In this document: piece after piece, positions 1 to 64,000 of the stretch
Layout of the letters: every line of letters starts with the position of its first letter
How positions within the stretch are numbered: the stretch's first letter is position 1
From: Stegostoma tigrinum
Lineage: Eukaryota
Assembly: GCF_030684315.1 (NCBI RefSeq)
Contig: NC_081394.1
Coordinates: 6,244,658-6,308,657, forward strand
Direction: 5' to 3'
DNA length: 64,000 nucleotides
The notes under the pieces: generated by a model
The model's database searches: none
Told to the model about the DNA's origin: nothing
What the model saw: the letters and a program-made list of their open reading frames with translations, nothing else
Position numbers and translations under genes: made by a program

Positions 1-177
1 ATTGTGACAAATTGGGGCGACCCCGTAAATATGGCTTCTAATGCAGGGGACATGTTAAAACTTCTCAGTTCCTGCACAAACACATTTATTTATGCTGTCA
101 CTCAAAGTAAGATCCGAGAGGAAATAAAAAACGTTGTCATGTGTGCATTAACATTCGTTCTAAAATTGATTAAATAA
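1..177 (+). CDS. 3' end (TM7 + helix 8) of a GPR139/GPR142-like class A GPCR; gene begins left of the window
   Basis: Frame 1 is open to TAA at 175-177: IVTNWGDPVNMASNAGDMLKLLSSCTNTFIYAVTQSKIREEIKNVVMCALTFVLKLIK*. LSSCTNTxIYAVTQxKxREExK is the C-terminal signature of the GPR139-like family expanded in cartilaginous fish. Not in the ORF track. Confidence 0.85.
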   Translation: MVTNWGDPVNMASNAGDMLKLLSSCTNTFIYAVTQSKIREEIKNVVMCALTFVLKLIK

Positions 178-2193
178 ATCTCACAATCGGGTTTCAAGGT
201 GTTTCTGGCCCTGAAAATACAGGAAGCAGATGAACATGATGGAATTCTTCAGCATTTAACCGGGAAGCACACAGAAAACACAACCTCTATATTCCAGGCT
301 GTCATAGACAGTTCCTGATACTCCAGAACAGTTGCCTATCCTCCTACACCTCTCTCAATGCTTTTTTTTGTCCAGTTCCCCTCATATGTAGGAGTGACAC
401 ACAGCTTAACCAGTCCCTGGGATATTGAGCTCCAGATTCTCTCCATTCTCTGCTTCAATACATTTCAGCTCAAATTCCACTTCAGCGTGTGGTGAGTCTC
501 GAAAATTGAAGATCTCTATTTTGTTCCTTTCTGGAGTGGAATTGACTTGATCAAAACCTGTTATGATTTTTTTTTCTCAGTATACAACTAGACAATAGTA
601 AGTGAAGGATATAAGATGTTGTGGTTTTAACTGTTTCAATTGTGTTTTCTCACTGCCTGTATCCTTTAAATAAGGCAAGCAGAACTGTGTAAAGCCATCG
701 ACAATTTGCAGCTATTCTCACATATGTTATTCACCGCTTATTTATTCTGTCCTCCTGATGTTCGTAGCAATAAATATTCACAGCAAGTTTTATCAACAGA
801 AAAGAAGTGCATTTGTTGTACCACAATTAATTTTACAAAATCAGTGAAATGAAAGAAATTCTAAGCGATAACAGTGCAATGTCAATTATACACTCAAAAC
901 ATGTACCATGACTCATGCTTATGATGGTCAAACTACAACAAAAGATGTGTGAAAACATATAGCATGAGAGGAAAATATATATATAAAGAGTATGAACAAA
1001 ATTGGAATGATTGAAATTCCAGATATTGCTGGTGCTTGGAGAAGATTGCTTTTCTTCATGTTGGTACTTGATCAAGTTGATGATTGCGGATGGGTCATTC
1101 ATTTGAGCAACAGAACAAGGTGAGGGCTCAGGAAAGGTGTTGGTTGGTGAGGAAGTTGTAGCCAGTTCTCAGGGGAAAGGAACTGTTGGTGTCATATTCG
1201 TGAAGGAAAACAGGAGGGCCATTTACAGAGAGAAATAGAGGCTGCTACTGGAGACCATAAGTAGGTGAAATGACAGGGGCGGAGTTAAAGACTGAGGCCA
1301 GTTGGGCTAAGAGGAAGAACTGACATGGAGAGGTTACTGAACACAGTGAGGCTAGAGGTCTGAAATATACTAAAATGAAAGTAGATTCAGACACAGTGAC
1401 TATTGACTTTTCAGGTGCTGGGAGCTGTTTTCCATTATTTCACAAAGCGGGTCATCGTTTTTTGTACCACCCACCAACTCCAAGACTCTTCCCCATTGAC
1501 ATTGGTGTCCAGACAGAAAGCAGAGAATAAAAGGAAATAATTGAATCTTTCTCAGGATGGCAGGCTGCTACGAATGGGGATTTACAAAGATTAAGGTCAG
1601 GGCCAGAACTCTTCGTGAACTACATCAATCAATTGAACGAAGGGACCAATTGTAATATCTCCAACATTCCTGATGACAGGAATGATCATTACAGTCTAAG
1701 TTAGACAGTAAAACTTGAAGAAACAGGGACAGGATTAGGCGATTCAGCCCCTCAAGCTTGCTCAGCCATTCAGTAGGACCATGCCTGATCTGACGTTCCT
1801 CACTTCTACCTTCCCCGTTACCTTAGATCCCCAACTGAACAGCAATGTGTCCAGCTCTGCCTTAAATATACACAAAGACTCTGCCCCCATTGCCCTCTGT
1901 GGTAAGGAGCTCCAACAAATCACAACCGACTGACAGAAGAAATTACTCCACATCTCAGTGTAAATTGGCTCCCATTTATTCTGAGACTATGCCCTCTGGT
2001 CCTATGCTCTCCCATGAAAGGAAACATCCTCCCAGATTTACCCTGTCAAGCCCTTCAAGTGTTCTGTATATTTCAATATATTTCACTTTATTCGTACCCT
2101 ACAATTAATAATTCAAATAAAAACATTAGTACAACTTTAACTCAATAATAACAGAATAATTGATTATTTAATGAGTCAGAAACAACTGTTCCA

Positions 2194-2466
2194 GGTGGCA
2201 CGGTAGCTCAGTGGTTAGCACTGCAGCCTCACAGCGCCAGGGATGTCGGTTCGATCCTAGCCTCAGGTAACTGTCTGTGTGGAGTTTGCACATTCTCCCC
2301 GTGTCTGCGTGGATTTCCTCCGGGTGCTCTGGTTCCCTCCCACAGTCCAAAGATGGTGTTCAGGGGTGTGTGGGTTATAGGGGGATGGGTCTGGGTGGGA
2401 TGATCCAAGGGGCGGTGTGGACTTGTTGGGCCGAAGGGCCTGTTTCCACACTGTAGGGAATCTAAT
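2194..2466 (+). mobile_element. tRNA-derived V-SINE (HE1-like)
   Basis: tRNA-like head (ggtggcacggtagctcagtggttagcactgc...ggttcgatcc) plus V-SINE core gtggagtttgcacattctccccgtgtctgcgtgg; other copies at 15.0, 42.7 and 50.2 kb. Confidence 0.85.
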
Positions 2467-2589
2467 TCCATAAATACACCCTCGGCAAAGACAAATTCAG
2501 AAAAATAGATTACCTCAAGTGTAATGTTTCCCTAGTCCAGGGGAAAAGAACAGCAAGAGAAAATTCTGGCAGGGAGAGTAAAGTCAAGC

Positions 2590-4360
2590 TGGGCTAGCAG
2601 CTTAACATTCCAGGATATCACTGGTTTAGACAGGATAGAAAGGGAAACAAAAGTGGTGCATATTACATTGCTGATTAAGGATAGGCTGTGTTGAGAGAGG
2701 ACACTTCAGTGGGTTCTTGCAGTGACGTATTGTGGGTGACACTCAGGAATAGAAAGAGTAAAAATCACAATATTGGGAGTTTTCTATCCACCTCCCGACA
2801 GCCCATGGGAGACAGAGGAACAGATATGTCGTCAGATGCTGGAACGGTGTGAAAAATGCAGGATAGTTGTGGTGGTTGACTTTCCTCTTATTGACAGGAG
2901 CTCAGATGGAGAGCTATTGATTAGATGTATCCAGGAGGGCTTTTTTGAGACAATGTGTTGAGAATCCAGACTTTGTACGAGGTAATGAGCCAGGACAGGT
3001 AGCATTATTTCAATAGGATAGTATTTTGGAATTAGTAAACATAACTCCATAAGATTTCAAATAGCCATGGGCAAAGACAAGGGTGCCCCTTGGGTGACTT
3101 AATTGGGCAAGGGCCAATTATATCCAAATTTGACGGGAAATGGGGATGTGGACTCCAGCACTTATTTGAGGGTAAATCTATGTCTATCATGTGGGGGGCT
3201 TTTAAAGGCCAGTTGATTAAAGTCCTTGCAAAACTGAAGGATAGGAATGGCGGGATTCAGGAACCATGGATGACAAGGGAAATTGTAAGCTTAGTCAAAA
3301 TGTAAAAGGAAGACTAAAAGAGGCTATGAAATGCCTTTAGCAAACAGAGTCAGGGAGAATCCCAAGATTTTTTATGCACATATGAGAAGAAGGAGGGTAG
3401 GAAGAGAAAGAGTAGGCCCACTTAAGGAGAAAGGAAAGGTGATGGCCTAGTGGTACTATCGCGAGACTGTTAATTCCGAGACCCAGATAAAGTTCTGGGG
3501 GCCCAGGTTTGAATCCTGCCATGGCAGATGGTGACGTTTGAATTCAATGAATAAAATTTGGAATTAAGGGTCTAATGATGACCATAAATCCATTGTTGAT
3601 TGTTGGAGGAAAAACTCATCTGGTTCACTAATGCTCTTTAGAGAAGGAAAGTGTCATCTTTACCTGGTCTGGCCTACACATGACTCCAGACCCACAGCAA
3701 TGTGGTTGAGTCTCAATTGCCCTCTGGTGTAAACTGAGGAGATGGATATGGCTAATTTTGAGGTAAGGGATGAGTGCATGAATACTCTAAAGAGTGTCAA
3801 TATGTTGAAGTAGAAAGTTTTGCACATCCAAAATTGCTTTAAGGTAGTGAACTCCCTGAAGCCAGATGGGATCTATCTCAGGTTACTGCAAGAGGCAAGG
3901 GGAGAAATAGCCAGGACATTTGGAAGAAAATAGTCAAGTTGGTGACAGGCAGCACAGTTTTGTATGGGGAAGGTCATGTCTAACCCCTAAACTCCTAAAG
4001 ATAATTGATGAGGGAAGGCTGTGGATGTAGTTTATATGGACTTTAGTCAGGCATTTGACAAAGGACAAAAACCAAACTCACATGGGATTTGCGTGGGCTG
4101 GCTACATGGATACAAAACTGTTTTGGTCGTAGAAGTCAGAGGGCAGTGGTGGAAGTGTGTTTTTCAGAATGGTGAACAGTAACTAGTGGTGCTCCATGGG
4201 GATCAGTCTTTGGTTCTGCATTGTTGGTAGTGTATTTAAATGATCTAGGGGAAAATGTGGGTGGTCTGATTAGTAAGTTTTCAGGTGGCACAAAGATTGG
4301 CAGAGTTACTGGTCATGCTGACAATTCTGAAAGGATACAACAGGATATAGATGGATTGGT
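2590..4360 (+). mobile_element. Degenerate CR1 LINE ORF2 fragment, interrupted by a SINE
   Basis: Decayed endonuclease/RT motifs (GVFYxPP; tatatggactttagtcaggcatttgac = YMDFSQAFD; agtggtgctccatggggatcagt); many stops and frameshifts. Confidence 0.7.
3438..3727 (+). mobile_element. Deu-domain SINE (SacSINE1-like)
   Basis: tRNA-like head ggtgatggcctagtggtactatcgcgagact...ggtttgaatcc and body catctggttcactaatg...ctggcctacacatgactccagacccacagcaatgtgg; related degenerate copies near 10.7-11.0 kb (-) and 61.6-61.9 kb (+). Confidence 0.65.
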
Positions 4361-4480
4361 AATTTTATGTTATAGACCCCTTCTATCTAAATAAATCTAC
4401 ACACAGCCTGACTGCAGCTGCTTCCTGATCGTTCTGAAATTCTGTTTTAATGAACTGCTGGGGCCAAGCATCAGCAGGTT

Positions 4481-4486
4481 TTTATT
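4481..4486 (-). promoter_or_regulatory. Candidate polyadenylation signal of Siglec-like gene A2
   Basis: AATAAA on the minus strand about 430 nt downstream of the terminal-exon stop. Confidence 0.35.
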
Positions 4487-4913
4487 TGTTGTGTCTCAAT
4501 TTCTCCATCATCTATTAAACAGCTTAACTCAAATTTTTAAATATATGTCAAAGAACATCATCAGGCACCATGATGCCACTTACAGACAATGTCCAAAATG
4601 AAATTAAAAGCATATCTTCCCCCTTATTAATACACAGTATAGAAATGCAAAGCAAACACAAACTCTCTGCATCTGAACCCACATTCCCAAATAATAACCA
4701 GATATTATGAAGCTTCATCATAATTGCTTCACATAATATCTATAAAATTATACACAATTCATTAGCTGCATACAATCTCTGATGGCAAGTAAAAGATGCA
4801 GCATTTGGGGAGCATATTCAGAATGAACAAAATTGAGCAATGTCATTTTCTTTTCATTAATATTCAACCATAATGACTTCACACATCTCGAACACCCTGT
4901 CCCAGTTTCTCTC

Positions 4914-5150
4914 TCACTTTGGCTGGAATTTGATCTCTGCATGTTCTGTGTCCTTGTCCCTGCGCACAGCCCCGTCTCTGCTGGGCAGCTTTGAGAAGAT
5001 GATATTGTCGTAGAGAAGGTCTTTATTTCCGTTTTGGTGTCTAGCATCTCCTACCACTGCACGAGCAAAGACAGCCCGGGGAGCTGGTGTCTCCCCAACT
5101 CTAGTGGTGTCCCGAGTTGTGTTCTGATGGTCAGTAACCACCAAGTTATC
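4914..5150 (-). pseudogene. A2 terminal cytoplasmic exon with ITIM-like LLYDNI and a mutated ITSM (TEHAEI)
   Basis: tcatag|GAT AAC TTG GTG..., phase 0, open to TGA at 4914. The ancestral acceptor (ctctgtag in the 37.77 kb copy) reads ctctgagg here. Confidence 0.8.
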
Positions 5151-6169
5151 CTATGATCCCCTCAGAGAAATTGAAACAGGAGATGTTCTCACACCATTTA
5201 CTGGCGTGGATAGGTTTAAATTATTGCACAACCTCATAAGAGTCAGTCGAGGATCAGGGGTTTAATCAGGGTTCACCCTTCTCTTTCTTACCTTGAAAAC
5301 TAAAGCTCATTGTTCACAGAGACTGAACATCACAAATACTCCAAGTGACTGAAGGGCTTCATTTATTGAACTGTAGTCATTGATGTAATGTAGGAAGTAT
5401 AGCAGTGAATTTGCACACAGCAAATCTCCCGACAACAGTATTAGAATAACTAACATCACATTTTTAATGGCTGTTTTGTTTGACGGAGATAGCGGAAGGC
5501 CCCAGACACTGAGGAGAACAGCTCCCCGCTTCTCTTTCAAATCATGGCCATGGGTCTTTTATCACCCTCCCAGAGGGCAGACGGTGCGGCTTAATGTGCC
5601 ATCTGAAAAATGGCATCTTCGACACTGCAGAGCTCTGTTAAAGGAATGGAAATGAAGATATTCTCACAATTTGCTGGCACATTTGGGGGAAGTTGCTGCG
5701 CAGCCTCATGAGTGTTATACACAGTTCAGTGAATTTAACTTTTTCCACCCACACCTCCCCTCTCCCTGTATCTGTCTGTCATACCGCGTGTCATTTCTCT
5801 CTCCACTTTCTAGTCTCTAACCTTTCTCACCCTTGAGTTACAGTGTCATAGTTTGTGTATCAAATTTGGATTTGAGTTCTCTTCTTGACTCAAATGGTAC
5901 ATTCCAAACACCTTCAGAGCCAGCATCTTTTAGAAGTGTATTCAATGCTATAGTGTCGGACGTGCAGCTGTGGTTCATGCACAGAAAGATTCCACAGCAG
6001 CAACACAATAAACAGTTGACACCAAACTTATGAACAATAAAATAAAGAACTGGAGATGCTGTAATTCTGAAACAATAAAAGAAATTGCTCAAAACTCAGC
6101 GAGTCTGAGAGGCTCTGGGAAAAGAAAGCGGCTTACATTTTGAGTCCATGACCCTTACTCAGAATGGGG

Positions 6170-6705
6170 TCAGCACCCTCAGTACTGCCCCTCCAAGTGT
6201 GCAGCACTCTCTCAGTACTGACCTTTCAACAGTGCAGCAGTCCCTCAGTACTGACCTTTCAACAGTGCAGCACTCCCTCAGAACTGACCCAATGAAAGCG
6301 TGGCATTCCCTCAGGACTGACCCTCCGACATGATGGGACTGCCTCGGTTCTGACCTCTGACAGTGCAGCACTCCCTCAGCATTGACCCTCTGTCAGTGCG
6401 GCACTGCCTCAGCTCTGACACTCTGACAGTGCGGCACTCCCTCAGCCCTGACCCTCCGACAGTGCAGCTCTCCCTCAGCACTGACCCTCTGACAGTGCGG
6501 CACTCCCTCAGCCCTGACCCTCCAACAGTGCGGTGCTCCCTCAGCACTGACCCTCCGACAGTGCAGCACTCCCTCAGCACTGACCCTCTGACAGTGCAGC
6601 ACTCCCTCAGCTCTGACCCTCCGACAGTGCAGCACTCCCTCAGCACTGACCCTCTGACAGTGCGGCGCTCCCTCAGCCCTGACCCTCCAACAGTGCGGCA
6701 CTCTC
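6170..6705 (+). repeat. 33-bp minisatellite (cagcactgaccctccgacagtgcggcactccct)n
   Basis: About 16 tandem units; produces the spurious 11-aa repeat ORFs in the track. Confidence 0.95.
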
Positions 6706-6729
6706 TAACATCCCTCTTACTGTTTCTCT

Positions 6730-6865
6730 CACAGTTTGGACAGAATCTGATCTGTGCATATTCTGTGTCCTCGTCCCTGTGCACAGTCAAATCACTGGGC
6801 ACCTTCAAAATGGTGATGGTGGTGGGGAGAAAGGTCTTGGATTTGTAAATTGCAACATGTCCCAC
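6730..6865 (-). pseudogene. Second, degenerate copy of the ITIM/ITSM terminal exon directly behind the A2 cytoplasmic exon
   Basis: KVPSDLTVHRDEDTEYAQIRF aligns with KLPSRDGAVRRDKDTEHAEIKF of the terminal exon; 1-nt insertion at caagacctttctc. Confidence 0.75.
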
Positions 6866-6917
6866 TGACTAAACGCTGAGCGTAAAGCTTTGGAGTGAGT
6901 GCAAACTGCTTCTGTAC

Positions 6918-6999
6918 CTGGTGTCTCACAGAGAGTTGACTGTCGGTCGGTGCATTCTCATTGGTCTTTGCAGCTGCCTCCTCAGCCGCTGTCTTCCTC
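6918..6999 (-). pseudogene. A2 membrane-proximal cytoplasmic exon
   Basis: NAGNAG acceptor tatagcag|G AGG AAG (phase 2, matches the TM exon); RKTAAEEAAAKTNENAPTDSQLSVRHQ; donor CAG|gtacag (phase 0, matches the terminal exon). Confidence 0.75.
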
Positions 7000-7314
7000 C
7001 TGCTATAACACAATATCACAGTGTGGTTATTGTAAATGAGGGAGTCAGTGCAGCACAGATACAGTTACATGTCTGGACGTTCTGTTGAAATGTGCTTTCA
7101 CTTCCCAAACAGGCTACATATTCCAGATCAAAACAAACCATGGTTTCTCATGTGGACACACAGCAATGGAAGGCCCACTCTGGATCAGAGGGACATGGGG
7201 GCCACATACAGAAGGAGTGTCTGGTCCCTCACCCCATAGGTACAGTCCCAAACTGAACTAATGAAAGTGGAAGCAAATATTCAGAGTAAAATTGAAAGAA
7301 GCATTTACACTTAC

Positions 7315-7413
7315 TTTTGCGCACACCGTAAGATGAAGATTCCAGCCAGGAAAGCAGTCAACATGATTCCAGCTGAGACCAATCCTACTGCCCATTCATT
7401 GCAGTCTCTCTCT
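7315..7413 (-). pseudogene. A2 transmembrane exon (uncharged TM)
   Basis: tttttacag|...ERDCNEWAVGLVSAGIMLTAFLAGIFILRCAQK|gtaagt. The (AG)n run at the acceptor puts it out of the expected phase 1 unless the acceptor slips by 2 nt. Confidence 0.8.
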
Positions 7414-7737
7414 CTGTAAAAACAGCCATCAAATACTGTGCTGTCATTTTGGAACAATGTTCTGATGTATCTCAGGTTCTCAGATAGTGTTGACGTTTAT
7501 TGTCCCTCCCTCATTGCCCCTTGAAAAGATGGTGGGTGGCTTTTTTCCTGAGCCACTGACTGGACACAAACAGAGAGAGGAGTTCAGAGCGTAGTTAAGA
7601 ATTAACCACATCAGTGTTTGAGACTGTAATCATGTATACACACAGACCAGGATAAAACAGCAGGTTTCCTTCACTAATGGGGCATTTGTGACCCACCTCA
7701 CAATCTCTGTCTTTATATCAATCAAACTCAGTAAAGT

Positions 7738-7867
7738 TATAATCGGAGATAATGGGAACTGCAGATGCTGGAGATTCCAAGATAATAAAATGTGAGGCTG
7801 GATGAACACAGCAGGCCAAGCAGCATCTCAGGAGCACAAAAGCTGACGTTTCGGGCCTAGACCCTTC
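7738..7867 (-). mobile_element. Short Penelope-derived terminal fragment with target-site duplication
   Basis: Near-identical to 22049-22170; flanked by direct repeat aactcagtaaagt (7725-7737 and 7868-7880). Confidence 0.8.
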
Positions 7868-8354
7868 AACTCAGTAAAGTGATCGATTCTCAACTCATTG
7901 CCACATTGCTGTTTGTGGCATCTTGCTTTGCACAAATTGGCAGCAACTCTCCCCATGTAAGAGCGGGCACCACCTTCATGAAGTACACCATGAGGAGGAG
8001 GTGCCAGTGTTGGGCTGGAGTGGAGAAAGTCAGAAGTTACATGACACCAGGTTATGGTGTAACAGGTTTATTTCAAATCACAAGCCGTCATGTGGTTTTC
8101 CCAACAACCTCTGACCAACATTGGGATAATCTTCATGTCAGGCCATTCAAAACAGAATGTCAGGAAGCACTTTCTTCATAAAGTGAGCTGGTAACCTGGT
8201 TTTTTCATGAACATACCCTGCCTGCCAAGAAAACTGTACTAGAAAATAAAATGAGACAACGCAGCAGTGAGTGGCGTTGGGGCAGATCATAGGGGAGAGT
8301 GGTGTTAAGTTGGGAAGGTGTCCAGCCCAATGGGTGGGGGTCTCACTGCGGGCA

Positions 8355-8474
8355 ATGAACAGAACAAGTTCCAACAATGAGCTGTGGTCGGAGATTCCTC
8401 ACGTTACATACAGGAAGACTGGGTAGAAAATGAACATAGAGCAGTGGAGAGCTCCATAACCATCACTGTACAGT
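8355..8474 (+). pseudogene. Inverted fragment of a Siglec-like third Ig (C2) exon
   Basis: MNRTSSNNELWSEIPHVTYRKTG/VENEHRAVESSITITVQ aligns to gene B exon 63686-63967; DYQC segment deleted; opposite strand to A2. Confidence 0.8.
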
Positions 8475-9411
8475 GTGGGACTACTGTTATATTTGTTCAG
8501 GGGCTGTCTGTGTCGGTGCGGCTTTCCCACTGTATTTTTCAAAAATGGGCTCCGAATTCCATGAGATACTTGAATTTGGAGAATATGGAGCAAAGAAAGA
8601 ATTATCGATCAGACCTGAATCCCTCAAAATGTATTACAAAGGTAGCTTAGACCCTAACTTTTTCTTATTTTGCAGGTAAATGTGAGGAACTGTGTTCCAG
8701 ATGCAATTTGATTCATCAAAGTACTTTACATTAAGTAAACACTGCAGCTAAAATACAACAAAGAAAAGAGGAATTGGAATAACTTAACTGTTTTGGAAAA
8801 CTTAACAAAGTAAGACTATTTAATGTCTAATGTCTAATTCCCAAAGCCTTGCTAACAATGAATCAGGGGTTCCAATTCCACATTTGCTGAATTATTTGTG
8901 AACCCCTAACACCTTACAGCACCAAGTCCTGAGCCCTAACTTTGCCATTTCGATCTGTCCAGTGGCTCCTAGGGCTTCTCCTGTTTCCTGGACTTCATTC
9001 AGCTTTAAAATAGCTTCTGGGAACGAATGCTGATCTTCACCCGGACAGAATCAGGACCCTTCAGCCACTTCCTCAGTAGCACAGCTAACCGCACTGATCC
9101 TGCATGGAGCCAGCCCCTGTTTCTCACCCTCTCTCTTTCTCTCACTGAGTATTCAATTCTTTCAACCTTAAACAGATTCTGACCCTTGAACTAATCTGAG
9201 TGAAATATTGAAAATGTTACAACTAACCTCGCCCTTATGTCTTGGCAGGATTGAATGGAGGAACCATTGGAATTCTTGTTCCATGAATATCAGAATCTTC
9301 ACTGCCTGCTTGTTCAAAGCAGCACCCGGTTAATCTAGAGTTTCCATTCCTTCAGCAGGGAATTGAAGCTTATACTGATGCTCCAGTACAACCCCGAGAG
9401 AGGGTCCAAGT

Positions 9412-9414
<3 letters not shown>

Positions 9415-9450
<36 letters not shown>

Positions 9451-9466
9451 GGTCTGTGTGTGTGTA
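9415..9466. repeat. (GT)n microsatellite
   Basis: Direct sequence. Confidence 0.95.
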
Positions 9467-9524
9467 GGACAATACGAATATATTCATAAGTGTGCACGCG
9501 ATTTTGAACTCTGTGAACACTCAC

Positions 9525-9594
9525 TTTGCACAGTGATAGCTATGGACCCAACAATTGCTCCATGGTCATTCTCTGCTGCACACTGATAGTCTCT
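9525..9594 (-). pseudogene. 3' half of an A2 C2-type Ig exon
   Basis: RDYQCAAENDHGAIVGSIAITVQ|gtgagt; 5' half missing. Confidence 0.8.
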
Positions 9595-11241
9595 ATCCAA
9601 AGTTAAAACTGTTATACAATCAACAATTTATAATTCAACTGATTTTCTAATTTCCTAAATTAACATAAGGTAAATATGGATAATAGTGAGTGTGGGGTTA
9701 CTATGGCAGCCAGAGGTGTATTTTGTTCATTTTTTTTATGAAGAGGGGTTGAAAAAGAGATTCCAAGCAGTGTGCTCCAAGCCAACAAAATGCACAGCTT
9801 TCGAAATGTTTTTCTTTTAATATTGTAACAATAGAAGTGGCATGGAAGTGTGAAGTCAGGATCCCACAGAACCAGGATCTTAGCTTAACTTTCAGTAGCT
9901 GTCGGAATTTGGAAGCTGCTATACTTCTCTCCCTGCTACAGCAAAACCCCTGAATTATCTCTTTCTCTCAGAGTTTCCTCTTGATGTTCTGAAGGAGAAA
10001 ATTGCATGTGAGACAATGCATTTTACTGAATTTGTCTTTTCCAAGCACAAGTTTGTGGGAAGTTTCTGCATTGGAACAGTTACAGTTTAGTAATTAAATA
10101 TTCCATTGTTCTGTTGAATAGAGTTAAGTTATTCTAATTCATCTTTCTTTCGACAGTATTTAACTATGTGTGTAAGAGTAATGTATGTTTTGCTTCAAGC
10201 TTGGTAGCTCAACTAATTGCATCTGGGACAAAATGCATTACATTTGCCTTTAAGAGTAATAAAAAATTGGCACATAGACTATTTTCTGAATATTTCGGTC
10301 AGACATAAGTAATTCTGAGATTGTTCAGTATTGCTCAATTGAAACCTAGTGTGCAGCATATCTGTATCAGATGTCAGTTTGGCCACAGCGAGGGCCATTG
10401 TGCACAGTTCTGAAAACAACATGACAGGGCGGATGTGATCAAACTGGAGAAGGTGCAGAGGGGATTTACCAGGATGTTGCCTGGGCTGGAGAGTTTCAGG
10501 CATGAAAAATTGATTGGATTGACTGGGGTTGTTTTCCCTTCAGGCAGAGCAGACAAAGGCAGCGGGGGTGGGGGGGGGGGGCGGTGGAGGTGGACATCAT
10601 TGAGATGTAAACAGTTGGTACAGGAAGATACTCCTATATTTTAATTTATTCATATAATTTTTCATCAGGGATGAGGGTGATGCTTGTTAGGCCAGCTATG
10701 AATGCCCATCCCTAATTGCCAAGAAGGCATTTAAGATTCAGCCACATTGCTGTGTGTTTGGAATCAAATGTAGGCCACACCAGGAAAGCACCACAGTTTT
10801 CCTCCCTAAAAACCCTGGGTTTTTCGTACAATTGACGGTGGATTCATGGTCATCATTAGACACGTAACGCCACATTCTTTATTGAATTCATATTCCCTAT
10901 CTGTGAGATTCGAACCCAGGTCCCCAGAACATTACTTGGGTCTCCACATCAACAGTCCAGCAATAATACTGCTTGGTCATTGCTTTCCTGACCACATTGT
11001 CATAACAGTGTCATAACATAACACTGAAGAGCTATTTAGATGTGCATTGTTTATTCCAAAGAGCACATTGCTTTGGTTAAGTGCTGGATAAAGGGATTAT
11101 AACAGTTAGAGTTTGTTTCTGTTTAGTACAGGCTCAATGGGCAGTAGGGACTTTCCACTTATTTAGATCTCTGGGATTTGGGGTTTTTTTTGCTGTTCAG
11201 TTAATGATGTACAACTTTGAATGAAGGATAGTCATACTTAC

Positions 11242-11413
11242 GTTGTAGTGACAGCTGAGTTACAGTGTTTGACTGATTCACGTACGGCTGTAGGAGTGTC
11301 ACAGGTTAAGGCAGGAGCAGTTCCACTGCACGCTTTGTTGAAGTTGCAGCTTAGGCTCACACGCTTTCCTGCGATAATTTCCTCCGGTAATATTATCGGA
11401 TTATCTGTGATGT
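11242..11413 (-). pseudogene. A2 second Ig (C2) exon with internal deletion
   Basis: gtgttag|AC ATC...DITDNPIILPEEIIAGKRVSLSCNFNKACSGTAPALTC(W->C)DTP...; more than 100 nt missing relative to 25807-26105; donor gtaagt retained. Confidence 0.85.
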
Positions 11414-11949
11414 CTAACACACATAGGATGGATCCTTTTATACAAATATTAGGTGGAATATCAGCTCAAATGGAAATCACACTCCTAGGAGAGCAAGTCC
11501 GGTTACCAGGATGATCTCAGATTTGACGGTTAGAAATGAGGCTGGATGATGACACCCTCAGTGTAGTCCCACCACTCCCTTGGTCACAACATGAAATAAA
11601 AATACCTTTCCTCAGTTACTAAATTTTCCAATTAAGTCCTTTATGTACTTTACATTGAAAGCAGCAGATTTATTCTGCCCTTTATATGTGTCCTGGCTTT
11701 GTACGCATTTTCACTTGGTGCCATTCTTGTACCAGTTCCCGATCTCCTTGCGCACCATTTCAAGTTCAGTAACCGTCCAGTGTCTTCCCGAGAGCCTCAA
11801 TTGAGCCTGACCCCACCACTCTTTCACTTGGTGCATTGCAGACGCATTCTACTCACTGCGGGGAAAAGTAAGGCTTTTCGCATTCTCACGTTTGCTTCTT
11901 TTGCAAAACTGTAAAACTGTAACCTCTAGTTGTTCATTCTTTCATGATC

Positions 11950-13445
11950 AGGAACAGTATTTTGCTTTCTGCGCTGTCCAAATCACCCCTCAGTGTTGTC
12001 CTCTCCAAGGAAAATAGCCTCAGTTTTTCCAAATGTATCCTCAGAACTAAAGTTTCTCATCCCTAGAATTGTTCTCAAAGATCTCTTCCACACTCTCTCC
12101 AAAGTATTCACATTCTAACTATAGTGTGGATCCAGAACCACACTCGATAAATCTGCTGATGTCTAAACAGTGTCTTAATAACTTCATCATATCCCTCTTG
12201 CTTCTGTACTGTATGGCGTGTTAGTGAAGACAAGAATATTGTCTGCTTTATTAACAGCTCTCTTGACCCATGCTGCCAGCTTTAATATGTACTAATACAC
12301 CTCAGATCTCTCTGCTCCTGCTCACTCTTTAGAATATCATGCCACGTTTATACTGCTTCTGCATGTTCTTTGTACCAAATGACTTCACTGCGCACTTCCC
12401 CCATGCTGAAATTCATACGCCACTAATCCTCCACTCCATCATCCTGTCAATGTCCTTCTCAATTTCTACACTGCCCTCTTTTCAATTCTCCTAAATTTTG
12501 CATCCATTTTAAAATCGAAGTTGTGCATTGCAGACCATTTATATTTCCGGAAAACAAGATCTGCTACACCAATCCCTGGGGAAATTCCACATCAGTGCTG
12601 ACCTTTTTAATTCCATGAACTGTATCTTTTCCCCCGAGTCTATTGTGTGCCACTGTATCAATCGAACATCTTTTGGAAGTCCGTGTACACCATAGAGTCA
12701 TACAGCACAGAAGCAGACCCTTTGGTGCAACCAGTCCGTGCTGACCATTATCACAAACTAATGAGTGCAACCTGCTTGTGCTTGGCCCAAATCCCTCCAA
12801 ACCTTTCTTAACCATGTACTTATCCAAATGTCTTTGAAATGTTGTAATTGTACCCAAATCCACCACTTCCTCTAGAGGTTCACTCCACAAATGAACTGCT
12901 CTCTGTGTTAAAAAGTTGTCTCACATGACCTTTTAAATCTTCCCCTGTGTGAATTCAAAATATCACCCCGAAATCAACATTTCAAAATTTCATCTTGAAA
13001 TCCCTCACCATAAGTTAAGACATCTCCATTCCCTATCTAAACCTCGTGTGATTTCAACAGCATCCATGATGCTATCCATCAACCTCCTGTGCTTCAGTGA
13101 AAATGGTGTCAGCCCATTCAGCTTCGACCTGTAACTCAAACCTTCCATTCCTCACCACATCTGGTGAACTTCTTCTGATTCTCTCCAGCTTCATGATATC
13201 GTACAGAACTGCACACAGAGGCTTCACCAACTTCCTGCACAAACTCAACATGATTTCCCAACTCCAGTGCTCAAAGTTCGAAGCAATGAAGGCAAGCTTG
13301 CTAATCATGTTCTTTACCACCCTGTGGATATGTGACACAAACTTCAAAGAATTATGCACCTAGGTCTCTCTGTTCTACACCATTACCCAAGGCCCTACTT
13401 TTAATTGTATTATTTCTGCCCTTGTTTGTTTTACCAAAACGCAAA
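11950..13445 (-). mobile_element. Nested degenerate CR1 LINE 3' fragments
   Basis: Decayed ORF2 C-terminal motifs (LAFIASNFEHWSWEIMLSLCRKLVKP, EVVDLGTITTFQRHLDKYM) and CR1 3' tail. Confidence 0.65.
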
Positions 13446-13675
13446 GTCCTGAATGTTCTGGATTGTAGTAAGAAAGGATAATAGTTAAGTAAGTAAGAAA
13501 TGGTGATTGAATCAAAGCATTGAAACAGCTTGCGGAATAGAATGGTAGCTTGAGTCACAAAATGTAACAGTGTTACTTAACGCACCCATAAAACTAACAA
13601 ACCAAATACTAGATTGTGTAATTTTCAACTCAGTGTTAGATGTGAATTGTTGAGCAATTTTAATACGTTACTCAC

Positions 13676-14007
13676 CTAAAACATCAAGATGGGTTTGAGG
13701 AAAGTGAATGAATTTCTTTTTGTTATTGAATTCAACTCTGAAAAAAAAATGTTGATTATTATCAGGGGAAGAGTTTCTATCTCACAGGTTTCCAGACAGC
13801 TGGGTCTGATGGTGGAACTATATTGATGTGTGACTGCGATCCTTGGAATGAAAGTTTATGAATGATGCTCCCTGATTCTTATTACTGAACCAGTTTCCAT
13901 CTTGTAGTTAGTTTGCAGATGTGAAGGATAGTTGTAACAACATGGAATGTTTGTGCACAGGGACCTTCCTATACTGTCATCGCACCTGACACCATAATGC
14001 TGTAGAC
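13676..14007 (-). pseudogene. A2 V-set exon, decayed
   Basis: ctctccccag|...IPCCYNYPSHL...LSGNL*D...FFRVEFNNKKKFIHFPQTHLDVL|gtgag; paralog of 26802-27167 including flanking intron; essential Arg (FRVE) still visible. Confidence 0.85.
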
Positions 14008-14739
14008 CTGGGGAGAGAAATATCAGTATTTTGCTTTGAATGGCTCGTAGGTCCACTAGACTCGATATTCACTACCTCCACTGTTATACAATGGCTGCAG
14101 TGTGGAAAATCAACAGGACACACAAAGGTCTCCCCAAGGTTGCAAAGCAGATGAAGAGGAAACATGGATACTGGAATGAACAAATTTATCCTACGTAGGC
14201 TCATGGTAATTACAGGCTCAATCTACTTTATAATACAGTTTAATATTCCCAACTTCAATGTTTTTTCACAGTTGTATTTCTTGTGAATGTTGTATATTGA
14301 TGATCCCAGGTGTTCCCCAAAAAAAGGATACATTCTTCCTGAAATCAGTGTGTCAAAACCTTGCAGAAATTTAATGACAAAAATCAGGTCACCTGTCAGC
14401 CTTCTGTTTATGATAGAAAACACTCACTTTGTCAATCCATTCCTCATCCATCTGTGATATTATAAACTTCTGAACTTTAATGACTGTTCATGGATTGAAA
14501 GAATCAACTAAGGCAAACTGATATGTATGGAAGAAGCAGCAGTAACTTTATCTGGAGTAAGCTGTCAAGGCAAAAAACTAACTTATACTGCAAGCAAAAG
14601 CAATTAAGCATGTCTGGGACCACAGAGAGTCGAAGTGGCAGAAACAAAACAGTTTAAACAGCTTCTTAATAATACCATCCCTGGTAGTATAGTGGTTAGT
14701 ATCCCTGCCTATTATACAAGTCCCTGCAGGGATACTCTT

Positions 14740-15660
14740 TGTGCTTTTACCAGAATATTGCCTAGTATGGAGGGTATTAGCTGATGAGGAGAAGTTGGAG
14801 AAACTTGGGTTCTTCTCACTGGAATGATGGAGATTGAGAGGCAACCAGATAGAGGTCTACAAGATTATGAAGGGCGTGGACACTCAGAAGCTTTTTTCCA
14901 GGATGGAAGGTTCAGTTACCTGGAGCCATAGGTTTAATGTGTGAAAGGCAAGGTTTAAAGGTGATCATAGAATCCCCACAGTGTGGAAGCAGGCTCTTTA
15001 GCCCAGCAAGTCCACAACAACTCTCAGAACATCCCACCTAGACTTATCCCCTTATCTACACACCCCTGAACACTATGTGCAATTGAGCATGGCCAATCCA
15101 CCGAGCCTGCACATCTTTGGATTGTGGCAGGAAACCCACGGGGAGAACGTGCAAACTCCACACAGACAGTCGCCAAAGGGTGGAATCAAATCCTGGTCCC
15201 TGGTGCTGTGAGACAGCAGTGCTATCCACTGAGCCACCGTGCTGCCCTAAAGCTGGATGGGAGGGTGAACTGTGAGGAAGGTGAGAGATGTTTCAGTGTG
15301 ATTTGGAAAAGCTGAGTGGGCAAATGCATGATGCATGCTGTCTAATGTGAATAAATGTACTGTTATCCATTTTGGGAGTGAAGGCAGAAAGGCAGATGAC
15401 TATAGGTTGGGAATGTGCAACGAGATTTGGGTGTCCTTGTAAAACAGAATGTAAGCATACAAGTGATGTACGAGGCAAATTTTTCACACGGATGGTGATG
15501 GGTGCCTGGAAGTCACTGCCAGGGGAGGTAGTTGAAGCAGATACTATGGTGACATATAAAGGGTGTCTTCACAACTACATGAATAGAATGGGAATAGTGG
15601 GATACAGTCCCCGGAAGGTTAGGTGCAGGCTTGGAGGGCCTGTTCCTGTGCTGTAATTTT
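14740..15660 (+). mobile_element. CR1 LINE 3' fragments with an inserted HE1-like SINE (14966-15247, minus)
   Basis: DVRGKFFTRMVMGAWKSLPGEVVEA motif; V-SINE core on the minus strand. Confidence 0.7.
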
Positions 15661-15750
15661 CCTTGTTTCTTTCTTTGTTTTAAGTAGCTACTATTACAAT
15701 GGGAAATATCCAAACCCCTCAGATAATTAAACTAAAACACATCCCCAACC

Positions 15751-16553
15751 TGTTATGACAGGAGGAGAGTTTCCCATCTAATAATTATCCCTGAAACACC
15801 CAGAAAACCGTGTCTCTCCCCTCATAATCTATTGTGGTTAAAAGAAAGATTTCCACTTTACAAGTAACAAGAACCAATTTATTTACTTAACCCAACAGTG
15901 AACAAATTAACTAAATTACTAACAAAGTGACAATTCCCTCTTAGACTGCTAACTACTCCCCAGTAAATTCTACTGTAACGCTGTTTAAATAAAGACAAGC
16001 CCCACTAATATAAACCCAATTAATAAGAAGCAATAAATAATCATTTAATTTCCACAAGTTCACAGGCTGTTGTCTGTAATATTCTGTTGTCTCCAGCCTC
16101 TTCACAAACACCTTTCTTTTGTTAATCTGCTGTCAGGGATGTTCTATGTCCATAATTTCTTCAATGACTTTCAGCTAAAATGTCATGTCCCTTTGATTAA
16201 TTACATGGACTTTCTCTGAGAGCTAAATGGTGCTAACTTTGGCAGGTGATGAATGGCTCTCAATTGCAGTTGGCTCTCTCTGATTGTCCAAATGCCCTCA
16301 TCTTATGTACTCATAATGACAAAAATCAAATTATTGTAACATAATTAGTTTCAGATTGTCAACACCATCAGATGTAAATTTAATTAGCCTTTTGTATCTC
16401 GGTGCTTTGTTTAAAATAATTGCCAGAATTCAAACTTGTTGCCTTGGGACAAATGCTGCATGGCTGTTCTATACAAAATATTCCATTCAGGCACTCTCAG
16501 TGTGCCTGCATCTACAAACTTCCAAGCACAGACCAGCTCTTAAAGGCCCCACA
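15751..16553. mobile_element. Possible solo LTR
   Basis: TG...CA-bounded ~800 bp non-coding block with LTR-like composition; no convincing TSD. Confidence 0.3.
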
Positions 16554-18620
16554 GAACTATTTTCCCACGAATATCTTTACCAACAAATTCTGACTTCCTG
16601 CCTTCCTAGTCAGGAATACTCTAGCCAACATCGTAACACTATCCGATACCTCAAGGACAAAAGATTGCCCTGCAGAATAATTTAAGGAGTTAATCACAAG
16701 AAAGCTGACAAGCCAATACTGAATGTAACAAGGAACAAAGAAGCTATTTCTGATAAGAAAGCAAGTGCAGGCTTGGTGTTTACAGGGGAGTAATCAAAGA
16801 GTCTAAAATATCATCAGTAATGTCATAGCATAGACCTGTAGGTGGAGGAGCTGGATAAGGATTCCTCTGCAGCCAAACTTCAAAGAACACCAGTGCACAA
16901 GATGAAACCCTGGATATCAGAGACAGACACGATTGATTGGAACTGCAACTAAATTCCACCATTAATCAGGAGATAACCAAGTTGAATTGTGAGGTTTAAC
17001 TTGGGGTGGGGATAGGGCCTTATTTTGGTTGCTAAATGGAAGAAAGTTTAAATTGCTGTTTCGGTTCTTGATTGTGTGTAAGATTTCTTAATAAGTAACT
17101 GAACTAAACATAGCTGCTGTTGATTTAGCCGCAACTTTTTTATTCACATGTTTCTGGGACCCACCTCATTAATCTTCCCTGCACTGCCTCCAGTGCCTCT
17201 GCATCCATTCTATAATATACAGATCAAGTCTGCATACAGCACTCCATGCATGGTCTGAGCAAGGTTTGATACAGTGTCTTAACACCATGTTCCTACATTA
17301 TAATGGTTACCTTCTAGAAATGAAGTGCACTGCTTGATTTGTTACTTTGAGGCTTTGCTCACCCATGGAGCAGCGACGAATAATTGATGCATTTGTACAA
17401 CATAACCCCTGTGTCCCACAAATACCACTTCTCTGTTTTTCCTGTCAAAATGAGCACATTGTCCTTTGTTGGTATAGAAGTTGATTATTGCTGAAAAGAG
17501 AGCTGAGTTTTTGAAGCTTTCATCTCATGGTCATCAGGTCAGACTCGAGAACAATGAATTTCAAAGGGAACAACAATCCATCCTGCATGAAAAACAGCAG
17601 GCAGAATCTGGTGAAGACACGTCATGGAGAATTCACCAGAGAACGGTTATCACCACAAGCTTTTGTTTAAATCTCAAACAGCCAAGTTGGCTCTGATTGG
17701 TGACCTGTTGCTGGAGACCAAAGGTAAAGTACTACGCATGCTGGAAATCTGAAACAAACTCTGAGACCGTTGGAGAAACTCAGCATCAGTGAAGAGAGAA
17801 GAGTTTGAGTAGCTCTTCTGAACTAAAAGTTATTGGAAAATACGTTTTTATTTAATGCTTTTGACAGAGGCAGATGGTACAGAGGCCTAATGAAAATGAC
17901 AAAGGCATTGCAGAAAGAAAAAAAAAGTCTAAAGGTTGTAAATTAAAATGTGATAGGGAGAGAATCAGTCCATGCTGCATATTGTTATATTGATGATTCT
18001 GATACAGCATCAGAGACTGACTGGTCCCCAAGGTCAGCACTGACCCTACTGCAGCAGACAGTATGAAACACTGGATCAAAGTGCCCTGACCTGAACTCTG
18101 CATGTGCTGACAGTAAATTTAAAAACGGAATTGAATGTTGACACCTTCTGCACCTCTCTGTCCGTTATCTCATACCCTTACTGAGGTTTCTAACACAGTA
18201 AGAATGCACAGGAAGTGTGATACAGATCAACCTGTCTGTCTGAGAGCTGCTGTGTTGTCTTCATGGGCAATTCTGATGAAAATAAGTATGAGACATAAGT
18301 TTGAGAAAATAAGTATGAGACATAAGTTTGAGAAAATTGTAATTGGACTAGCTTCAGAATAAACATCATTCCCTAGTTTTAATTATGGCTTACTCCTCTA
18401 GATCTGTAATGTACACTGCAAGATCTCTGTGCTCCCCCACTACACTTGTTAGACTGGGAACCAGTATACATGCGTGAGCACAGGGTGATGGGGGAAATGG
18501 ATTTGGTGTGAATGTGTAGAATGGCTCATTGCTGAATTGATTCCCGATCATAGTTCAAGAAGAACCATCTTTTAGAAAGGCTATTAAATGTAAATCTGCC
18601 TAAACTGTCAATGATATTAT

Positions 18621-18660
18621 CTTGGAGAAGTGACAGCAGGAAGTAAAATTTCCCGATCAT
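18621..18660 (-). pseudogene. A2 leader (signal peptide) exon with dead splice donor
   Basis: ATG ATC GGG AAA TTT TAC TTC CTG CTG TCA CTT CTC CAA G|ataat (MIGKFYFLLSLLQ); paralogs have G|gtaat. Confidence 0.9.
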
Positions 18661-19069
18661 TGTCCACTCCCAGATATTTCATCAGCTTCTCCCTCTTATA
18701 CTCTGAAAGAGAAAGACTTAGCAAGGCCTCATATCTTGTCCAACAGCTCTCAAGAAATTAGAACTGCTTTTCGACAATGTCCTTACAAACAACTTTGATT
18801 CTCTGTGGGATGGTAGGCACTCAGCTGGGAGCTACAAGGCTTCAGGAAAGTAAAGTATTGAAGGACTTGACATTCTGTAGTGCCTTTCACCTCCTTGGGC
18901 TTTACTAAAGCTTGTGCCTCTGCACGTCCCTCATCAGTTGGCTCAAAAGATGTTCTGCATGACCGACCCGAGCCTTATGGCCAGGTATCAATCAACAGAA
19001 CTCTTTGAAGGCATCAATCACTGGAACCTATCTGTACAAAGTCACAGTATCAGCGACGGATGATGTTGA

Positions 19070-19750
19070 ACCTAGAAGTGAATTCCTGTCGTTACATTAT
19101 TTACCCTGGACCTGTCCGACTGCTCACCTGAGGAGTAACTGCCCACACACTCTGCCTGGCTGGAGCGGCATCTTCCTGTGCCACCTCCCTTGTGTATTTA
19201 ATTCAAATTGTCAATGTGTCACTGTGAGTGAGGTCGGGAAGTAGGTACAAAGTGAGAAGGTGATCGCGCTATTGTCTCTGCGCAGAGCTGGGCAGCATTT
19301 AACATGATTTTTAGGAGGCTGAGCAGGTTTTCCCCCATTCCTGCGTAACAGACGGAACAAGGACAATTGGGCCTCCTGCTGCTCCTGAATAAAAGGCTGG
19401 AGGGTCTGAGTGAACCTCATTCTGTTTGTGTCTAACAGGAATCGAGGGCCTGAGCTGGTCCTGTTTGTGAGTAATAGGCCCAGGGCTCAATAATAAGTAG
19501 GGATTTGTTGAAGGCATCAGTCGTTGGAATCTGTGTTTGTGAAGTCACAACCTCATCAAAGCTATTGGTTGTGGAAGTGAATTGGAACAGTTCCATCACT
19601 CATCCATGGCCTTATCCAAAAGCTCGCCTGGGCAGTAACTGCTCGGTCACTCTGCTTGAACCGAATGGCCTCTTCCTGTAATGCTACCTGCTGTGTGTTT
19701 AATTAACAAGTGGAGATGTGTGACTGTGTCAGATTAAGGAAGCCGGGAGA
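19070..19750 (-). promoter_or_regulatory. Two tandem promoter/non-coding first-exon modules of A2
   Basis: Modules ~19070-19260 (donor CAGG|gtaaat at 19105) and ~19560-19750 resemble each other, 30020-30720 and (inverted) 50930-51120; GGAA Ets cores and an AT-rich TATA-like box. Confidence 0.55.
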
Positions 19751-20908
19751 CATTTACAAAATATTGCTTTCATTTTAAATAGTTGTTCGTTTAAGCCTAA
19801 CTCTGTGATATTTCTGTTCGGAGCTAGGCAGCTGATCACATAGAGTTGTGGCTCTGGGGGATTTTAGTACACTTTCTTTTATTCTAAGGCAGAAAATTGG
19901 GAGATGGAGTTGCCAGTCCAGAATCTCAAATCCTGTGTTGATATATTTTTGCATAATTTGCAAATTAGCAGCAAACATAGGCCATTCTACCCCTGGATCG
20001 CACTCTACCATTCAGTATGAACACAGCCGATGCGTTGAATTATACATTGCCATCTATTCCCGATAACCTTCGATTCCCTTACCTAATACGAATATATCTT
20101 TTACTGAGAACTATTCAAATACTCGCTCTCCACAGCCATCTGAGGCAGAATTCTAAAGCTCCAAAAAACACTGACAGAAAAATTTTTAATCTGTGTCAGA
20201 AAAAAATGACTCCTCATTTTCATCCGGTTCTGTACTGGCTCAGTACATGTTCATCTTGTCAAGGCTATTTAGGACCTTATAGACTTCAATCAGGTCTCCT
20301 TTCACCATTCTAAACTCCAATTGAAACAGTCCCAGTCTATCCACTCTTTCTCTGCAAGAGAGCTGACTCACTCCAGGAATCAATCAAGAAAACTTTCTTG
20401 AACTACCACCAATGTGTTTATATCCTTCCTTAAGCAAAGAGACCAAACTGCACAGGAGGCCCTGCAAAACTGAAGAATCACATCCTTACTCTTCTGTTCA
20501 ATTCCTCTCATAGCCAGTCAATACTCCCTCCAAACTCGTGTCTTTTTGCCCTGTACCATATGATACTATTCTTTGGAGTGACTTTTTGAGTAACGGCTTA
20601 CTAAATGCTTCTGAAATTCCAAACACAATTGATGACAAGATTCCCTTTATCCACAGCACATGCTGATGCTTGAAAGAACTGCAATGATGGTTAACACACC
20701 TTCTCCTTTACACGCTTGGATGACTCTGGCTGACCAACTTCTGTTTTTCTGAGTATGCCCAGTGTCACAAGCAACCAGGGGAAGTACTCTTTTCTCGAAG
20801 CCGAGATCTTGAGCGGTTGTACTGCCTGGGGGTGGATAGGACTCTTAAAGGGTCAGTACTGAGAGAGTGCTGAAATTGCAGTGTTAATACTGATGGTGTG
20901 CCACAGAA

Positions 20909-21057
20909 TTAGAGGACTGTACTGAGTGAGTGATGCACTTCCAGTGGGTATTCTGAGTACGCATTATCTTCAGAAAATGTTAAGACATTGTGAAAATTCC
21001 CCTGAAGGTGATGTCTGAGCAACTTCTCATATTCAACTGGAGTATTTCCTCCTGTAT
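20909..21057 (-). CDS. Candidate A1 terminal cytoplasmic exon with VEYEKL motif
   Basis: Good acceptor ttcctgccttgcttctcag|AT ACA GGA; phase 1 reads DTGGNTPVEYEKLLRHHLQGNFHNVLTFSEDNAYSEYPLEVHHSLSTVL*; no proven upstream donor. Confidence 0.4.
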
Positions 21058-21761
21058 CTGAGAAGCAAGGCAGGAACAATACAACAACATCACTGCAGGA
21101 GGCTGTAACTACATGTGAGATAGCAAGGACTTCAGATGCTGGAGTCAGAATGAACACAGTGCAGGAGGAACACAGCAGGTCAGGCAGCATCAGAGGAACA
21201 GGAGGTCAGAACCTTTCTTCAATGAAGGGTCTGGAGCCGAAACATCAAATTTCATGCTGTGTTCCTCCAGTTCCACACTGTGTTACGTTCCACACTAAAC
21301 ATGACATGTTTACATTGGAAATTTCCATTCTGTATTTAACCCAAAATATCAAACCATGTGGCAAGCTGAGAAAATGAGAGGCCATCTTTGAGTCAACAAT
21401 TTTGAATCAATGTGGCGTTTAATTGATATTTATCTGCTGAACAGCCTGAGTATTATATTCCATTCTGTTAATAAATGTAACAATGTTCATAACTGAAATG
21501 CTGCTTGCAATTCCTCACTGCATGATCAAGATGCAGAATTAAGCAAGTACATACAGCTCTGATAACAAAGTTGAGTGAAGCCATGTTTCTGTTCAGGGCT
21601 ATTTGACTATATTGGCTGCACTCAGTCTTAGGTATGATAGTGTCACACAGCAGCAGTGGGTAGCAGAAGGGATGGGGAAAAATTTCAGTTTGCTGAGGAG
21701 GGGTAGGAGAAGCTCTCATTTCAGGTTTCTCTCTGTACACTAAGAAGCAACGCGCTGAAGT

Positions 21762-21846
21762 TTAATTGCACTCCACTTGCTGAAGAGACTCTGCTGGTAA
21801 ATTGCTGTATGTCCTGATATAAAGAGTAAGAGCTTTATAGATCGAG
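21762..21846 (-). CDS. Candidate A1 cytoplasmic exon containing an ITAM consensus
   Basis: Acceptor ttccttgtttgatcctctacag|C TCG ATC TAT; phase 2 reads SIYKALTLYIRTYSNLPAESLQQVECN* (YxxL-x6-YxxL). Confidence 0.35.
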
Positions 21847-22045
21847 CTGTAGAGGATCAAACAAGGAAGTTACACTGAACATTTATAAAGCATTTTTTAA
21901 TTCATGAAGAGAGTATTGTGTACCATTCTGGTCACTACACTTGAGGAAGGATGTTTGAGAGGGAAGGAGGCGAGGGTCATGAGACTCTCGGTTTCGGAGA
22001 GGGAATGCGGTGACGGTCTTGGAAATGGTGCAGGGGAGGTTGACC

Positions 22046-23708
22046 TGTGATAATGGGATCTGCAGATGCTGGAGAATCCAAGATAATAAAATGTGAGGCT
22101 GGATGAACACAGCAGGCCCAGCAGCATCTCAGGAGCACAAAAGCTGACGTTTCGGGCCTAGACCCTTCATCAGAGAGGGGGATGGGGTGAGGGTTCTGGA
22201 ATAAATAGGGAGAGAGGGGGAGGCGGACCAAAGATGGAGAGAAAAGAAGATAGGTGAAGGGGAGAGTATAGGTGGGGAGGTGGGGACGGAATAGGTCAGT
22301 CCAGGGAAGACAGGTCAAGGAGGTGGGATGAGGTTAGTAGGTAGGAGATGGAGGTGCAGCTTGAGGTGTGAGGAAGGAATGGGTGAGAGGAAGAACAGGT
22401 TAGGGAAGCAGAGACAGGTTGGACTGGTTTTGGGATGCAGTGGGTGGAGGGGAAGAGCTGGGCTGGTTGTGTGGTGCAGTGGGGGGAGGGGATGAACTGG
22501 GCTGGTTTTCGGATGCAGTGGGGGAAGGGGAGATTTTGAAGCTGGTGAAGTCCACATTGATACCATTGGGCTGCAGGGTTCCCAAGCGGAATATGAGTTG
22601 CTGTTCCTGCAACCTTCGGGTGGCATCATTGTGGCACTGCAGGAGGCCCATGATGGACATGTCATCTAAAGAATAGGAGGGGGAGTGGAAATGGTTTGCG
22701 GCTGGGAGGTGCAGTTGTTTATTGCGAACCGAGCGGAGGTGTTCTGCAAGCGGTCCCCAAGCCTCCGCTTGGTTTCCCCAATGTAGAGGAAGCCACACCG
22801 GGTACAATGGATGCAGTATACCACATTGACAGATGTGCAGGTGAACCTCTGCTTAATATGGAAAGTCATCTTGGGGCCTGGGATGGGGGTGAGGGAGGAG
22901 GTGTGGGGGCAAGTGTAGCACTTCCTGCGGTTGCAGGGGAAGGTGCCGGGTGTGGTGGGGTTGGAGGGCAGTGTGGAGCGAACAAGGGAGTCACGGAGAG
23001 AGTGGTCTCTCTGGAAAGCAGACAAGGGTGGGGATGGAAAAATGTCTTGGGTGGTGGGGTCGGATTGTAGATGGCGGAAGTGTTGGAGGATGATGCGTTG
23101 TATCCGGAGGTTGGTGGGGTGGTGCATGAGAACAAGGGGGATCCTCTTTGGGCGGTTGTGGCAGGGGCGGGGTGTGAGGGATGTGTTGCGGGAAATGCGG
23201 GAGACACGGTCAAGGGCGTTCTCGACCACTGTGGGGGGAAAGTTGCGGTCCTTGAAGAACTTGGACATCTGGGATGTGCGGGAGTGGAATGCCTCATTGT
23301 GGGAGCAGATGCGGCGGAGGCGGAGGAATTGGGAATAGGGGATGGAATTTTTGCAGGAGGGTGGGTGGGAGGAGGTGTATTCTAGGTAGCTGTGGGAGCT
23401 GGTGGGCTTGAAATGGACATCAGTTACAAGTTGGTTGCCTGAGATGGAGACAGAGAGGTCCAGGAAGGTGAGGGATGTGCTGGAGATGGCCCAGGTGAAC
23501 TGAAGGTTGGGGTGGAAGGTATTGGTGAAGTGGATGAACTGTTCGAGCTCCTCTGGGGAGCAAGAGGCGGCGCCGATACAGTCATCAATGTACTGGAGGA
23601 AGAGGTGGGGTTTGGGGCCTGTGTAGGTGCGGAAGAGGGACTGTTCCACGTAACCTACAAAGAGGCAGGCATAGCTGGGGCCCATGCGGGTGCCCATGGC
23701 CACCCCCT
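22046..23708 (-). mobile_element. Penelope-like retroelement (5'-truncated; RT C-terminal half + GIY-YIG endonuclease)
   Basis: ORF 22666-23703 has MGTRMGPSYA, YIDD and VVYCIHC...YIGETKR; one frameshift continues into RLQEQQLIFRLGTLQPNGIN; flanking ttgacc direct repeat. Confidence 0.95.
22146..22173 (-). ncRNA. Minimal hammerhead ribozyme core in the Penelope terminal repeat
   Basis: CUGAUGA-AGGGUCUAGGCCC-GAAA-CGUC; Penelope-like elements are known to carry minimal type I hammerheads. Confidence 0.75.
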
Positions 23709-24270
23709 TTGACCCGATTGGTTCCTGAGAGCAGAATTTTAATGACGGGATTCAGTTAGAGAAGCTGGGGTTGATCCCTCAGAATGAAGGAGACTAGGGG
23801 GAGTCTGACCAAGGTGGAGCAAGTGGGGACAGGTTTAGATCAGGGAGGCAAAGCAAAGCTGTTCCCATTCGCTGATGATACATGGACCAGAGGAGACAGA
23901 TTCAAGATTCTGAAGTGGGTATCTCGAGCAGGGATTGTGAGGAAGGACTGTTGTGAAGACAGAGCGTGATGATGACCTGGAACTCACTGTCCACGAGGTG
24001 GGGTGGTAGGGGAGATGATCAATGATTTCAAATTAAAATTGGATGGATACTCGTGTGAAATAAACTCTCAAACAATGAAGAGAGAATGGGGAGGTGGGAC
24101 TGACTGCTTTGGTCTACTGAGAGAGCTGGCCTGGCTCAATGGACTGATTAGCCCCTTTCTGTGCTGTAATAATTCTATGGCTCTCAAATGATCCTAACCA
24201 GTGATTCAGTGCAACTTAATCCAACATCATTTGGGATTTGTTTGCACCGACAAAGCAAAAAAACAGCCTT

Positions 24271-24398
24271 TCAGTTTTGTGTAACTGTTTGCCGCTTGTA
24301 GACACAAACAGCAGCAACAGTGAGAGCAACAGCCACATTGAATATCCCAGTTCGTATTCCCAAGATCAGGATCATATTCGGACTGTCTCCTCTGTCAT
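24271..24398 (-). CDS. A1 transmembrane exon with intramembrane Arg and short tail (activating-receptor type)
   Basis: ccctgtgttttctag|AT GAC AGA..., phase 1: DRGDSPNMILILGIRTGIFNVAVALTVAAVCVYKRQTVTQN*; Arg codon at 24352-24354; basic KR stop-transfer. Not in the ORF track. Confidence 0.75.
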
Positions 24399-24747
24399 CT
24401 AGAAAACACAGGGAAAGAATGAATCACTTACTCAATCTCCCACTGTGGGTGAAAATCAAGTTTCATTTCACTGCAACAGTGACTGCAATCTTGGTACATC
24501 CAAAGTAAAATGTATTTAACATGTAATTAATGTTTTCACTGGAAATGCTGTGAGAGTTGGCGATCAAAACATTCAGCCTAATGAGGAGCATTGATAGCAT
24601 TCGATCTTTGCACTGTTTGGCTCCCTTTGCAATGTTTTTTTTCCCCATTGCTACGCATAGGATTGTGTTCTCTAAAAATCCAGAAACTATGGCCATGTTG
24701 CGGAATTCTATTTTCAGCTTTTGTATAAACCAGGAAGGATCTCAATG

Positions 24748-24945
24748 CTAGTAGGAACTGCAGATGCCGGACTATCTGAGATACCAAGGTGTAGAGCTAG
24801 GTGAACACTGCAGGCCGAGCAGCATCATAGGAGCAGGAAAGCTGATGTTTTGGGCCTAGACTCTTCTTCAGAAACGTCAGCTTTCCTGCTCCAATGATGC
24901 CGCTTGGCCTGCTGTGTTCATCCAGCTCTACACCTTGTTATCAAA
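24748..24945. mobile_element. Palindromic Penelope-derived mini-element
   Basis: Inverted arms; TSD gatctcaatg (24738-24747 and 24946-24955). Confidence 0.8.
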
Positions 24946-25806
24946 GATCTCAATGGACTGCCTGGCAGGTTTACATGGCCCACTTCAGTCGCCGTTCCAA
25001 ATTTGCCTCAGAGCATGAGAAGGAAGTGTGAGTTGTGGGGGATGGGTGGGGCATAAGAATGTGGGACTCACTCCCATAGGACGTGGGAAATTATGTGGGA
25101 CTTACTGCCATCAGGAGTGGAGGCTCAGGAATGTGGGACTTATTCCCACAGGGATTGGGGGGTGGGAGCAGAATGTGGCAATCACTCCCACAAGGATTTA
25201 CTTGGAGAACATGGGGCTTGCTCTCATAAGGAGTGGGAGTGAATGTAGGCCCCACCTTCAATGGGTGTGGTCCAGGCAAAATATGTCAATGTGTTGAAGG
25301 GGATGTTGGATGAACACAAGGGAGAAAGAAATAGTAGGAACTAATGATGAAGACGGAGTGGGTAGATGAAGACAAGGTGTGAGGAGTTTCATTCAGAGCA
25401 GAAACACCAGCATCCAGGAAATGGACCAAGTGTGCTGTAAAATCTCTGTAATTTAGATCTAGAACACCATGTCCAATTCAAGAGAGAAAATACTCTGGAA
25501 ATCTCCTCTCCAATTCCCTGATGCAATCAAAACTCATCCAGCAAATCACGGCATCCAGGCACCATTTGTTCACCCACTTAACTTCTCCATGATGTGGCCC
25601 AGGGGGATTTACTGGAATATTTTCAGGGATGAGGGATTTCATTACTTGTGGCGAGTCTGGAGAAGCTAGGATTGTTCTCCTTAGCACAGAGGAGTTTATA
25701 GGGGAGATTCAATTGCACAGTTCAAAATCATAAGGATGAATCAAGAAAGGAAAATCTGGTTCTTACAAAACAGCTGTTTATGGGGTCTTGCTGTGTGAAG
25801 TGTTGA

Positions 25807-26105
25807 CTATTGGAGAATGAAGGATGTCAGTACTAGTGTCTGCTCTGACAGAACGGGTGGGTGGCTCACTCTGCAGGTGAGAGTTTGTCCCTGGTGTGTG
25901 AGTGTCAGGGCCAGAACAGAAGTATAGGTCAGAGTGGCACCATGCTGAGTTACAGTGCTTGAGACTGATCCACGTACGGCAGTGGGAGAGTCCCAGGTTA
26001 AGGCCGGAGCGGTTCCAGTGCACGTGGTGTTAAACATGGAGCTGAGGTTCACACAGTCACTCGATATAATTTCTGTCGGGAATGTTATGGAGTTAGCTGT
26101 GAAAT
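25807..26105 (-). CDS. A1 second Ig (C2) exon, damaged: B-strand Cys lost, no 3' donor, reads into a stop
   Basis: ctgtctgtcag|AT TTC ACA...DFTANSITFPTEIISSDCVNLSSMFNTTCTGTAPALTWDSP...GQTLTCRVSHPPVLSEQTLVLTSFILQ*; in frame with the V exon. Confidence 0.7.
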
Positions 26106-26801
26106 CTGACAGACAGAGAACGGATTAGTTTCAAAAAATATAACATGAAGCATCAGTTCAAATCATAGTCACAGTGTCCCAAGAGAAAGCACTTCTAGAA
26201 GGATGGTCTCTGAACTGACAGTCTGCAGAAAATTTATCTTATTTCTGAGCTTCTGTCATTCAGCTTTACATATTTATCCCTGTTGACACTGGGATTGCAA
26301 ACATTGGGTGAGGGTGGAAGGGTAGACCAGAGTTTAGAGTGCAATGGCTTACCAACGTCTCAGAGAGCAGAGAGCTATTGATATCACTGCTGTTTGTGGG
26401 AGTTTGCTGTGCTCACGTTGGACGCTGTGACTCCTGCGCCACATCAGTAACTACGTCTCAAGAATTGCTTCATTTCTGTGAGATTCTTTGGGATGCCCTG
26501 TAGTGGTGAAGGACACTATTGTTTTTGTCGCTTTGTAAGATCCTTAAACAGGATTAGAGAGGATGATGCGTGTGGATAGCCTGATAACATTGGTGGACAC
26601 AGTCAATACATTTAATCGCTGGTATTAAAGTAAGAAATAGAGGTTGCTCGAGAACTGAACTGGAAACTATCACCAGGTTATTGAGAACCAGACGCTGTTG
26701 TAACAGGCCATGTTTTGTGTTAATGTCACATGGCACAGTATGTGTTATTTCCCATTGAGCGCTGGATGTGAATTACTGAATAATTATAGCACAGCACTTA
26801 C

Positions 26802-27167
26802 CAGAAATGCGAAGATGGGTTACAGTAAAGTAGCTGTAACTATTTGCATTATCAAATTTTATTCTGCAATAATATAGTCCTGCATCTTCCTGTGTGATGT
26901 TGTTTATACTCAGGGAACAGTCTCCATCTTTTAGGTCTCCAGACAGCTGGGTCCGATGGCGAAATTGAGGCATCTCATTGCTGTGATTCTTGGAGTGGAA
27001 AGCTACTGACCATGTTTCCAATCGCTTTTGATAAAACCAGATTCCGACTCGCGGTTGGTTTGCCAGATGTGAAGGATAACTGTAATGACATGGAATCTGT
27101 GCAGAAGAACCTTCCCACGCTGTCACAACACCTGGAGTGTGGACTTTCACATTTTGAGTCAGTCCAA
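26802..27167 (-). CDS. A1 Siglec-type V-set Ig exon
   Basis: 366 nt, phase 1-1, cag|TT GGA...ATT TCT G|gtaagt; EGSSAQIPCHYSYP, GIWF, FRHRTQLSGDLKDGDCSLSINNITQEDAGLYYCRIKF. Confidence 0.9.
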
Positions 27168-27896
27168 CTGGGGGCAGAGATGCCAGTATTTAGTTCTGGA
27201 TGGCATGTACAAACGCTAAGTTCGGTATCCACTGCCTCTGAGTACAGTGGCTGTAGTGCGAATAATCTTGAGCACACACATGAAACTCCACAAAATATCA
27301 CACTGGCGGAGGGGAATCCTGGATGCAAGCGTGAAGCCAGTTTTCTACTCAACACAGTGTCTAAAAGGTAAACCAATACGGGTACGTTCTGTGATGATTT
27401 ACAGGGCAGCACAATAGATGAGGAGCCCTCAGAAGCCACACTCTTATCACTAACATTATTCACCTAATGAGACACACCTTCCTGGATCTTCATGGTCTTC
27501 ATTTGAAGAACTCTTTTTCAGATGCTTTAGTAATTATAGACTCCCAATCTCATTTGTAATATAGTTTAATATCTCGAACAGGAGGGTGCAGAGTGGAAGA
27601 CAGTTTTATTTATGGGTCGCAGTAAGCAGGCAATCACCTTGAAGACAGTTTGATGACAATGTCTCGGATGGAGACAATGATGAGACTTACCAGGGAGACC
27701 AAGGGTAAAAGGTTTAGTGTGAATCTATTGCAGTGCATTGGATATAGACATAAGAACTGACCATTCAGCTCAGCTAAATGATGCTGGATTTAATGTTCCA
27801 CACCTAACAATAACATGTCTCTCTTCACAATCCAATACTTATGACCCGGAAATTAATCTGTACATTCATTTCTCCAGTGTTTTCATGTCCTCCAGT

Positions 27897-28315
27897 AAAC
27901 TTTCACTTTCCCCTCAGTACTGACCGTCACTTTCACTGTCCCCCTCAGTACTGACTGTCACTTTCACTGTCCCCCTCAACTGTCCCCCTCAGTATTGACT
28001 GTCACTTTCACTGTTTCCCTCAATACTGACTGTCACTTTCACTGACCCCCTCAATACTGACAGTCACTTTCACTGACGCCCCCAATACTGACCGTCACTT
28101 TCACTGTCCCCCTCAGTACTGACTGTCACTTTCACTGTCCCCCTCAGTACTGACTGTCATTTTCACTGTCGCCCCCAATACTGACCGTCACTTTCACTGT
28201 CCCCCTCAGTACTGACTGTCACTTTCACTGTCTCCCTCAGTACTGACTTCACTTTCACTGTCCCCCTCAATACTGACTGTCACTTTCACTGTCCCCCTCA
28301 ATACTGATTGTCACT
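27897..28315. repeat. 31-bp minisatellite (cactttcactgtccccctcagtactgactgt)n in A1 leader-V intron
   Basis: About 13 tandem units; shares ccctcagtactgac with the 33-bp satellite. Confidence 0.95.
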
Positions 28316-28865
28316 CCTCCATGTGCATTCTCACACACGTCAACGCGACTGTTTTTTTTACTGTGGTGAAGGATTGTCTATTAATGGAATAGAGAGACCA
28401 TCAGCTCCCAGCTCCAATCCTGTCCAGATATCAACACGCTCACCTCATGGAGATGATTAATAGCCTCAAAACAGCTTTTTTAAAATGGAGTCAATTTTGG
28501 CCAAATGGTTTACGAGTTTAATCCTCTCTAAGATTTCTGAATATCTCCAACACTTTCCATCTAATCAGACATAGGGAGCAGGAGCAGGCCATTCAGCCCC
28601 TTTAACCTGATGCTTTCATCAGGAAGGTCATGGCTGATTTGATCCTTGTTCATTGACTTCCCTGGTGAACAAAGCTTCAGCTTTAAGATAATCACTATGG
28701 ATTTCCCATCCCTCCATTGACTCTCTCTGCTCTCTACCTCTGTAATCTTCTCTAGATCTGCAATGTATACTACAAGATGTCTGCTTCTCCAATACAGTTG
28801 TTAGACCGGGAGCCATTACAGATCGATAAGCACAGGGTGGTGGGCCGTCTGGACATGGTGTAGGT

Positions 28866-29323
28866 GTTGAGGTTGGTTGGCTCACCGAGCTGGTTTGTTG
28901 TTCCGCAGATGTTTCGTTACCGCTCTTGGTAACACCCTCAGTTCAGCCTCTGATGAAGTGTCGGTGTGTTTTCCTGCCTGGTTTTTAAACCCTGGGGTCT
29001 GTTGCGATGGATTGCCTCACTTCCAGGTTTCCTTCTAGTGGAATGTATATGGAGTCGAGTTCAATGCTTCATGGAGTGCCAGGCTTCCAGGAATTCTCCC
29101 ATATGCATTCCACTATGGAGGAAAGCCTGAAGTGAGGCAATCCATCGCAACAGACCCCAGAGTTTAAAAGCCAGGCAGGAAAACACACCAATGCTTCATC
29201 AGAGGCTGCACTGAGGATGTTACCGAGCATGGTAATGAAACATCCGTGGAACAACAAACCAGCTCGGCGAGCCAACCAGCCTCAACACCCAATCCCGAGC
29301 TACAGATCTACTCCAAAACCTTA
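28866..29323. mobile_element. Second-family Penelope-like inverted-repeat element with hammerhead cores
   Basis: Arms ~28865-29025 and ~29130-29290 are inverted; CUGAGGA-UGUUACC-loop-GGUAAU-GAAA-CAUC at 29211-29244; flanking atggtgtaggt direct repeat. Confidence 0.7.
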
Positions 29324-29441
29324 ATGGTGTAGGTTTGTAGAGAGGCTCACTGCTGATTTGGTTCCTAATCAGGCCTCAATAAGAATGAACTTTAACAATG
29401 ACTATTAACTATAAATCTGTCCTAGCTAGCAAAGATATTAC

Positions 29442-29481
29442 CTTGAAGAAGTGACAGCAGGAAGATCAATTTCACAATCAT
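29442..29481 (-). CDS. A1 leader (signal peptide) exon
   Basis: ATG ATT GTG AAA TTG ATC TTC CTG CTG TCA CTT CTT CAA G|gtaat (MIVKLIFLLSLLQ), phase 1; in-frame upstream ATGs at 29496 and 29508; acceptor tctttcag before 29516. Confidence 0.9.
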
Positions 29482-30019
29482 TCCAGGATATTTCATGAGC
29501 TTCTCCATCACCAGCTCTGAAAGAGAAAAGTGTTATTGAGCCATCACCTCTTATCTGCCAGCTTTTGAGAGATTAGAACTACTTTCACACCATGTCCTGA
29601 CAGAATACTTTGATTCTCTTTGGGACGATAGATGCTCTTCAGAGAGTTACAAGGCCACACGAAAGTAAAAGAATGAAAGATTTCAATTTCTGTAGCACAT
29701 TTTGCAGGAATTAAGGTTTATGTGAGTGGGTGATAAGCGGAGCTGAAACTCAAAATGATCAGCCATGATCTTATTAAATGGTGGGTCAGGCATGAGGGGC
29801 CGGATGGCCTACTCCTGCTCCTAGTTCTTATGTTCATCAACTCTGCAAGGTCATGCCTCAGCATTCCCCTTATCCCTTGAACTAGAAAAAAAAGTTTTTA
29901 TGGCAGACTTGGGTCTTACGGCCAGATCTCAGTAACAAATTGAAATTTTTCGAAGGCACCATTGATTAAAATCTGGCTTCTCAAAATCACAGCAAACAAA
30001 GCTGGCCATGATCTTGGCC

Positions 30020-30720
30020 ATGGCAGATAAGCTCTTGTCATTACCTTTCTTATCCTGGGCCTGTCCAAGTGCTCGCCTGGGGAGTAGGTACTGACACACT
30101 CTGACTGGACGGAATAGTCTCTTCCTGTGCTGGTTCCCTTGTGTATATAATTAGAATTTTCAATGTATCACTGTCAGTGAGATCAGGAAGTTGGTTCAAA
30201 GTGTGAAGGCAACGGATTGTCCATGATTACACACAAGCTGTTAACCCTTTATGTGGTCCTGATGTTGACTCTGTGCAGACCTGGGTAGCATTTACTATGG
30301 TCCGAGGGCTGCATGGAGCTTCTCCTGTTCCAATGCAACATATTCAAGGAGCTGAATTGGCCTCATCTTTGTGGGTTCAAGCTCAAGAAGCTGAGTAAAC
30401 ATCTTTCTGTTTGCCTCACAGGAATCAAGAAGTGGTGTCTGTCCAATTAAGAGACCAAGAGCTCAATAGTAAATAGAAATCTAACTCAGGCATCAATCAT
30501 TGAAATGTGTTTATGTGAAATCACAGCATCAAAGATATTTGTCATGGAAGTGAATTGCATTTGTTACATTACTTACCTATGGCCTGTCCCGCTGCTCATC
30601 GAGGGAGTAACTGCCAGGATCCTCTGCTGGTCTCTTCATGTGCTGCTACTCCCAATGTACTTAATTGTAAAGTGCAGAGGTGCTACTCTGCGTTAGATTG
30701 TGGAAGTCAGGAACCGGTGA
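30020..30720 (-). promoter_or_regulatory. Two tandem promoter/non-coding first-exon modules of A1
   Basis: Homologous to 19070-19750; distal module has donor TAG|gtaagt at 30577; proximal donor is GT->AT with a substitute aaag|gtaatg 9 nt downstream. Confidence 0.55.
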
Positions 30721-30823
30721 TAAAATAAAGGAAGCTCTACTTTCGTTGTAAATAGTCGGCCATTTAAGCCCGAGTCGGTGATATTTCTGTTTGGAGCTGG
30801 GCAGCTGATCACATAGAATTTCT

Positions 30824-30998
30824 AGAGATAGTAGGAGCTTCAGATGCTGGAGATTCTGAGATAACAAGGCATAGAGCTGGGTGAACACAGCAGGCCCAAC
30901 AGCATCAGAGGAGCAGGGTCTAGGCCCAAAACATTAGCTTTCCTGCTCCTCTGATGCTGCTTGGCCTGCTGTGTCCATTCAGCTCTACACCTTGTTAT
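30824..30998. mobile_element. Palindromic Penelope-derived mini-element
   Basis: TSD acatagaatttct (30811-30823 and 30999-31011); empty site visible in the paralogous region at ~19840. Confidence 0.85.
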
Positions 30999-31496
30999 AC
31001 ATAGAATTTCTCCCCTGCCTCTGGGGGCCTTCTGAACTCTCTGCCTCACTCTGAGGTAGAAAATTGGGAGGTGAAGTCCCCAGGCCAGAATCTCAAGTCC
31101 CATACCGTTGTATTATTGCACAAATGTGTAAACTAGCAGCATTCTTCTTGCTCATGCTCTACTGTTCAACATGAACATGACTGATGTGTTTGTGTGCTGA
31201 ATTTCACATTCCCATCTATTCCCAATAACTCTTGATTCCTTTGCATGTAACTTTTTCCAAATTTACTAAACCCACAGACAGAAAATAAAACTCAATCTTA
31301 ATTTACAGCAAAAACAAAGTTGTTGGAAAAGCTCAGCTGGTCTGGCAGCATCTGTGAAGGTAGAAACAGAGTTAACGTTTTGGGTCCGGTGACCCTTGCC
31401 CAGAACAGTTCTGACAGACCTGCTGAGCTTTACCAATAGCTTTGCTTTTGCTCCTGATTTACAGCATCTGCAGTTCTTTCATTTTATTCAATCTTA

Positions 31497-32486
31497 ATTT
31501 GATTTGATTTGACTTATTGTTGCCACATGTACCTAAGTGCAGTGAAAAGTTTTGTTTTGCGTGCAGTACAAGCAGATCAAAACACACAAGAAAATATTGA
31601 TCACAGGGTGTTTAGATAGAGTGAGTTACACAAGGATATGGCTGCTCAGGTGGTGCACAAAAGCAATATTAACATCAGATTTGAAATTGAAGAGGTCCAT
31701 TCAGCCTAATAAAAGCGGGGAAGGAGCTGTTTTTGAACTTGTTGTTACAAGTGTTTGGGGTTCTGTATCTTCTGTCTGATGGAAGAGGTTGGGAGATGGT
31801 ATCACCAGTATGGGAGATGTCTTTGATGATGATGTTGGCTGCTTTTCTGCAACAATGAGAAGTGTAGATGGAGTCCATGAATGGAAGGTTGGCTTGCAGG
31901 ATGGTCTGGGCTATGTTCACAACTTTCTGTAGTTTCTTACAGTCCTGAGCAGAGCAGTTGCAGAACCAAGCTATAATGTGCCCAGATACAATGCTAACAA
32001 TGGTGCACCTGTGAAAGTTAGTGAGAGTCCTTATGGACATGCCGAATTTACAAAGCCTCAGAGGCATTGTTGTACATTCTTGCATCTATGTGGGAGGTCC
32101 GGGACAGATTGTTAGTAATTGTCACTCCGAGGAACTTGATTCTCTAGAACCTCTCCACCTCTGCTATGTTGAAGTAGCTAGGGGCAATTACTCCTCCTTT
32201 CTTCCTCAAGTCAATGAACAGTTCTACAGTTTTGCTGACATTGAGGGAGAGATTGTTTTATTTTTACCACAACACAGAGCATTCAATCTCCTTCCTGTAT
32301 TCTGACACATCGTTGTTTCACATCCAGCCTACAATGGTGGTGTTATCAGTGAACTTGTGAATGGTGTTTGCACAAAATCTGATCACACAGTCATTAGTAC
32401 ACCGGGAATGCAGTAAGGGCTGAGCTTGCAGGGTGCCGGTATTGAGGATTATTGTGGAGGATGTGATGTTGCCCGTTTTCACTGAT
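31497..32486 (-). mobile_element. Rex1/Babar LINE 3' fragment
   Basis: LTNFHRCTIVSIVSGHIIAWFCNCSAQDCKKLQKVV motif and cttttcactgcacttaggtacatgtggcaacaataagtcaaatcaaatc tail. Confidence 0.8.
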
Positions 32487-34324
32487 TAATCTCTGTCCTG
32501 AAAGAGTGATTCCTCATTGTAAAACATTCTATGCTCACCCACAAGAAGAAACATCATTTCCAATGAAATATAACAAACAACTGCGCATTCTGAAAATCTA
32601 AAACAACAGAAATTGCTTGAGAACTCAGAAGGTCTGGGAGCATCTGGAGAGAAATCAAAGTTAATGCTTTGTTCTTTCAGAAGCTGCCAGACCTGCTGAG
32701 TTTCTACAGCAATTTCCATTTTTGTACCGTCCTCTCCACATCCACCTCATCAAGGCTATTCAGAATCTTATCTACTTAAGGACACCACCCTCATCCTTTT
32801 AAACTCCAGTGGAAATATGCCCAGACTGTCCACTCTTTCTTTATAAGAACATAGAACAGTACAGCACAGTACAGGGCCTTTGGCCCATGATGTTGTGCCA
32901 ACCTATTATCCTACTCAGGTCAATAAGAGAACTGACTCATTCCAGGAATCAATCAAGAAAACTTCCTTTGAACTGCTTCCAATGTATGTTCTTCCATAAA
33001 TAAGGAGACCAAACTGCAAAGCTTATTCAAGTTGTGCTCTCACCAATGCCCTGAATAACTGAAGAATCACGTCCTTACTTTTATGTTCAATTCCTCTCAT
33101 AGTAAAGGATTGCATTCAATCGACACTGCCAATTGCTTGCTGTACTTACAAACTAACATGTTGTGACACATGATGATGGGCATCTAGATCAGTTTCTTCC
33201 TAAGATTTGACAGTCATTCTCCATTTCAATACACCTCATTTTTATCTCTGTTTTTTTCCAAATCCTGTTGGATTCTTCTGCTATTTTCACTCAACCTTTC
33301 TATCATAGTCTGTGTCTTCGTTATGTCTTCTTCACAATATACAATCCTACCTATCTTTGTGTAACCTGGAAATGTTGCCACTTTGCCCTCATCTACGTCA
33401 TTGATGGCAAATATAATAAGCTGGTGCCTCAGCACACATCCCTGTTGGACCCCACTTCTCACTTGCTGCCATTCAGAAGAACAACTATTACGCAAACTCT
33501 CTGTTTTCTGCTCTAGCCAATTGTCCCTCCATGCTTATGTTTACTCCCTGTACAATACAATTCTGTTATTTGCAATGACTTTTCAAGTGGCACATTGCCA
33601 AATATCTTCTGTAAATCCAAGTACAGTTTGCCTGAAGGATTCTCTTTATCCATCACACATTTTGTTCCTTGAAAGAACTGCAATATAGGATCATGGAGAA
33701 TATTGTATGGAAATAGGTCTCTCAGCTCAATGGATCCATTGAACTAGTCCCATTTGCCTGCATTTGGCCCATATCCCTCTGAACCTTTCCTATACATGTA
33801 CCTATCCAAATGTCTTTTAAATGTCCACTGGCAGCTCATTCCATACATGCACCACCCTCTGCTTGAAAAAGTTGCCCCTCAAGTCCCTTTGATCTCTTTC
33901 CCCTCTCACCTTAAACCTGTGGCCTCCAATTTTGGACTCGCCTGTCCTGGGGAAACGACCTTAACTATTCACCTTATCTATGTCCCTCATGATTTTGTAA
34001 ACCTCTGAAAGGCCATCCCTTCTATAGTCCAGGGAATAAAAGGTCCCAGGCTATTCAGTCTCTGCTCGTGACCAGTCTCGATAACATCCTTGGAAATCTT
34101 TTATGCATTCTTTCCAATTTTATTCCATCCATCCTATGATAGGGCAACCAGAATAATATTGGCCAACATGACTTCTCTTTCACACACCAGGCTGACTCTG
34201 GCCAACTCATTTAGTTTGTCTCAGCACACAATGTCACGATCCACTTGGGAAAGTGGACTGTTTTTCGAACATAGCAATCTTGTACAGTTGTACAGCCTGA
34301 GAGTCAGAAAGGTCACTTTTCGAG

Positions 34325-37020
34325 GGCCTGTACTGAGACAGTGCCACAGTACTGACCCTCAGAACTGACCCGCCGACTGCAGCACACCCTCAGTACTGAC
34401 CATCTGAGAATGTTGAACTCCCATAGCACTGACCGACCGAAGCTACGGTACCACCTCAGCACCGACCCTCGAACTCTCTCAGTACAGACCATCGACATGT
34501 TGCACACGCTCAGCACTGAATGTCTGATAGCGTTGCTCTCCCTCAGTAGATACACTCCAACAGAGTGGCACTCCCTCAGCACTGACTGCTGACCGTGTCA
34601 CGCTACCTCACTACTGACCCATTGACAATGCAGACAACCCTCACTACTGGCGCTCTAAGAGTTTGGCACTGCCTCATTACAAACCCTCCAAAAGAGTAGC
34701 ACTCCCAAAGCACAGACCATCTGAAGGCGAGACGGTTCCTCAGTGCTGACCCTCTGATTGTGCAGCACACTCTCAGTACAGACACGAACAGTATGGCACT
34801 CCCTCATTAGTGACACTCTGACAGTGTGACACTCCCTCAGTAGTGACACTCCGAAGGTGCGATATTCCCTTCGCATTGATCCTCTAATAATGTGGCACTC
34901 TTTCAGTATGGACCCTCTGATTGTGCGGCACTCTCCCAGTACTGACCTGCCGACTGTGTGGTAATCCCTCAGTAATGTAACCTCTAACAGAGGGTCAGCA
35001 CCTCACTTCTGACCTTCTGACAACAGCATTCCCTCAGCACTCACCCTCCAACAGTGCAGCACACCCTCAATACTAACCATCTGATACTGTTGCACTCCGT
35101 CAGCACTGACCCTCCGAAACTGTGGTATGCCCTCAGCACACCTTCTGAGAGTATGGTACTCCCTCACTTCAGAACCTCTGTAGCGCGGCGCACCCCGATT
35201 ACTGGTCCACAGATAATATGCTCTCCCTCTATAGTGACCCTCTGACAGTGAGTTACTGCCTCAGTACTGACCCTCTGACAGTGCAACACCTCCTCAGCAG
35301 TGACCCACTGATAGTGTTGCAGTGCTTCAGCACTGGCATTCTAATAATGCAGCACTCCTTCAGTACAGGCCGTTTGAAAGTGCGGCGCACCTTCAGTACT
35401 GACTCTCTGATAGTGCAGCGCACCCTTAGGGCTGACCCTCCAAAAGTGTGGCACTGCCTCAGTAAAGACATTGCGACAGTTTGGAATTCACTCAGTAGTG
35501 ACCCGTCAACTGTTCAGCACAGCCTGAGTGCTGACCATCTGATACACTCGAACTCTCTCAGTACGGGCCATCAGACGTGTTGCACACCCTCAGCACGGAA
35601 TGTCTGGCAGCGTTGCTCTCCCTCAGTAGTTACCCTCCAACAGAGTGGCGCTCTTTCAGCACTGACTGCTGATCGTGTGGCTCTCCCTCAATACTGACCG
35701 TTCGACAATGCACTACACCCTCAGTACTGTCTGTCTCACAGTCTGGCACTGCCGCATGACAATCCCTCCAAAAGAGTTGTACTCCCTCAGCACAGACCAT
35801 CTGAAGGAGAGGCAGTTCCTCAGCGCTGACCCTCTAACAGCGCGGCACTCTCTCAGTACAGAAAGTCTGAAAGTGCAGCACTCCCTCAGTTCTGAAACCT
35901 TTAACAATGTGTGGCACACCCTCAGGATTGACACTAACAGTATGGCCCTCCCTCATCAGCGACAATCTGACAGTGTGACACTCCCTCAGTAGAGACACTC
36001 CGAAAGTGCGGTATTCCCGTCGCTCTGAACCTCCAATACTGTGGCACTGTCTTAGTATGGACCCTCTGACTGTGCGGCTCTCCCTCAGTACTGTGTGCCA
36101 CTCTGTTGGAGGGTCACTACTGATGGAGTGCAACGCTGCAAGATATTCAGTGCTGAGGGTGAGCAACATGTCAGATGGTCTGTACTGAGACAGTGCGAGG
36201 GTATCAGATGGCCAGTGCTGAAGGGGTGCTGCAGCTTAGGGGGGGGGGGGGGGGGGTAGGTCAGTGTTATAGGAGTTCAGCATTCTCAGATGGTCAGCAC
36301 TGAGGGTGTGCTGCACAGTTGACGGGTCACTGCTGAGGGAGTTCCACACTGTCGGAAGGCTGAGGCAGTGTCAGACTGCCAGAGGTACCAACACCCTATC
36401 AGAGTCAGTACTGAGGGTGTGCCGCGCATTCAAACGGTCTGTACTGAAGGAAGGAGCGCTGCAGTATCAGAGGGGCAGTGCTGAGGCACTCCAACACTAT
36501 CAGTGTGTCAGTGCTATTGAAGTGTTGCACTAACAGAGGGTCAGTACTGAGGCAGTAACTCACTGTCAGAGGGTTAATACGGAGTGAGAGCACATTATCA
36601 GAGACCAGTAAGCAGGGTGTGCCACACTATCAGAACATCAGAAGTGAGGGAGTACCAGACTCTCAGAAGGTGTGCTGATACACCAATAGTACAATACTCC
36701 CTCAGCACTGACTCTGCCACACTGTGGCCCACCCTCAGTACTGACACTGACAGGGATGGTACACCCTCAGCACTCAACCTCTGATTGTGTGGTCCTCCCT
36801 CAGTACCGGCCCACTGACAGTTTGGCACTGTCGCACTACTGACTCTCCCACAGTGCGCGCAACCTCAATGCTGACTCTCGGACAGTGAAGTACACCCTCA
36901 GCACTGAATCTGATAGTGTGGTGCTCCCGCAGTGTGACCCTCTAACAGCGGCACTTTGTCAGTACTGACGCCACGACTGTGTGGCACAGCCTCAGTTCTG
37001 ACGCTCCGACACTGCTGCAC
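34325..37020. repeat. Degenerate 33-bp satellite array with internal duplication and inversions
   Basis: Plus orientation ~34350-36090 and ~36680-37020, minus ~36093-36680; ~34500-34960 repeated at ~35575-36090. Confidence 0.9.
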
Positions 37021-37246
37021 TCGCTCAACACATCTCCAAATTTGATACTCAAACTATGACATTAACACTGAAGTGAGAAAGTGTAGAAACTCGGAGGTGG
37101 AGAGAGAAATGAAACAGGGATTGACAGAGAAAAACAGGGAGAGAAAGGGTTGAAGGAGGTTAAAGCCCTGGTTAAACCTCTGAACCAGGGCTGCCTCTCA
37201 CGAGCCTGTACAATAATTCAAAGCTATGTTTACTGTGCCAGTAAAT

Positions 37247-37745
37247 GAACATAGAACATTACAGCACATTACAGGCCCTTCGGCCGTCGATGTTGTGCCG
37301 ACCTGTCATACCGATCTCAAGCCCATCTAACCTACACTATTCCATGTACGTCCATATGCTTATCCAATGATGCCTTAAATGTACCTAAAGTTGGCGAATC
37401 TACTACCGTTGCAGGCAAAGCGTTCCATTCCCTTACTACTCTCTGAGTATAGAAACTACCTCTGACATCTGTCCTATATCTTTCACCCCTCAATTTAAAG
37501 CTATGCCCCCTCGTGCTCGCCGTCACCATCCGAGGAAAAAGGTTCTCCCTATCCACCCTATCTAACGCTCTGATTATTTTATATGTTTCAATTAAGTCAC
37601 CTCTCAACCTTCTTCTCTCCAATGAAAACAGCCTCAAGTCCCTCAGCCTTTCCTCGTAAGACCTTCCCTCCATATCAGGAAACATCCTGGTAAATCTCCT
37701 CTGCACCCTTTCCAAAGCTTCCACATCCTTCTTATAATGCGGTGA
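37247..37745 (-). mobile_element. Young CR1 LINE 3' fragment
   Basis: Open ORF2 C-terminus (LERVQRRFTRM...LFSLERRRLRGDLIE); nearly identical to the copies at 44.6 and 46.2 kb. Confidence 0.9.
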
Positions 37746-37772
37746 AGGTCTTCTGTTTCCATTTCTCTGTAG

Positions 37773-38019
37773 GGTTCGCAGGAGAACATGATGGTTACTG
37801 ACCCTTAGAACACAACCAGGGACACAACTAGAGATGGGGAGACACCAGCTTCCCCAGGATGTCTTTGAGAGTCCAGTGGGAAGAGATGCTGGACAGCAAG
37901 ACAGAACTAAAGACCTTCTCTATGTCAACATCAACATATCAAAGCCACCCGGCAGAGACAGGGCTGTGCACAGGGGTGAGACCAAAGAATATGAAGACAT
38001 CAGATTCCACCCAAAGTGA
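37773..38019 (+). pseudogene. Orphan Siglec-like terminal exon (LLYVNI, KEYEDI) with 3' UTR to ~38380
   Basis: ttctctgtag|GGT TCG CAG...; inverted paralog of 4914-5160; in-frame TAG and 1-nt insertion; no parent exons seen upstream on the plus strand. Confidence 0.85.
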
Positions 38020-40582
38020 GAGAGAAAAACAGGGACAGGGTGTTAGAGATGTGTGTAGTCATTATGATTTAGTAATAATGAAGAGAAAATGACAATGCTC
38101 AACTTTGTTGTTCATTCTGAATATGCTTTCCAAATGCTGCATCTTTTTCATGCGGTCAGAGATTGTACGAAGCTTACGAATTGTGTATAATTTTACAGAT
38201 ACTAAGTGAAGCAATTATGATGAAGCTTCACAATATCTGATTGTCATTTGGGAAGGTGGATTCTGATGTGTAGGGCTTATGTTTGATTTGCATTTCTATT
38301 CTGTGTGTTGAGAGGGGGGAGGATAGGCTTTTAATTTCATTTTGGACATTCTCTGTAAGTGGCTTCATGGTGCCTGATGATTTTGAGTTTTCCCAGCACT
38401 TTCTGATTTTATTTCTTATTGTCCGCATCTGATTTTCTTTATTTTTTTTAGCTTAGTAAAAACCTGTTTATTGATCTGGACAGCTCTTTGCCACGGAGAA
38501 ATTGTTGAAAATAATTGTGAATTGAGAAATCAGTACAAAAATTGAATGAAGTGTGCACTGGATCCAAGAAAAATATTGAGAGAAGGTGCTGCAGGAAAAA
38601 GGTGTCATGAGCTTTATTGAATGGGAATCTGCTATTATAATATCAGATTAATATCTAGAATGATGATGTAGGTCATTTGGGGATTTTGAGAATCACTTTT
38701 TTTTTGTTCTGGGTTAAGAACAAAGCCAAAGCCTGGGTAAAGACAAAAAATGTGAAATTCTGAGAGAAATAGGAATGAGTTTGAGGTTTTGGTGTTGGAA
38801 TAGGCAGCCTTAAACTGAGCCAGTGAGTGCAAATGTGAGGGAGACAAGAAAAAAGATGATCTGGAGAAGCTGGTGGAAAGCAAGAGTAGATGATTCGGGA
38901 AAGTATCCAAACTGAAGAAACAACCACAGAAGATTGAGTACAGTTTAAAAGTGTGGCTGAGACTCAACTGTTTTTGAGAGACTGTACTCTAATATAACCA
39001 GATTTTGTTTGAGTTCATCACCATTGCAGAAGACCTCTTTGGACACATCCAAGTTTTTGATCCATTTGCACTGGACAGCCTTTTAAAATTTAAGTTAAAT
39101 TGCGTAAATTAAATAAACACTCTTTGTTGAATCCATTGCTTTAAAAGTAGAATAACCTCATAATTTATACAATAAACAAATCAAAGGAGCCCCTCCAAAG
39201 CATATCACATCGTGATAATGAAATACATTCAATAATATATTCAAACATAATAAATATCTTAAATTTTGAAAACCTCTTCATTCTCTTACCATTACACTTT
39301 TCCTTAATTATAAATGCACTGGAAATTTTACAATTTCGTTTGGTCGTAATTCTTGCTTATTGTAATACTGGACATAAAAATTTGAAAGTGTAACATGGTT
39401 TGATGGATCACAAGTTTTATTTTCGGAGCTATTTTACTGTGATCCTTAGTTAGACAAAATTTCATTTTGAGATTGCAGTTCTTTATCAAGGCATCACATA
39501 CAGGAAAGTAACAAACATATGTATATTGCAACATAAACAGCAAAAAACAATAGTTTCTCAGCAATATCCTTAACAAACATTCAGTCCCAGTGATATCTAT
39601 TTCTAACTTTAACTTTCTTAACAGTTGGTCTGGAGATTTCTTTCCAGTTCTGGGGTTCCAGTTCTGAAAGCCACTCCTACAAACTCTCTGAACTTGGAGA
39701 GTGTACAAGTTAATACATTTATTTTCTTCTCGGATGAAACAATGCTTCTAACGGAAATCATACTCTGCTGAAATCAGTCTACTATGGACCCCAACTATTT
39801 GTTTTTTTCTACTTGTGATAGAAATGCAAAGTAATCATAATCCTACCAGATTATGGGACTGCTCTTTCATTTGACAGAAATGACTTGTGGTGGTTTAACC
39901 TGAGAGTCACCACACCTCAGGTGAAGGGAGAAGTTTAGAAGGAGAATCTTACACCGTAACCTCAGCCAGCGTGTGAGTTGAACTCAGGCTATTTGCATCA
40001 CTTGCATTGCAAACCAAGTATCTCGCCAACTGAGCTAACAAACCCCAAAGCCATAAAAATCAGCACAGTAAATACTTTGATATAGTAAGTGCTGCAGATT
40101 CTGGAGTCAGAGATAACACAGTGTGGAGCTGAAGGAACGCAGCAGGCCAGGCAGCATCAGAGGAGCAGGAAAGTTGACATTTCAGGTTGGGACCCTTCAA
40201 ATACTTCGGCAATTGACTTCATTGTGTCTTGTGAGACACTCAGCCTAAGTCCTAATGCCATTGGAAATAATATATTTATTTCACTTTTCCAAACTACACT
40301 CTAACCTTTAAAGAAAATTGTTTCTCAGAACAGAGATCACAAATTTATTTCACCACTACTTTAAATTAAAATTCCCAAACGATCTTTGCATGCTCAGCAG
40401 AATTTTGTCTCATTAGTAATACTGATAGAACTCTCTCATTCTTTGCATCTGCTTTCTCACCCGACCCTCCCTTATCATTAACATTTCGTAACTATTTCTC
40501 TGTCATGCCTTACTGTAGCCTTTTTGCACTGTCACTAATTGCTTCCTTCTGACTATGTACAAATCAATATTGTTGTTAATAT

Positions 40583-40808
40583 GTGATAGTGATAATGGGA
40601 ACTGCAGATGCTGGAGAATCCAAGATAACGAAGTGTGAAGCTGGATGAACACAGCAGGTCAAGCAGCATCTCAGGAGCACAAAAGCTGACATTTTGGGCC
40701 TAGACCCTTCATCAGAGAGCTGATGAAGGGTCTAGGCCCGAAACGTCAGCTTTTATGCTCCTGAGATGCTGCTTGGCCTGCTGTGTTCATCCAACTTCAC
40801 ACTTTGTT
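40583..40808. mobile_element. Palindromic Penelope-derived mini-element with back-to-back hammerhead cores
   Basis: ~90-bp inverted arms centred near 40717; intact core CTGATGA...GAAACGTC at 40720-40747; 16-bp TSD atattgttgttaatat (40567-40582 and 40809-40824). Confidence 0.9.
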
Positions 40809-41599
40809 ATATTGTTGTTAATATCCTGTGTTTGCCTCTGTTCACCAGCTCTGTGATCATTGATTCTAATCTCATGGTCAGTTTGTTCAAAGTTACAGCC
40901 TCTGTGAATACTTGAATGTTGCTAGACATCACCCAAGATTCCACTTATTCACTGATACTGTTGCCTGCTATCATCTACAACATGGGATTGAACATATATG
41001 AACGTCTCTTCCAGATCCATCTCAGAAGACTGGAAATTCCTTCTCCTGTAGTTATAAAGTGTAATGCTAGATGGCGTCATTGATTGATAAATGATACACA
41101 ATAGCAGCACTGCCATTTATAGGTGATATAATTCCAGCAGATGTGATGCAAAGTGGTAGAACATCACCAAAATCAAGGTCGAAGTAGTCACAAAACAAAT
41201 GAGTGATGAAGAATAAAGATTTTGGTCCAGAGTTGGTGCAAGAATAAAGGTCAGCTCTGGCTGAAGGCAAGAGCATAAAACAAAAATAGAGACAGGGATG
41301 AACGATCAAGAATGAGGCCAGCTTATAGTCTGAAGGCTCAACAGCTTCTGATGGTCTTGTTTCTCCCCTTGGCACAGAGATGTGATTCTAATTCGTCCAG
41401 GCAAGAATAACCCAGTAAGTAACTGTTCCATGATCAGATCAACAATAATCATCACTATTGTGAGGCAGATCCTGCAAGGACGGAAAAGGGGATTCCACAG
41501 CAGTAACAATGAAAAAAAAAAGTCTGAAATAATACCAAGCACAGCAGCAAAACAAAATGACACTGACATAAAACAGTGCCAATTGTGATAACAACTTAC

Positions 41600-41669
41600 C
41601 AGTAATTCCAACAGCTGCACACACAGGGAAGTAAATAGCTTGTATCCAAATGATGACAAAATCTCCCAT
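41600..41669 (-). pseudogene. First coding exon of a GPR139-like GPCR; second exon not found in the window
   Basis: MGDFVIIWIQAIYFPVCAAVGIT G|gtaagt (phase 1) fits the family exon-1 pattern IxxIYYPxxAAxG(V/I)P; TATAAA at 41735-41740 on the same strand. Confidence 0.65.
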
Positions 41670-42679
41670 TCCTGTGAGAAGCAGCTTCTGTGTGCCAGCA
41701 GCCCACTGCATTGGCATGCACTCGATTTCAATTGTTTATAATGGGTCCTGACTTATACAGAGAATAGCTCTTCACTGATATGGATATATCTCTGAGCATT
41801 GTTATAAATTACATTCACTTGAACAAACAGCTCTGAGTTAATGTCGTAATTTGCTGACTGCAAAGTAAACACTACAATGTTGAGGATATTTTTCTATTTA
41901 AACATCTCTTGGGAACAAACTCAAACGTTGTGCTCTTACAGGAATGGTTTCACTCACAGTTTTACATCAATGTATTTACAATGTTCATTTCTGCGCGTTA
42001 CATTGTGAATATTACTGGTTTCTCTGTAGTTTATAATGAATCTGATGACATAAGCAGATGCATTTCACTCTGTTGCTGCAGTTCTCCCCTGTTAACATAT
42101 GAGCTTTGATTCTCCAACCCTGTGAAGTTACAGACCATGTGCAGGATTACTGTGGCTGATATGAAGGTATGGAGGATGGATGAGTTCCCAAGACATTTCT
42201 GTCTTCACTAACACCAGACATGTTTCCTTCTTCGTCCATGTGTTAAACACAGGAGTAGGAGTAAGCCACTCAATCCCATTTTGGTATCCAATGAGATCAT
42301 GGCTGATCTGTTGTCTAACTCCACATCCCTATGGCATTTGACCCCAGTCCCTTGACACCTTTGCTTTAGGTATCTCTCTCAGATGTAAAACAAACAACTG
42401 ATCCTGCATCATCTGCCATTTGTGGAAGAGAGTTCCAAACATATCCCACACATTGTGCCTAGAAGCGCTTTCTAACATCTCTCCTGAATGTTCTGGCCCT
42501 AATTCTGAGATTGTGGCCCCTAGTTGGAGAATCTCAAAGTAGTGGAAATAGACTATCATTACCTACCCTGTCTTTTCCTGTTAAAGCCTTCAATCAGATT
42601 TTAAATCCTCAAGTAAAATTAGAAATAATGCCTTACAAAATTTGCTGATAATGCCAAACACAGCGGTACAGCAACACGA

Positions 42680-43031
42680 CAGAATCCCTACAGTGTGGAA
42701 ACAGGCCATTTGGAAACAAGCCCACACCATCCCTCCAAAGAGAATCCCACCCAGACCCATTCCCCCCTACACTTTCCCTGTAAGCCTGCATTTTTCATGT
42801 CTAACACGCTTAACTTACACAGCCCTGGGCACTACGGGCAATTTAGCATGGCTAATCCACCGACTTGGCATATCTTTGGACTGCGGGAGAAAGCCTGAAC
42901 ACCCAGCAGAAACCCACGCGGACATAGGGAGAATGTGTAAACTCCATATAGACAGTCTCCTGAACGTGGAACTAAAGCCGGGTCCCTGGCGCTGTGAGGC
43001 AGCAGTACTAAATACTGAGCCACTGTGCTGC
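42680..43031 (-). mobile_element. HE1-like V-SINE
   Basis: V-SINE core and tRNA-like head on the minus strand. Confidence 0.8.
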
Positions 43032-43084
43032 CAATCAACTGCTGCAGGGTATAGACAGATACATCGGGCACTGTAGCTCACTTC

Positions 43085-43900
43085 TTGCATCAGGAGCGAC
43101 TTGGAAGAAATCCATTTTTTTCAGGTGGCAAAGACATTGAGACATCTGCTATGCTCAGCTCTGGTTCTCAGGTAAATTCAATGCTTAGTGAAGGACAAGA
43201 CCCCAAGGGTTCTGGAACAGTCAGAAAGGCCGCTGAGTTGCTTGGCACACTTTGCTACTGCGCTGTTTGTGCGTTTGCGGCTTTCATATGGTCCACATGC
43301 TTTTTCAGGGCCATCACACCTAGCTGAACTTTAAATATCATCAGCCTGTCCTCACACTGACCATGTCTGTTACCCATGCGGGGCTATTCCTGTCGTTTCT
43401 ACACCAAGCTTTATCCCCTGAACTAAACTATCTCTCTCACTTAATGGAGTCTTGTGTCTGCCATTGGTGTTTCTGAAGCCCTTTCGCACTCTCCCCACCC
43501 CAGGTCCAAGAAGATCATATTTAACCTGGTGCAGAGTCTTCTCCCCATTAACTCTGCTGGAGCTATTCCTGTAGTTGCTTGGGTTGGGGGGGTGGGGATG
43601 TTGATCCTATAAACAAATAGGAAGTAGGACAGTTTGGTGTCTTGTGAAACTGTAAATTGTTTCTTTAAATCTGCCTTCAAAGTTTGGACTGCTGTTTCTG
43701 CCAGACCATTGGATGACGCATGGTTTAGAGCTGTCCTTATATGTTGAATACCATTAAACTTTAGGAAATACTCAAATTCCCTGCTGAGGAATGATGACCT
43801 GTTATCTGGGACCAACTCCTCTTGGAGTCCATGTATTGTATTGCAAAAGATGCATACAATTTTCTATCATCATCCCCGTGTTAGATGAATGAATTCATCA
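43085..43900 (-). mobile_element. Gypsy-type LTR retrotransposon integrase remnant
   Basis: VPDNRSSFLSREFEYFLKFNGIQHIRTALNHASSNGLAETAVQTLK (integrase core, D...E). Confidence 0.8.
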
Positions 43901-44570
43901 GTGTTTCAGAGCAAAACAGCTACCCCCATTTCTCTCAAGCCTGCTTCACATTTTCACAAAGATAGTCCATGAAGTTGAAGACCTTGAGAGATGTACAGTG
44001 TGAATGCATTGATAGAAAATGCTACTTTGTACAATGTCAGTAAACTCGGCAAAAGTATAACGAGGACATAATGAGAAATACTGCAAGTAAGTGAGAACAA
44101 GAGACAAAAGTAGAAATTACTGGAAAAGCAGGTCTGGCAGCATCTGTGGAGAGAAATCAGAGTTAATATTTTGGGTTCAGTGACCCTTCCTCAGAACCAA
44201 CGGTAGCTAGGAAAATGTCAGTTTATATGCAGAAGACAGGATGGTGGGAGGGGCTATGGAATAAACCATAGGTGAGGATAGAGCCCAAAGAGAGAAAAGA
44301 AGTCAGACAGACAAGGGTGTAGATAATATAGATAATAATCTGACTAGGAAGGCGAATAGCTGTTAATGTGAACTGTTAGTGGTTCACAGTGGGTAGTGTG
44401 TAATGGCAGGCTATGTGATAACAAGGCCTGGTTGTAGGGGTTGCGGTAAGGACATGGGAGAGCTCAAGACCTAATGTTATTGCAATCAATATTGAGTCCA
44501 GAAGGTTGCAGGGTCATAAGGCAGAAAATGAGGTGTTGTTCCTCCAGTTGTGCTGAGCTTCACTGAAACA

Positions 44571-45376
44571 CTGAGAGGTGGCAAATGGAGTTTAATGCAG
44601 ACAAGTGTGAGGTGATGCACTTTGGTAGGAGTAACCAGAAGGCAAAGTCCTGGGCTAATGGTAAGATTCTTAGTAGTGAAGATGAGCAGAGAGATCTCGG
44701 TGTCCATGTACACAGATCCTTGAAAGTTGCCACCCAGGTTGACAGGGCTTTTAAGAAGGCATACAGTGTTTTAGCTTTTATTAATAGAGGGATCGAGTTC
44801 CAGAACCAAGAGGTTATGGTGAAGCTGTACAAAACTCTGGTGCGGCCGCACTTGGGGTATTGTGTACAGTTCTGCTCACTGCATAATGAGAAGGATGTGG
44901 AAGTTTTGGAAAGGGTGCAGAGGAGATTTACTAGGATGTTGCCTGGTATGGAGGGAAGGTCTTACGAGGAAAGGCTGAGGGACTTGAGGCTGTTTTCATT
45001 AGAGAGAAGAAGGTTGAGAGGTGACTTAATTGAAACATATAAAATAATCAGAGCGTTAGATAGGGTGGATAGGGAGAGTCTTTCTCCTAGGATGGTGACG
45101 GCGAGCACGAGGGGGCATAGCTTGAAATTGAGGGGTGAAAGATATAGGACAGATGTCAGAGGTAGTTTCTTTACTCAGAGAGTAGTAAGGGAATGGAACG
45201 CTTTGCCTGCAACGGGAGTAGATTCGCCAACTTTAGGTACATTTAAGTCGTCATTGGAGAAGCATATGGACGTACATGGAATAGTGTAGGTTAGATGGGC
45301 TTGAGATCGGTATGACAGGTCGGCACAACATCGATGGCTGAAGGGCCTGTACTGTGCTGTAATAGTCTATGTTCTC
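44571..45376 (+). mobile_element. Young CR1 LINE 3' fragment nested in an old Penelope remnant (~44100-46010)
   Basis: 234-aa open ORF2 C-terminus (MEFNADKCEVMHFG...LYKTLVRPHL); CR1 tail. Confidence 0.9.
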
Positions 45377-46160
45377 TGTTAAGTCCGAGACAGACAATAG
45401 ACAATAGACAATAGGTGCAGGAGTGGGCCATTCGGCCCTTCGAGCCAGCACCACCATTCATTATGATCATGGGTGATAATCCACAATCAGTATCCTGTTC
45501 CTGCCTTATCCCCACAACCCTTGATTTCACTATCTTTAAGAGCTCTGTCCATCCCTTTCTTGAAAGTATCCAGAGGTGTTGGCCAGAGAACCGGGTGTTA
45601 TGTTGAAGTGGCAAGCAACTGGAGGTTCAGGGTCTTTTTTTACAAACAGAATACAAGTGTTCTGCAAAGCAGTCACCCAGTTTATGTTTTGTTTCTTCAA
45701 TGCAAAGGAGACATTGTGAGCAGTGAATGTAGTGGACTAGATCATGTGACGTTCAGTGTAAAGTGCTGCTTCAATTGGAAGGTGAGTTTGGATCCTTGGA
45801 TACTGAGGGAGGAAGGAAGCAAATAGGTGTTCAAGCTTCAGCAGTTGCAGGGGAAGGTGCTGTGAGGCTGTGGCGAGGTGTTGGGAGTGAAAGGAGAGTG
45901 GACCAGGGTGTCCCAGAGGGAACAGTCCCTGAAGAAGGTTGACAAGGGAGGGGACAGGAATATGTGTTTGGTAGTGACATCTCACTGGAGGTGGTGGAAA
46001 TGATGGTTATTGATCCTAAGGGAGAAAACAGATGATTGAATTCAACCAGAGGTTCTGTAAAGAAATAGAATTTTCCATGGGGGAATATCCGTACAACAAA
46101 ATCTGTAGGAGTGAGAAAACTGCTTTGTTGAAACTGAAAATAACATAGATAAATACATAG

Positions 46161-46984
46161 AAAAGCTGCAGAGCTGGGCTGAGAGGTGGCAAATGGGGTT
46201 TAATGCAGACAAGTGTGAGGTGATGCACTTTGGTAGGAGTAACCAGAAGGCAAAGTCCTGGGCTAATGGTAAGATTCTTAGCAGTGCAGATGAGCAGAGA
46301 GATCTCGGTATCCATGTACACAGATCCTTGAAAGTTGCCACCCAGGTTGACAGGGCTGTTAGGAAGGCATACAGTGTTTTAGCTTTTATTAATAGAGGGA
46401 TCGAGTTCCGGAACCAAGAGGTTATGCTGCAGCTGTACAAAACTCTGGTGTGGCCGCACTTGGAGTATTGCTTACAGTTCTGGTCACCGCATTATAAGAA
46501 GGATGTGGAAGCTTTGGAAAGGGTGCAGAGGAGATTTACTAGGATGTTGCCTGGTATGGAGGGAAGGTCTTACGAGGAAAGGCTGAGGGGCTTGAGGCTG
46601 TTTTCGTTAGAGAGAAGAAGGTTGAGAGGTGACTTAATTGAGACCTATAAGATAATCAAAGGGTTAGATAGGGTGGATAGGAAGAGCCTTTTTCCTAGGA
46701 TGGTGACGGCAAGCACAAGGGGGCATAGCTTTAAATTGAGGGGTGAAAGATATAGGACAGATGTCAGAGGTAGTTTCTTTACTCAGAGAGTAGTTAGGGT
46801 ATGGAACGCTTTGCCTGCAATGGTAGTAGATTCGCCAACTTTAGGTACATTTAAGTCGTCATTGGAGAAGCATATGGATGTACATGGAATAGTGTAGGTT
46901 AGATGAGCTTTAGCTTGGTATGACAGGTCAGCACAACATCAAGGGCCGAAGGGACTGCACTGTGCTGTAATGTTCTATGTTCTA
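46161..46984 (+). mobile_element. Young CR1 LINE 3' fragment
   Basis: 234-aa open ORF2 C-terminus, highly similar to 44571-45376. Confidence 0.9.
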
Positions 46985-49049
46985 AAATGTCTCTGTTCAT
47001 ATATTTTCGCTTTCTTCATCCATGTCATTAATATATACTAACAAAATTATGTCTTCAGCATGGACTCTTGTCAAATACAGTCATTGTAGGTTGCCATCCT
47101 GAAAATGGACCCACTATTCCAACCTTTTGTCTTCTATCCAAGTTCATGTACAACCACCAATACATAGGCTCTTATCCTTTTAAGTGGCTGAATGTGATAA
47201 TTTGCTACGTGGCTTCTGAAAATCTAAATATATTCCATTCAGTGTTTCACCTTTACCTATTCTGCTTGATACCTCTTGAAAAATAGGAGCACTTGTCATG
47301 GGGAGTACTGTTACTTCCAAATCTGCAGGAATGAGAACATTTCTCTGATCACAAAACAGAGTTTGCATTTTTCATTAAAGGCATTTAAAGGCCTTTGCAC
47401 TTCAATAGGCATTAAAGTCTTGAAGCACATGTCACACAGATCTCCTTGAGTTTATCCGAATGACAACACTGACTTTATTTGCGCTTAAAACAAAATTAAA
47501 CAGATTTCCAAGTTCTGTAATGCGCATGTGCATAAACAAGCGCATACACACTGATATATAAGCAGTGTGAAAGGGCACAGGGAAAATAGAACGATTGGAA
47601 ATTTGAGGGGAATGTACTGAAAGTCGGTGTTGTTTGTTCAGATACTGAAAGTAGTATCCACCTTACAGAGACTGCACTGGTTAAAGAAGCTTGTTCACTA
47701 ATATCATTCTTATGAGCAACTCTGAATGGACAAGCAATGTTGTTCCTTTCATCGACGATCACGTTTAATAATGAAAGTAATGATGAAGTAGTCATTGAAA
47801 TGTTAAAGTGATTGCATGAGGAGGTCATGACACCAGGAATCAGCTGTTTAAATATTAAAATAATAAATTTGAAATTGGCTAAGCATGTTGTGCTGAATAT
47901 TTATTTTTATCATTCATGCTATGAACTGTGAAGGTCAGCATTCTGTAGGAATATAGCATTCAGGGTAGAGTCAGTCGCAACTGTTTGTTACTTTGGGATG
48001 TCCCAAAACATCAATTATGTATCGTTTTGCCCAGAAATGGAAGCTGGTCTAATTGCAAATTTTTGTCTGATCTGTTCAGGACGGGTCTTGGAAAGAGAGT
48101 TTCGAGATGGAAGGCGGTGAGGCTGGAAGTTATTGAGTCCATCACAATGAATTGTATTTAGCTGTATGTCCGGGATGACAAATGAACTATTGAATGCTGG
48201 TGTGTGGAACACCGTAAGAAGGCCCAAAGGCAGCTGGCTATCACACTTGTTAGAGCTCAGGCAAGAGGTTTGAGGAGTTGTCTGGCAGCTGATGATGTTG
48301 ACGGGGTGCCTGACAACCTAATCAAGCTCTAGGAGATCAGCGGGAATCTGTGTATCTCATAGTTCAGTGCAAGAGAGAGTGGGTGAGGAAGCATAAGATC
48401 ATTTTCTTGATGCAACTGAGCAAGAAAAGAAGATCCTCGGTGGGGAGGATTTTGATGCAGCCCTCTGTCAAGGAGAAAAATGGCTGATCTGTACTTGTGA
48501 AGCAGCGCAGCAGTATCATTTTAGATTTACTCTGAAGGAAGGCCCAGAAGGTTAGGGTACTCAATTCAAATGGAAACATTCATTGAGGTATAGCATGATG
48601 CAATTTCTCGGCAGAACATTTCAAGGTAAGGTTGGCAAAAGTGAAGAATTGCAAACTCTTTGAAGATAAATCAGATGTACCTTTATCCAACATATCTATA
48701 CAGTCTGTGAGCATAAATTTAGAAATGTGTGCATCATGATCACATTTATGAGTTGATTATCATATCTTTTTTAATATAGTTAGATTTCATGTTATACAGG
48801 TATTGTACTATTTCTCAAATGTTGCAAAGTAAACTTTATTTTTACCTGTCTAAAACGATGTGTTGTATTTTATTGGTGTCTTAAGACTGCTGCATACCAC
48901 CCTTTGTCTCCTGTAAAACAAAAATTGTTGCCCCTCCTTAGATTATAGCATTCAGTTGGCATGCGTCCATGAACATGCTGAAAAAGCTTTCTTGTAGAAG
49001 CAGATACATTTGTTTTCTATTTGTAACTCAATTGTCATGACTTAACTGT

Positions 49050-49290
49050 TATCCTCCAACAGTGCAGCACTCCCTCAATACTGATCCTCCAACAGTGTGG
49101 TATACCCTCAGAGCTGACCCTCCAACAATGCAGTAATCCCTCAGCATTGACCCTCAGTGCAGCACTAACTCAGTACTGACCCTCTGACAGTGCAGCACTA
49201 ACTCAGTATTGACCCTCCGTCAACGTGGTACTCCCTCAGTACTGACCCTCCAGCAGCGAGACATTCTCTTAGTACTGACCCTCCAAAATT
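49050..49290 (+). repeat. 33-bp minisatellite, short array
   Basis: About 7 units of the same family. Confidence 0.85.
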
Positions 49291-50229
49291 ATAATGTTTC
49301 CACTGTTTGGTTCACACCCGCTTAGTTCTGCACCAATGCTCCTTAGACAGCATCATCGAAACCCATGGCCACTTCCACCTGGAAGGACCAGGACAACAGA
49401 TACACGGGAACATCATCCCCTGCATGTTCCCCACCAAGTCACTTAGGGAAATGGCAATAAAGTGGTTCTGCGGAATGTGTGATCGGCCATGTTCTTTTTG
49501 AATAGTGCAGCAGGCTCAAGGGGCCAAATGGCCTATTCCTGTTCCTATTGCTGATGGTCATAGATCATTCTCCGTTTTGAATTGGAAATAAATCACTCTT
49601 CTTTAAGTGTCACTGTTGAAATCCTGCAACTTCATCTCCAGCAGGTATACCTATAGCACATGGTCAGCAGCTTCACAGGGACAATTATGGACAGGCAGTG
49701 ATGCTCATAAAACTTGTGAATAAATATTCAAATAGCCCGTGTGGATTGTTAATTTGGATCTCATAAGCTGTTACGTGGCAAGATGGCAGTAGTGTGGGAC
49801 ACTTCGGTCGGAGTTCCTCTGCTTGGTGTCTCTTTACATCTTTCCCCTTTTTATCCCTCTCCTCTCTGTGGTTTTCTGTTTCTCCCCCCACCCTCTGGAG
49901 GGTGGAGTCGCAGACTGGGCATGGGGCGAGTCCTGGGGCAGACTGAAGCGGTCATAGGTTGAGTCTCACAGCGGAACCAGCACAGGCAGCTGGCGGTCTG
50001 CAGGCTCGCCCCGTGAACGCCAGAACACGGTGAGCAATGAGCCCTGGAGCAGCGCGGGGGTGAAGCTCTCCAGCAGTGCATGGGAAGCAGCCTCGGAGCA
50101 ACGTACAGGCAGAGAGTCCTGGATGGAGACTGCTGTGAGGGGACAGTCCCTACCTTACAACTTACCTTAGAATACTGTAATGCTAACCCTTAATGTTCTC
50201 CTATTTTTAACTTATTTTCAACGCTGTAA

Positions 50230-50613
50230 TTTAGATAAGATTAGATTAGATTACCTTCGGCCCAACAAGTCCACACCTCTCCTTGAAGCATCCCACCCAA
50301 ACACATTCTCCTTCCAGCTCAGCGAGCAAACTCACATCCAGAACCTCAACCTGAGCTACAAATCTTCTTAAAACTCGCTAACATTCTCCTGAACCCACAC
50401 ACCCCTGAACACTACGGGTAATTTAGAATGGCCGATCCACCTAGTCTGCAAATCTTTGTACTATGGGAGGAAACCGGAGCACCCGGAGGAAACCCACACA
50501 GACACGGGGAGAATGTGCAAACTCCACACAGACAGTCACCTGAGGCTGGAATTGAACCCGGGTCCCTGGCACTGTGAGGCTGCAGTGCTAACCACTGATC
50601 CACCGTGCCACCC
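50230..50613 (-). mobile_element. HE1-like V-SINE
   Basis: V-SINE core and head on the minus strand, interrupted by a short foreign insertion. Confidence 0.8.
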
Positions 50614-50929
50614 CAAATTAAATTAAACAACTGTTTCTATTTCTCTGCTCTATCCAAGAATTGTACTTAGGTACTTGTACATAAGATATCGCCATAAAAA
50701 CGCAGACATTGTAAAAGTTTTTCATTGTGTAAGAGTTCCATTCTTACAATGGAATACGCATTACAATAAAAGGATATTATAAAAGAATATTATATGCATT
50801 CAGATTCTGGACTGGGGGCTGTAGCAATTGAATTTCCACATCGGGGCTAGGTCAGGTATTCCATGTGAACAGCTGCCCAGCTCTGAGCTTGGGTCAGATG
50901 GTTCAACAATTTGCTTATAGTGCAAACTA

Positions 50930-51120
50930 TCATGGAAGTGATCACTGGTATCCTACTTCCTCATTTTGACCTGGTGTATCAGCCCTTTCTAATAAAAAAA
51001 CACAGCAGAGGAAAGTGGCATTCAGTCCAAGCAGAGCATCTCAGCACTTACTCCCCAGGCAAACTGTCAGGCCGGACCTGGGTAAGGAACCTAACGGTTA
51101 GAATTCACTTCCATGACCAA
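50930..51120 (+). promoter_or_regulatory. Promoter/non-coding first exon of gene B
   Basis: Inverted homolog of 19070-19260; donor CTGG|gtaagg at 51081; acttcc Ets cores. Confidence 0.55.
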
Positions 51121-51813
51121 TGTCATCCTTTCTTTGGAGGTACATTCACCTGGAAGATTCCCAGTGTGGAGGGACTGTGTTCTGAGCAACGACTAAACAG
51201 GTTGGGACTGTGCTCATCTGAGTTTAGAAGAATGAGAGTTGATCTGATTGAAATGTATGGGATTGTTAAGGGGCTTGACATGGTAAATTCTGGGCATATG
51301 TTTCACCTCATGCGACAGTCTGGGACAGAGGGCACAGTCTCAGAATAAAGGGGCACACACTTAAACTCTGATGAGAGAAGAAATTCCTTCTTATGGGGTT
51401 GTGAGTCTTTGGATCTCTTTGCCAGAGAGAGCTGTGGGGGAAGAGTCCTCTTGTATGTTCAACACTGAAATATATTCTTGATCATTCAAAGGATCATGGT
51501 TAATGGACAAAACGCAGGAACGTGGTTGAGAAATATTGGGTCAGCCGTGATTGAATTGAATTACGGAGCAGGCTCGAGGGGGAAAATCACCTGCTCCTGT
51601 TCCTAATACTTGTAGTCTTAATTTTAAAATCAGATTCCAACAATTGATGTCTTTGACACATTTTTACTCACAAGTAAGATCTGAGAATATGGCTCAAGTC
51701 TGCGAGGGCAATGTCTCAAAACAGTTCTGATCTGTCAACAGCTGTCAGAAAAAGGTGAGGTCTGATTAATTCCCTTTTCTTTCAGAAGCTGATGAAATAT
51801 CTGGGAGTGGACA

Positions 51814-51853
51814 ATGATTGGGAAATCTTATGTCCTGCTGTTTCTTCTTCAAG
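51814..51853 (+). CDS. Gene B leader exon (Siglec/MAG-like)
   Basis: ATG ATT GGG AAA TCT TAT GTC CTG CTG TTT CTT CTT CAA G|gtaatg (MIGKSYVLLFLLQ); acceptor ttttctttcag at 51785. Confidence 0.9.
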
Positions 51854-52086
51854 GTAATGTCATTGTCAGCTCGAACAGATTTATGGTTAATAGTTTTTTT
51901 TATAGATCGTTTTTATTGAACTATGATTTGGAACTAATTCAGCAGTGAGCCAGTGTACAAACTCATACCATGTCCTGTTCACCAACAACCCTGTGCTCAC
52001 TGACATACACTGGCTCCCAGTCTGACAGCAGCATTGGAGGAGCAAAGAGATCTTGGAGGGTTCAAGAGTTGGTGGAGATTACATAG

Positions 52087-52088
<2 letters not shown>

Positions 52089-52120
<32 letters not shown>
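52089..52120. repeat. (GA)n microsatellite
   Basis: Direct sequence. Confidence 0.9.
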
Positions 52121-52124
<4 letters not shown>

Positions 52125-53223
52125 GGGTTTAGAAACAGATGGAGAGAATCATAAAACCAAGGTGTTGATGGATAAGGTACTCAGGTCTGTCAGTGAGTGT
52201 GGGATGACTGGGACATTTCAGAAGTCTGGATAACAACTGGATGGTGATGTAGATCTAGACACCAGGACTCTGATGGCAGTGGCCTGGAGTTTATGTCTTT
52301 TCCTGATTTTAATCCAAATATCCCACAGCAACTCTAGGACAGACAAGATAAGAGAAAGCCTGATTGTCTCTGATCTGTTGCACTTTATAAATTACACAGA
52401 CTCTGAGAACATTGCAGCTCCAGAGGAGATCAATTCATTGCAGATGATTGCAGAGGAAATTTGAAAAGCAGGAATTGGAGGAAAATTGCAAAGGGAAACA
52501 TTTTCATGCTGTGGGGAAAACAGGAGGTCACGGGGACTAATTCGAGAGATCTTTCAAAGAGCTGACCCAAGCAGAATGGACAGAATGGTCTCCATCAGCG
52601 ATGTACAATTCTGCAATCCAATGATTTGATTTCCTTCCCAGAGACCGTTCAGTTTGCTGATGAAGTCAGAGTTGTTCCAGATGGACAGGAAACAATTGGC
52701 TTCCAGTATCAGCCTCGTGTGTGGGGCCAAGTTCCGTTTGAATGACAAAGACTGTGAGACCATCTGTGAAAGCTGTGCACCCAACACAGAGAAAACTCCA
52801 TCACATGAGGAGCTCAGACTAGAGGCACTTTGGTTGATTGTTTCATAGTGTCTGCTGGAGTAGGGTCGATGCTGAGCTTGGGGACAATTCAGTCTCCAAC
52901 ATTGCATCAGAATCACCAATACAGCAATGTGAGGTTTGGAACAGATACAATCCCTTAAACACTGAGGATCCAATGAGACCACTCAGTCAGTGTGGAACTG
53001 AAAAGTAAACGGAAAAGTAAATCCCTCAGACAAAGGGAATCCAAAGGGATCTCTTAAGCAACAATGATGCAAAGACAATGATGATTCAAATAGTTCTCTT
53101 AGACAATGGAGTTCCAAAAAACATCCTCAGACAATGAAGACCTAAAAATTCCCTTAGAAAATGAGGATCTAAAGCAATTCTTATATTATCAATCTGAGGG
53201 CAATAACTTCTTAAGAGTCTTCA

Positions 53224-53351
53224 NNNNNNNNNNNNNNNNNNNNNNNNNNNNNNNNNNNNNNNNNNNNNNNNNNNNNNNNNNNNNNNNNNNNNNNNNNNNN
53301 NNNNNNNNNNNNNNNNNNNNNNNNNNNNNNNNNNNNNNNNNNNNNNNNNNN
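53224..53351. other. Assembly gap (N run) inside gene B leader-V intron
   Basis: Run of N; contiguity of leader and V exon depends on the scaffold join. Confidence 1.
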
Positions 53352-54714
53352 AAAACAGCTTGGGGCTGAGTGGCTTGGAGGGGAACTTGCATCTTGCTGA
53401 TGGTACACACTGTTGCTTCTGAGCACCAGTGGTGGAAGGAGTGAAGATGCCATTAAAACTGAAATGAAGATGAATTTTGAATGTTTGGAAATCTCACCTG
53501 AAAATGGAAGCAGATGGGTCATTTGGTATATTCAATGCTGAGAGGAGACTTCTTATTGACATAAATAAAGACATTAGAAGGGGTGGGCAGGAAGGTGGAG
53601 TTCAGTTCACAATCAGATCAACTTATTAACTAGTGGATCAGGCTGGAGAGGCTAAATGGCAGACTCCTGCTCATATTCCTTGTTAAATATAAACAGAAAT
53701 TACTGAAGAAACTCAGCAGGTCCAGGCATATCTGTGGTAAGAGAAACAGAATTATCATTTTATTTCCAATATGACTCTTCCTCAAGATGCCTTTTATCTG
53801 TGGTCTTGATTTATCAATGACTTATCGAACCTTTCTCCCTCATTCACAAACATGTAGATCTCCGATGATCACCGTCACATGTTCCTCAGATTGGCACATT
53901 TCTGTTTGTGGTCAGTCATAGTGTTAGTGAAAAGGAAACTCGACTTGTGAGGCAAACTTATGTTCTTTAAAATTAAAATTGAAACATTCTTTGCGTCTAT
54001 TAATCATCTCCATGGGGCGAAATTACTGTAAATGTAGTTTGACACAGACTAATGCAAAGTCCTATATTTTGTATGGCGGAAAAGAGAGACATTTTGTTGG
54101 AACTTTTCATCTCAGACTTATCAGGGCACATTCAAGAACAGCAAATTTCATACGGTAAAAACGGGCCTGATTGGTTGACAAATAAATAATCCATCAGAGG
54201 TGACAGGGTGTAGAACTGGATGAACACAGCAGGCCAAGCAGCATCAGTGGAGCAGGAAAGCTGACGTTTCAGGTCTAGACCCTTCTTCAGAAATGGAGGA
54301 GGAGAAGGGGATTCTGAAATAAATCGGGAGCAAGGGGGAGGCAAATAGAAGATGGATAAAGGAGAAGATAGGTGGAGAGGAGACAGATTGTCTGAAATAT
54401 TCGATCAGAGGCAACTTGTCATTTTTTTCAATTTAAACCATCACTGACAGGCACATCAAAATCACTATTTTGAAATTGCCTTCAATTCCACCAGCTGCAC
54501 AACAACAGTCAAAATGATATCTCCTTAAAAGACCCCTTTTCTGTCGATCCAATGTTTCAAACTAGTGATTTCATGAGTCATGCTCATCAGGAAAATTAAA
54601 ACTCCACACATGTCTGGAGAAACTCATCGAAGAACAGTCTTCCAGTTACTACTTATATCAACATGGAAATGATGATGAGGCACATAGCTAATTTGGCATA
54701 TCACACAAATAACG

Positions 54715-56705
54715 GCAGCTCTGAAAGTGTGCACTCACTTAGTACTGACCTTCTGAAAGTGTGACACTCCTACAGCACTGACCTTTCAACAGTAGACCAC
54801 TCCACAAGTACTGATGCTCTGACAATGCAACCTCCCTCAGCACTGACCCTGCGATTGTGCAGCACTCCATCACTACTGATCCTCCGACACAGCGGCACTC
54901 TCTCAGCATTGACCCTCTGACAGAGCAGCACTCCCTCACTACTGACTGTCCGACATTGCAGCACTTACAGTGCAACACACCCTTACCACTGATGTTCTGA
55001 TGGTGCAGCACTCCCTCAGTTCTGACCCTCCAACAATGCAGCACTCTCTGTACTGACCCACTGACAGTGCGGCGCTCCTACAGCACTGATCCTCTGACAG
55101 TGCGGCGCTCCTTCAGTACTGACCTTTTGACATTGCAGAACTCACTCAGTACTGAGCCGTCCGAGAGTGCGGCATTCCCTTGGTAATGAAATTCCAACAG
55201 TGCAGCAGTTATTCAGTACCGACCTTTTGGCAGTGCAGCACTCCCTCAGCACTGACCCTCCAACAGCAGTCTCTCAGTACTGAAACTCCCACATTTCGGC
55301 CCTCCTTCAGCACTGACACTCCGACAGCGAGCAACTCTCTCAGAATTGATAGTCTAACCCTAAGCCTAACCCTAACCCTATCGCAAGTGCAGCCCTTCCT
55401 CAGTACTGACCAATTGGTAGATAGCACACTCTCAGTACTGACCCTCCAATAGTGCAGCTCTCCTTCAGCACTGACCCTCAAGAAGTGGGCAACTCCCTCA
55501 GTACTGATGCTCTGACAGTGCATCCCTCCGTCAGCATTGACCTACTAGTAGGGCAGCATTCTCTTACTACTGACCCTTCAACAATGCAGCACTACTTCAG
55601 TAATGACCATCCAACAGTGCAGCACTGCCATCAGTAATGACCCTCCAACAAGGCAGCACTCCCTCAACACTGACCCTCCGACATTGCAGCACTTCAGTAC
55701 TTACCCTCTGAGAATGCAGCATTTTGTTGGTAATGACCCTGTGACAGTGCAGCACTCCCTCACTACTGACCAACTGACGCTGCAGCACTCAGTCAGCATT
55801 AGATCCTCCGACAGTGTAGCACTCCCTTCCTACTGATCCTCTGATGATGCAGCACTCCCTCAGTACTGACCCACCGACAGTGCGACTCTCCTTCAGCACT
55901 GACCCTCTGATAGTGTGGCACTTCCTCAGTACTGACCGTTCGACACTTTAGCACTCGCTCAGTAGTGAGCCATCTGAGAGTGCAGCACTCCCTTGGTAAT
56001 GAAATTCCAACAGTGCAACATTACCTCAGTACTGACCCTCGAACAGTGTAGCACTCCCTCAGTACTGATCTTCCAACATTATGGCACTCTGTCAGCACTG
56101 CCTCTCCGACAGTGAGCAACTCCCTCAGTATTGGACCCTCTGACAGCGGCATTGCTTCAGCACTGACCCTCCCATACAGCGCCGCTCCTCAGCACTGACC
56201 CTCCAACAGAGTGGTGCTCCCTCAGCATTGACCCTCCGACAGAGTTGCGCTCCCTTAATACTGACCCTTCAACAGTGCGACAGTCCCTCAGTACTGGCCC
56301 TCTGACAGTGCAGTACTCCCTCAGTACAGATCCTATGACAGAGCAGTGTTCCCTCAGCACTGACCCTTCAACACAGCGGTGCTCCCTCAGCACTGACCCT
56401 CCAACACAGCAGCACTCCCTCAGCACTGACCTTCCGACAGAGCGATGCTCCCTTAGCATTGACCCACTGACAGCTACCTCATCACTGATCCTCCCACAGT
56501 GTGGCACTCCGTCAGCCCTGACCCTTCGACAGTGTGGCACATCCTCAGCACTGACTCTCCGACAGAGTGGCGCTCCCTCAGCAGTAACTCACTGACAGAG
56601 CGGTGCTCCCTGAGCACTGACCCTCCAACAATGTGGTTCTCCCTTAGCACTGACCCTCCGACAGTGCGGCACTCCCTCAGTAGAACATCCGACAGTGCGG
56701 CACTC
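54715..56705 (+). repeat. 33-bp minisatellite, ~2 kb array in gene B intron
   Basis: Tandem units; a further inverted array lies at ~57885-58130. Confidence 0.95.
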
Positions 56706-57398
56706 TGGATCTCAGGATCTTCCCAGTCTCAACAAAACCCCAATGAGCTATGCTCCCAACCTGCTCAACCTTGTCTCAAGGTCTGTCATAATCATCAGGG
56801 GCTTTTGTGACCCAGTAACTGCATTGCATTTTATTCATTTTAGTTTTGAATTTTTTAAGTATCTCTTGCAGTGTTGACAAACTTTAATCTGCTTTAATTT
56901 AGCCAATTAAATCTGAATAAAATAGCTCAAAACACTCACTTTATAAGACCCTTAAAATGGAAGAGTCAATGATGTATCCTCTTGTGGACAAGTCCAGAAC
57001 TAGCTAACTCGAAGTTAAAATTACAGGTCACCTTTTAAAAACAGAGCATGTGTGACTTTGGGACTCTCTGCCTCAGAAGGCAGTGAAAATGGGAACAGTG
57101 AATATTTTTAAAGTGGGGGAAGGGGGTAGATTTTTGATCAGCCAAGAAATCAATGGCTATTGGGGAGAGATGGGAATGTGGAATTCTAAACACAAACTGA
57201 TCAGACATGACCTTATTGATTGGTGGAACAGGATTAAGGGGATGAATGGCCTACTTCTGCTCCAGATTCAGATGTTCACACACACTATGTGCTGTTATCC
57301 ATGTAAACAGTCAACCAGATTACCCTGTATTCTATTTCCAAATACAATCATAATCGGTTCCGTAATGTCCGGTACCTCTCCCTGTCTCTCTCACTCAG

Positions 57399-57755
57399 GC
57401 GTGGCAACAGAAGAATGGACCATGACAACTGCAGCTCGGAAGGCTATCAGTGGTTCATGTGTGGTTTTACCCTGTACCTTTGACTTTCCTTCGCACCCTT
57501 ACAAGGCCGTGCAGGGAGCTTGGTTTAAATACTGGTATTACTGGAAATACGCTGTCGTCTACAGCAAAGACCCCAATTATGGGATGCCCACCTTTGTTGG
57601 ACGTACAGGTATAATTGGAGACTTGGAGCAGAAGGATTGCTCCTTGAAAATTAACAACCTCAGGCCTGAAGACAGTGACAACTATTATTTTTATGTGGAT
57701 GTGGAAGGATTCGACGTTTACACCTTCAAAGAACCAGCCCATCTAAAGGTTCTTG
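57399..57755 (+). CDS. Gene B Siglec-type V-set Ig exon
   Basis: 357 nt, phase 1-1, tcactcag|GC GTG...GTT CTT G|gtaagt; EEWTM, SGSCVVLPCTFDFP, GAWFK, FVGRTGIIGDLEQKDCSLKINNLRPEDSDNYYFYVD: Siglec three-Cys pattern. Confidence 0.95.
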
Positions 57756-58534
57756 GTAAGTCCCAGAACATGTGACAGTCCATCAGTTCAGGGGGATATG
57801 GGCCATACCTCTTAGGCTGAAAGTTGTGAGTTCAGGTCTTACTGCAGGAGGTATCAACATGAACTTCAAATGGGTGTGATCCCAGACTGCTGCACTGTTG
57901 GAGGGTCAGTACTGAGGATGTGCCCCACTGTGGGAGGGTCAATACTGAGGGAGTGCCACACTGTCGGAGGGTCAGTGATGAGGGAGTGCCGCACTGTCAG
58001 AGGGTCAGTGCTGAGATAGTGCCACACTGTCAGAGGGGTCAGTACTCAGGGAGTGCCATACTGTTGTTGGGTCAGTACAGAGGGAGTGCTGCACTGTCGG
58101 AGAGTCAATGCTGAGGGAGCACTGCATTATTGACAAATTGGTAGATGAGTCTAATAAGTGCCGATTATGTTGGTTCCCACTTCTGCCACATCACTGAGTG
58201 ATCAGCCATGATCATACTGAATTGTAGGGCAGGTTTGAAGGGCTGACTCCTGTTTTCTAAGTTTCTAAGAGGAGTTGTAATCTGGAACTCGCTGTCTGCA
58301 AGGTGGGGTAGAAGATGTTTTGATCAATCATTCCAAAAGAAAACTGGATGGACACTTGAGGGAAATAAATTCACAGAATGATGGGAAGTGGTCAGGATTG
58401 CTTGGGCATGGATTGGATTGGGCTATTGCCCTTGAGTTTTTAAGAGTCCAGATTCCAATCCCAATACAAAACTATAGAATCAACCCAAATACATTTCCAA
58501 AGAATGCTATCATCTGGCTATTTTCATTTTACAG

Positions 58535-58822
58535 ATGTTCCTGACCGTCCTGAGATGTTACTCCCGAGGGATTTACGGGAAGGGACGTCAGCTTATATAA
58601 TCTGTAAAGCCCTCCACACTTGCCCTGATAACCCTCCCAAACTGACCTGGAGTGAGCTGCCATCTTCCTCAGTCAGTGACACCACAGAGAGCGAGGGCGA
58701 GATTTTTACAGTGCTGACCTTTAACCCTTCACACATACACCACCATCAAACTGTCCGCTGTACTTGTGAATACCCTCAAACCAACCATCGAGTGTTCAAC
58801 TCGGTCACCTTGAGTGTGAAGT
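58535..58822 (+). CDS. Gene B second Ig (C2) exon
   Basis: 288 nt, phase 1-1; DVPDRPEM...IICKALHTCPDNPPKLTW...LTFNPSHIHHHQTVRC; the extra HTCP Cys is the expected partner of the V-set Cys. Confidence 0.95.
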
Positions 58823-61800
58823 GTAAGTTATTGCTGCCTGTGACTGAGATGGTGTCAATCTTGCATTGAATCAGGTATTGGGAAAGGATTTATAAAGGGT
58901 GATCCCAGAACTGACAGGTTACAGCCGTCAGGAGAGACTGAACAGTCTGAGGCTCTTTTCTCTTGAAAAGCGGAAGCTGAGGGGATGACCTTTAAAATTC
59001 TGAAAAGGATGTTGTTCGAGGAGACAGAGAGAAGATGGTTCCATTTGTGGGGAGCGGGGGAGACCAGAATAAGGGTCATCAATAGCAGACAGTCCCAAAT
59101 AAATCCAATGGGGCAATTCAGGAGAAACATCTTCCCTCTAGATAGTGGCTTGAGAATGTGGGACTTGCTGCCCTCGGGAGTTTGCAGGGGGTAATGTAGG
59201 ACTCACTGCGTAAGGAGTTGGGGGAATGTGTGACTTGCTCCCACAGGAAGTGGTCAAATTCAATCGTGTTGATATGATGAAATAGGGGATGCTGGAGAAG
59301 CACACGAATGGGCGAGAGATGCAAGGAGCTGGTGTGAAACAGATTAGAGGGGGCGTTCCTGCTGTGTGGTCTCATTGTAAAGTAATTTGAGAGTCAGGAA
59401 CCAGCACAGGTTAAACATTGAGTGTCTGCAGCTCGTGAGTATATTCAATTCCTATCTAAATCCGGCTGTTATTCCCTGTCCCTAATTGCTCCTTCAGAAG
59501 GTGGCACAGAGCCACCATCTTGAACCGTTGCAGCCCTCATGCTGTAGATGGACCCACAAAGCCCTTAGGCAGGGAATGTCAGGATTTTGACACCAGAGTT
59601 CCTGAAGGAATGGTGATATATTACCAAGACAGAATGGCGAGTATCTTGGGGAACATGTAGCTCCTGCTGTTCCAATTGTCCTTGTGCTTCCAGATGGAAT
59701 GGCTGAGATTTTGGAAGGTTCTGCCTACAAAGCCTTAAGTGACACGGTGACCCAGTGGTTCGCACCGTGTCGGACAGGGGTGGACAAGGTCAGAAGTCAC
59801 ACCATGCCAGGTTATAAACCAGCAGGTTCAATTGAAATCTCAAGCTTTCTGAGTGCTGTCCCTTCAGCAGGTGAAGTGAAGAAAATCACATAGGCACAGA
59901 ATTTATAGGCAGAGAGATGAATATGCAGACAAATCAAAAGATTCAGGCAGATGGTGTGAGTGGAGTGTCGAATAATGAATCTCTGCAGGTGATCAAAAGT
60001 GTCAACAGTGTGAGGAAAGCGTCAACAGCTGAATAGTAGGTGAAGTGGATGATCAATAATCCAATTAATTGAGGCAGAGAGATACAAGAAAAAATGAAGT
60101 GGTGCTGGTGACAAACCAAATGGCTGGAATAACATAATAGGTATAAGAGACACATGCCAGCGGTCTAACTAAAGTAATAAGTACTCCAAAACCATACAAA
60201 CTAATTAAGGTAGTGAGATCATAATAAGGTGATGCTGTCAGAACAGGACAATAAGGAAGGTTTTACAAATATAGATCAGTATGGTGGGGTTATATGTAGC
60301 GTAACATGAACCTGAGATCATGGTTGAGGCCATCATCATGGATGTGCTGGTCAGTTTCTGCTCATCAATTCTACATTGTTGTATATCTCTTTGACTGCTA
60401 AACTGGGAGGGAACATTTCTCTCTGGCAATTGTTGCACTGTATCCATTCATCCATTGAGTTTTTGGGGAGGATGCGGGACTTACATCCACATGAGTGGGG
60501 GAAATAAAGCTCTCACTCCCATGGGAGTGGTTAAGAGAAAGTTGGACTAATTCTCACAAGGAGTAGAAAGGAGAATATGGGACTCATTCTCATAGGGAGT
60601 GGCGCGAATGTGGGCCTCACTTCCACAGAAATATCGGGGGCGGGGGGACGATAGAATGTAAGAAGTGGCCAAGGTGAATCGTGTCAATATATTGAAGTGG
60701 TGGTGGCGGCTGTATATGTGGGATAAAGGAATGGATGGAAATAGTGATAGGAGGAATATAAGGAGGAGTGAGAGAAGGTTTTGAATTTCTGAAACACTGG
60801 CATGGAGCAGAGGATACATTTCTTTCTTGTATTTTATTGTAATGCTGTATTAAAGCATCTGCAGTACAGGGACCAGTGCAGTTTATTGAATGCTAAACAT
60901 GTACCTGTATCCAAGTTAAATTCTTATCCAAATCCTGTAATTAAAAATCACTCCTATGTAGTCATCAACATAATGTGGACGGCACTGGCTGGACCAGTAT
61001 TTACTACCTGTCCCCAATTATCCCCTGAGAAGGTGGTGTTGAGCTGTCTTCTTGAATTACTGCAGTCCATGTGCTATAGGTAACACAATTAAGGGAGGCA
61101 GTCCCAGGATTTTGAAACTGGCAACACTGAAGGTATGGTGATATATTTCCAAGTTGGGATAGTGAGTGACTCGGAGGGCAATACGTCTGTCAGAATGAGA
61201 CCGAAAGTCACGGAGCTGATGTTACCTGGTCAAACCATAACTGTCATTCATGGATTTGAGGTGGAAATCTCCTACTCCTGTGTCGTAACAAACAGCTTGG
61301 ACATCCCAGTTTCTCCCTGTCCAAATTCCAATAGAGTGTGAGCAATTTCACATCTTTTCAGACCTTTAGAATGCTCTAAACACCCTGTAATTTAGTACTG
61401 TGTCATTCAGAGCCTCTAATGCTCTCTCAAATGGGTCCTGGTACATGCATTAAATAGACATTTGTAGAGTTGCAGCAGGTGCTTTGGAATCTAAGTGGGA
61501 TGTTGATGGTTGTTGCAATGTGATTCGGGAATAAAAGTCTGGGAGGTGTTTTCTACAACTGTTTAGGGTGCTGAACATATCTGGGGCACTGTGTGTAGTT
61601 GTGGACTCCTAACTGAAGCAGGAGAGATGGTGGTGTGTGAATATTGTCACTGGTCTAATAATCCAGACATCCTGGCTCATGCTTTGGGAGACACAGGTTC
61701 AACCCTGTGGCAGATGGCAAAAATGTGGAATAAAAAAAATCTTGTGGCCATGCAACCAGTCAATTTTTGTACAAAGCCCTCAGGTTGACGAATGACCTTC

Positions 61801-63685
61801 ACATAAGGAAATTTGCTGTTCTTATTGGGGCTGTCCTTCTTGTTACCCCAGTCCCACAGCAAGATAGTTGATTCTTAACAGTCCTCTGAAACAGTCCCAA
61901 CAAGACAGTCAGTGTGGAACTGGAGGAAGACACCAGGCCAGGCAGTATCAGAGGAGCAAGAAAGTTGACATTTGGGGTCTGGACCCTTCTTCAGGAAAAT
62001 GAAGAAGGTTGTGCATTTGAGTATTATATCACATAATCATACCACAGGTGAGGCAGATAGAGAATGTGCGAATACCTGGCAATCCAAGAGAAACAGGCAG
62101 GTAATGCATTAGTTCCCCATGGTCCCACACAGCAGCTGGTTTTCTGTCTGGATGCTGGTGACAGATCTCTGGAGAAGCACAGCAGCACACAAGGCCAAGA
62201 TACCATGGGTGGCCCAGATCTACAGGGGAGGTGAGGGAAGAGTGGAAGTGCAGTACCAGGTGGGGATTCTTTAGGGATAGACAAATATTTCTGCAGCTGT
62301 CAACTCTGACTCCAAGCTAAAATACAGACAGATTCTAAACAAGGCCTCACATCTAACATGCATTGCATGACCTGAGATGTTTCCTCTGGTATAATAATAA
62401 AACCTTTAGTTATCTCAGGGCAGTGACTTGAAAGAAATTCTTGGATTTTCATATTTATGAACAGAAATCTGCATCTTCTTTCTAAGCGATTAAAGATTTA
62501 ACAGTCATCTTAGATTTGTTCAATACATTCATATCAATGATGCGTATAAATTTTTTGCGTATAAATTTTGTGTCCGATGACGGAGGAAGGACAGAGACTC
62601 CGAAAACATAGGTTTTCAAATAAGCCTGTTGAACTATAACCCGATATCGTATGATTTTTGACAATGCCACTCTAAGATAGTGTGATGCTCGCCAGAGTCA
62701 GGGATTTCATAGGACAATCCTTCTGGGTGAGCGAGAACAGCTGGAAGATGATGTGGCCAAATTGGGTCGACAAGCTCTGTGTAGGCTCAGGTTTGCTCAC
62801 ACAGCTGCTGAAAAGCTAACTGAAGGTCACTCCTTCTGTGCGGTAGCAGCACATGAAGAGGTCCCAGCCACCATCTGAACATCCCATTCCGTTCAACCTA
62901 GGAACTTGTCGTTGCAGCTATGTTAGGACTCAGAAGTAGTCCAGGGAGCCAGTAGCTAAATGTTGGAATAAGGATTTAGAAAAAAAAGGCCTGGAATTCA
63001 TTTATTCATTCAGAATAAATCCAGTGGTATGTCAGAAAGAAATTCGACTTCCATATTTAACATTGAGATATGATGAACCACAGTGTCATTAATATCTGGG
63101 GTACTGCTCAAAGATCTGTTTTCACCTCATTTTTCATTAAATGTGCTCTAGAATGTCTTTAATCACAGTTTATTTGTTAGTCATATTGATCTCAGTTTAA
63201 TTCTGGATGTCAGAATATATGTGGTACATACATTGGAGACTGTCCCTCTGCATCAGAAATCTTATTTCTGTTTATTCAAAACTATTGAATCACGTGGCTT
63301 TATTTTCTTAGTAAATATCTGACAAATCAAATGCTTTCTACTTGCTAAAATGAACAGACTGGCCAGCAGACAGATTTTGGCCTGATCTGGAGTGGAGTCA
63401 TACCGTATCACTTAATAATGCAATGAATAAATATTATCCAATAGCTGACAAGAACCTGGGGTCATACTGAGGACATGAAAATAACTTTTTTTTCTTTCCC
63501 AATGGATAGCAGCTCTGGTGGTGAGAGAAAATAATGACAGCTTACGTGTGCAATATCCATTAGAAGTATCACGTAGAAACTTACATAGCTGGAAAGTGAA
63601 TGAAAAATCAGAAGCACCAAATGCAGAAAAGACAGAGTTATGCTGTGCACTGTTCTGTCACAATATTCTCTTCCTTCACTTTCAG

Positions 63686-63967
63686 ATGCACCACAGAATC
63701 TCTCAATTACTTCCCCTCATATAATTCAAGGTTCATCAATCAATATAAATGAGGGGAATTCTGCAGTGCTAATCTGCTCTGTTGAGAGTTTCCCAGCTTC
63801 TAATCTGATGTGGAGACATCTTAATGCCACAATGAACAAAACAAGTTCCAACAATGAGCTGTGGTTGGAGATTCCTCACATTGCACACAGTGAAACTGGA
63901 GACTATCAGTGTTTGGCAGAGAATGCACATGGAGCAGTGGAGGGCTCTATAACCATCACTTTGGAAT
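63686..63967 (+). CDS. Gene B third Ig (C2) exon; gene continues beyond the window
   Basis: 282 nt, phase 1-1, ctttcag|AT GCA CCA...TTG GAA T|gtgagt; YAPQNLSI...EGNSAVLICSVESFPASNLMW...ETGDYQCLAENAHG; correct frame absent from the ORF track. Confidence 0.95.
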
Positions 63968-64000
63968 GTGAGTGCACACAGACTTCAACATCTGTCAGAT

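Follow-up and report, generated by a model that had tools for sequence, protein, structure and literature searches.

The window analysed here, 64,000 nucleotides of the Stegostoma tigrinum contig NC_081394.1, is probably one part, now in decay, of a shark family of Siglec-like genes with two alternative ends: an ITIM/ITSM tail, predicted to be inhibitory, and a short-tailed exon with an arginine in its transmembrane (TM) segment, the TM-Arg exon, which is likely to be activating. In this reading B, a gene of the inhibitory type, is the only intact one; A2 is dead and A1 probably so. The original prediction saw a paired activating/inhibitory system in the window. That idea holds beyond it, at the level of the family, where genes X and Y (see below) carry opposite tails, but not for the flagged genes A1 and A2, which are a decayed tandem cassette and a non-working pair. 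All gene structures are our exon models or database annotation models, which can fuse neighbours.

Three leader-V-C2 gene bodies had been proposed, and their exons were confirmed, with B on the plus strand and the other two, A2 and A1, on the minus strand. The V exons of all three match Pfam V-set and Ig_CD22. The remains of A2 are as follows:

4914..5150, minus strand: last cytoplasmic exon; ITIM LLYDNI kept, ITSM reads TEHAEI (Tyr to His)
6702..6868, minus strand: intronic remnant, a second ITSM-coding segment (TEYAQI), 81% like the end of the 4.9-kb exon
6918..6999, minus strand: first cytoplasmic exon, open
7315..7413, minus strand: uncharged TM exon, with 2 extra nucleotides past the canonical acceptor relative to the paralogue at C53:6.200 Mb
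8353..8499, plus strand: third Ig (C2b-type) exon, inverted fragment
9496..9594, minus strand: third Ig exon, 3' fragment
11240..11413, minus strand: C2 exon, frameshifted; the sequence ends after approximately 160 nucleotides
13676..14007, minus strand: V-set exon, pseudogenised, with 4 in-frame stops and 5 indels
18504..20685, minus strand: 5' region, 65-74% like positions 29325-33684 of A1 in collinear patches
18621..18660, minus strand: leader coding segment, with AT in place of the GT of its splice donor

A2 is a pseudogene, since its leader donor is lost, its V exon carries stops and indels, its C2 exon is truncated and the tyrosine of its ITSM has become histidine; its third Ig exon persists only as two fragments, one of them inverted. 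It had been described as a gene with an uncharged TM and an ITIM/ITSM exon: the TM exon and the ITIM are present, but the ITSM tyrosine is gone and the gene is not intact. The exons of A1, and an orphan exon farther along the window, are:

24271..24398, minus strand: A1 TM-Arg terminal exon; short tail, then stop, no ITIM
25825..26105, minus strand: A1 C2 exon without its first canonical Cys; a 20-nucleotide deletion has taken out the splice donor
26802..27167, minus strand: A1 V-set exon with an open frame; it retains the essential Arg and has substitutions at the conserved Trp, the interdomain Cys and the Phe
29442..29481, minus strand: A1 leader coding segment, donor intact
37773..38019, plus strand: orphan ITIM/ITSM-type exon with one stop and one frameshift, beside a CR1-like insertion

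The end proposed for A1, a TM Arg followed by a short tail, is encoded by the exon at 24398-24271, which differs from the copy in gene X by Ala>Thr, Val>Asn and Glu>Lys. A1 is probably dead. The deletion of its C2 donor recurs in contigs from four runs (at most two samples). Of 36 conserved columns its V domain deviates in 4 (median 1), with Trp, Cys and Phe lost, and two of the changes are common to a neighbouring pseudogene copy. The Siglec cysteine pattern is broken by the loss of the V interdomain Cys and of the first canonical C2 Cys. A1 might nevertheless be partly alive, as both its leader and its V exon remain open. Among the runs listed for the A1 region none holds RNA, which says nothing either way about expression; the four runs consist of contigs of unrecorded kind, in which no splice-like joint is seen.

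The view of A1 and A2 as tandem duplicates survives in part. Their 5' homology is real (65-74%) and covers the leader exon and upstream non-coding DNA, although it is patchy and the V exons are just 67% identical; the two most distal blocks may, in our reading, be pieces of CR1 repeats. The leader region of B is also 72-78% identical to that of A1/A2. A working activating/inhibitory pair, to which the tandem layout, the homologous 5' regions and the opposite gene ends all point, is refuted for this assembly by the lesions of A2, by the missing C2 donor of A1 and by the low identity of the V exons, and we give it virtually no credence. It seems unlikely, too, that A1 is functional but rewired, whether as a 177 amino acid V-only TM-Arg receptor made by skipping the C2 exon, as a 234 amino acid soluble V-C2 decoy made by read-through, or through splicing of its V exon to the A2 inhibitory tail in a SIGLEC14/5-like fusion. 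The 177 and 234 amino acid products are both in frame, neither the leader nor the V exon is interrupted, their splice sites are canonical, the essential Arg is in place, and a database model, P0024, exists. Set against these are the altered V columns, the polar substitutions in the TM, and the need of the A2 TM exon for a weaker acceptor 2 nucleotides downstream to keep frame. P0024 fuses the A1 ectodomain to the A2 tail via two residues not encoded by the genome there, and a micro-exon that would supply them was sought with seven patterns and not found. The database model at this locus hides a lost splice donor.

The third gene, B, has these exons in the window:

51814..51853, plus strand: leader coding segment
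57399..57755, plus strand: V-set exon, intact; Tyr at the essential-Arg position
58535..58822, plus strand: first C2 exon, intact
63686..63967, plus strand: third Ig exon, intact

As anticipated, the tail of B lies outside the window; the gene extends 14.5 kb beyond it, where we recovered a TM without charge as well as two tail motifs, the ITIM LTYSQL and the ITSM-like TDYAQI. Judged by its sequence, B is an intact, inhibitory-type gene. Its Tyr aligns to the essential Arg of MAG and is found in 24 of 24 B-type proteins checked. B is Siglec-like and predicted not to be a canonical sialic-acid binder; having no essential Arg, it would not serve as a sialic-acid-type partner.

Several lines of evidence place the family among the Siglecs. 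The six best structural matches of an A1 V-domain model are all Siglecs: sialoadhesin (Z 18.9, rmsd 1.6, 115 residues aligned), MAG twice, Siglec-15, CD33 and Siglec-5. MAG is the best sequence match of both B and Y. A Siglec-fold V-set domain followed by C2-set domains in a type I membrane protein is seen in B, X and Y and in the V exon of A1. The essential F-strand Arg is present in A1, X, Y and a further gene, Z, and in 159 of 177 V-domain motif matches, and the Siglec cysteine pattern is kept in X, Y and Z and in the V domain of B. Intact shark members share the V-set cysteine pattern of their best matches, MAG (Siglec-4) and sialoadhesin (Siglec-1), from which the shark family differs in being a multigene expansion with ITIM/ITSM or TM-Arg ends. 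The polymeric immunoglobulin receptor (pIgR) ranked first in phmmer, but this rank is the sum of five weak domains, and we rejected it as the closest family because the Pfam, sequence and structure matches point to Siglecs.

Is the TM-Arg exon at 24.3 kb in fact joined to Siglec-like Ig exons? In annotation it is: of 157 database protein models, 10, belonging to four other shark species, have this exon as the end of a Siglec-like V-C2 ectodomain. All ten, drawn from three shark orders, have the Arg between hydrophobic runs, a Glu at +19 and no Tyr after; the NxxR motif is missing from all of them, with Leu three residues before the Arg. On contig C53, a DNA search gave seven TM-Arg copies (7/7 matches) and an eighth, degenerate one. 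The contig repeats the layout of a TM-Arg exon upstream and an ITIM gene downstream four times, and in each case the TM-Arg gene is broken; around the copies at 1.44, 1.54 and 1.81 Mb of C53, the stretches examined contain just two V-like fragments. The TM-Arg end is absent from the models of five other galeomorphs in the set (Mustelus, Cetorhinus, Rhincodon, Hemiscyllium and Chiloscyllium plagiosum) and from the returned ray, skate, sawshark, sevengill and Heterodontus models. Since the searches of these other lineages were non-exhaustive, the age of the exon is a lower bound.

The TM of Siglec-14 uses an Arg, and this receptor signals through DAP12. A charged TM with a short tail is given as the defining mark of activating Siglecs (PMC6288428); the adaptor of the mammalian ones is DAP12 (PMC4042635, PMC6288428). 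Receptors of the LRC that associate with FcR-gamma carry an NxxR TM motif and a C-terminal acidic residue (PMC6557307). The shark TM resembles that of LRC receptors (LILRA, Fc-alpha-RI, GPVI, OSCAR) in its outer-third Arg and cytoplasmic-end acidic residue (PMC6557307); unlike theirs, it has no NxxR or DYT motif, and the ectodomain is unrelated. The genome encodes two TM exons of the TCR-zeta/FcR-gamma family, and a search of it for the DAP10 family returned no match, although tiny exons make that search insensitive. We suggest that the TM Arg would pair with an acidic residue of an ITAM adaptor, likely of the FcR-gamma type. The exon might instead anchor tail-less decoy or adhesion forms, with its Arg near the outer membrane face: from its place approximately 8 residues deep in a hydrophobic stretch of 26, the Arg could snorkel, and NxxR is missing. 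With Arg and Glu invariant across the ten models and three orders, and with the mark of activating Siglecs in place, we regard this as quite unlikely.

A pair of this kind lies 10.4 Mb from the window on the same contig. X and Y are arranged head-to-head, both with open reading frames, and have near-identical ectodomains and opposite tails. In our exon model X, which runs from C53:16,680,608 to 16,672,956, is a leader-V-C2-C2-TM(Arg) gene of 369 amino acids with canonical splice sites; it skips two broken exons, so X may itself be decaying, and no database protein identical to its V exon was returned. Y is the database model P0083 and has two ITIMs and an ITSM. The amino acid identity between them is 93% in V and 94% and 98% in the C2 domains. 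In 500-nucleotide windows, identity starts at 94.8-99% over approximately 6 kb that begin upstream and take in the V exon. It falls to 76-93% where the intron behind that exon can be aligned, climbs again to 94-98% for the two Ig exons that follow and drops to 65-82% beyond them, a patchwork with tracts of 97-99%. Between X and gene Z there is a 97.5% island at the V exon, with flanks of 66-87%. The pattern suggests that the outer domains of X and Y have likely been homogenised by gene conversion, which would keep the ligand-binding domains alike and so give the patchwork. A recent inverted duplication followed by purifying selection on exons could also make X and Y alike, and inverted duplicates are common in this cluster. 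However, one duplication predicts one level of identity, whereas here identity rises and falls inside one collinear block, and upstream and intronic DNA (97-99%) is as alike as the exons while nearby introns reach 76-93%; duplication without conversion is therefore, in our judgement, very unlikely. Other near-identical pairs occur among database models (P0052/P0054, V 95%; P0002/P0009, 96% over 376 amino acids). Paired-receptor tails, with an ITIM in one gene and a charged TM and short tail in the other, are found in the family, and near-identical ectodomains in X/Y and the database pairs; A1 and A2, at 67% in V and with A2 a pseudogene, lack the latter.

Paired Siglecs matched by gene conversion have been described from primates. 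SIGLEC11 and SIGLEC16 resemble X and Y in their head-to-head orientation, in a conversion tract over upstream sequence and the V-set exon, and in an ITIM tail set against a short one whose TM is charged; the activating member frequently has dead alleles (PMC5701461). The shark leaders lie approximately 56 kb apart, compared to 9 kb in human, the X/Y tract is larger and patchier, and in the tree the V domains of sharks make up a clade by themselves. SIGLEC5 and SIGLEC14 are adjacent and partly converted, and a fusion allele places the inhibitory product under the activating promoter (PMC4042635). Something similar is seen in the shark tandem cassette and in model P0024. The tandem partners in the window, however, share just 67% identity in V, and each of them is broken.

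On a tree built from 40 V domains, 9 changes are needed to place the activating label on its 10 rows, and a topology that unites five activating V domains in one clade is rejected (p-AU 6e-45). For the most part, activating V domains cluster with inhibitory genes from the same species or genus; for 13 of 15, the top inhibitory V within the species is nearer than the top activating V from any other. The birth-and-death turnover that was proposed is plain, with many dead activating copies. Of the two origins offered, ancient or independent, an ancient one shared with mammalian pairs is unsupported, and an independent one fits better, the shark V domains being their own clade. Support for uniting the shark A clade (99/99) with a tetrapod CD33r-like clade (99/98) is only 27/81, in a tree of 122 columns in which just 2 of the 6 CD33r-like rows are database-named. 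A separate sialoadhesin-like V exon on the same contig groups with tetrapod sialoadhesins. To judge from these sequences, the family looks to be a parallel of SIGLEC11/16 that is specific to elasmobranchs and arose independently, and whose activating copies are dying fast.

Cartilaginous fish have other activating and inhibitory Ig receptors, the skate MDIRs, whose V domains are CD300/TREM-like; by this description they differ from the shark Siglec V-C2 family in V-domain type. Inhibitory CD33-related Siglecs were said in 2020, in a teleost context, to be missing from fish genomes (PMC7226832). We found no description of shark paired Siglecs in the literature searched, which covered subscription journals thinly.

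Our confidence and our doubt are evenly balanced over a wider picture. Galeomorph sharks may have evolved paired Siglecs independently of mammals. A single portable TM-Arg exon, coupled to FcR-gamma and not to DAP12, would have been added again and again to inhibitory Siglec-like ectodomains, and also to a second Ig family; gene conversion would keep the products matched, and they would soon be discarded; alongside, a shark-and-ray-wide lineage with Tyr in place of the sialic-acid Arg would read another ligand. In our main reading, pathogens exploiting the inhibitory receptors, perhaps by sialic-acid mimicry, would select for activating twins that are then quickly lost, as argued for SIGLEC14 and SIGLEC16. 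The weight of the window itself is smaller, being mostly the graveyard side of the turnover of activating copies. If the picture is true, a separate shark expansion of ITIM/ITSM genes, activating twins, conversion tracts and numerous dead activating copies would mean that the same solution arose twice in jawed vertebrates, and the idea that activating twins counterbalance pathogens hijacking inhibitory receptors would become testable in an independent lineage.

In this 3.2-Gb genome, where the window spans C53:6,244,658-6,308,657, the V domain of A1 has 34 matches. Most are on contig C53 and form three clusters, around 1.4-1.8, 6.1-7.2 and 16.2-16.8 Mb. The V exons match both Pfam V-set and Ig_CD22. 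When an AlphaFold model of the A1 V domain (mean pLDDT 86) was searched among 48,161 chains, the best structural match was sialoadhesin (Z 18.9, rmsd 1.6, 115 aligned), followed by MAG (18.1, 17.1), Siglec-15 (16.5), CD33 (15.4) and Siglec-5 (15.3), with non-Siglec V domains close behind (15.3-15.0). MAG is the top solved-structure match for the B V exon and for the full protein of Y, a Siglec-like gene elsewhere on C53. Also on this contig, at L107 (G000:C53:1,732,045), is a V exon of sialoadhesin type that has the essential Arg and groups with tetrapod sialoadhesins at 97/87.

The original prediction read A1 and A2 as a working activating/inhibitory pair. Their exons and two types of end are there, but A2 is a pseudogene, A1 has lost its C2 splice donor, and the two V exons are only 67% identical. 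In A2 the leader donor is AT rather than GT, the V exon (14007-13676) has four in-frame stops and five indels, and the C2 exon ends abruptly at approximately 160 nt. Two fragments of the third Ig exon are left, one of them inverted; relative to its paralogue, the TM exon begins with two additional bases past the canonical acceptor, and the last exon retains its ITIM, with the ITSM Tyr changed to His. The 3' half of A2 (window 4934-9298: scrambled Ig fragment, TM and cytoplasmic exons, broken off within the ITSM) recurs at 97-98% in a repeated unit on unplaced contigs (loci L138-L141 on C403, C831 and C30; also C404, C453, C499 and C749). The two C403 copies are spaced 20,670 nt apart, and the last exon has eight matches.

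A1 is probably, though not certainly, dead. Its leader and V exon are open and keep canonical splice sites, and the essential Arg is present. In C2, a 20-nt deletion relative to five aligned intact paralogues has removed the donor. An assembly error is improbable here, since contigs of all four public runs (at most two samples of one study, one possibly the assembly's own source) span 25300-25931 and are identical to the window there. The C2 domain is also missing its first canonical Cys, the V domain differs at 4 of 36 conserved columns (median 1 among 155 domains), and the TM-Arg exon, the short-tailed activating-type end, has polar substitutions relative to the copy in gene X. From the exon model, skipping C2 would give an in-frame V-only receptor of 177 aa, and read-through a soluble form of 234 aa. 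The database model for the locus bypasses the TM-Arg exon, joining the A1 ectodomain to the A2 tail, and includes two residues for which the genome has no coding sequence at the C2 end. The A1 V exon and next intron (26516-27170) match an inverted pseudogene copy (C53:6,166,569-6,167,382) at 98.6% over 353 nt. A SINE-like insertion interrupts the V exon of that copy, and flanking identity to A1 is 73-83%; the two likely share a conversion tract.

A pair with opposite ends, both genes with open frames, is found at C53:16.67-16.79 Mb, where X (minus strand) and Y (plus strand) lie head to head. X encodes leader-V-C2-C2-TM(Arg) in 369 aa, its open frame passing over two broken exons; Y (model P0083) has two ITIMs and an ITSM. 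Their amino acid identity is 93% in V, 94% in the first C2 and 98% in the second. In 500-nt windows, nucleotide identity is 94.8-99% from approximately 2.5 kb upstream to the end of the V exon, 76-93% where the following intron can be aligned, 94-98% in the two C2 exons and 65-82% beyond them, with no alignment farther upstream. Against Z, another gene with an inhibitory tail, the identity of X rises to 97.5% in an island at its V exon, between flanks of 66-87%. From this patchwork we infer gene conversion. The arrangement is that described for SIGLEC11/16 (PMC5701461), and the range of high-identity exons that given for SIGLEC5/14 (PMC4042635).

By sequence, the TM-Arg exon is real and conserved. 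A DNA search finds seven copies on C53 (7/7 matches); an eighth has a stop at the Arg codon. In other shark species it terminates 10 of 157 database protein models (P0001-P0157), from Scyliorhinus canicula, S. torazame, Carcharodon carcharias and Chiloscyllium punctatum. All ten have the Arg between hydrophobic runs, Glu at +19 and no Tyr after. Some form isoform series, which in such annotation usually reflect transcript support. Being common to three shark orders, the exon dates back at least to the ancestor they share, approximately 200 million years ago. Three of the copies terminate long arrays of Ig exons that belong to another, more distantly related family (loci L056-L058, L108, L110 and L112), which suggests a portable activating module:

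C53 1,439,841 (1.44 Mb), TM-Arg copy behind another Ig series
C53 1,544,375 (1.54 Mb), TM-Arg copy behind another Ig series
C53 1,811,298 (1.81 Mb), TM-Arg copy behind another Ig series

V domains and tails have separate histories. In a V tree of 40 rows, picked from 177 domains so as to hold most activating ones and their neighbours, the activating label changes 9 times for 10 activating rows, and a single clade of five activating V domains (one per species) is rejected (p-AU 6e-45). Of 15 activating V domains, 13 are nearer to an inhibitory V of their own species than to any other-species activating V; one of the 15 shares its core with an inhibitory model and one comparison is a near tie. 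Tree and comparisons rest on annotation models, which could include false joins. In the stretches read, a TM-Arg exon lies upstream of an ITIM gene on the same strand four times:

Window
Inverted copy, 6.166-6.206 Mb
Upstream of Y
Upstream of Z

At each of these places the TM-Arg gene is broken, and X is the only one of five TM-Arg copies tied to the A-type V family whose open frame is complete, a picture of birth-and-death turnover. The original prediction is confirmed in part as an observation and supported in part as an interpretation, at the level of the family rather than for A1 and A2.

B is intact. With neighbouring stretches it forms an 837-aa frame of 11 exons that encode a leader, a V domain, six domains of C2 type, an uncharged TM, the ITIM LTYSQL, another ITIM whose Tyr is replaced by Gln, and TDYAQI. 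Its first coding intron contains a 128-N stretch, and the database model P0131 is B minus one Ig exon. The essential Arg of MAG aligns with Tyr in B and in 24 of 24 B-type proteins examined (carpet, mackerel, cat, saw and sevengill sharks and two batoids), whose V domains form a separate clade (100/99). By the essential-Arg criterion (PMC6288428), they would not bind sialic acid. This Tyr-type lineage is shark-and-ray-wide (window 57399-57755, P0131-P0152, P0029, P0012), with varied C2 series and tails attached.

Several other features stand out. Models P0001, P0002, P0003, P0005 and P0008 (basking shark, catsharks, rays) have 3-7 tandem Siglec V-set domains, which may reflect either true multi-V receptors or the merging of separate genes. 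A Siglec-like neighbour (C53:6,454,198-6,526,363; P0048, named "hemicentin-1-like") has approximately 14 near-identical C2-type exons in tandem, several on a repeat of approximately 5 kb. A reverse-transcriptase-like frame of 361 aa lies between A1 and A2, and there are three CR1-like retroelement 3' ends, 93-95% identical and two in tandem. A minisatellite of approximately 33 nt, dispersed through introns of A1, A2 and B, yields spurious Cys/Arg-rich frames.

22666-23751, minus strand, retroelement piece
37247-37745, retroelement piece
44571-46983, retroelement piece
6167-6710, minisatellite
34300-37030, minisatellite
49050-49290, minisatellite
54715-56710, minisatellite
57885-58133, minisatellite

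By established signalling rules (PMC6288428, PMC13358205), ITIM/ITSM tails would recruit SHP phosphatases, and short-tailed receptors with a basic residue in the TM would recruit an ITAM adaptor. For the TM-Arg proteins FcR-gamma would be the mildly favoured adaptor and DAP12 a lesser yet serious candidate, given that they share with LRC receptors an Arg in the outer TM third and an inner-end acidic residue. The genome has two TCR-zeta/FcR-gamma family exons. The likeness to LRC receptors (PMC6557307) covers Arg position and inner acidic residue, whereas the NxxR motif is absent in shark TM-Arg. Pathogen mimicry as the driver of shark pairs would be an analogy only.

Shark A-type V domains form a single elasmobranch clade (99/99), separate from sialoadhesins, ray-finned fish expansions and the tetrapod CD33r-like clade, so pairing most likely arose within the shark expansion. 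Of the two origins first proposed, ancient or independent, the independent one fits better, and the ancient one is not supported. The shark A and CD33r-like clades are only weakly joined (27/81). CD33-related genes in non-mammals and skate MDIRs were reported earlier. In the literature searched we found no paper on shark paired Siglecs. In the text searched, Siglecs come up a single time in the whale shark genome paper (PMC8455134), as a family of jawed vertebrates, and a table in PMC13262535 puts its Siglec group with tetrapods. The shark paired Siglec-like system is real in sequence and apparently not yet described, and it is directly testable, although the window genes first flagged are mostly dead.

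What the first reader, a model, noticed from the sequence alone, without database searches (positions are those of the whole stretch)
24271..24398. Unannotated TM exon with an outer-leaflet Arg (LILGIRTGIF) and no ITIM
Seen: clean phase-1 acceptor, hydrophobic span MILILGIRTGIFNVAVALTVAAVCVY, then KRQTVTQN*. Established: an Arg near the extracellular end of the TM is the docking site for the FcR gamma adaptor in LILRA/PIR-A/NKp46/GPVI-type receptors, whereas mammalian activating Siglecs use DAP12 through a more central basic residue. Inference: a Siglec-like ectodomain that may couple to FcR gamma, an unusual combination.
Basis: partly seen in the sequence, partly recalled or inferred. Interest (0 to 1): 0.75.

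Follow-up and report, generated by a model that had tools for sequence, protein, structure and literature searches.

The report
Shark portable activating transmembrane exon
This is a real membrane-anchor exon of a zebra-shark Siglec-like immune receptor gene, carrying an arginine that is kept in eight other shark species and reused on different receptor types, so it likely marks the 'on' form of on/off receptor pairs and is predicted to dock on an FcR-gamma/CD3-zeta-type signalling chain, although this particular gene copy is probably decaying.

Summary
Observation confirmed, on the minus strand (24398->24271): phase-1 acceptor, 41 codons, Arg in a hydrophobic span, 8-residue tail without tyrosine motif. 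It follows the leader, V and C2 exons of a zebra-shark CD33-like gene (gene A). The one RefSeq model found for this V exon skips it and jumps 18 kb to the inhibitory TM and ITIM tail of a broken neighbour. The exon is a conserved module: 26 of 105 fetched proteins (8 other shark species, 3 orders) carry it, all with the Arg. It sits on CD33-like, CD22-like, single-V and non-Siglec SLAM/CD2-like ectodomains. Some carriers are 87-95% identical to long-tailed paralogs, as in paired receptors. Arg identity and depth fit the FcR-gamma/zeta rule, but NxxR is absent, a 2014 survey found no FcR-gamma in sharks, and no binding test was possible. This copy looks decayed: two otherwise invariant cysteines are lost, C2 has no normal donor, and the TM has diverged. 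In-frame C2 skipping is not excluded. The scan noted shark Arg-TM Siglec-like receptors before on other DNA (e1-9022370, e1-9096145); the sharing across ectodomain families was not in those notes as shown.

The parts
24271..24398 (-). Terminal TM + short tail exon of gene A (the finding); phase-1 acceptor, 41 codons, TGA at 24273-24271
   Evidence: homologs
24352..24354 (-). TM arginine codon (CGA); 7 apolar residues before it, 18 uncharged after it
25807..26105 (-). C2-set exon of gene A, damaged: B-strand Cys->Ser (26040-26038), 2-residue deletion, homology ends at about 25825, no phase-1 GT donor at the normal place, in-frame TAG at 25809-25807
   Evidence: same letters in DNA contigs of two samples
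26802..27167 (-). V-set exon of gene A, open, 366 nt, phase 1/1 with intact splice sites; essential Arg kept (26865-26863); inter-domain Cys->Ser (27105-27103); new F-strand Cys (26868-26866)
29442..29481 (-). Leader exon of gene A (ATG at 29481, phase-1 GT donor at 29441)
18622..18703 (-). Leader-like exon remnant of downstream gene B (a second upstream element at 19102-19197)
   Evidence: the role is inferred from homology to N-termini of relatives
13680..14007 (-). Broken V exon of gene B (stops and frameshifts)
11193..11426 (-). Broken C2 exon of gene B
7314..7413 (-). Uncharged TM exon of gene B, used by RefSeq XP_059497276.1 in place of the finding
4917..7002 (-). Cytoplasmic exons of gene B (6918-7002 and 4917-5150), the last with an ITIM-type LLYDNI motif

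Best explanation
The exon is the last exon of a zebra-shark CD33-like Siglec gene and belongs to an arginine-bearing transmembrane module conserved across galeomorph sharks, which likely turns an Ig receptor into the activating member of a receptor pair by docking on an aspartate pair of an FcR-gamma/CD3-zeta-type adaptor, while this particular copy is probably a decaying pseudogene. Shown: exon anatomy, Arg conservation, occurrence on several ectodomain types in gene models, near-identical long-tailed paralogs, lesions in gene A. Inferred: that the Arg binds an ITAM adaptor; that the adaptor is of the zeta/FcR-gamma class rather than DAP12 (about 65%); that gene A makes no working V-C2-TM receptor (about 65%); that the RefSeq model is a chimera of two genes (about 80%). 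Predicted mechanism for intact relatives: the V domain binds a sialylated glycan or microbial mimic, the Arg-Asp-Asp contact holds an ITAM dimer, and clustering triggers Syk-family signalling that opposes the ITIM paralog.
For: Arg in 26 of 26 homologous segments, with a clean score gap (50.9 bits versus 5.3 for the next protein) among 105 fetched proteins (5 carrier stretches helped build the profile). 18 uncharged residues follow the Arg in 25 of 27 copies, and Glu sits at Arg+19 in 24 of 27; an acidic residue at the TM C-end is also listed for FcR-gamma-coupling NxxR TMs (PMC6557307). Tails are short and without Tyr motifs. Pairing: ectodomain identity to long-tailed paralogs of the same species is 0.95 (P0030/P0020), 0.94 (P0052/P0056) and 0.87 (P0062/P0076, with ITIM). 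Arg-TM rows are scattered in the V+C2 tree (6 changes for 7 rows, at least 3 forced; quick tree). Portability: TM core identity 41-69% between the window and carriers whose ectodomains align at 23-45% over short stretches or at E above 1e-4. P0103/P0104 match CEACAM, CD276 and CD2 and no Siglec in the PDB search of P0103, and the Mustelus protein lies on another long sequence than its Siglec-like genes. Adaptor rule: FcR-gamma prefers Arg in the N-terminal segment, DAP12 a central Lys (PMC1440944). Decay: 15 of 93 family-conserved positions changed (median 3, rank 2 of 70), two Cys found in 69 of 69 others are Ser, long end branch 0.55 versus median 0.12, TM core 6-9 of 29 changes against five carpet-shark copies that differ by 0-4 among themselves.
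Against: No binding or expression evidence. NxxR is absent. With 7 apolar residues before it, the Arg is position 8 of a 26-residue span, close to the DAP12-type position 9, if the helix starts at the first apolar residue. FcR-gamma was not found in shark genomes in PMC4016189. Human Siglec-14 (recalled) uses an outer Arg with DAP12. All relatives are automated gene models, and the chimeric-looking RefSeq model here shows such models can join neighbours, which could inflate both the pairing and the portability. Against decay: leader, V and TM exons are open with intact splice sites, both Args are kept, and leader+V+TM is in frame (534 nt, 177 residues). The two top-ranked or neighbouring rows in the conservation count are ray proteins, so high counts can also reflect divergence.
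Confidence: 0.6

Rival explanations
1. Gene A is alive as a single-domain receptor: the damaged C2 exon is skipped and leader-V-TM(Arg) is made (177 residues).
For: V donor and TM acceptor are both phase 1 and intact; the joined length is in frame. C2 is more damaged (10 of 51 conserved positions) than V (5 of 42). The lost V cysteine is the one expected, from Siglec structures, to bond to C2. A whale-shark model has a single V joined to this TM (P0102).
Against: V is also above background (median 1; 5 of 70 rows as high) and gained an odd third Cys. The TM core has drifted, including an Asn five residues after the Arg. The C2 acceptor is still intact.
Confidence: 0.2
2. The module is activating but couples to DAP12 or DAP10, like the described activating Siglecs.
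For: All mammalian activating Siglecs are reported to use DAP12 (PMC6890642, PMC13358205, PMC6288428, passages read). The Arg is residue 8 of the apolar span. NKG2D uses an Arg with DAP10 (PMC13107469). Siglec-14's outer Arg with DAP12 is recalled, not verified.
Against: Lys-to-Arg exchange cut KIR-DAP12 assembly to 15%, and type I DAP12 partners carry a central Lys (PMC1440944). Eighteen uncharged residues follow the Arg, which puts it in the outer half when counted from the cytoplasmic side.
Confidence: 0.25
3. One gene with two alternative 3' ends: the same ectodomain is spliced either to the Arg TM (activating) or, as in RefSeq, to the distant uncharged TM and ITIM tail (inhibitory).
For: RefSeq XP_059497276.1 joins gene A's leader, V and C2 to the TM at 7413 and the ITIM exon. 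The downstream TM and tail exons are open.
Against: A leader-like remnant and broken V and C2 exons lie between, which is the layout of a second gene. The model's two junction residues after C2 are not encoded at the end of C2 in the window, and C2 has no normal donor. Among the cluster members read, X1/X2 isoform pairs kept the same Arg TM.
Confidence: 0.1
4. The Arg is a structural interface residue (snorkelling at the outer headgroups) and the receptors are non-signalling decoys or adhesion molecules.
For: Seven apolar residues could lie in the interface; short-tailed relatives without a charged TM residue exist in rays (P0082, P0008).
Against: The Arg is flanked by apolar residues on both sides and is invariant while neighbours vary; short tail plus near-identical long-tailed paralogs is the paired-receptor pattern.
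Confidence: 0.1

Closest known systems
Primate paired Siglecs (Siglec-5/14, Siglec-11/16)
   Same: CD33-like V+C2 ectodomain nearly identical to an ITIM-bearing paralog; basic TM residue; short tail (PMC13358205, PMC6288428 passages).
   Different: They signal through DAP12. The shark TM is a separate exon type, also found on non-Siglec ectodomains. No sequence link to their TMs was found (profile search gave shark proteins only).
NxxR-type FcR-gamma-coupling TM exon (LILRA, NKp46, GPVI, FcalphaRI, OSCAR; Xenopus FCRL, SLAM-like and XILR)
   Same: Arg in the outer half, acidic residue at the C-end, short tail, and one conserved TM exon reused by several receptor families including SLAM-like ones (PMC6557307, PMC2413239 passages).
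   Different: No Asn at Arg-3 (27 of 27 Leu), no DYT motif, seven apolar residues before the Arg; found only in galeomorph sharks here; adaptor binding untested.
Macaque activating KIR and KIR2DL4; NKp30 and TCR-alpha (Arg-Asp-Asp assembly with FcR-gamma or zeta)
   Same: An Arg near TM position 3-4, without reference to NxxR in the passages read, selects FcR-gamma/zeta; the activating form arose by recombining a TM exon onto another ectodomain (PMC8102735, PMC13107469).
   Different: Different ectodomains and lineage; those were tested by co-IP, this was not.

Membership tests
Siglec (CD33-related type) | N-terminal V-set domain followed by C2-set, closest to Siglecs | tested here: met
   Pfam V-set, Ig_CD22 and C2-set_2; intact carrier P0062 best matches Siglec-5, CD33, MAG at E 3e-28 to 1e-23
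Siglec (CD33-related type) | Essential F-strand arginine | tested here: met
   Arg115 kept in gene A; Arg in 64 and Lys in 5 of 69 relatives
Siglec (CD33-related type) | Cysteine pattern: intra-V pair, V-to-C2 pair, C2 pair | tested here: not met
   Gene A has Ser at 35 and 158 where 69 of 69 relatives have Cys, and a new Cys114. Met by the intact relatives, not by this copy
Siglec (CD33-related type) | Sialic-acid-dependent binding | not testable with these tools
   needs a glycan array or sialidase-sensitive binding assay
NxxR-type FcR-gamma-coupling TM | Asn three residues before the Arg (NxxR) and upstream DYT motif | tested here: not met
   Leu at Arg-3 in 27 of 27; no DYT; definition from PMC6557307
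NxxR-type FcR-gamma-coupling TM | Acidic residue at the C-end of the TM | tested here: inconclusive
   Glu at Arg+19 in 24 of 27 copies, but Lys (Gln in one sample) in this copy
FcR-gamma/zeta-coupled activating receptors | [quoted passage not shown] | tested here: inconclusive
   18 uncharged residues after the Arg favour it; 7 apolar residues before it make the TM start uncertain; no dedicated TM predictor was available
FcR-gamma/zeta-coupled activating receptors | Arg-dependent association with the adaptor | not testable with these tools
DAP12-coupled receptors | Central TM lysine | tested here: not met
   the only basic residue in the span is the Arg; rule from PMC1440944
Paired immune receptors | Near-identical ectodomain shared with an inhibitory-tailed paralog | tested here: met
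   0.87-0.95 identity for three carriers in three species; not met for gene A itself (best 0.69), whose neighbour B is broken
Functional gene (gene A) | Spliceable open reading frame through all exons | tested here: not met
   no phase-1 GT donor at the end of C2 before the TAG; open only if C2 is skipped

The most novel reading that the evidence does not exclude
Galeomorph sharks evolved their own portable 'activating cassette', a single Arg-bearing TM exon with no detectable sequence link to the tetrapod NxxR exon. They grafted it onto CD33-like, CD22-like, sialoadhesin-like and SLAM/CD2-like ectodomains, and it signals through a zeta-family adaptor in a lineage where FcR-gamma proper may be missing. 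That would give the first Siglec-type receptors wired to zeta/FcR-gamma instead of DAP12, and a convergent solution to building paired receptors.
Probability: 0.35. Interest if true: 0.65.

Novelty: new variant of a known kind. Interest (0 to 1): 0.45.

Why it matters
Activating Siglecs are described as DAP12 partners, and shark innate receptors are poorly described. A conserved Arg TM exon shared by several shark Ig-receptor families gives a concrete handle on which ITAM adaptor early jawed vertebrates used for innate activation, and whether TM-exon grafting built paired receptors independently in sharks and tetrapods. It is directly testable with one intact catshark or white-shark receptor and the species' adaptors. 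It also flags a probable mis-joined RefSeq model that labels an activating-type gene as inhibitory. The zebra-shark copy itself is a poor test subject.

Tried and rejected
No whole genome is held for the window, so zebra-shark paralogs outside the window and adaptor genes could not be searched. A word-index protein search with the exon alone found nothing among 33 candidates; a repeat with a white-shark carrier's TM found 5 of 34, all already of this type. No RNA holder listed for the V exon; this is no evidence on expression. Contigs of four guessed-RNA runs of another organism lay on V and C2, with V-C2 joints in one run, and did not cover the TM exon at 80% likeness; not used as evidence. 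The ESM Atlas gave only hits at 0.75-0.76 for the TM part, uninformative. Assembly error as the cause of the C2 lesions was rejected: contigs of two samples match across them, though one sample may be the assembly's source and both are from one study. A GC donor at the normal C2 end was looked for and not found; phase-1 GT/GC sites occur only well inside the domain or after the stop. I could not place the two RefSeq junction residues after C2. No structure or complex was folded: no adaptor sequence was available, and a fold would not settle point lesions. The careful tree did not finish; the quick tree is quoted. Siglec-14's TM Arg position could not be verified: one search gave 0 papers, the passages do not give it, and PMC9905256 and PMC7383293 are not held. 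Literature on shark Siglecs or shark adaptors: search 17 (3 listed, none on this), 27 (0), 33 (0), 34 (20 of 77 listed), 45 (15), 47 (30 of 32 listed; no title on shark Siglecs). The library lacks most subscription journals, so absence from print is not shown.

Full report
Observation. The acceptor is a pyrimidine-rich tract ending in TAG. Only phase-1 entry gives an open exon: 41 residues, then TGA. The best 19-residue hydropathy mean is 2.01. The Arg (CGA, 24354-24352) has seven apolar residues before it and 18 uncharged residues after it, and the tail after the span has eight residues and no tyrosine motif. DNA contigs from two samples of one study cover the exon; one sample carries Lys34Gln in the tail.

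Context. The V exon upstream (27167-26802) is 100% identical to a RefSeq protein of zebra shark, Stegostoma tigrinum, XP_059497276.1. Mapping that protein gives a leader at 29481-29442, V, C2 from 26105, and then a jump of about 18 kb to an uncharged TM at 7413 and cytoplasmic exons ending in an ITIM-type motif. I infer two tandem genes: A (leader-V-C2-Arg TM) and a broken gene B that owns the inhibitory TM and tail. The RefSeq model is then probably a chimera. Its two junction residues after C2 are not encoded at that place in the window.

Conservation. Of 84 longer relatives of the V exon, 7 end in a homologous TM (53-68% identity). Of the rest, 41 have another TM with a long ITIM-like tail, 24 a long tail without one, 3 a short tail, and 9 no TM by my cut-off. 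Ten of 12 further cluster members, mostly white shark, carry it too. A profile from six TM stretches found 9 proteins among 1,835,955,588 representatives. Over all 105 fetched proteins the profile scores 26 at 50.9 bits or more, and the next at 5.3; all 26 have the Arg. The carriers come from Chiloscyllium punctatum, C. plagiosum, Hemiscyllium ocellatum, Rhincodon typus, Carcharodon carcharias, Scyliorhinus canicula, S. torazame and Mustelus asterias. That is three galeomorph orders. No carrier came from the rays, Heterodontus, Heptranchias, Pristiophorus or Cetorhinus proteins in the set; a short profile and annotation gaps make that absence weak.

Portability. The same TM sits on CD33-like V-C2 proteins, on C2 arrays named CD22-like (P0098, P0099), on a single sialoadhesin-like V (P0102), and on P0103 and P0104. 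These two are 78% identical to each other and about 20-25% to the Siglec-like ectodomains. P0103's 11 PDB matches include CEA, CEACAM1, CD276 and CD2 and no Siglec. P0104 is named SLAM family member 9-like and lies on a 140.6 Mb sequence, whereas the Mustelus Siglec-like proteins lie on one of 82.9 Mb. Two species and two annotations agree, which argues against a single mis-join, but all are gene models. [quoted passage not shown]

Pairing. Carriers have long-tailed paralogs with nearly the same V+C2: 0.95 in white shark, 0.94 in bamboo shark, 0.87 in catshark, the last with a canonical ITIM and the others with a distal tyrosine motif. In a quick tree of 70 V+C2 segments the seven Arg-TM rows need 6 label changes, at least 3 forced by strong branches, and 89 of 500 shuffles were as low. 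So the ectodomains do not cluster by TM type. This fits conversion or recombination between paired genes, as described for Siglec-5/14 and -11/16 (PMC13358205, PMC6288428, passages); mis-joined models could contribute.

Adaptor. Published assembly rules: FcR-gamma prefers an Arg in the N-terminal segment and DAP12 a central Lys; a Lys-to-Arg change cut KIR-DAP12 assembly to 15% (PMC1440944, passages). CD89, NKp30, NKp46 and TCR-alpha use an upper Arg with gamma or zeta dimers (PMC13107469), and macaque KIR with Arg at position 4 bind FcR-gamma and not DAP12 (PMC8102735). The shark TM fits by residue, by the 18 residues that follow, and by Glu at Arg+19 in 24 of 27 copies. Against: NxxR is missing in 27 of 27; the Arg is eighth in the apolar span; a 2014 survey found no FcR-gamma homolog in shark genomes (PMC4016189; it predates most current assemblies); and I recall, without being able to verify it, that human Siglec-14 binds DAP12 through an Arg near the outer end of its TM. 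I put zeta/FcR-gamma class at about 65%, DAP12/DAP10 at 25%, none at 10%. Nothing here tests binding.

State of this copy. Among 70 unique V+C2 segments (from 78 of 84 proteins with a contiguous hit), gene A changes 15 of 93 conserved positions (median 3, rank 2; ranks 1 and 3 are ray proteins). Two cysteines present in 69 of 69 others are Ser, a new Cys replaces a Phe, and two residues are deleted in C2, while the essential Arg is kept. The split is 5 of 42 in V and 10 of 51 in C2. C2 has no phase-1 GT donor at its normal end and runs into TAG at 25809; the cryptic GT at 25869 is phase 0 and would shift the TM exon out of frame. Contigs from both samples match the window across these sites. 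The TM core differs from five carpet-shark copies at 6-9 of 29 positions, and they differ among themselves at 0-4. Damage in all three exons points to relaxed selection. Leader, V and TM still have intact splice sites and add up to an in-frame 177 residues if C2 is skipped, so a live single-V receptor is not excluded (about 20%). Expression could not be judged.

Earlier notes and novelty. The scan's notes e1-9022370 and e1-9096145 describe shark Siglec-like receptors with a TM Arg in other genomes. I saw them after forming my reading; a sequence look-up found no look-alike, so I cannot say whether they are the same exon type, and they are not independent support. My paper searches showed no description of this TM module, in a library that lacks most subscription journals. 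All papers were seen as search listings or keyword passages, none whole; no supplements were read.

Verdict. A real exon of a conserved, apparently undescribed shark activating-type TM module, working like known paired-receptor TMs but not a member of the NxxR type. The FcR-gamma link is plausible and untested, and the copy in this window is probably decaying. New variant of a known kind; interest 0.45.

Noticed in passing
window 29481-4917 (-); RefSeq XP_059497276.1 (P0025): The RefSeq model appears to join gene A's ectodomain to broken gene B's TM and ITIM tail; two junction residues after C2 could not be placed in the window.
   Followed up: partly
window 57401-57772, 58537-58866, 63676-63999 (+): A Siglec/MAG-like gene on the opposite strand; its V exon has Tyr where the essential F-strand Arg would be (YYFYV). 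A leader-like piece lies at about 51747-51850.
   Followed up: no
window 30039-30146 (-), 19102-19197 (-), 19608-19689 (-), 50995-51090 (+): A short conserved element lies 400-650 bases upstream of each leader exon, yet many RefSeq models of other sharks translate it as a cytoplasmic exon after a different TM. It may be a 5' exon or promoter piece of the next gene, which would make those models read-throughs.
   Followed up: no
window 37746-38043 (+) and 8355-8527 (+): An isolated broken copy of the ITIM-bearing last exon and a frameshifted C2 fragment on the + strand: more debris of the cluster.
   Followed up: no
P0103 (S. torazame), P0104 (Mustelus asterias): SLAM/CD2-like V-C2 receptors that end in the same Arg TM exon; candidate activating SLAM-like receptors of carcharhiniform sharks.
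   Followed up: partly
P0030 cluster, P0028 cluster, P0071 (Carcharodon carcharias): White shark has about a dozen near-identical Arg-TM Siglec-like models on several scaffolds, a recent expansion; one (P0094) has an extra Asp in mid-TM.
   Followed up: partly
P0005, P0008, P0082 (rays): Ray relatives with short tails have a different TM with no charged residue.
   Followed up: no
window 22666-23751 (-); 44567-46897 (+); 53224-53351: Retroelement reverse-transcriptase/endonuclease remnants near the exon and elsewhere, a high-copy short repeat at 24750-24940, and a 128-base N gap.
   Followed up: no

What the first reader, a model, noticed from the sequence alone, without database searches (positions are those of the whole stretch)
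57399..57755. Intact Siglec-like gene lacking the essential arginine, with an aromatic-packed C-C' loop
Seen: the F strand reads YYFYVD (TAT at 57692-57694) where A2 has FFRVE and A1 has YYCRI. Arg->Tyr needs at least two substitutions, and all four coding exons have open frames, matched phases and the full Cys pattern. The C-C' region is WFKYWYYWKY. Established: the F-strand Arg forms the salt bridge to the sialic acid carboxylate, and the C-C' loop sets specificity. Inference: a neofunctionalised receptor for neutral glycans, lipid or protein, or an escape from sialylated pathogens.
Basis: partly seen in the sequence, partly recalled or inferred. Interest (0 to 1): 0.7.

Follow-up and report, generated by a model that had tools for sequence, protein, structure and literature searches.

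The report
Ancient arginine-less shark Siglec-like receptor
This shark immune-type receptor has tyrosine where Siglecs use an arginine to grip sialic acid, shares that change with every close shark and ray relative found, and so likely reads a different, still unidentified signal.

Summary
Exon 57399-57755 encodes a Siglec-fold V domain with Tyr (TAT, 57692-94) at the MAG R118 position. Exons 1-3 equal a zebra-shark RefSeq model (228 of 228 aa), whose tail has ITIM/ITSM-like motifs. One public run holds the spliced V-C2 junction. The change is not peculiar to this gene: 24 of 24 V domains of a shark-and-ray clade (15 species, support 100/99) have Tyr, and 21 of 21 full-length ones keep W45, W48, K49 and Y50. 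The loss therefore predates the shark-skate split (about 237 My). This V domain is more conserved than the next domain, the reverse of Arg-bearing shark paralogs, which argues against ongoing escape from pathogens. Best reading (0.4): a receptor for a conserved non-sialylated host ligand, probably a protein. No ligand was tested. Corrections: A2 is a pseudogene; A1/A2 belong to another clade; a dead fifth exon lies at about 61.2 kb; part of the 'loop' is C strand. Arg loss is known in primates and common in non-mammalian Siglec-like domains (107 of 298 sampled). No paper on this clade was found; this scan noted Arg-less shark Siglec-like genes before in other genomes.

The parts
51786..51853 (+). 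Leader exon (ATG at 51814; signal peptide MIGKSYVLLFLLQ, phase-1 donor)
   Evidence: run X5 contig covers 51785-51854 with 0 differences; exon start inferred from the AG at 51784-85
57399..57755 (+). V-set exon, Siglec-type (C20, C25, C80; no F-strand Cys; W6; R68)
   Evidence: PF07686, PF24518; pLDDT 88.9; Z 18.7 to sialoadhesin, rmsd 1.5 over 112; Z 18.7 to MAG, rmsd 1.7 over 114
57521..57550 (+). WFKYWYYWKY: C strand, short C-C' turn and start of C'; W41, Y44, W45, W48, K49, Y50 invariant in 21 of 21 full-length clade V domains
57692..57694 (+). TAT, Tyr98 of the V domain, at the essential-Arg position (MAG R118)
   Evidence: same letters in the spliced X5 contig and in genomic contigs of X1
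57719..57724 (+). G-strand Y107-T108, equivalents of MAG Y127-T128 that contact the sialic-acid glycerol chain; kept here (Y107 is His in 16 of 21 clade members)
58535..58822 (+). First C2-type exon with HTCP (inter-domain Cys162)
   Evidence: joint 57754-58534 GT..AG in run X5
61204..61336 (+). Dead relic of the clade's third Ig exon: 5' half missing, 3' half frameshifted; absent from the RefSeq model
   Evidence: same domain decayed in whale-shark P0002
63686..63967 (+). Next intact Ig exon (C2b); absent from RefSeq isoform X2, 90% identical to a domain of the whale-shark ortholog

Best explanation
This exon encodes the outer V domain of a spliced shark Siglec-like receptor in which tyrosine replaces the sialic-acid-binding arginine, as in all 24 related shark and ray domains found; it likely binds a conserved non-sialylated host ligand, most likely a protein, on its aromatic face, and would then send an inhibitory signal through predicted ITIM/ITSM motifs. 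Shown: the Tyr, the Siglec fold (predicted model), splicing of V to C2a, one shark-and-ray clade, invariance of Y98/Y96/Y44/W45/W48/K49/Y50/Y54, and the motifs LTYSQL and TDYAQI in the RefSeq model. Inferred: loss of canonical sialoside binding (by analogy with R118A MAG), a protein ligand, its host origin, SHP recruitment and immune-cell expression.
For: Tyr in 24 of 24 distinct clade V domains from 10 shark and 5 batoid species. Clade support 1.0 in FastTree, 0.999 with the site and C-C' columns removed, and 100/100 and 100/99 in IQ-TREE on V+C2a. V is more conserved than C2a (70% vs 65%, 178 of 210 pairs; tree length 2.77 vs 3.22), while in 7 Arg-clade shark proteins it is the reverse (58% vs 71%, 0 of 21 pairs; 3.30 vs 1.34). 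C-C' relative rate 0.88 vs 2.12. No Lys or Arg in residues 96-109 in 22 of 23 domains. MAG R118A loses ganglioside binding (PMC5150538, passages). Siglec-5 binds a protein without sialic acid, recruits SHP, and has the same motif pair (PMC2722167, abstract and introduction). No charged residue in the predicted transmembrane core of P0001. Spliced contig in run X5.
Against: No binding data. The 13 ligand-site positions are not significantly slower than random V positions (share 0.25), and Y46, Y47, D100 and Y107 vary. W6, Y107 and T108, which serve glycan binding in MAG, are kept, and aromatic plus acidic residues also suit a neutral glycan. Invariant K49 and R68 could support Arg-independent sialoside binding. 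The face's net charge differs from Arg-bearing domains mostly by the Arg itself (-1.6 vs -0.9 without it). The tail lies outside the window and rests on an automatic gene model in a tandem cluster where fused models occur (P0020, P0037). The pairwise comparisons are not independent, no dN/dS was computed, and the Arg clade mixes paralogs of unknown age.
Confidence: 0.4

Rival explanations
1. The old pocket was retuned to a neutral glycan or glycolipid: Y98, W45, W48, Y50 and W6 stack on sugar rings, and D100/E102/H107 bind hydroxyls.
For: MAG's other contact positions are kept (W6, Y107/H, T108 in 19 of 21); closest folds are sialoadhesin and MAG; aromatic stacking in lectins is general knowledge (recalled).
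Against: The G-strand aromatic is His in 16 of 21; aromatic GFCC' faces of Ig V domains usually bind proteins (recalled); nothing tested.
Confidence: 0.25
2. It still binds sialosides, but without the canonical Arg: through invariant K49 beside the site, or through R68 at the V/C2 interface as Siglec-6 does with R92.
For: K49 and R68 are invariant in 21 of 21. Siglec-6 binds gangliosides without R122, needing R92 and the inter-domain disulfide (PMC10122656, section 11); both Cys are present here. The match of R68 to Siglec-6 R92 is recalled, not aligned here.
Against: That Arg is conserved in all Siglecs, yet only Siglec-6 showed this binding (same paper); R68 is invariant across the 66-row alignment A2, so it is probably structural.
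Confidence: 0.15
3. The ligand is a conserved microbial or parasite surface molecule, read by a pair: the same V domain on an ITIM/ITSM tail (this gene) and on a YxN tail (paralog P0004); Arg loss began as escape from sialic-acid mimics.
For: Two tail types carry clade V domains, both in zebra shark on contigs of equal length (P0001, P0004); ape Siglec-5/14 lost the Arg together.
Against: No fast change at C-C'; no charged transmembrane residue for an activating adaptor in any of the 19 clade models with a plausible transmembrane helix (20 examined); tails also swap in the Arg clade.
Confidence: 0.1
4. W45-x-x-W48 is a C-mannosylation sequon, and a mannose on W45 fills or gates the former sialic-acid site.
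For: WxxW in 23 of 23 clade domains vs 2 of 271 others; MAG is C-mannosylated on W22 near its site, which dampens binding.
Against: Position +1 is Tyr in 17 of 21 (His 2, Asn 1, Phe 1), and large +1 side chains clash with the enzyme (PMC10154233 and PMC8433626, passages).
Confidence: 0.05
5. The gene is a decaying or ligand-less copy in a birth-and-death cluster.
For: Neighbours A2 and probably A1 are decaying, several tail relics lie in the window, and one internal exon is dead.
Against: Open frames and canonical splice sites, a spliced contig, a 92% identical whale-shark ortholog, and V conserved over about 237 My.
Confidence: 0.05

Closest known systems
MAG / Siglec-4
   Same: Best sequence hit among solved structures (E 2e-16); fold Z 18.7; same Cys pattern, A-strand Trp, G-strand Tyr-Thr and Tyr-rich C-C'.
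   Different: Only about 32% identical; R118 is Tyr; forms a separate clade; sister status not shown (0.70/0.86 in V-only trees, p-AU 0.43, not recovered in V+C2a trees).
Primate Arg-mutant Siglecs: human Siglec-XII (R122C), great-ape Siglec-5/14 (Arg to His; Arg to Tyr in one orangutan SIGLEC14)
   Same: Intact receptor lacking the essential Arg; Siglec-5-like ITIM + ITSM pair.
   Different: Those losses are recent, often polymorphic or on the way to gene loss; this one is fixed across sharks and rays, with a newly invariant aromatic motif.
Siglec-6 non-canonical glycolipid pocket (R92)
   Same: Precedent for binding without the canonical Arg; D-strand Arg and inter-domain Cys pair present.
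   Different: Siglec-6 keeps its canonical Arg and still needs sialic acid; nothing shows this pocket here.
Sialoadhesin / Siglec-1 domain 1
   Same: Top Foldseek hit (TM 0.87, rmsd 1.7); C-C' of the same length.
   Different: 27% identity; the RefSeq model has about 6 Ig domains and a tyrosine-motif tail.

Membership tests
Siglec (strict sense) | N-terminal V-set domain followed by C2-type domains | tested here: met
Siglec (strict sense) | B-E intra-sheet Cys pair and no F-strand Cys | tested here: met
   C25, C80 and F97 align with gecko MAG C43, C101, F118; the bond itself was not observed
Siglec (strict sense) | V-C2 inter-domain Cys pair (MAG C37-C165) | tested here: met
   C20 of V and HTCP Cys162 present; by sequence only
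Siglec (strict sense) | Essential F-strand arginine | tested here: not met
   Tyr in the window and in 24 of 24 clade domains
Siglec (strict sense) | A-strand and G-strand aromatics of the site | tested here: met
   W6 and Y107 in the window; W6 in 21 of 21, position 107 His in 16 of 21
Siglec (strict sense) | Binds sialic acid | not testable with these tools
   needs a binding assay
Inhibitory Siglec-type receptor | Single transmembrane helix plus ITIM and ITSM-like motifs | tested here: inconclusive
   present in RefSeq model P0001, but outside the window and not confirmed by a transcript
MAG orthologue | Groups inside the MAG clade | tested here: not met
   MAG (99/97) and this clade (100/99) are separate; a sister relation is not rejected; no shark MAG was in the set
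Arg-bearing shark Siglec clade (A1/A2 type) | V+C2a group with that clade | tested here: not met
   separate clades; union rejected at p-AU 0.035, marginal
Arg-less Trp clade of bony vertebrates | One clade with it | tested here: inconclusive
   sisters at 68/84 with 29 rows, not with 57 rows nor in V-only trees

The most novel reading that the evidence does not exclude
Arg-less Siglec-fold receptors are an old, undescribed branch of jawed-vertebrate immunity: the shark-and-ray Tyr clade and the Trp clade of teleosts, amphibians and reptiles descend from one receptor that gave up sialic acid before the bony/cartilaginous split and reads a conserved non-sialic self signal through an aromatic face.
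Probability: 0.2. Interest if true: 0.75.

Novelty: new variant of a known kind. Interest (0 to 1): 0.45.

Why it matters
In mammals, loss of the Siglec arginine is read as recent decay or escape. A lineage that has kept a Tyr and a rebuilt aromatic face for about 237 My suggests the Siglec fold can hold a stable job without sialic acid. It offers a clean test pair in one species (Tyr clade vs Arg clade, wild type vs Y98R). It also shows that automatic names (Siglec-10, MAG-like, CD22-like, sialoadhesin-like) hide one shark-and-ray subfamily. The score is held down because Arg loss has precedents, is frequent in non-mammalian Siglec-like domains, and no ligand is known.

Tried and rejected
No whole genome is held for this window, so exons beyond 64000, synteny and codon-level dN/dS could not be examined. 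The structure tool returned no coordinates, so 'another basic residue in the site' was judged from sequence and strand register only. A search for 64-207 aa members found none among 324 candidates. No chimaera member appeared among the named hits or the 25 proteins looked up by name, which is not proof of absence. No run was on record as RNA. Run X24 shows no cover of the V exon and X16/X17/X19 none of C2a; these blanks are no evidence. The X5 contig ends inside C2a, so the exon after C2a was not seen. The ESM Atlas gave only generic CD22/CD33-like V-set clusters. A test that ligand-site positions are slower than the rest of V was not significant. The sister group is unstable: MAG, the Trp clade, or a teleost group. 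C-mannosylation was lowered on the +1 rule. Row P0086_85 was mis-cut and dropped from the Arg-clade comparison (8 rows, 7; same direction). Literature searches for this clade: 0 papers; 3; 8; 30 of 587 listed; 1; 25 of 31 listed; 25 of 468 listed, none containing 'siglec'. None describes it by title or abstract start. Subscription journals are not covered and no supplements were read; a fish or shark Siglec survey there could mention it.

Full report
Observation. The V exon runs 57399-57755 with AG/GT ends and reads YYFYVD, TAT at 57692-57694. Against solved structures the best hits are MAG (E 2e-16) and sialoadhesin (3e-14), and Y98 stands on the Arg of both. Leader, V, C2a and C2b splice to 322 codons without a stop, and the first 228 residues equal XP_048379884.1 of Stegostoma tigrinum. 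The AlphaFold2 model from a 66-row alignment (pLDDT 88.9) matches sialoadhesin (TM 0.87; Z 18.7, rmsd 1.5 over 112 residues) and MAG (Z 18.7, rmsd 1.7 over 114). It places W41-W45 in strand C and K49-Y54 in C', so only Y46-W48 is turn.

The gene is transcribed. Run X5, under the same organism code as the best DNA holders, has a 388-nt contig joining 57754 to 58534 across a GT..AG intron, with no difference and including the TAT codon. It also has a contig on the leader exon. Run X1 shows unspliced contigs over both exons and no such joint among those listed. X5's type is not on record and this is one run, so tissue and level are unknown. A dead exon at 61204-61336 is the remnant of the clade's third Ig domain. 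The neighbouring exons have matching phases, so skipping it keeps the frame, and the RefSeq model lacks it. That model continues beyond the window to an uncharged transmembrane helix and a tail with LTYSQL and TDYAQI, like LHYASL and TEYSEI of Siglec-5 (PMC2722167, abstract and introduction). This part rests on an automatic model; no genome was available to check it.

The change is ancient. Searches found relatives at 60-92% V identity in 15 species: 10 sharks (carpet, mackerel, cat, saw and cow sharks) and 5 batoids. The next hits fall to 40% or less. All 24 distinct V sequences of this group, three of them truncated, have Tyr. The 23 long enough for the tree form one clade (1.0; 0.999 without the site and C-C' columns; 294 of 298 rows used). 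V+C2a trees of chosen subsets (29 and 57 of 170 pairs) give 100/100 and 100/99, with branching largely as the species. Sharks and skates split about 237 My ago (PMC11406177, passages). The sister group is unresolved: MAG in V-only trees (0.70/0.86), the bony-vertebrate Trp clade with 29 rows (68/84), a teleost group with 57 rows (75/42). Union with MAG is not rejected (p-AU 0.43); union with the A1/A2-type clade is, marginally (0.035).

Arg loss itself is common. Of 298 distinct V domains cut from 186 fetched proteins and the window, 191 have Arg and 107 do not (Trp 31, Tyr 29, Lys 12, Gln 11, Gly 10, Ser 7, others 7). The sample is biased toward the query and distant rows may be misaligned. 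In primates, Siglec-XII, Siglec-17 and ape Siglec-5/14 lost it, once to Tyr (PMC6288428 and PMC7379906, passages). [quoted passage not shown]

What is special is the constraint. In 21 full-length clade domains W6, W41, Y44, W45, W48, K49, Y50, Y54, Y96 and Y98 are invariant. Six or more aromatics between W41 and Y54 occur in 23 of 23 clade domains and 3 of 271 others. V is more conserved than C2a (70 vs 65%; sharks vs batoids 65 vs 56%), the reverse of Arg-bearing shark proteins (58 vs 71%, 7 rows after one mis-cut row was dropped). The relative rate at positions 44-50 is 0.88 against 2.12. Against this, a 13-position site set is no slower than random V positions (share 0.25), positions 46, 47, 100 and 107 vary, pairs are not independent, and no dN/dS was run.

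Mechanism. In MAG, R118 salt-bridges the carboxylate, Y65, Y127 and T128 add contacts, and R118A abolishes ganglioside binding (PMC5150538, passages). Here the Arg is Tyr and residues 96-109 hold no Lys or Arg in 22 of 23 domains, so canonical binding is unlikely (inference). A fixed aromatic face on a slowly changing domain points to a ligand that does not change, hence host rather than pathogen. I favour a protein, the usual partner of such Ig faces (recalled) and one with precedent in Siglec-5 (0.4). Rivals are a neutral glycan or glycolipid (0.25), Arg-independent sialoside binding through K49 or R68 as in Siglec-6 (PMC10122656, passages and section 11; 0.15), a conserved microbial ligand read by paired tails (0.1), C-mannose on W45, disfavoured by Tyr at +1 (PMC10154233 and PMC8433626, passages; 0.05), and decay (0.05). 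Which residues face the site was inferred from Ig strand register, not from coordinates.

Comparison and novelty. It has the Siglec architecture and cysteines but fails the defining Arg, so it is filed as Siglec-like. It is neither MAG nor a member of the A1/A2 clade. Seven searches aimed at shark or fish Arg-less Siglecs listed no paper on this clade; closed journals and supplements were not seen. A search of this scan's notes by sequence gave nothing. A search by words gave four notes on Arg-less shark Siglec-like genes in other genomes; three read the loss as old and clade-wide. I saw them after forming my reading, I did not check that they concern the same clade, and they are not independent support. 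Verdict: real, intact, ancient and constrained; a new variant of a known kind with an open ligand; interest 0.45.

Noticed in passing
window 61204-61336 (+): Dead third Ig exon of this gene; the 5' half is missing and the upstream DNA looks like a repeat; the same domain is decayed in the whale-shark ortholog, so the loss may be shared.
   Followed up: partly
window about 13680-14030 (-) and 11241-11426 (-): A2: V exon with stops and a frameshift and a truncated C2, a pseudogene of the Arg clade.
   Followed up: yes
window 26803-27189 (-) and 25825-26118 (-): A1: open V exon with Arg (AGA at 26865) and an extra F-strand Cys (YYCR), but without the inter-domain Cys; its C2 lacks the B-strand Cys. 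Possibly decaying.
   Followed up: partly
window 4923-5183 (-), 6743-7019 (-), 7314-7409 (-), 37746-38007 (+), 8355-8473 (+), 9526-9591 (-): Several tail, transmembrane and C2 exon relics on both strands, some with altered Tyr motifs: a birth-and-death cluster.
   Followed up: no
P0105, P0179, P0047, P0140, P0073, P0116 and kin: A second Arg-less clade (43 V domains, support 0.98; Trp 30, Gly 9, Arg 2, other 2) spans teleosts, frogs, a caecilian, a lizard and a turtle; several members have YxN tails like part of the shark clade.
   Followed up: partly
P0001 and P0004 (zebra shark); P0013/P0019 vs P0015 (lamniform sharks): The same Tyr-type V domain sits on two tail types, ITIM/ITSM-like and multi-YxN, suggesting exon shuffling or paired receptors.
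   Followed up: partly
tree: The Arg-bearing shark clade (A1/A2 type) groups at 99/96 with four proteins that include an elephant-shrew one (P0098) resembling CD33-related Siglecs (label recalled), whereas PMC7226832 (passages) says fish lack inhibitory CD33-related Siglecs.
   Followed up: no
window 53224-53351: Assembly gap (128 N) in the intron between the leader and V exons.
   Followed up: no
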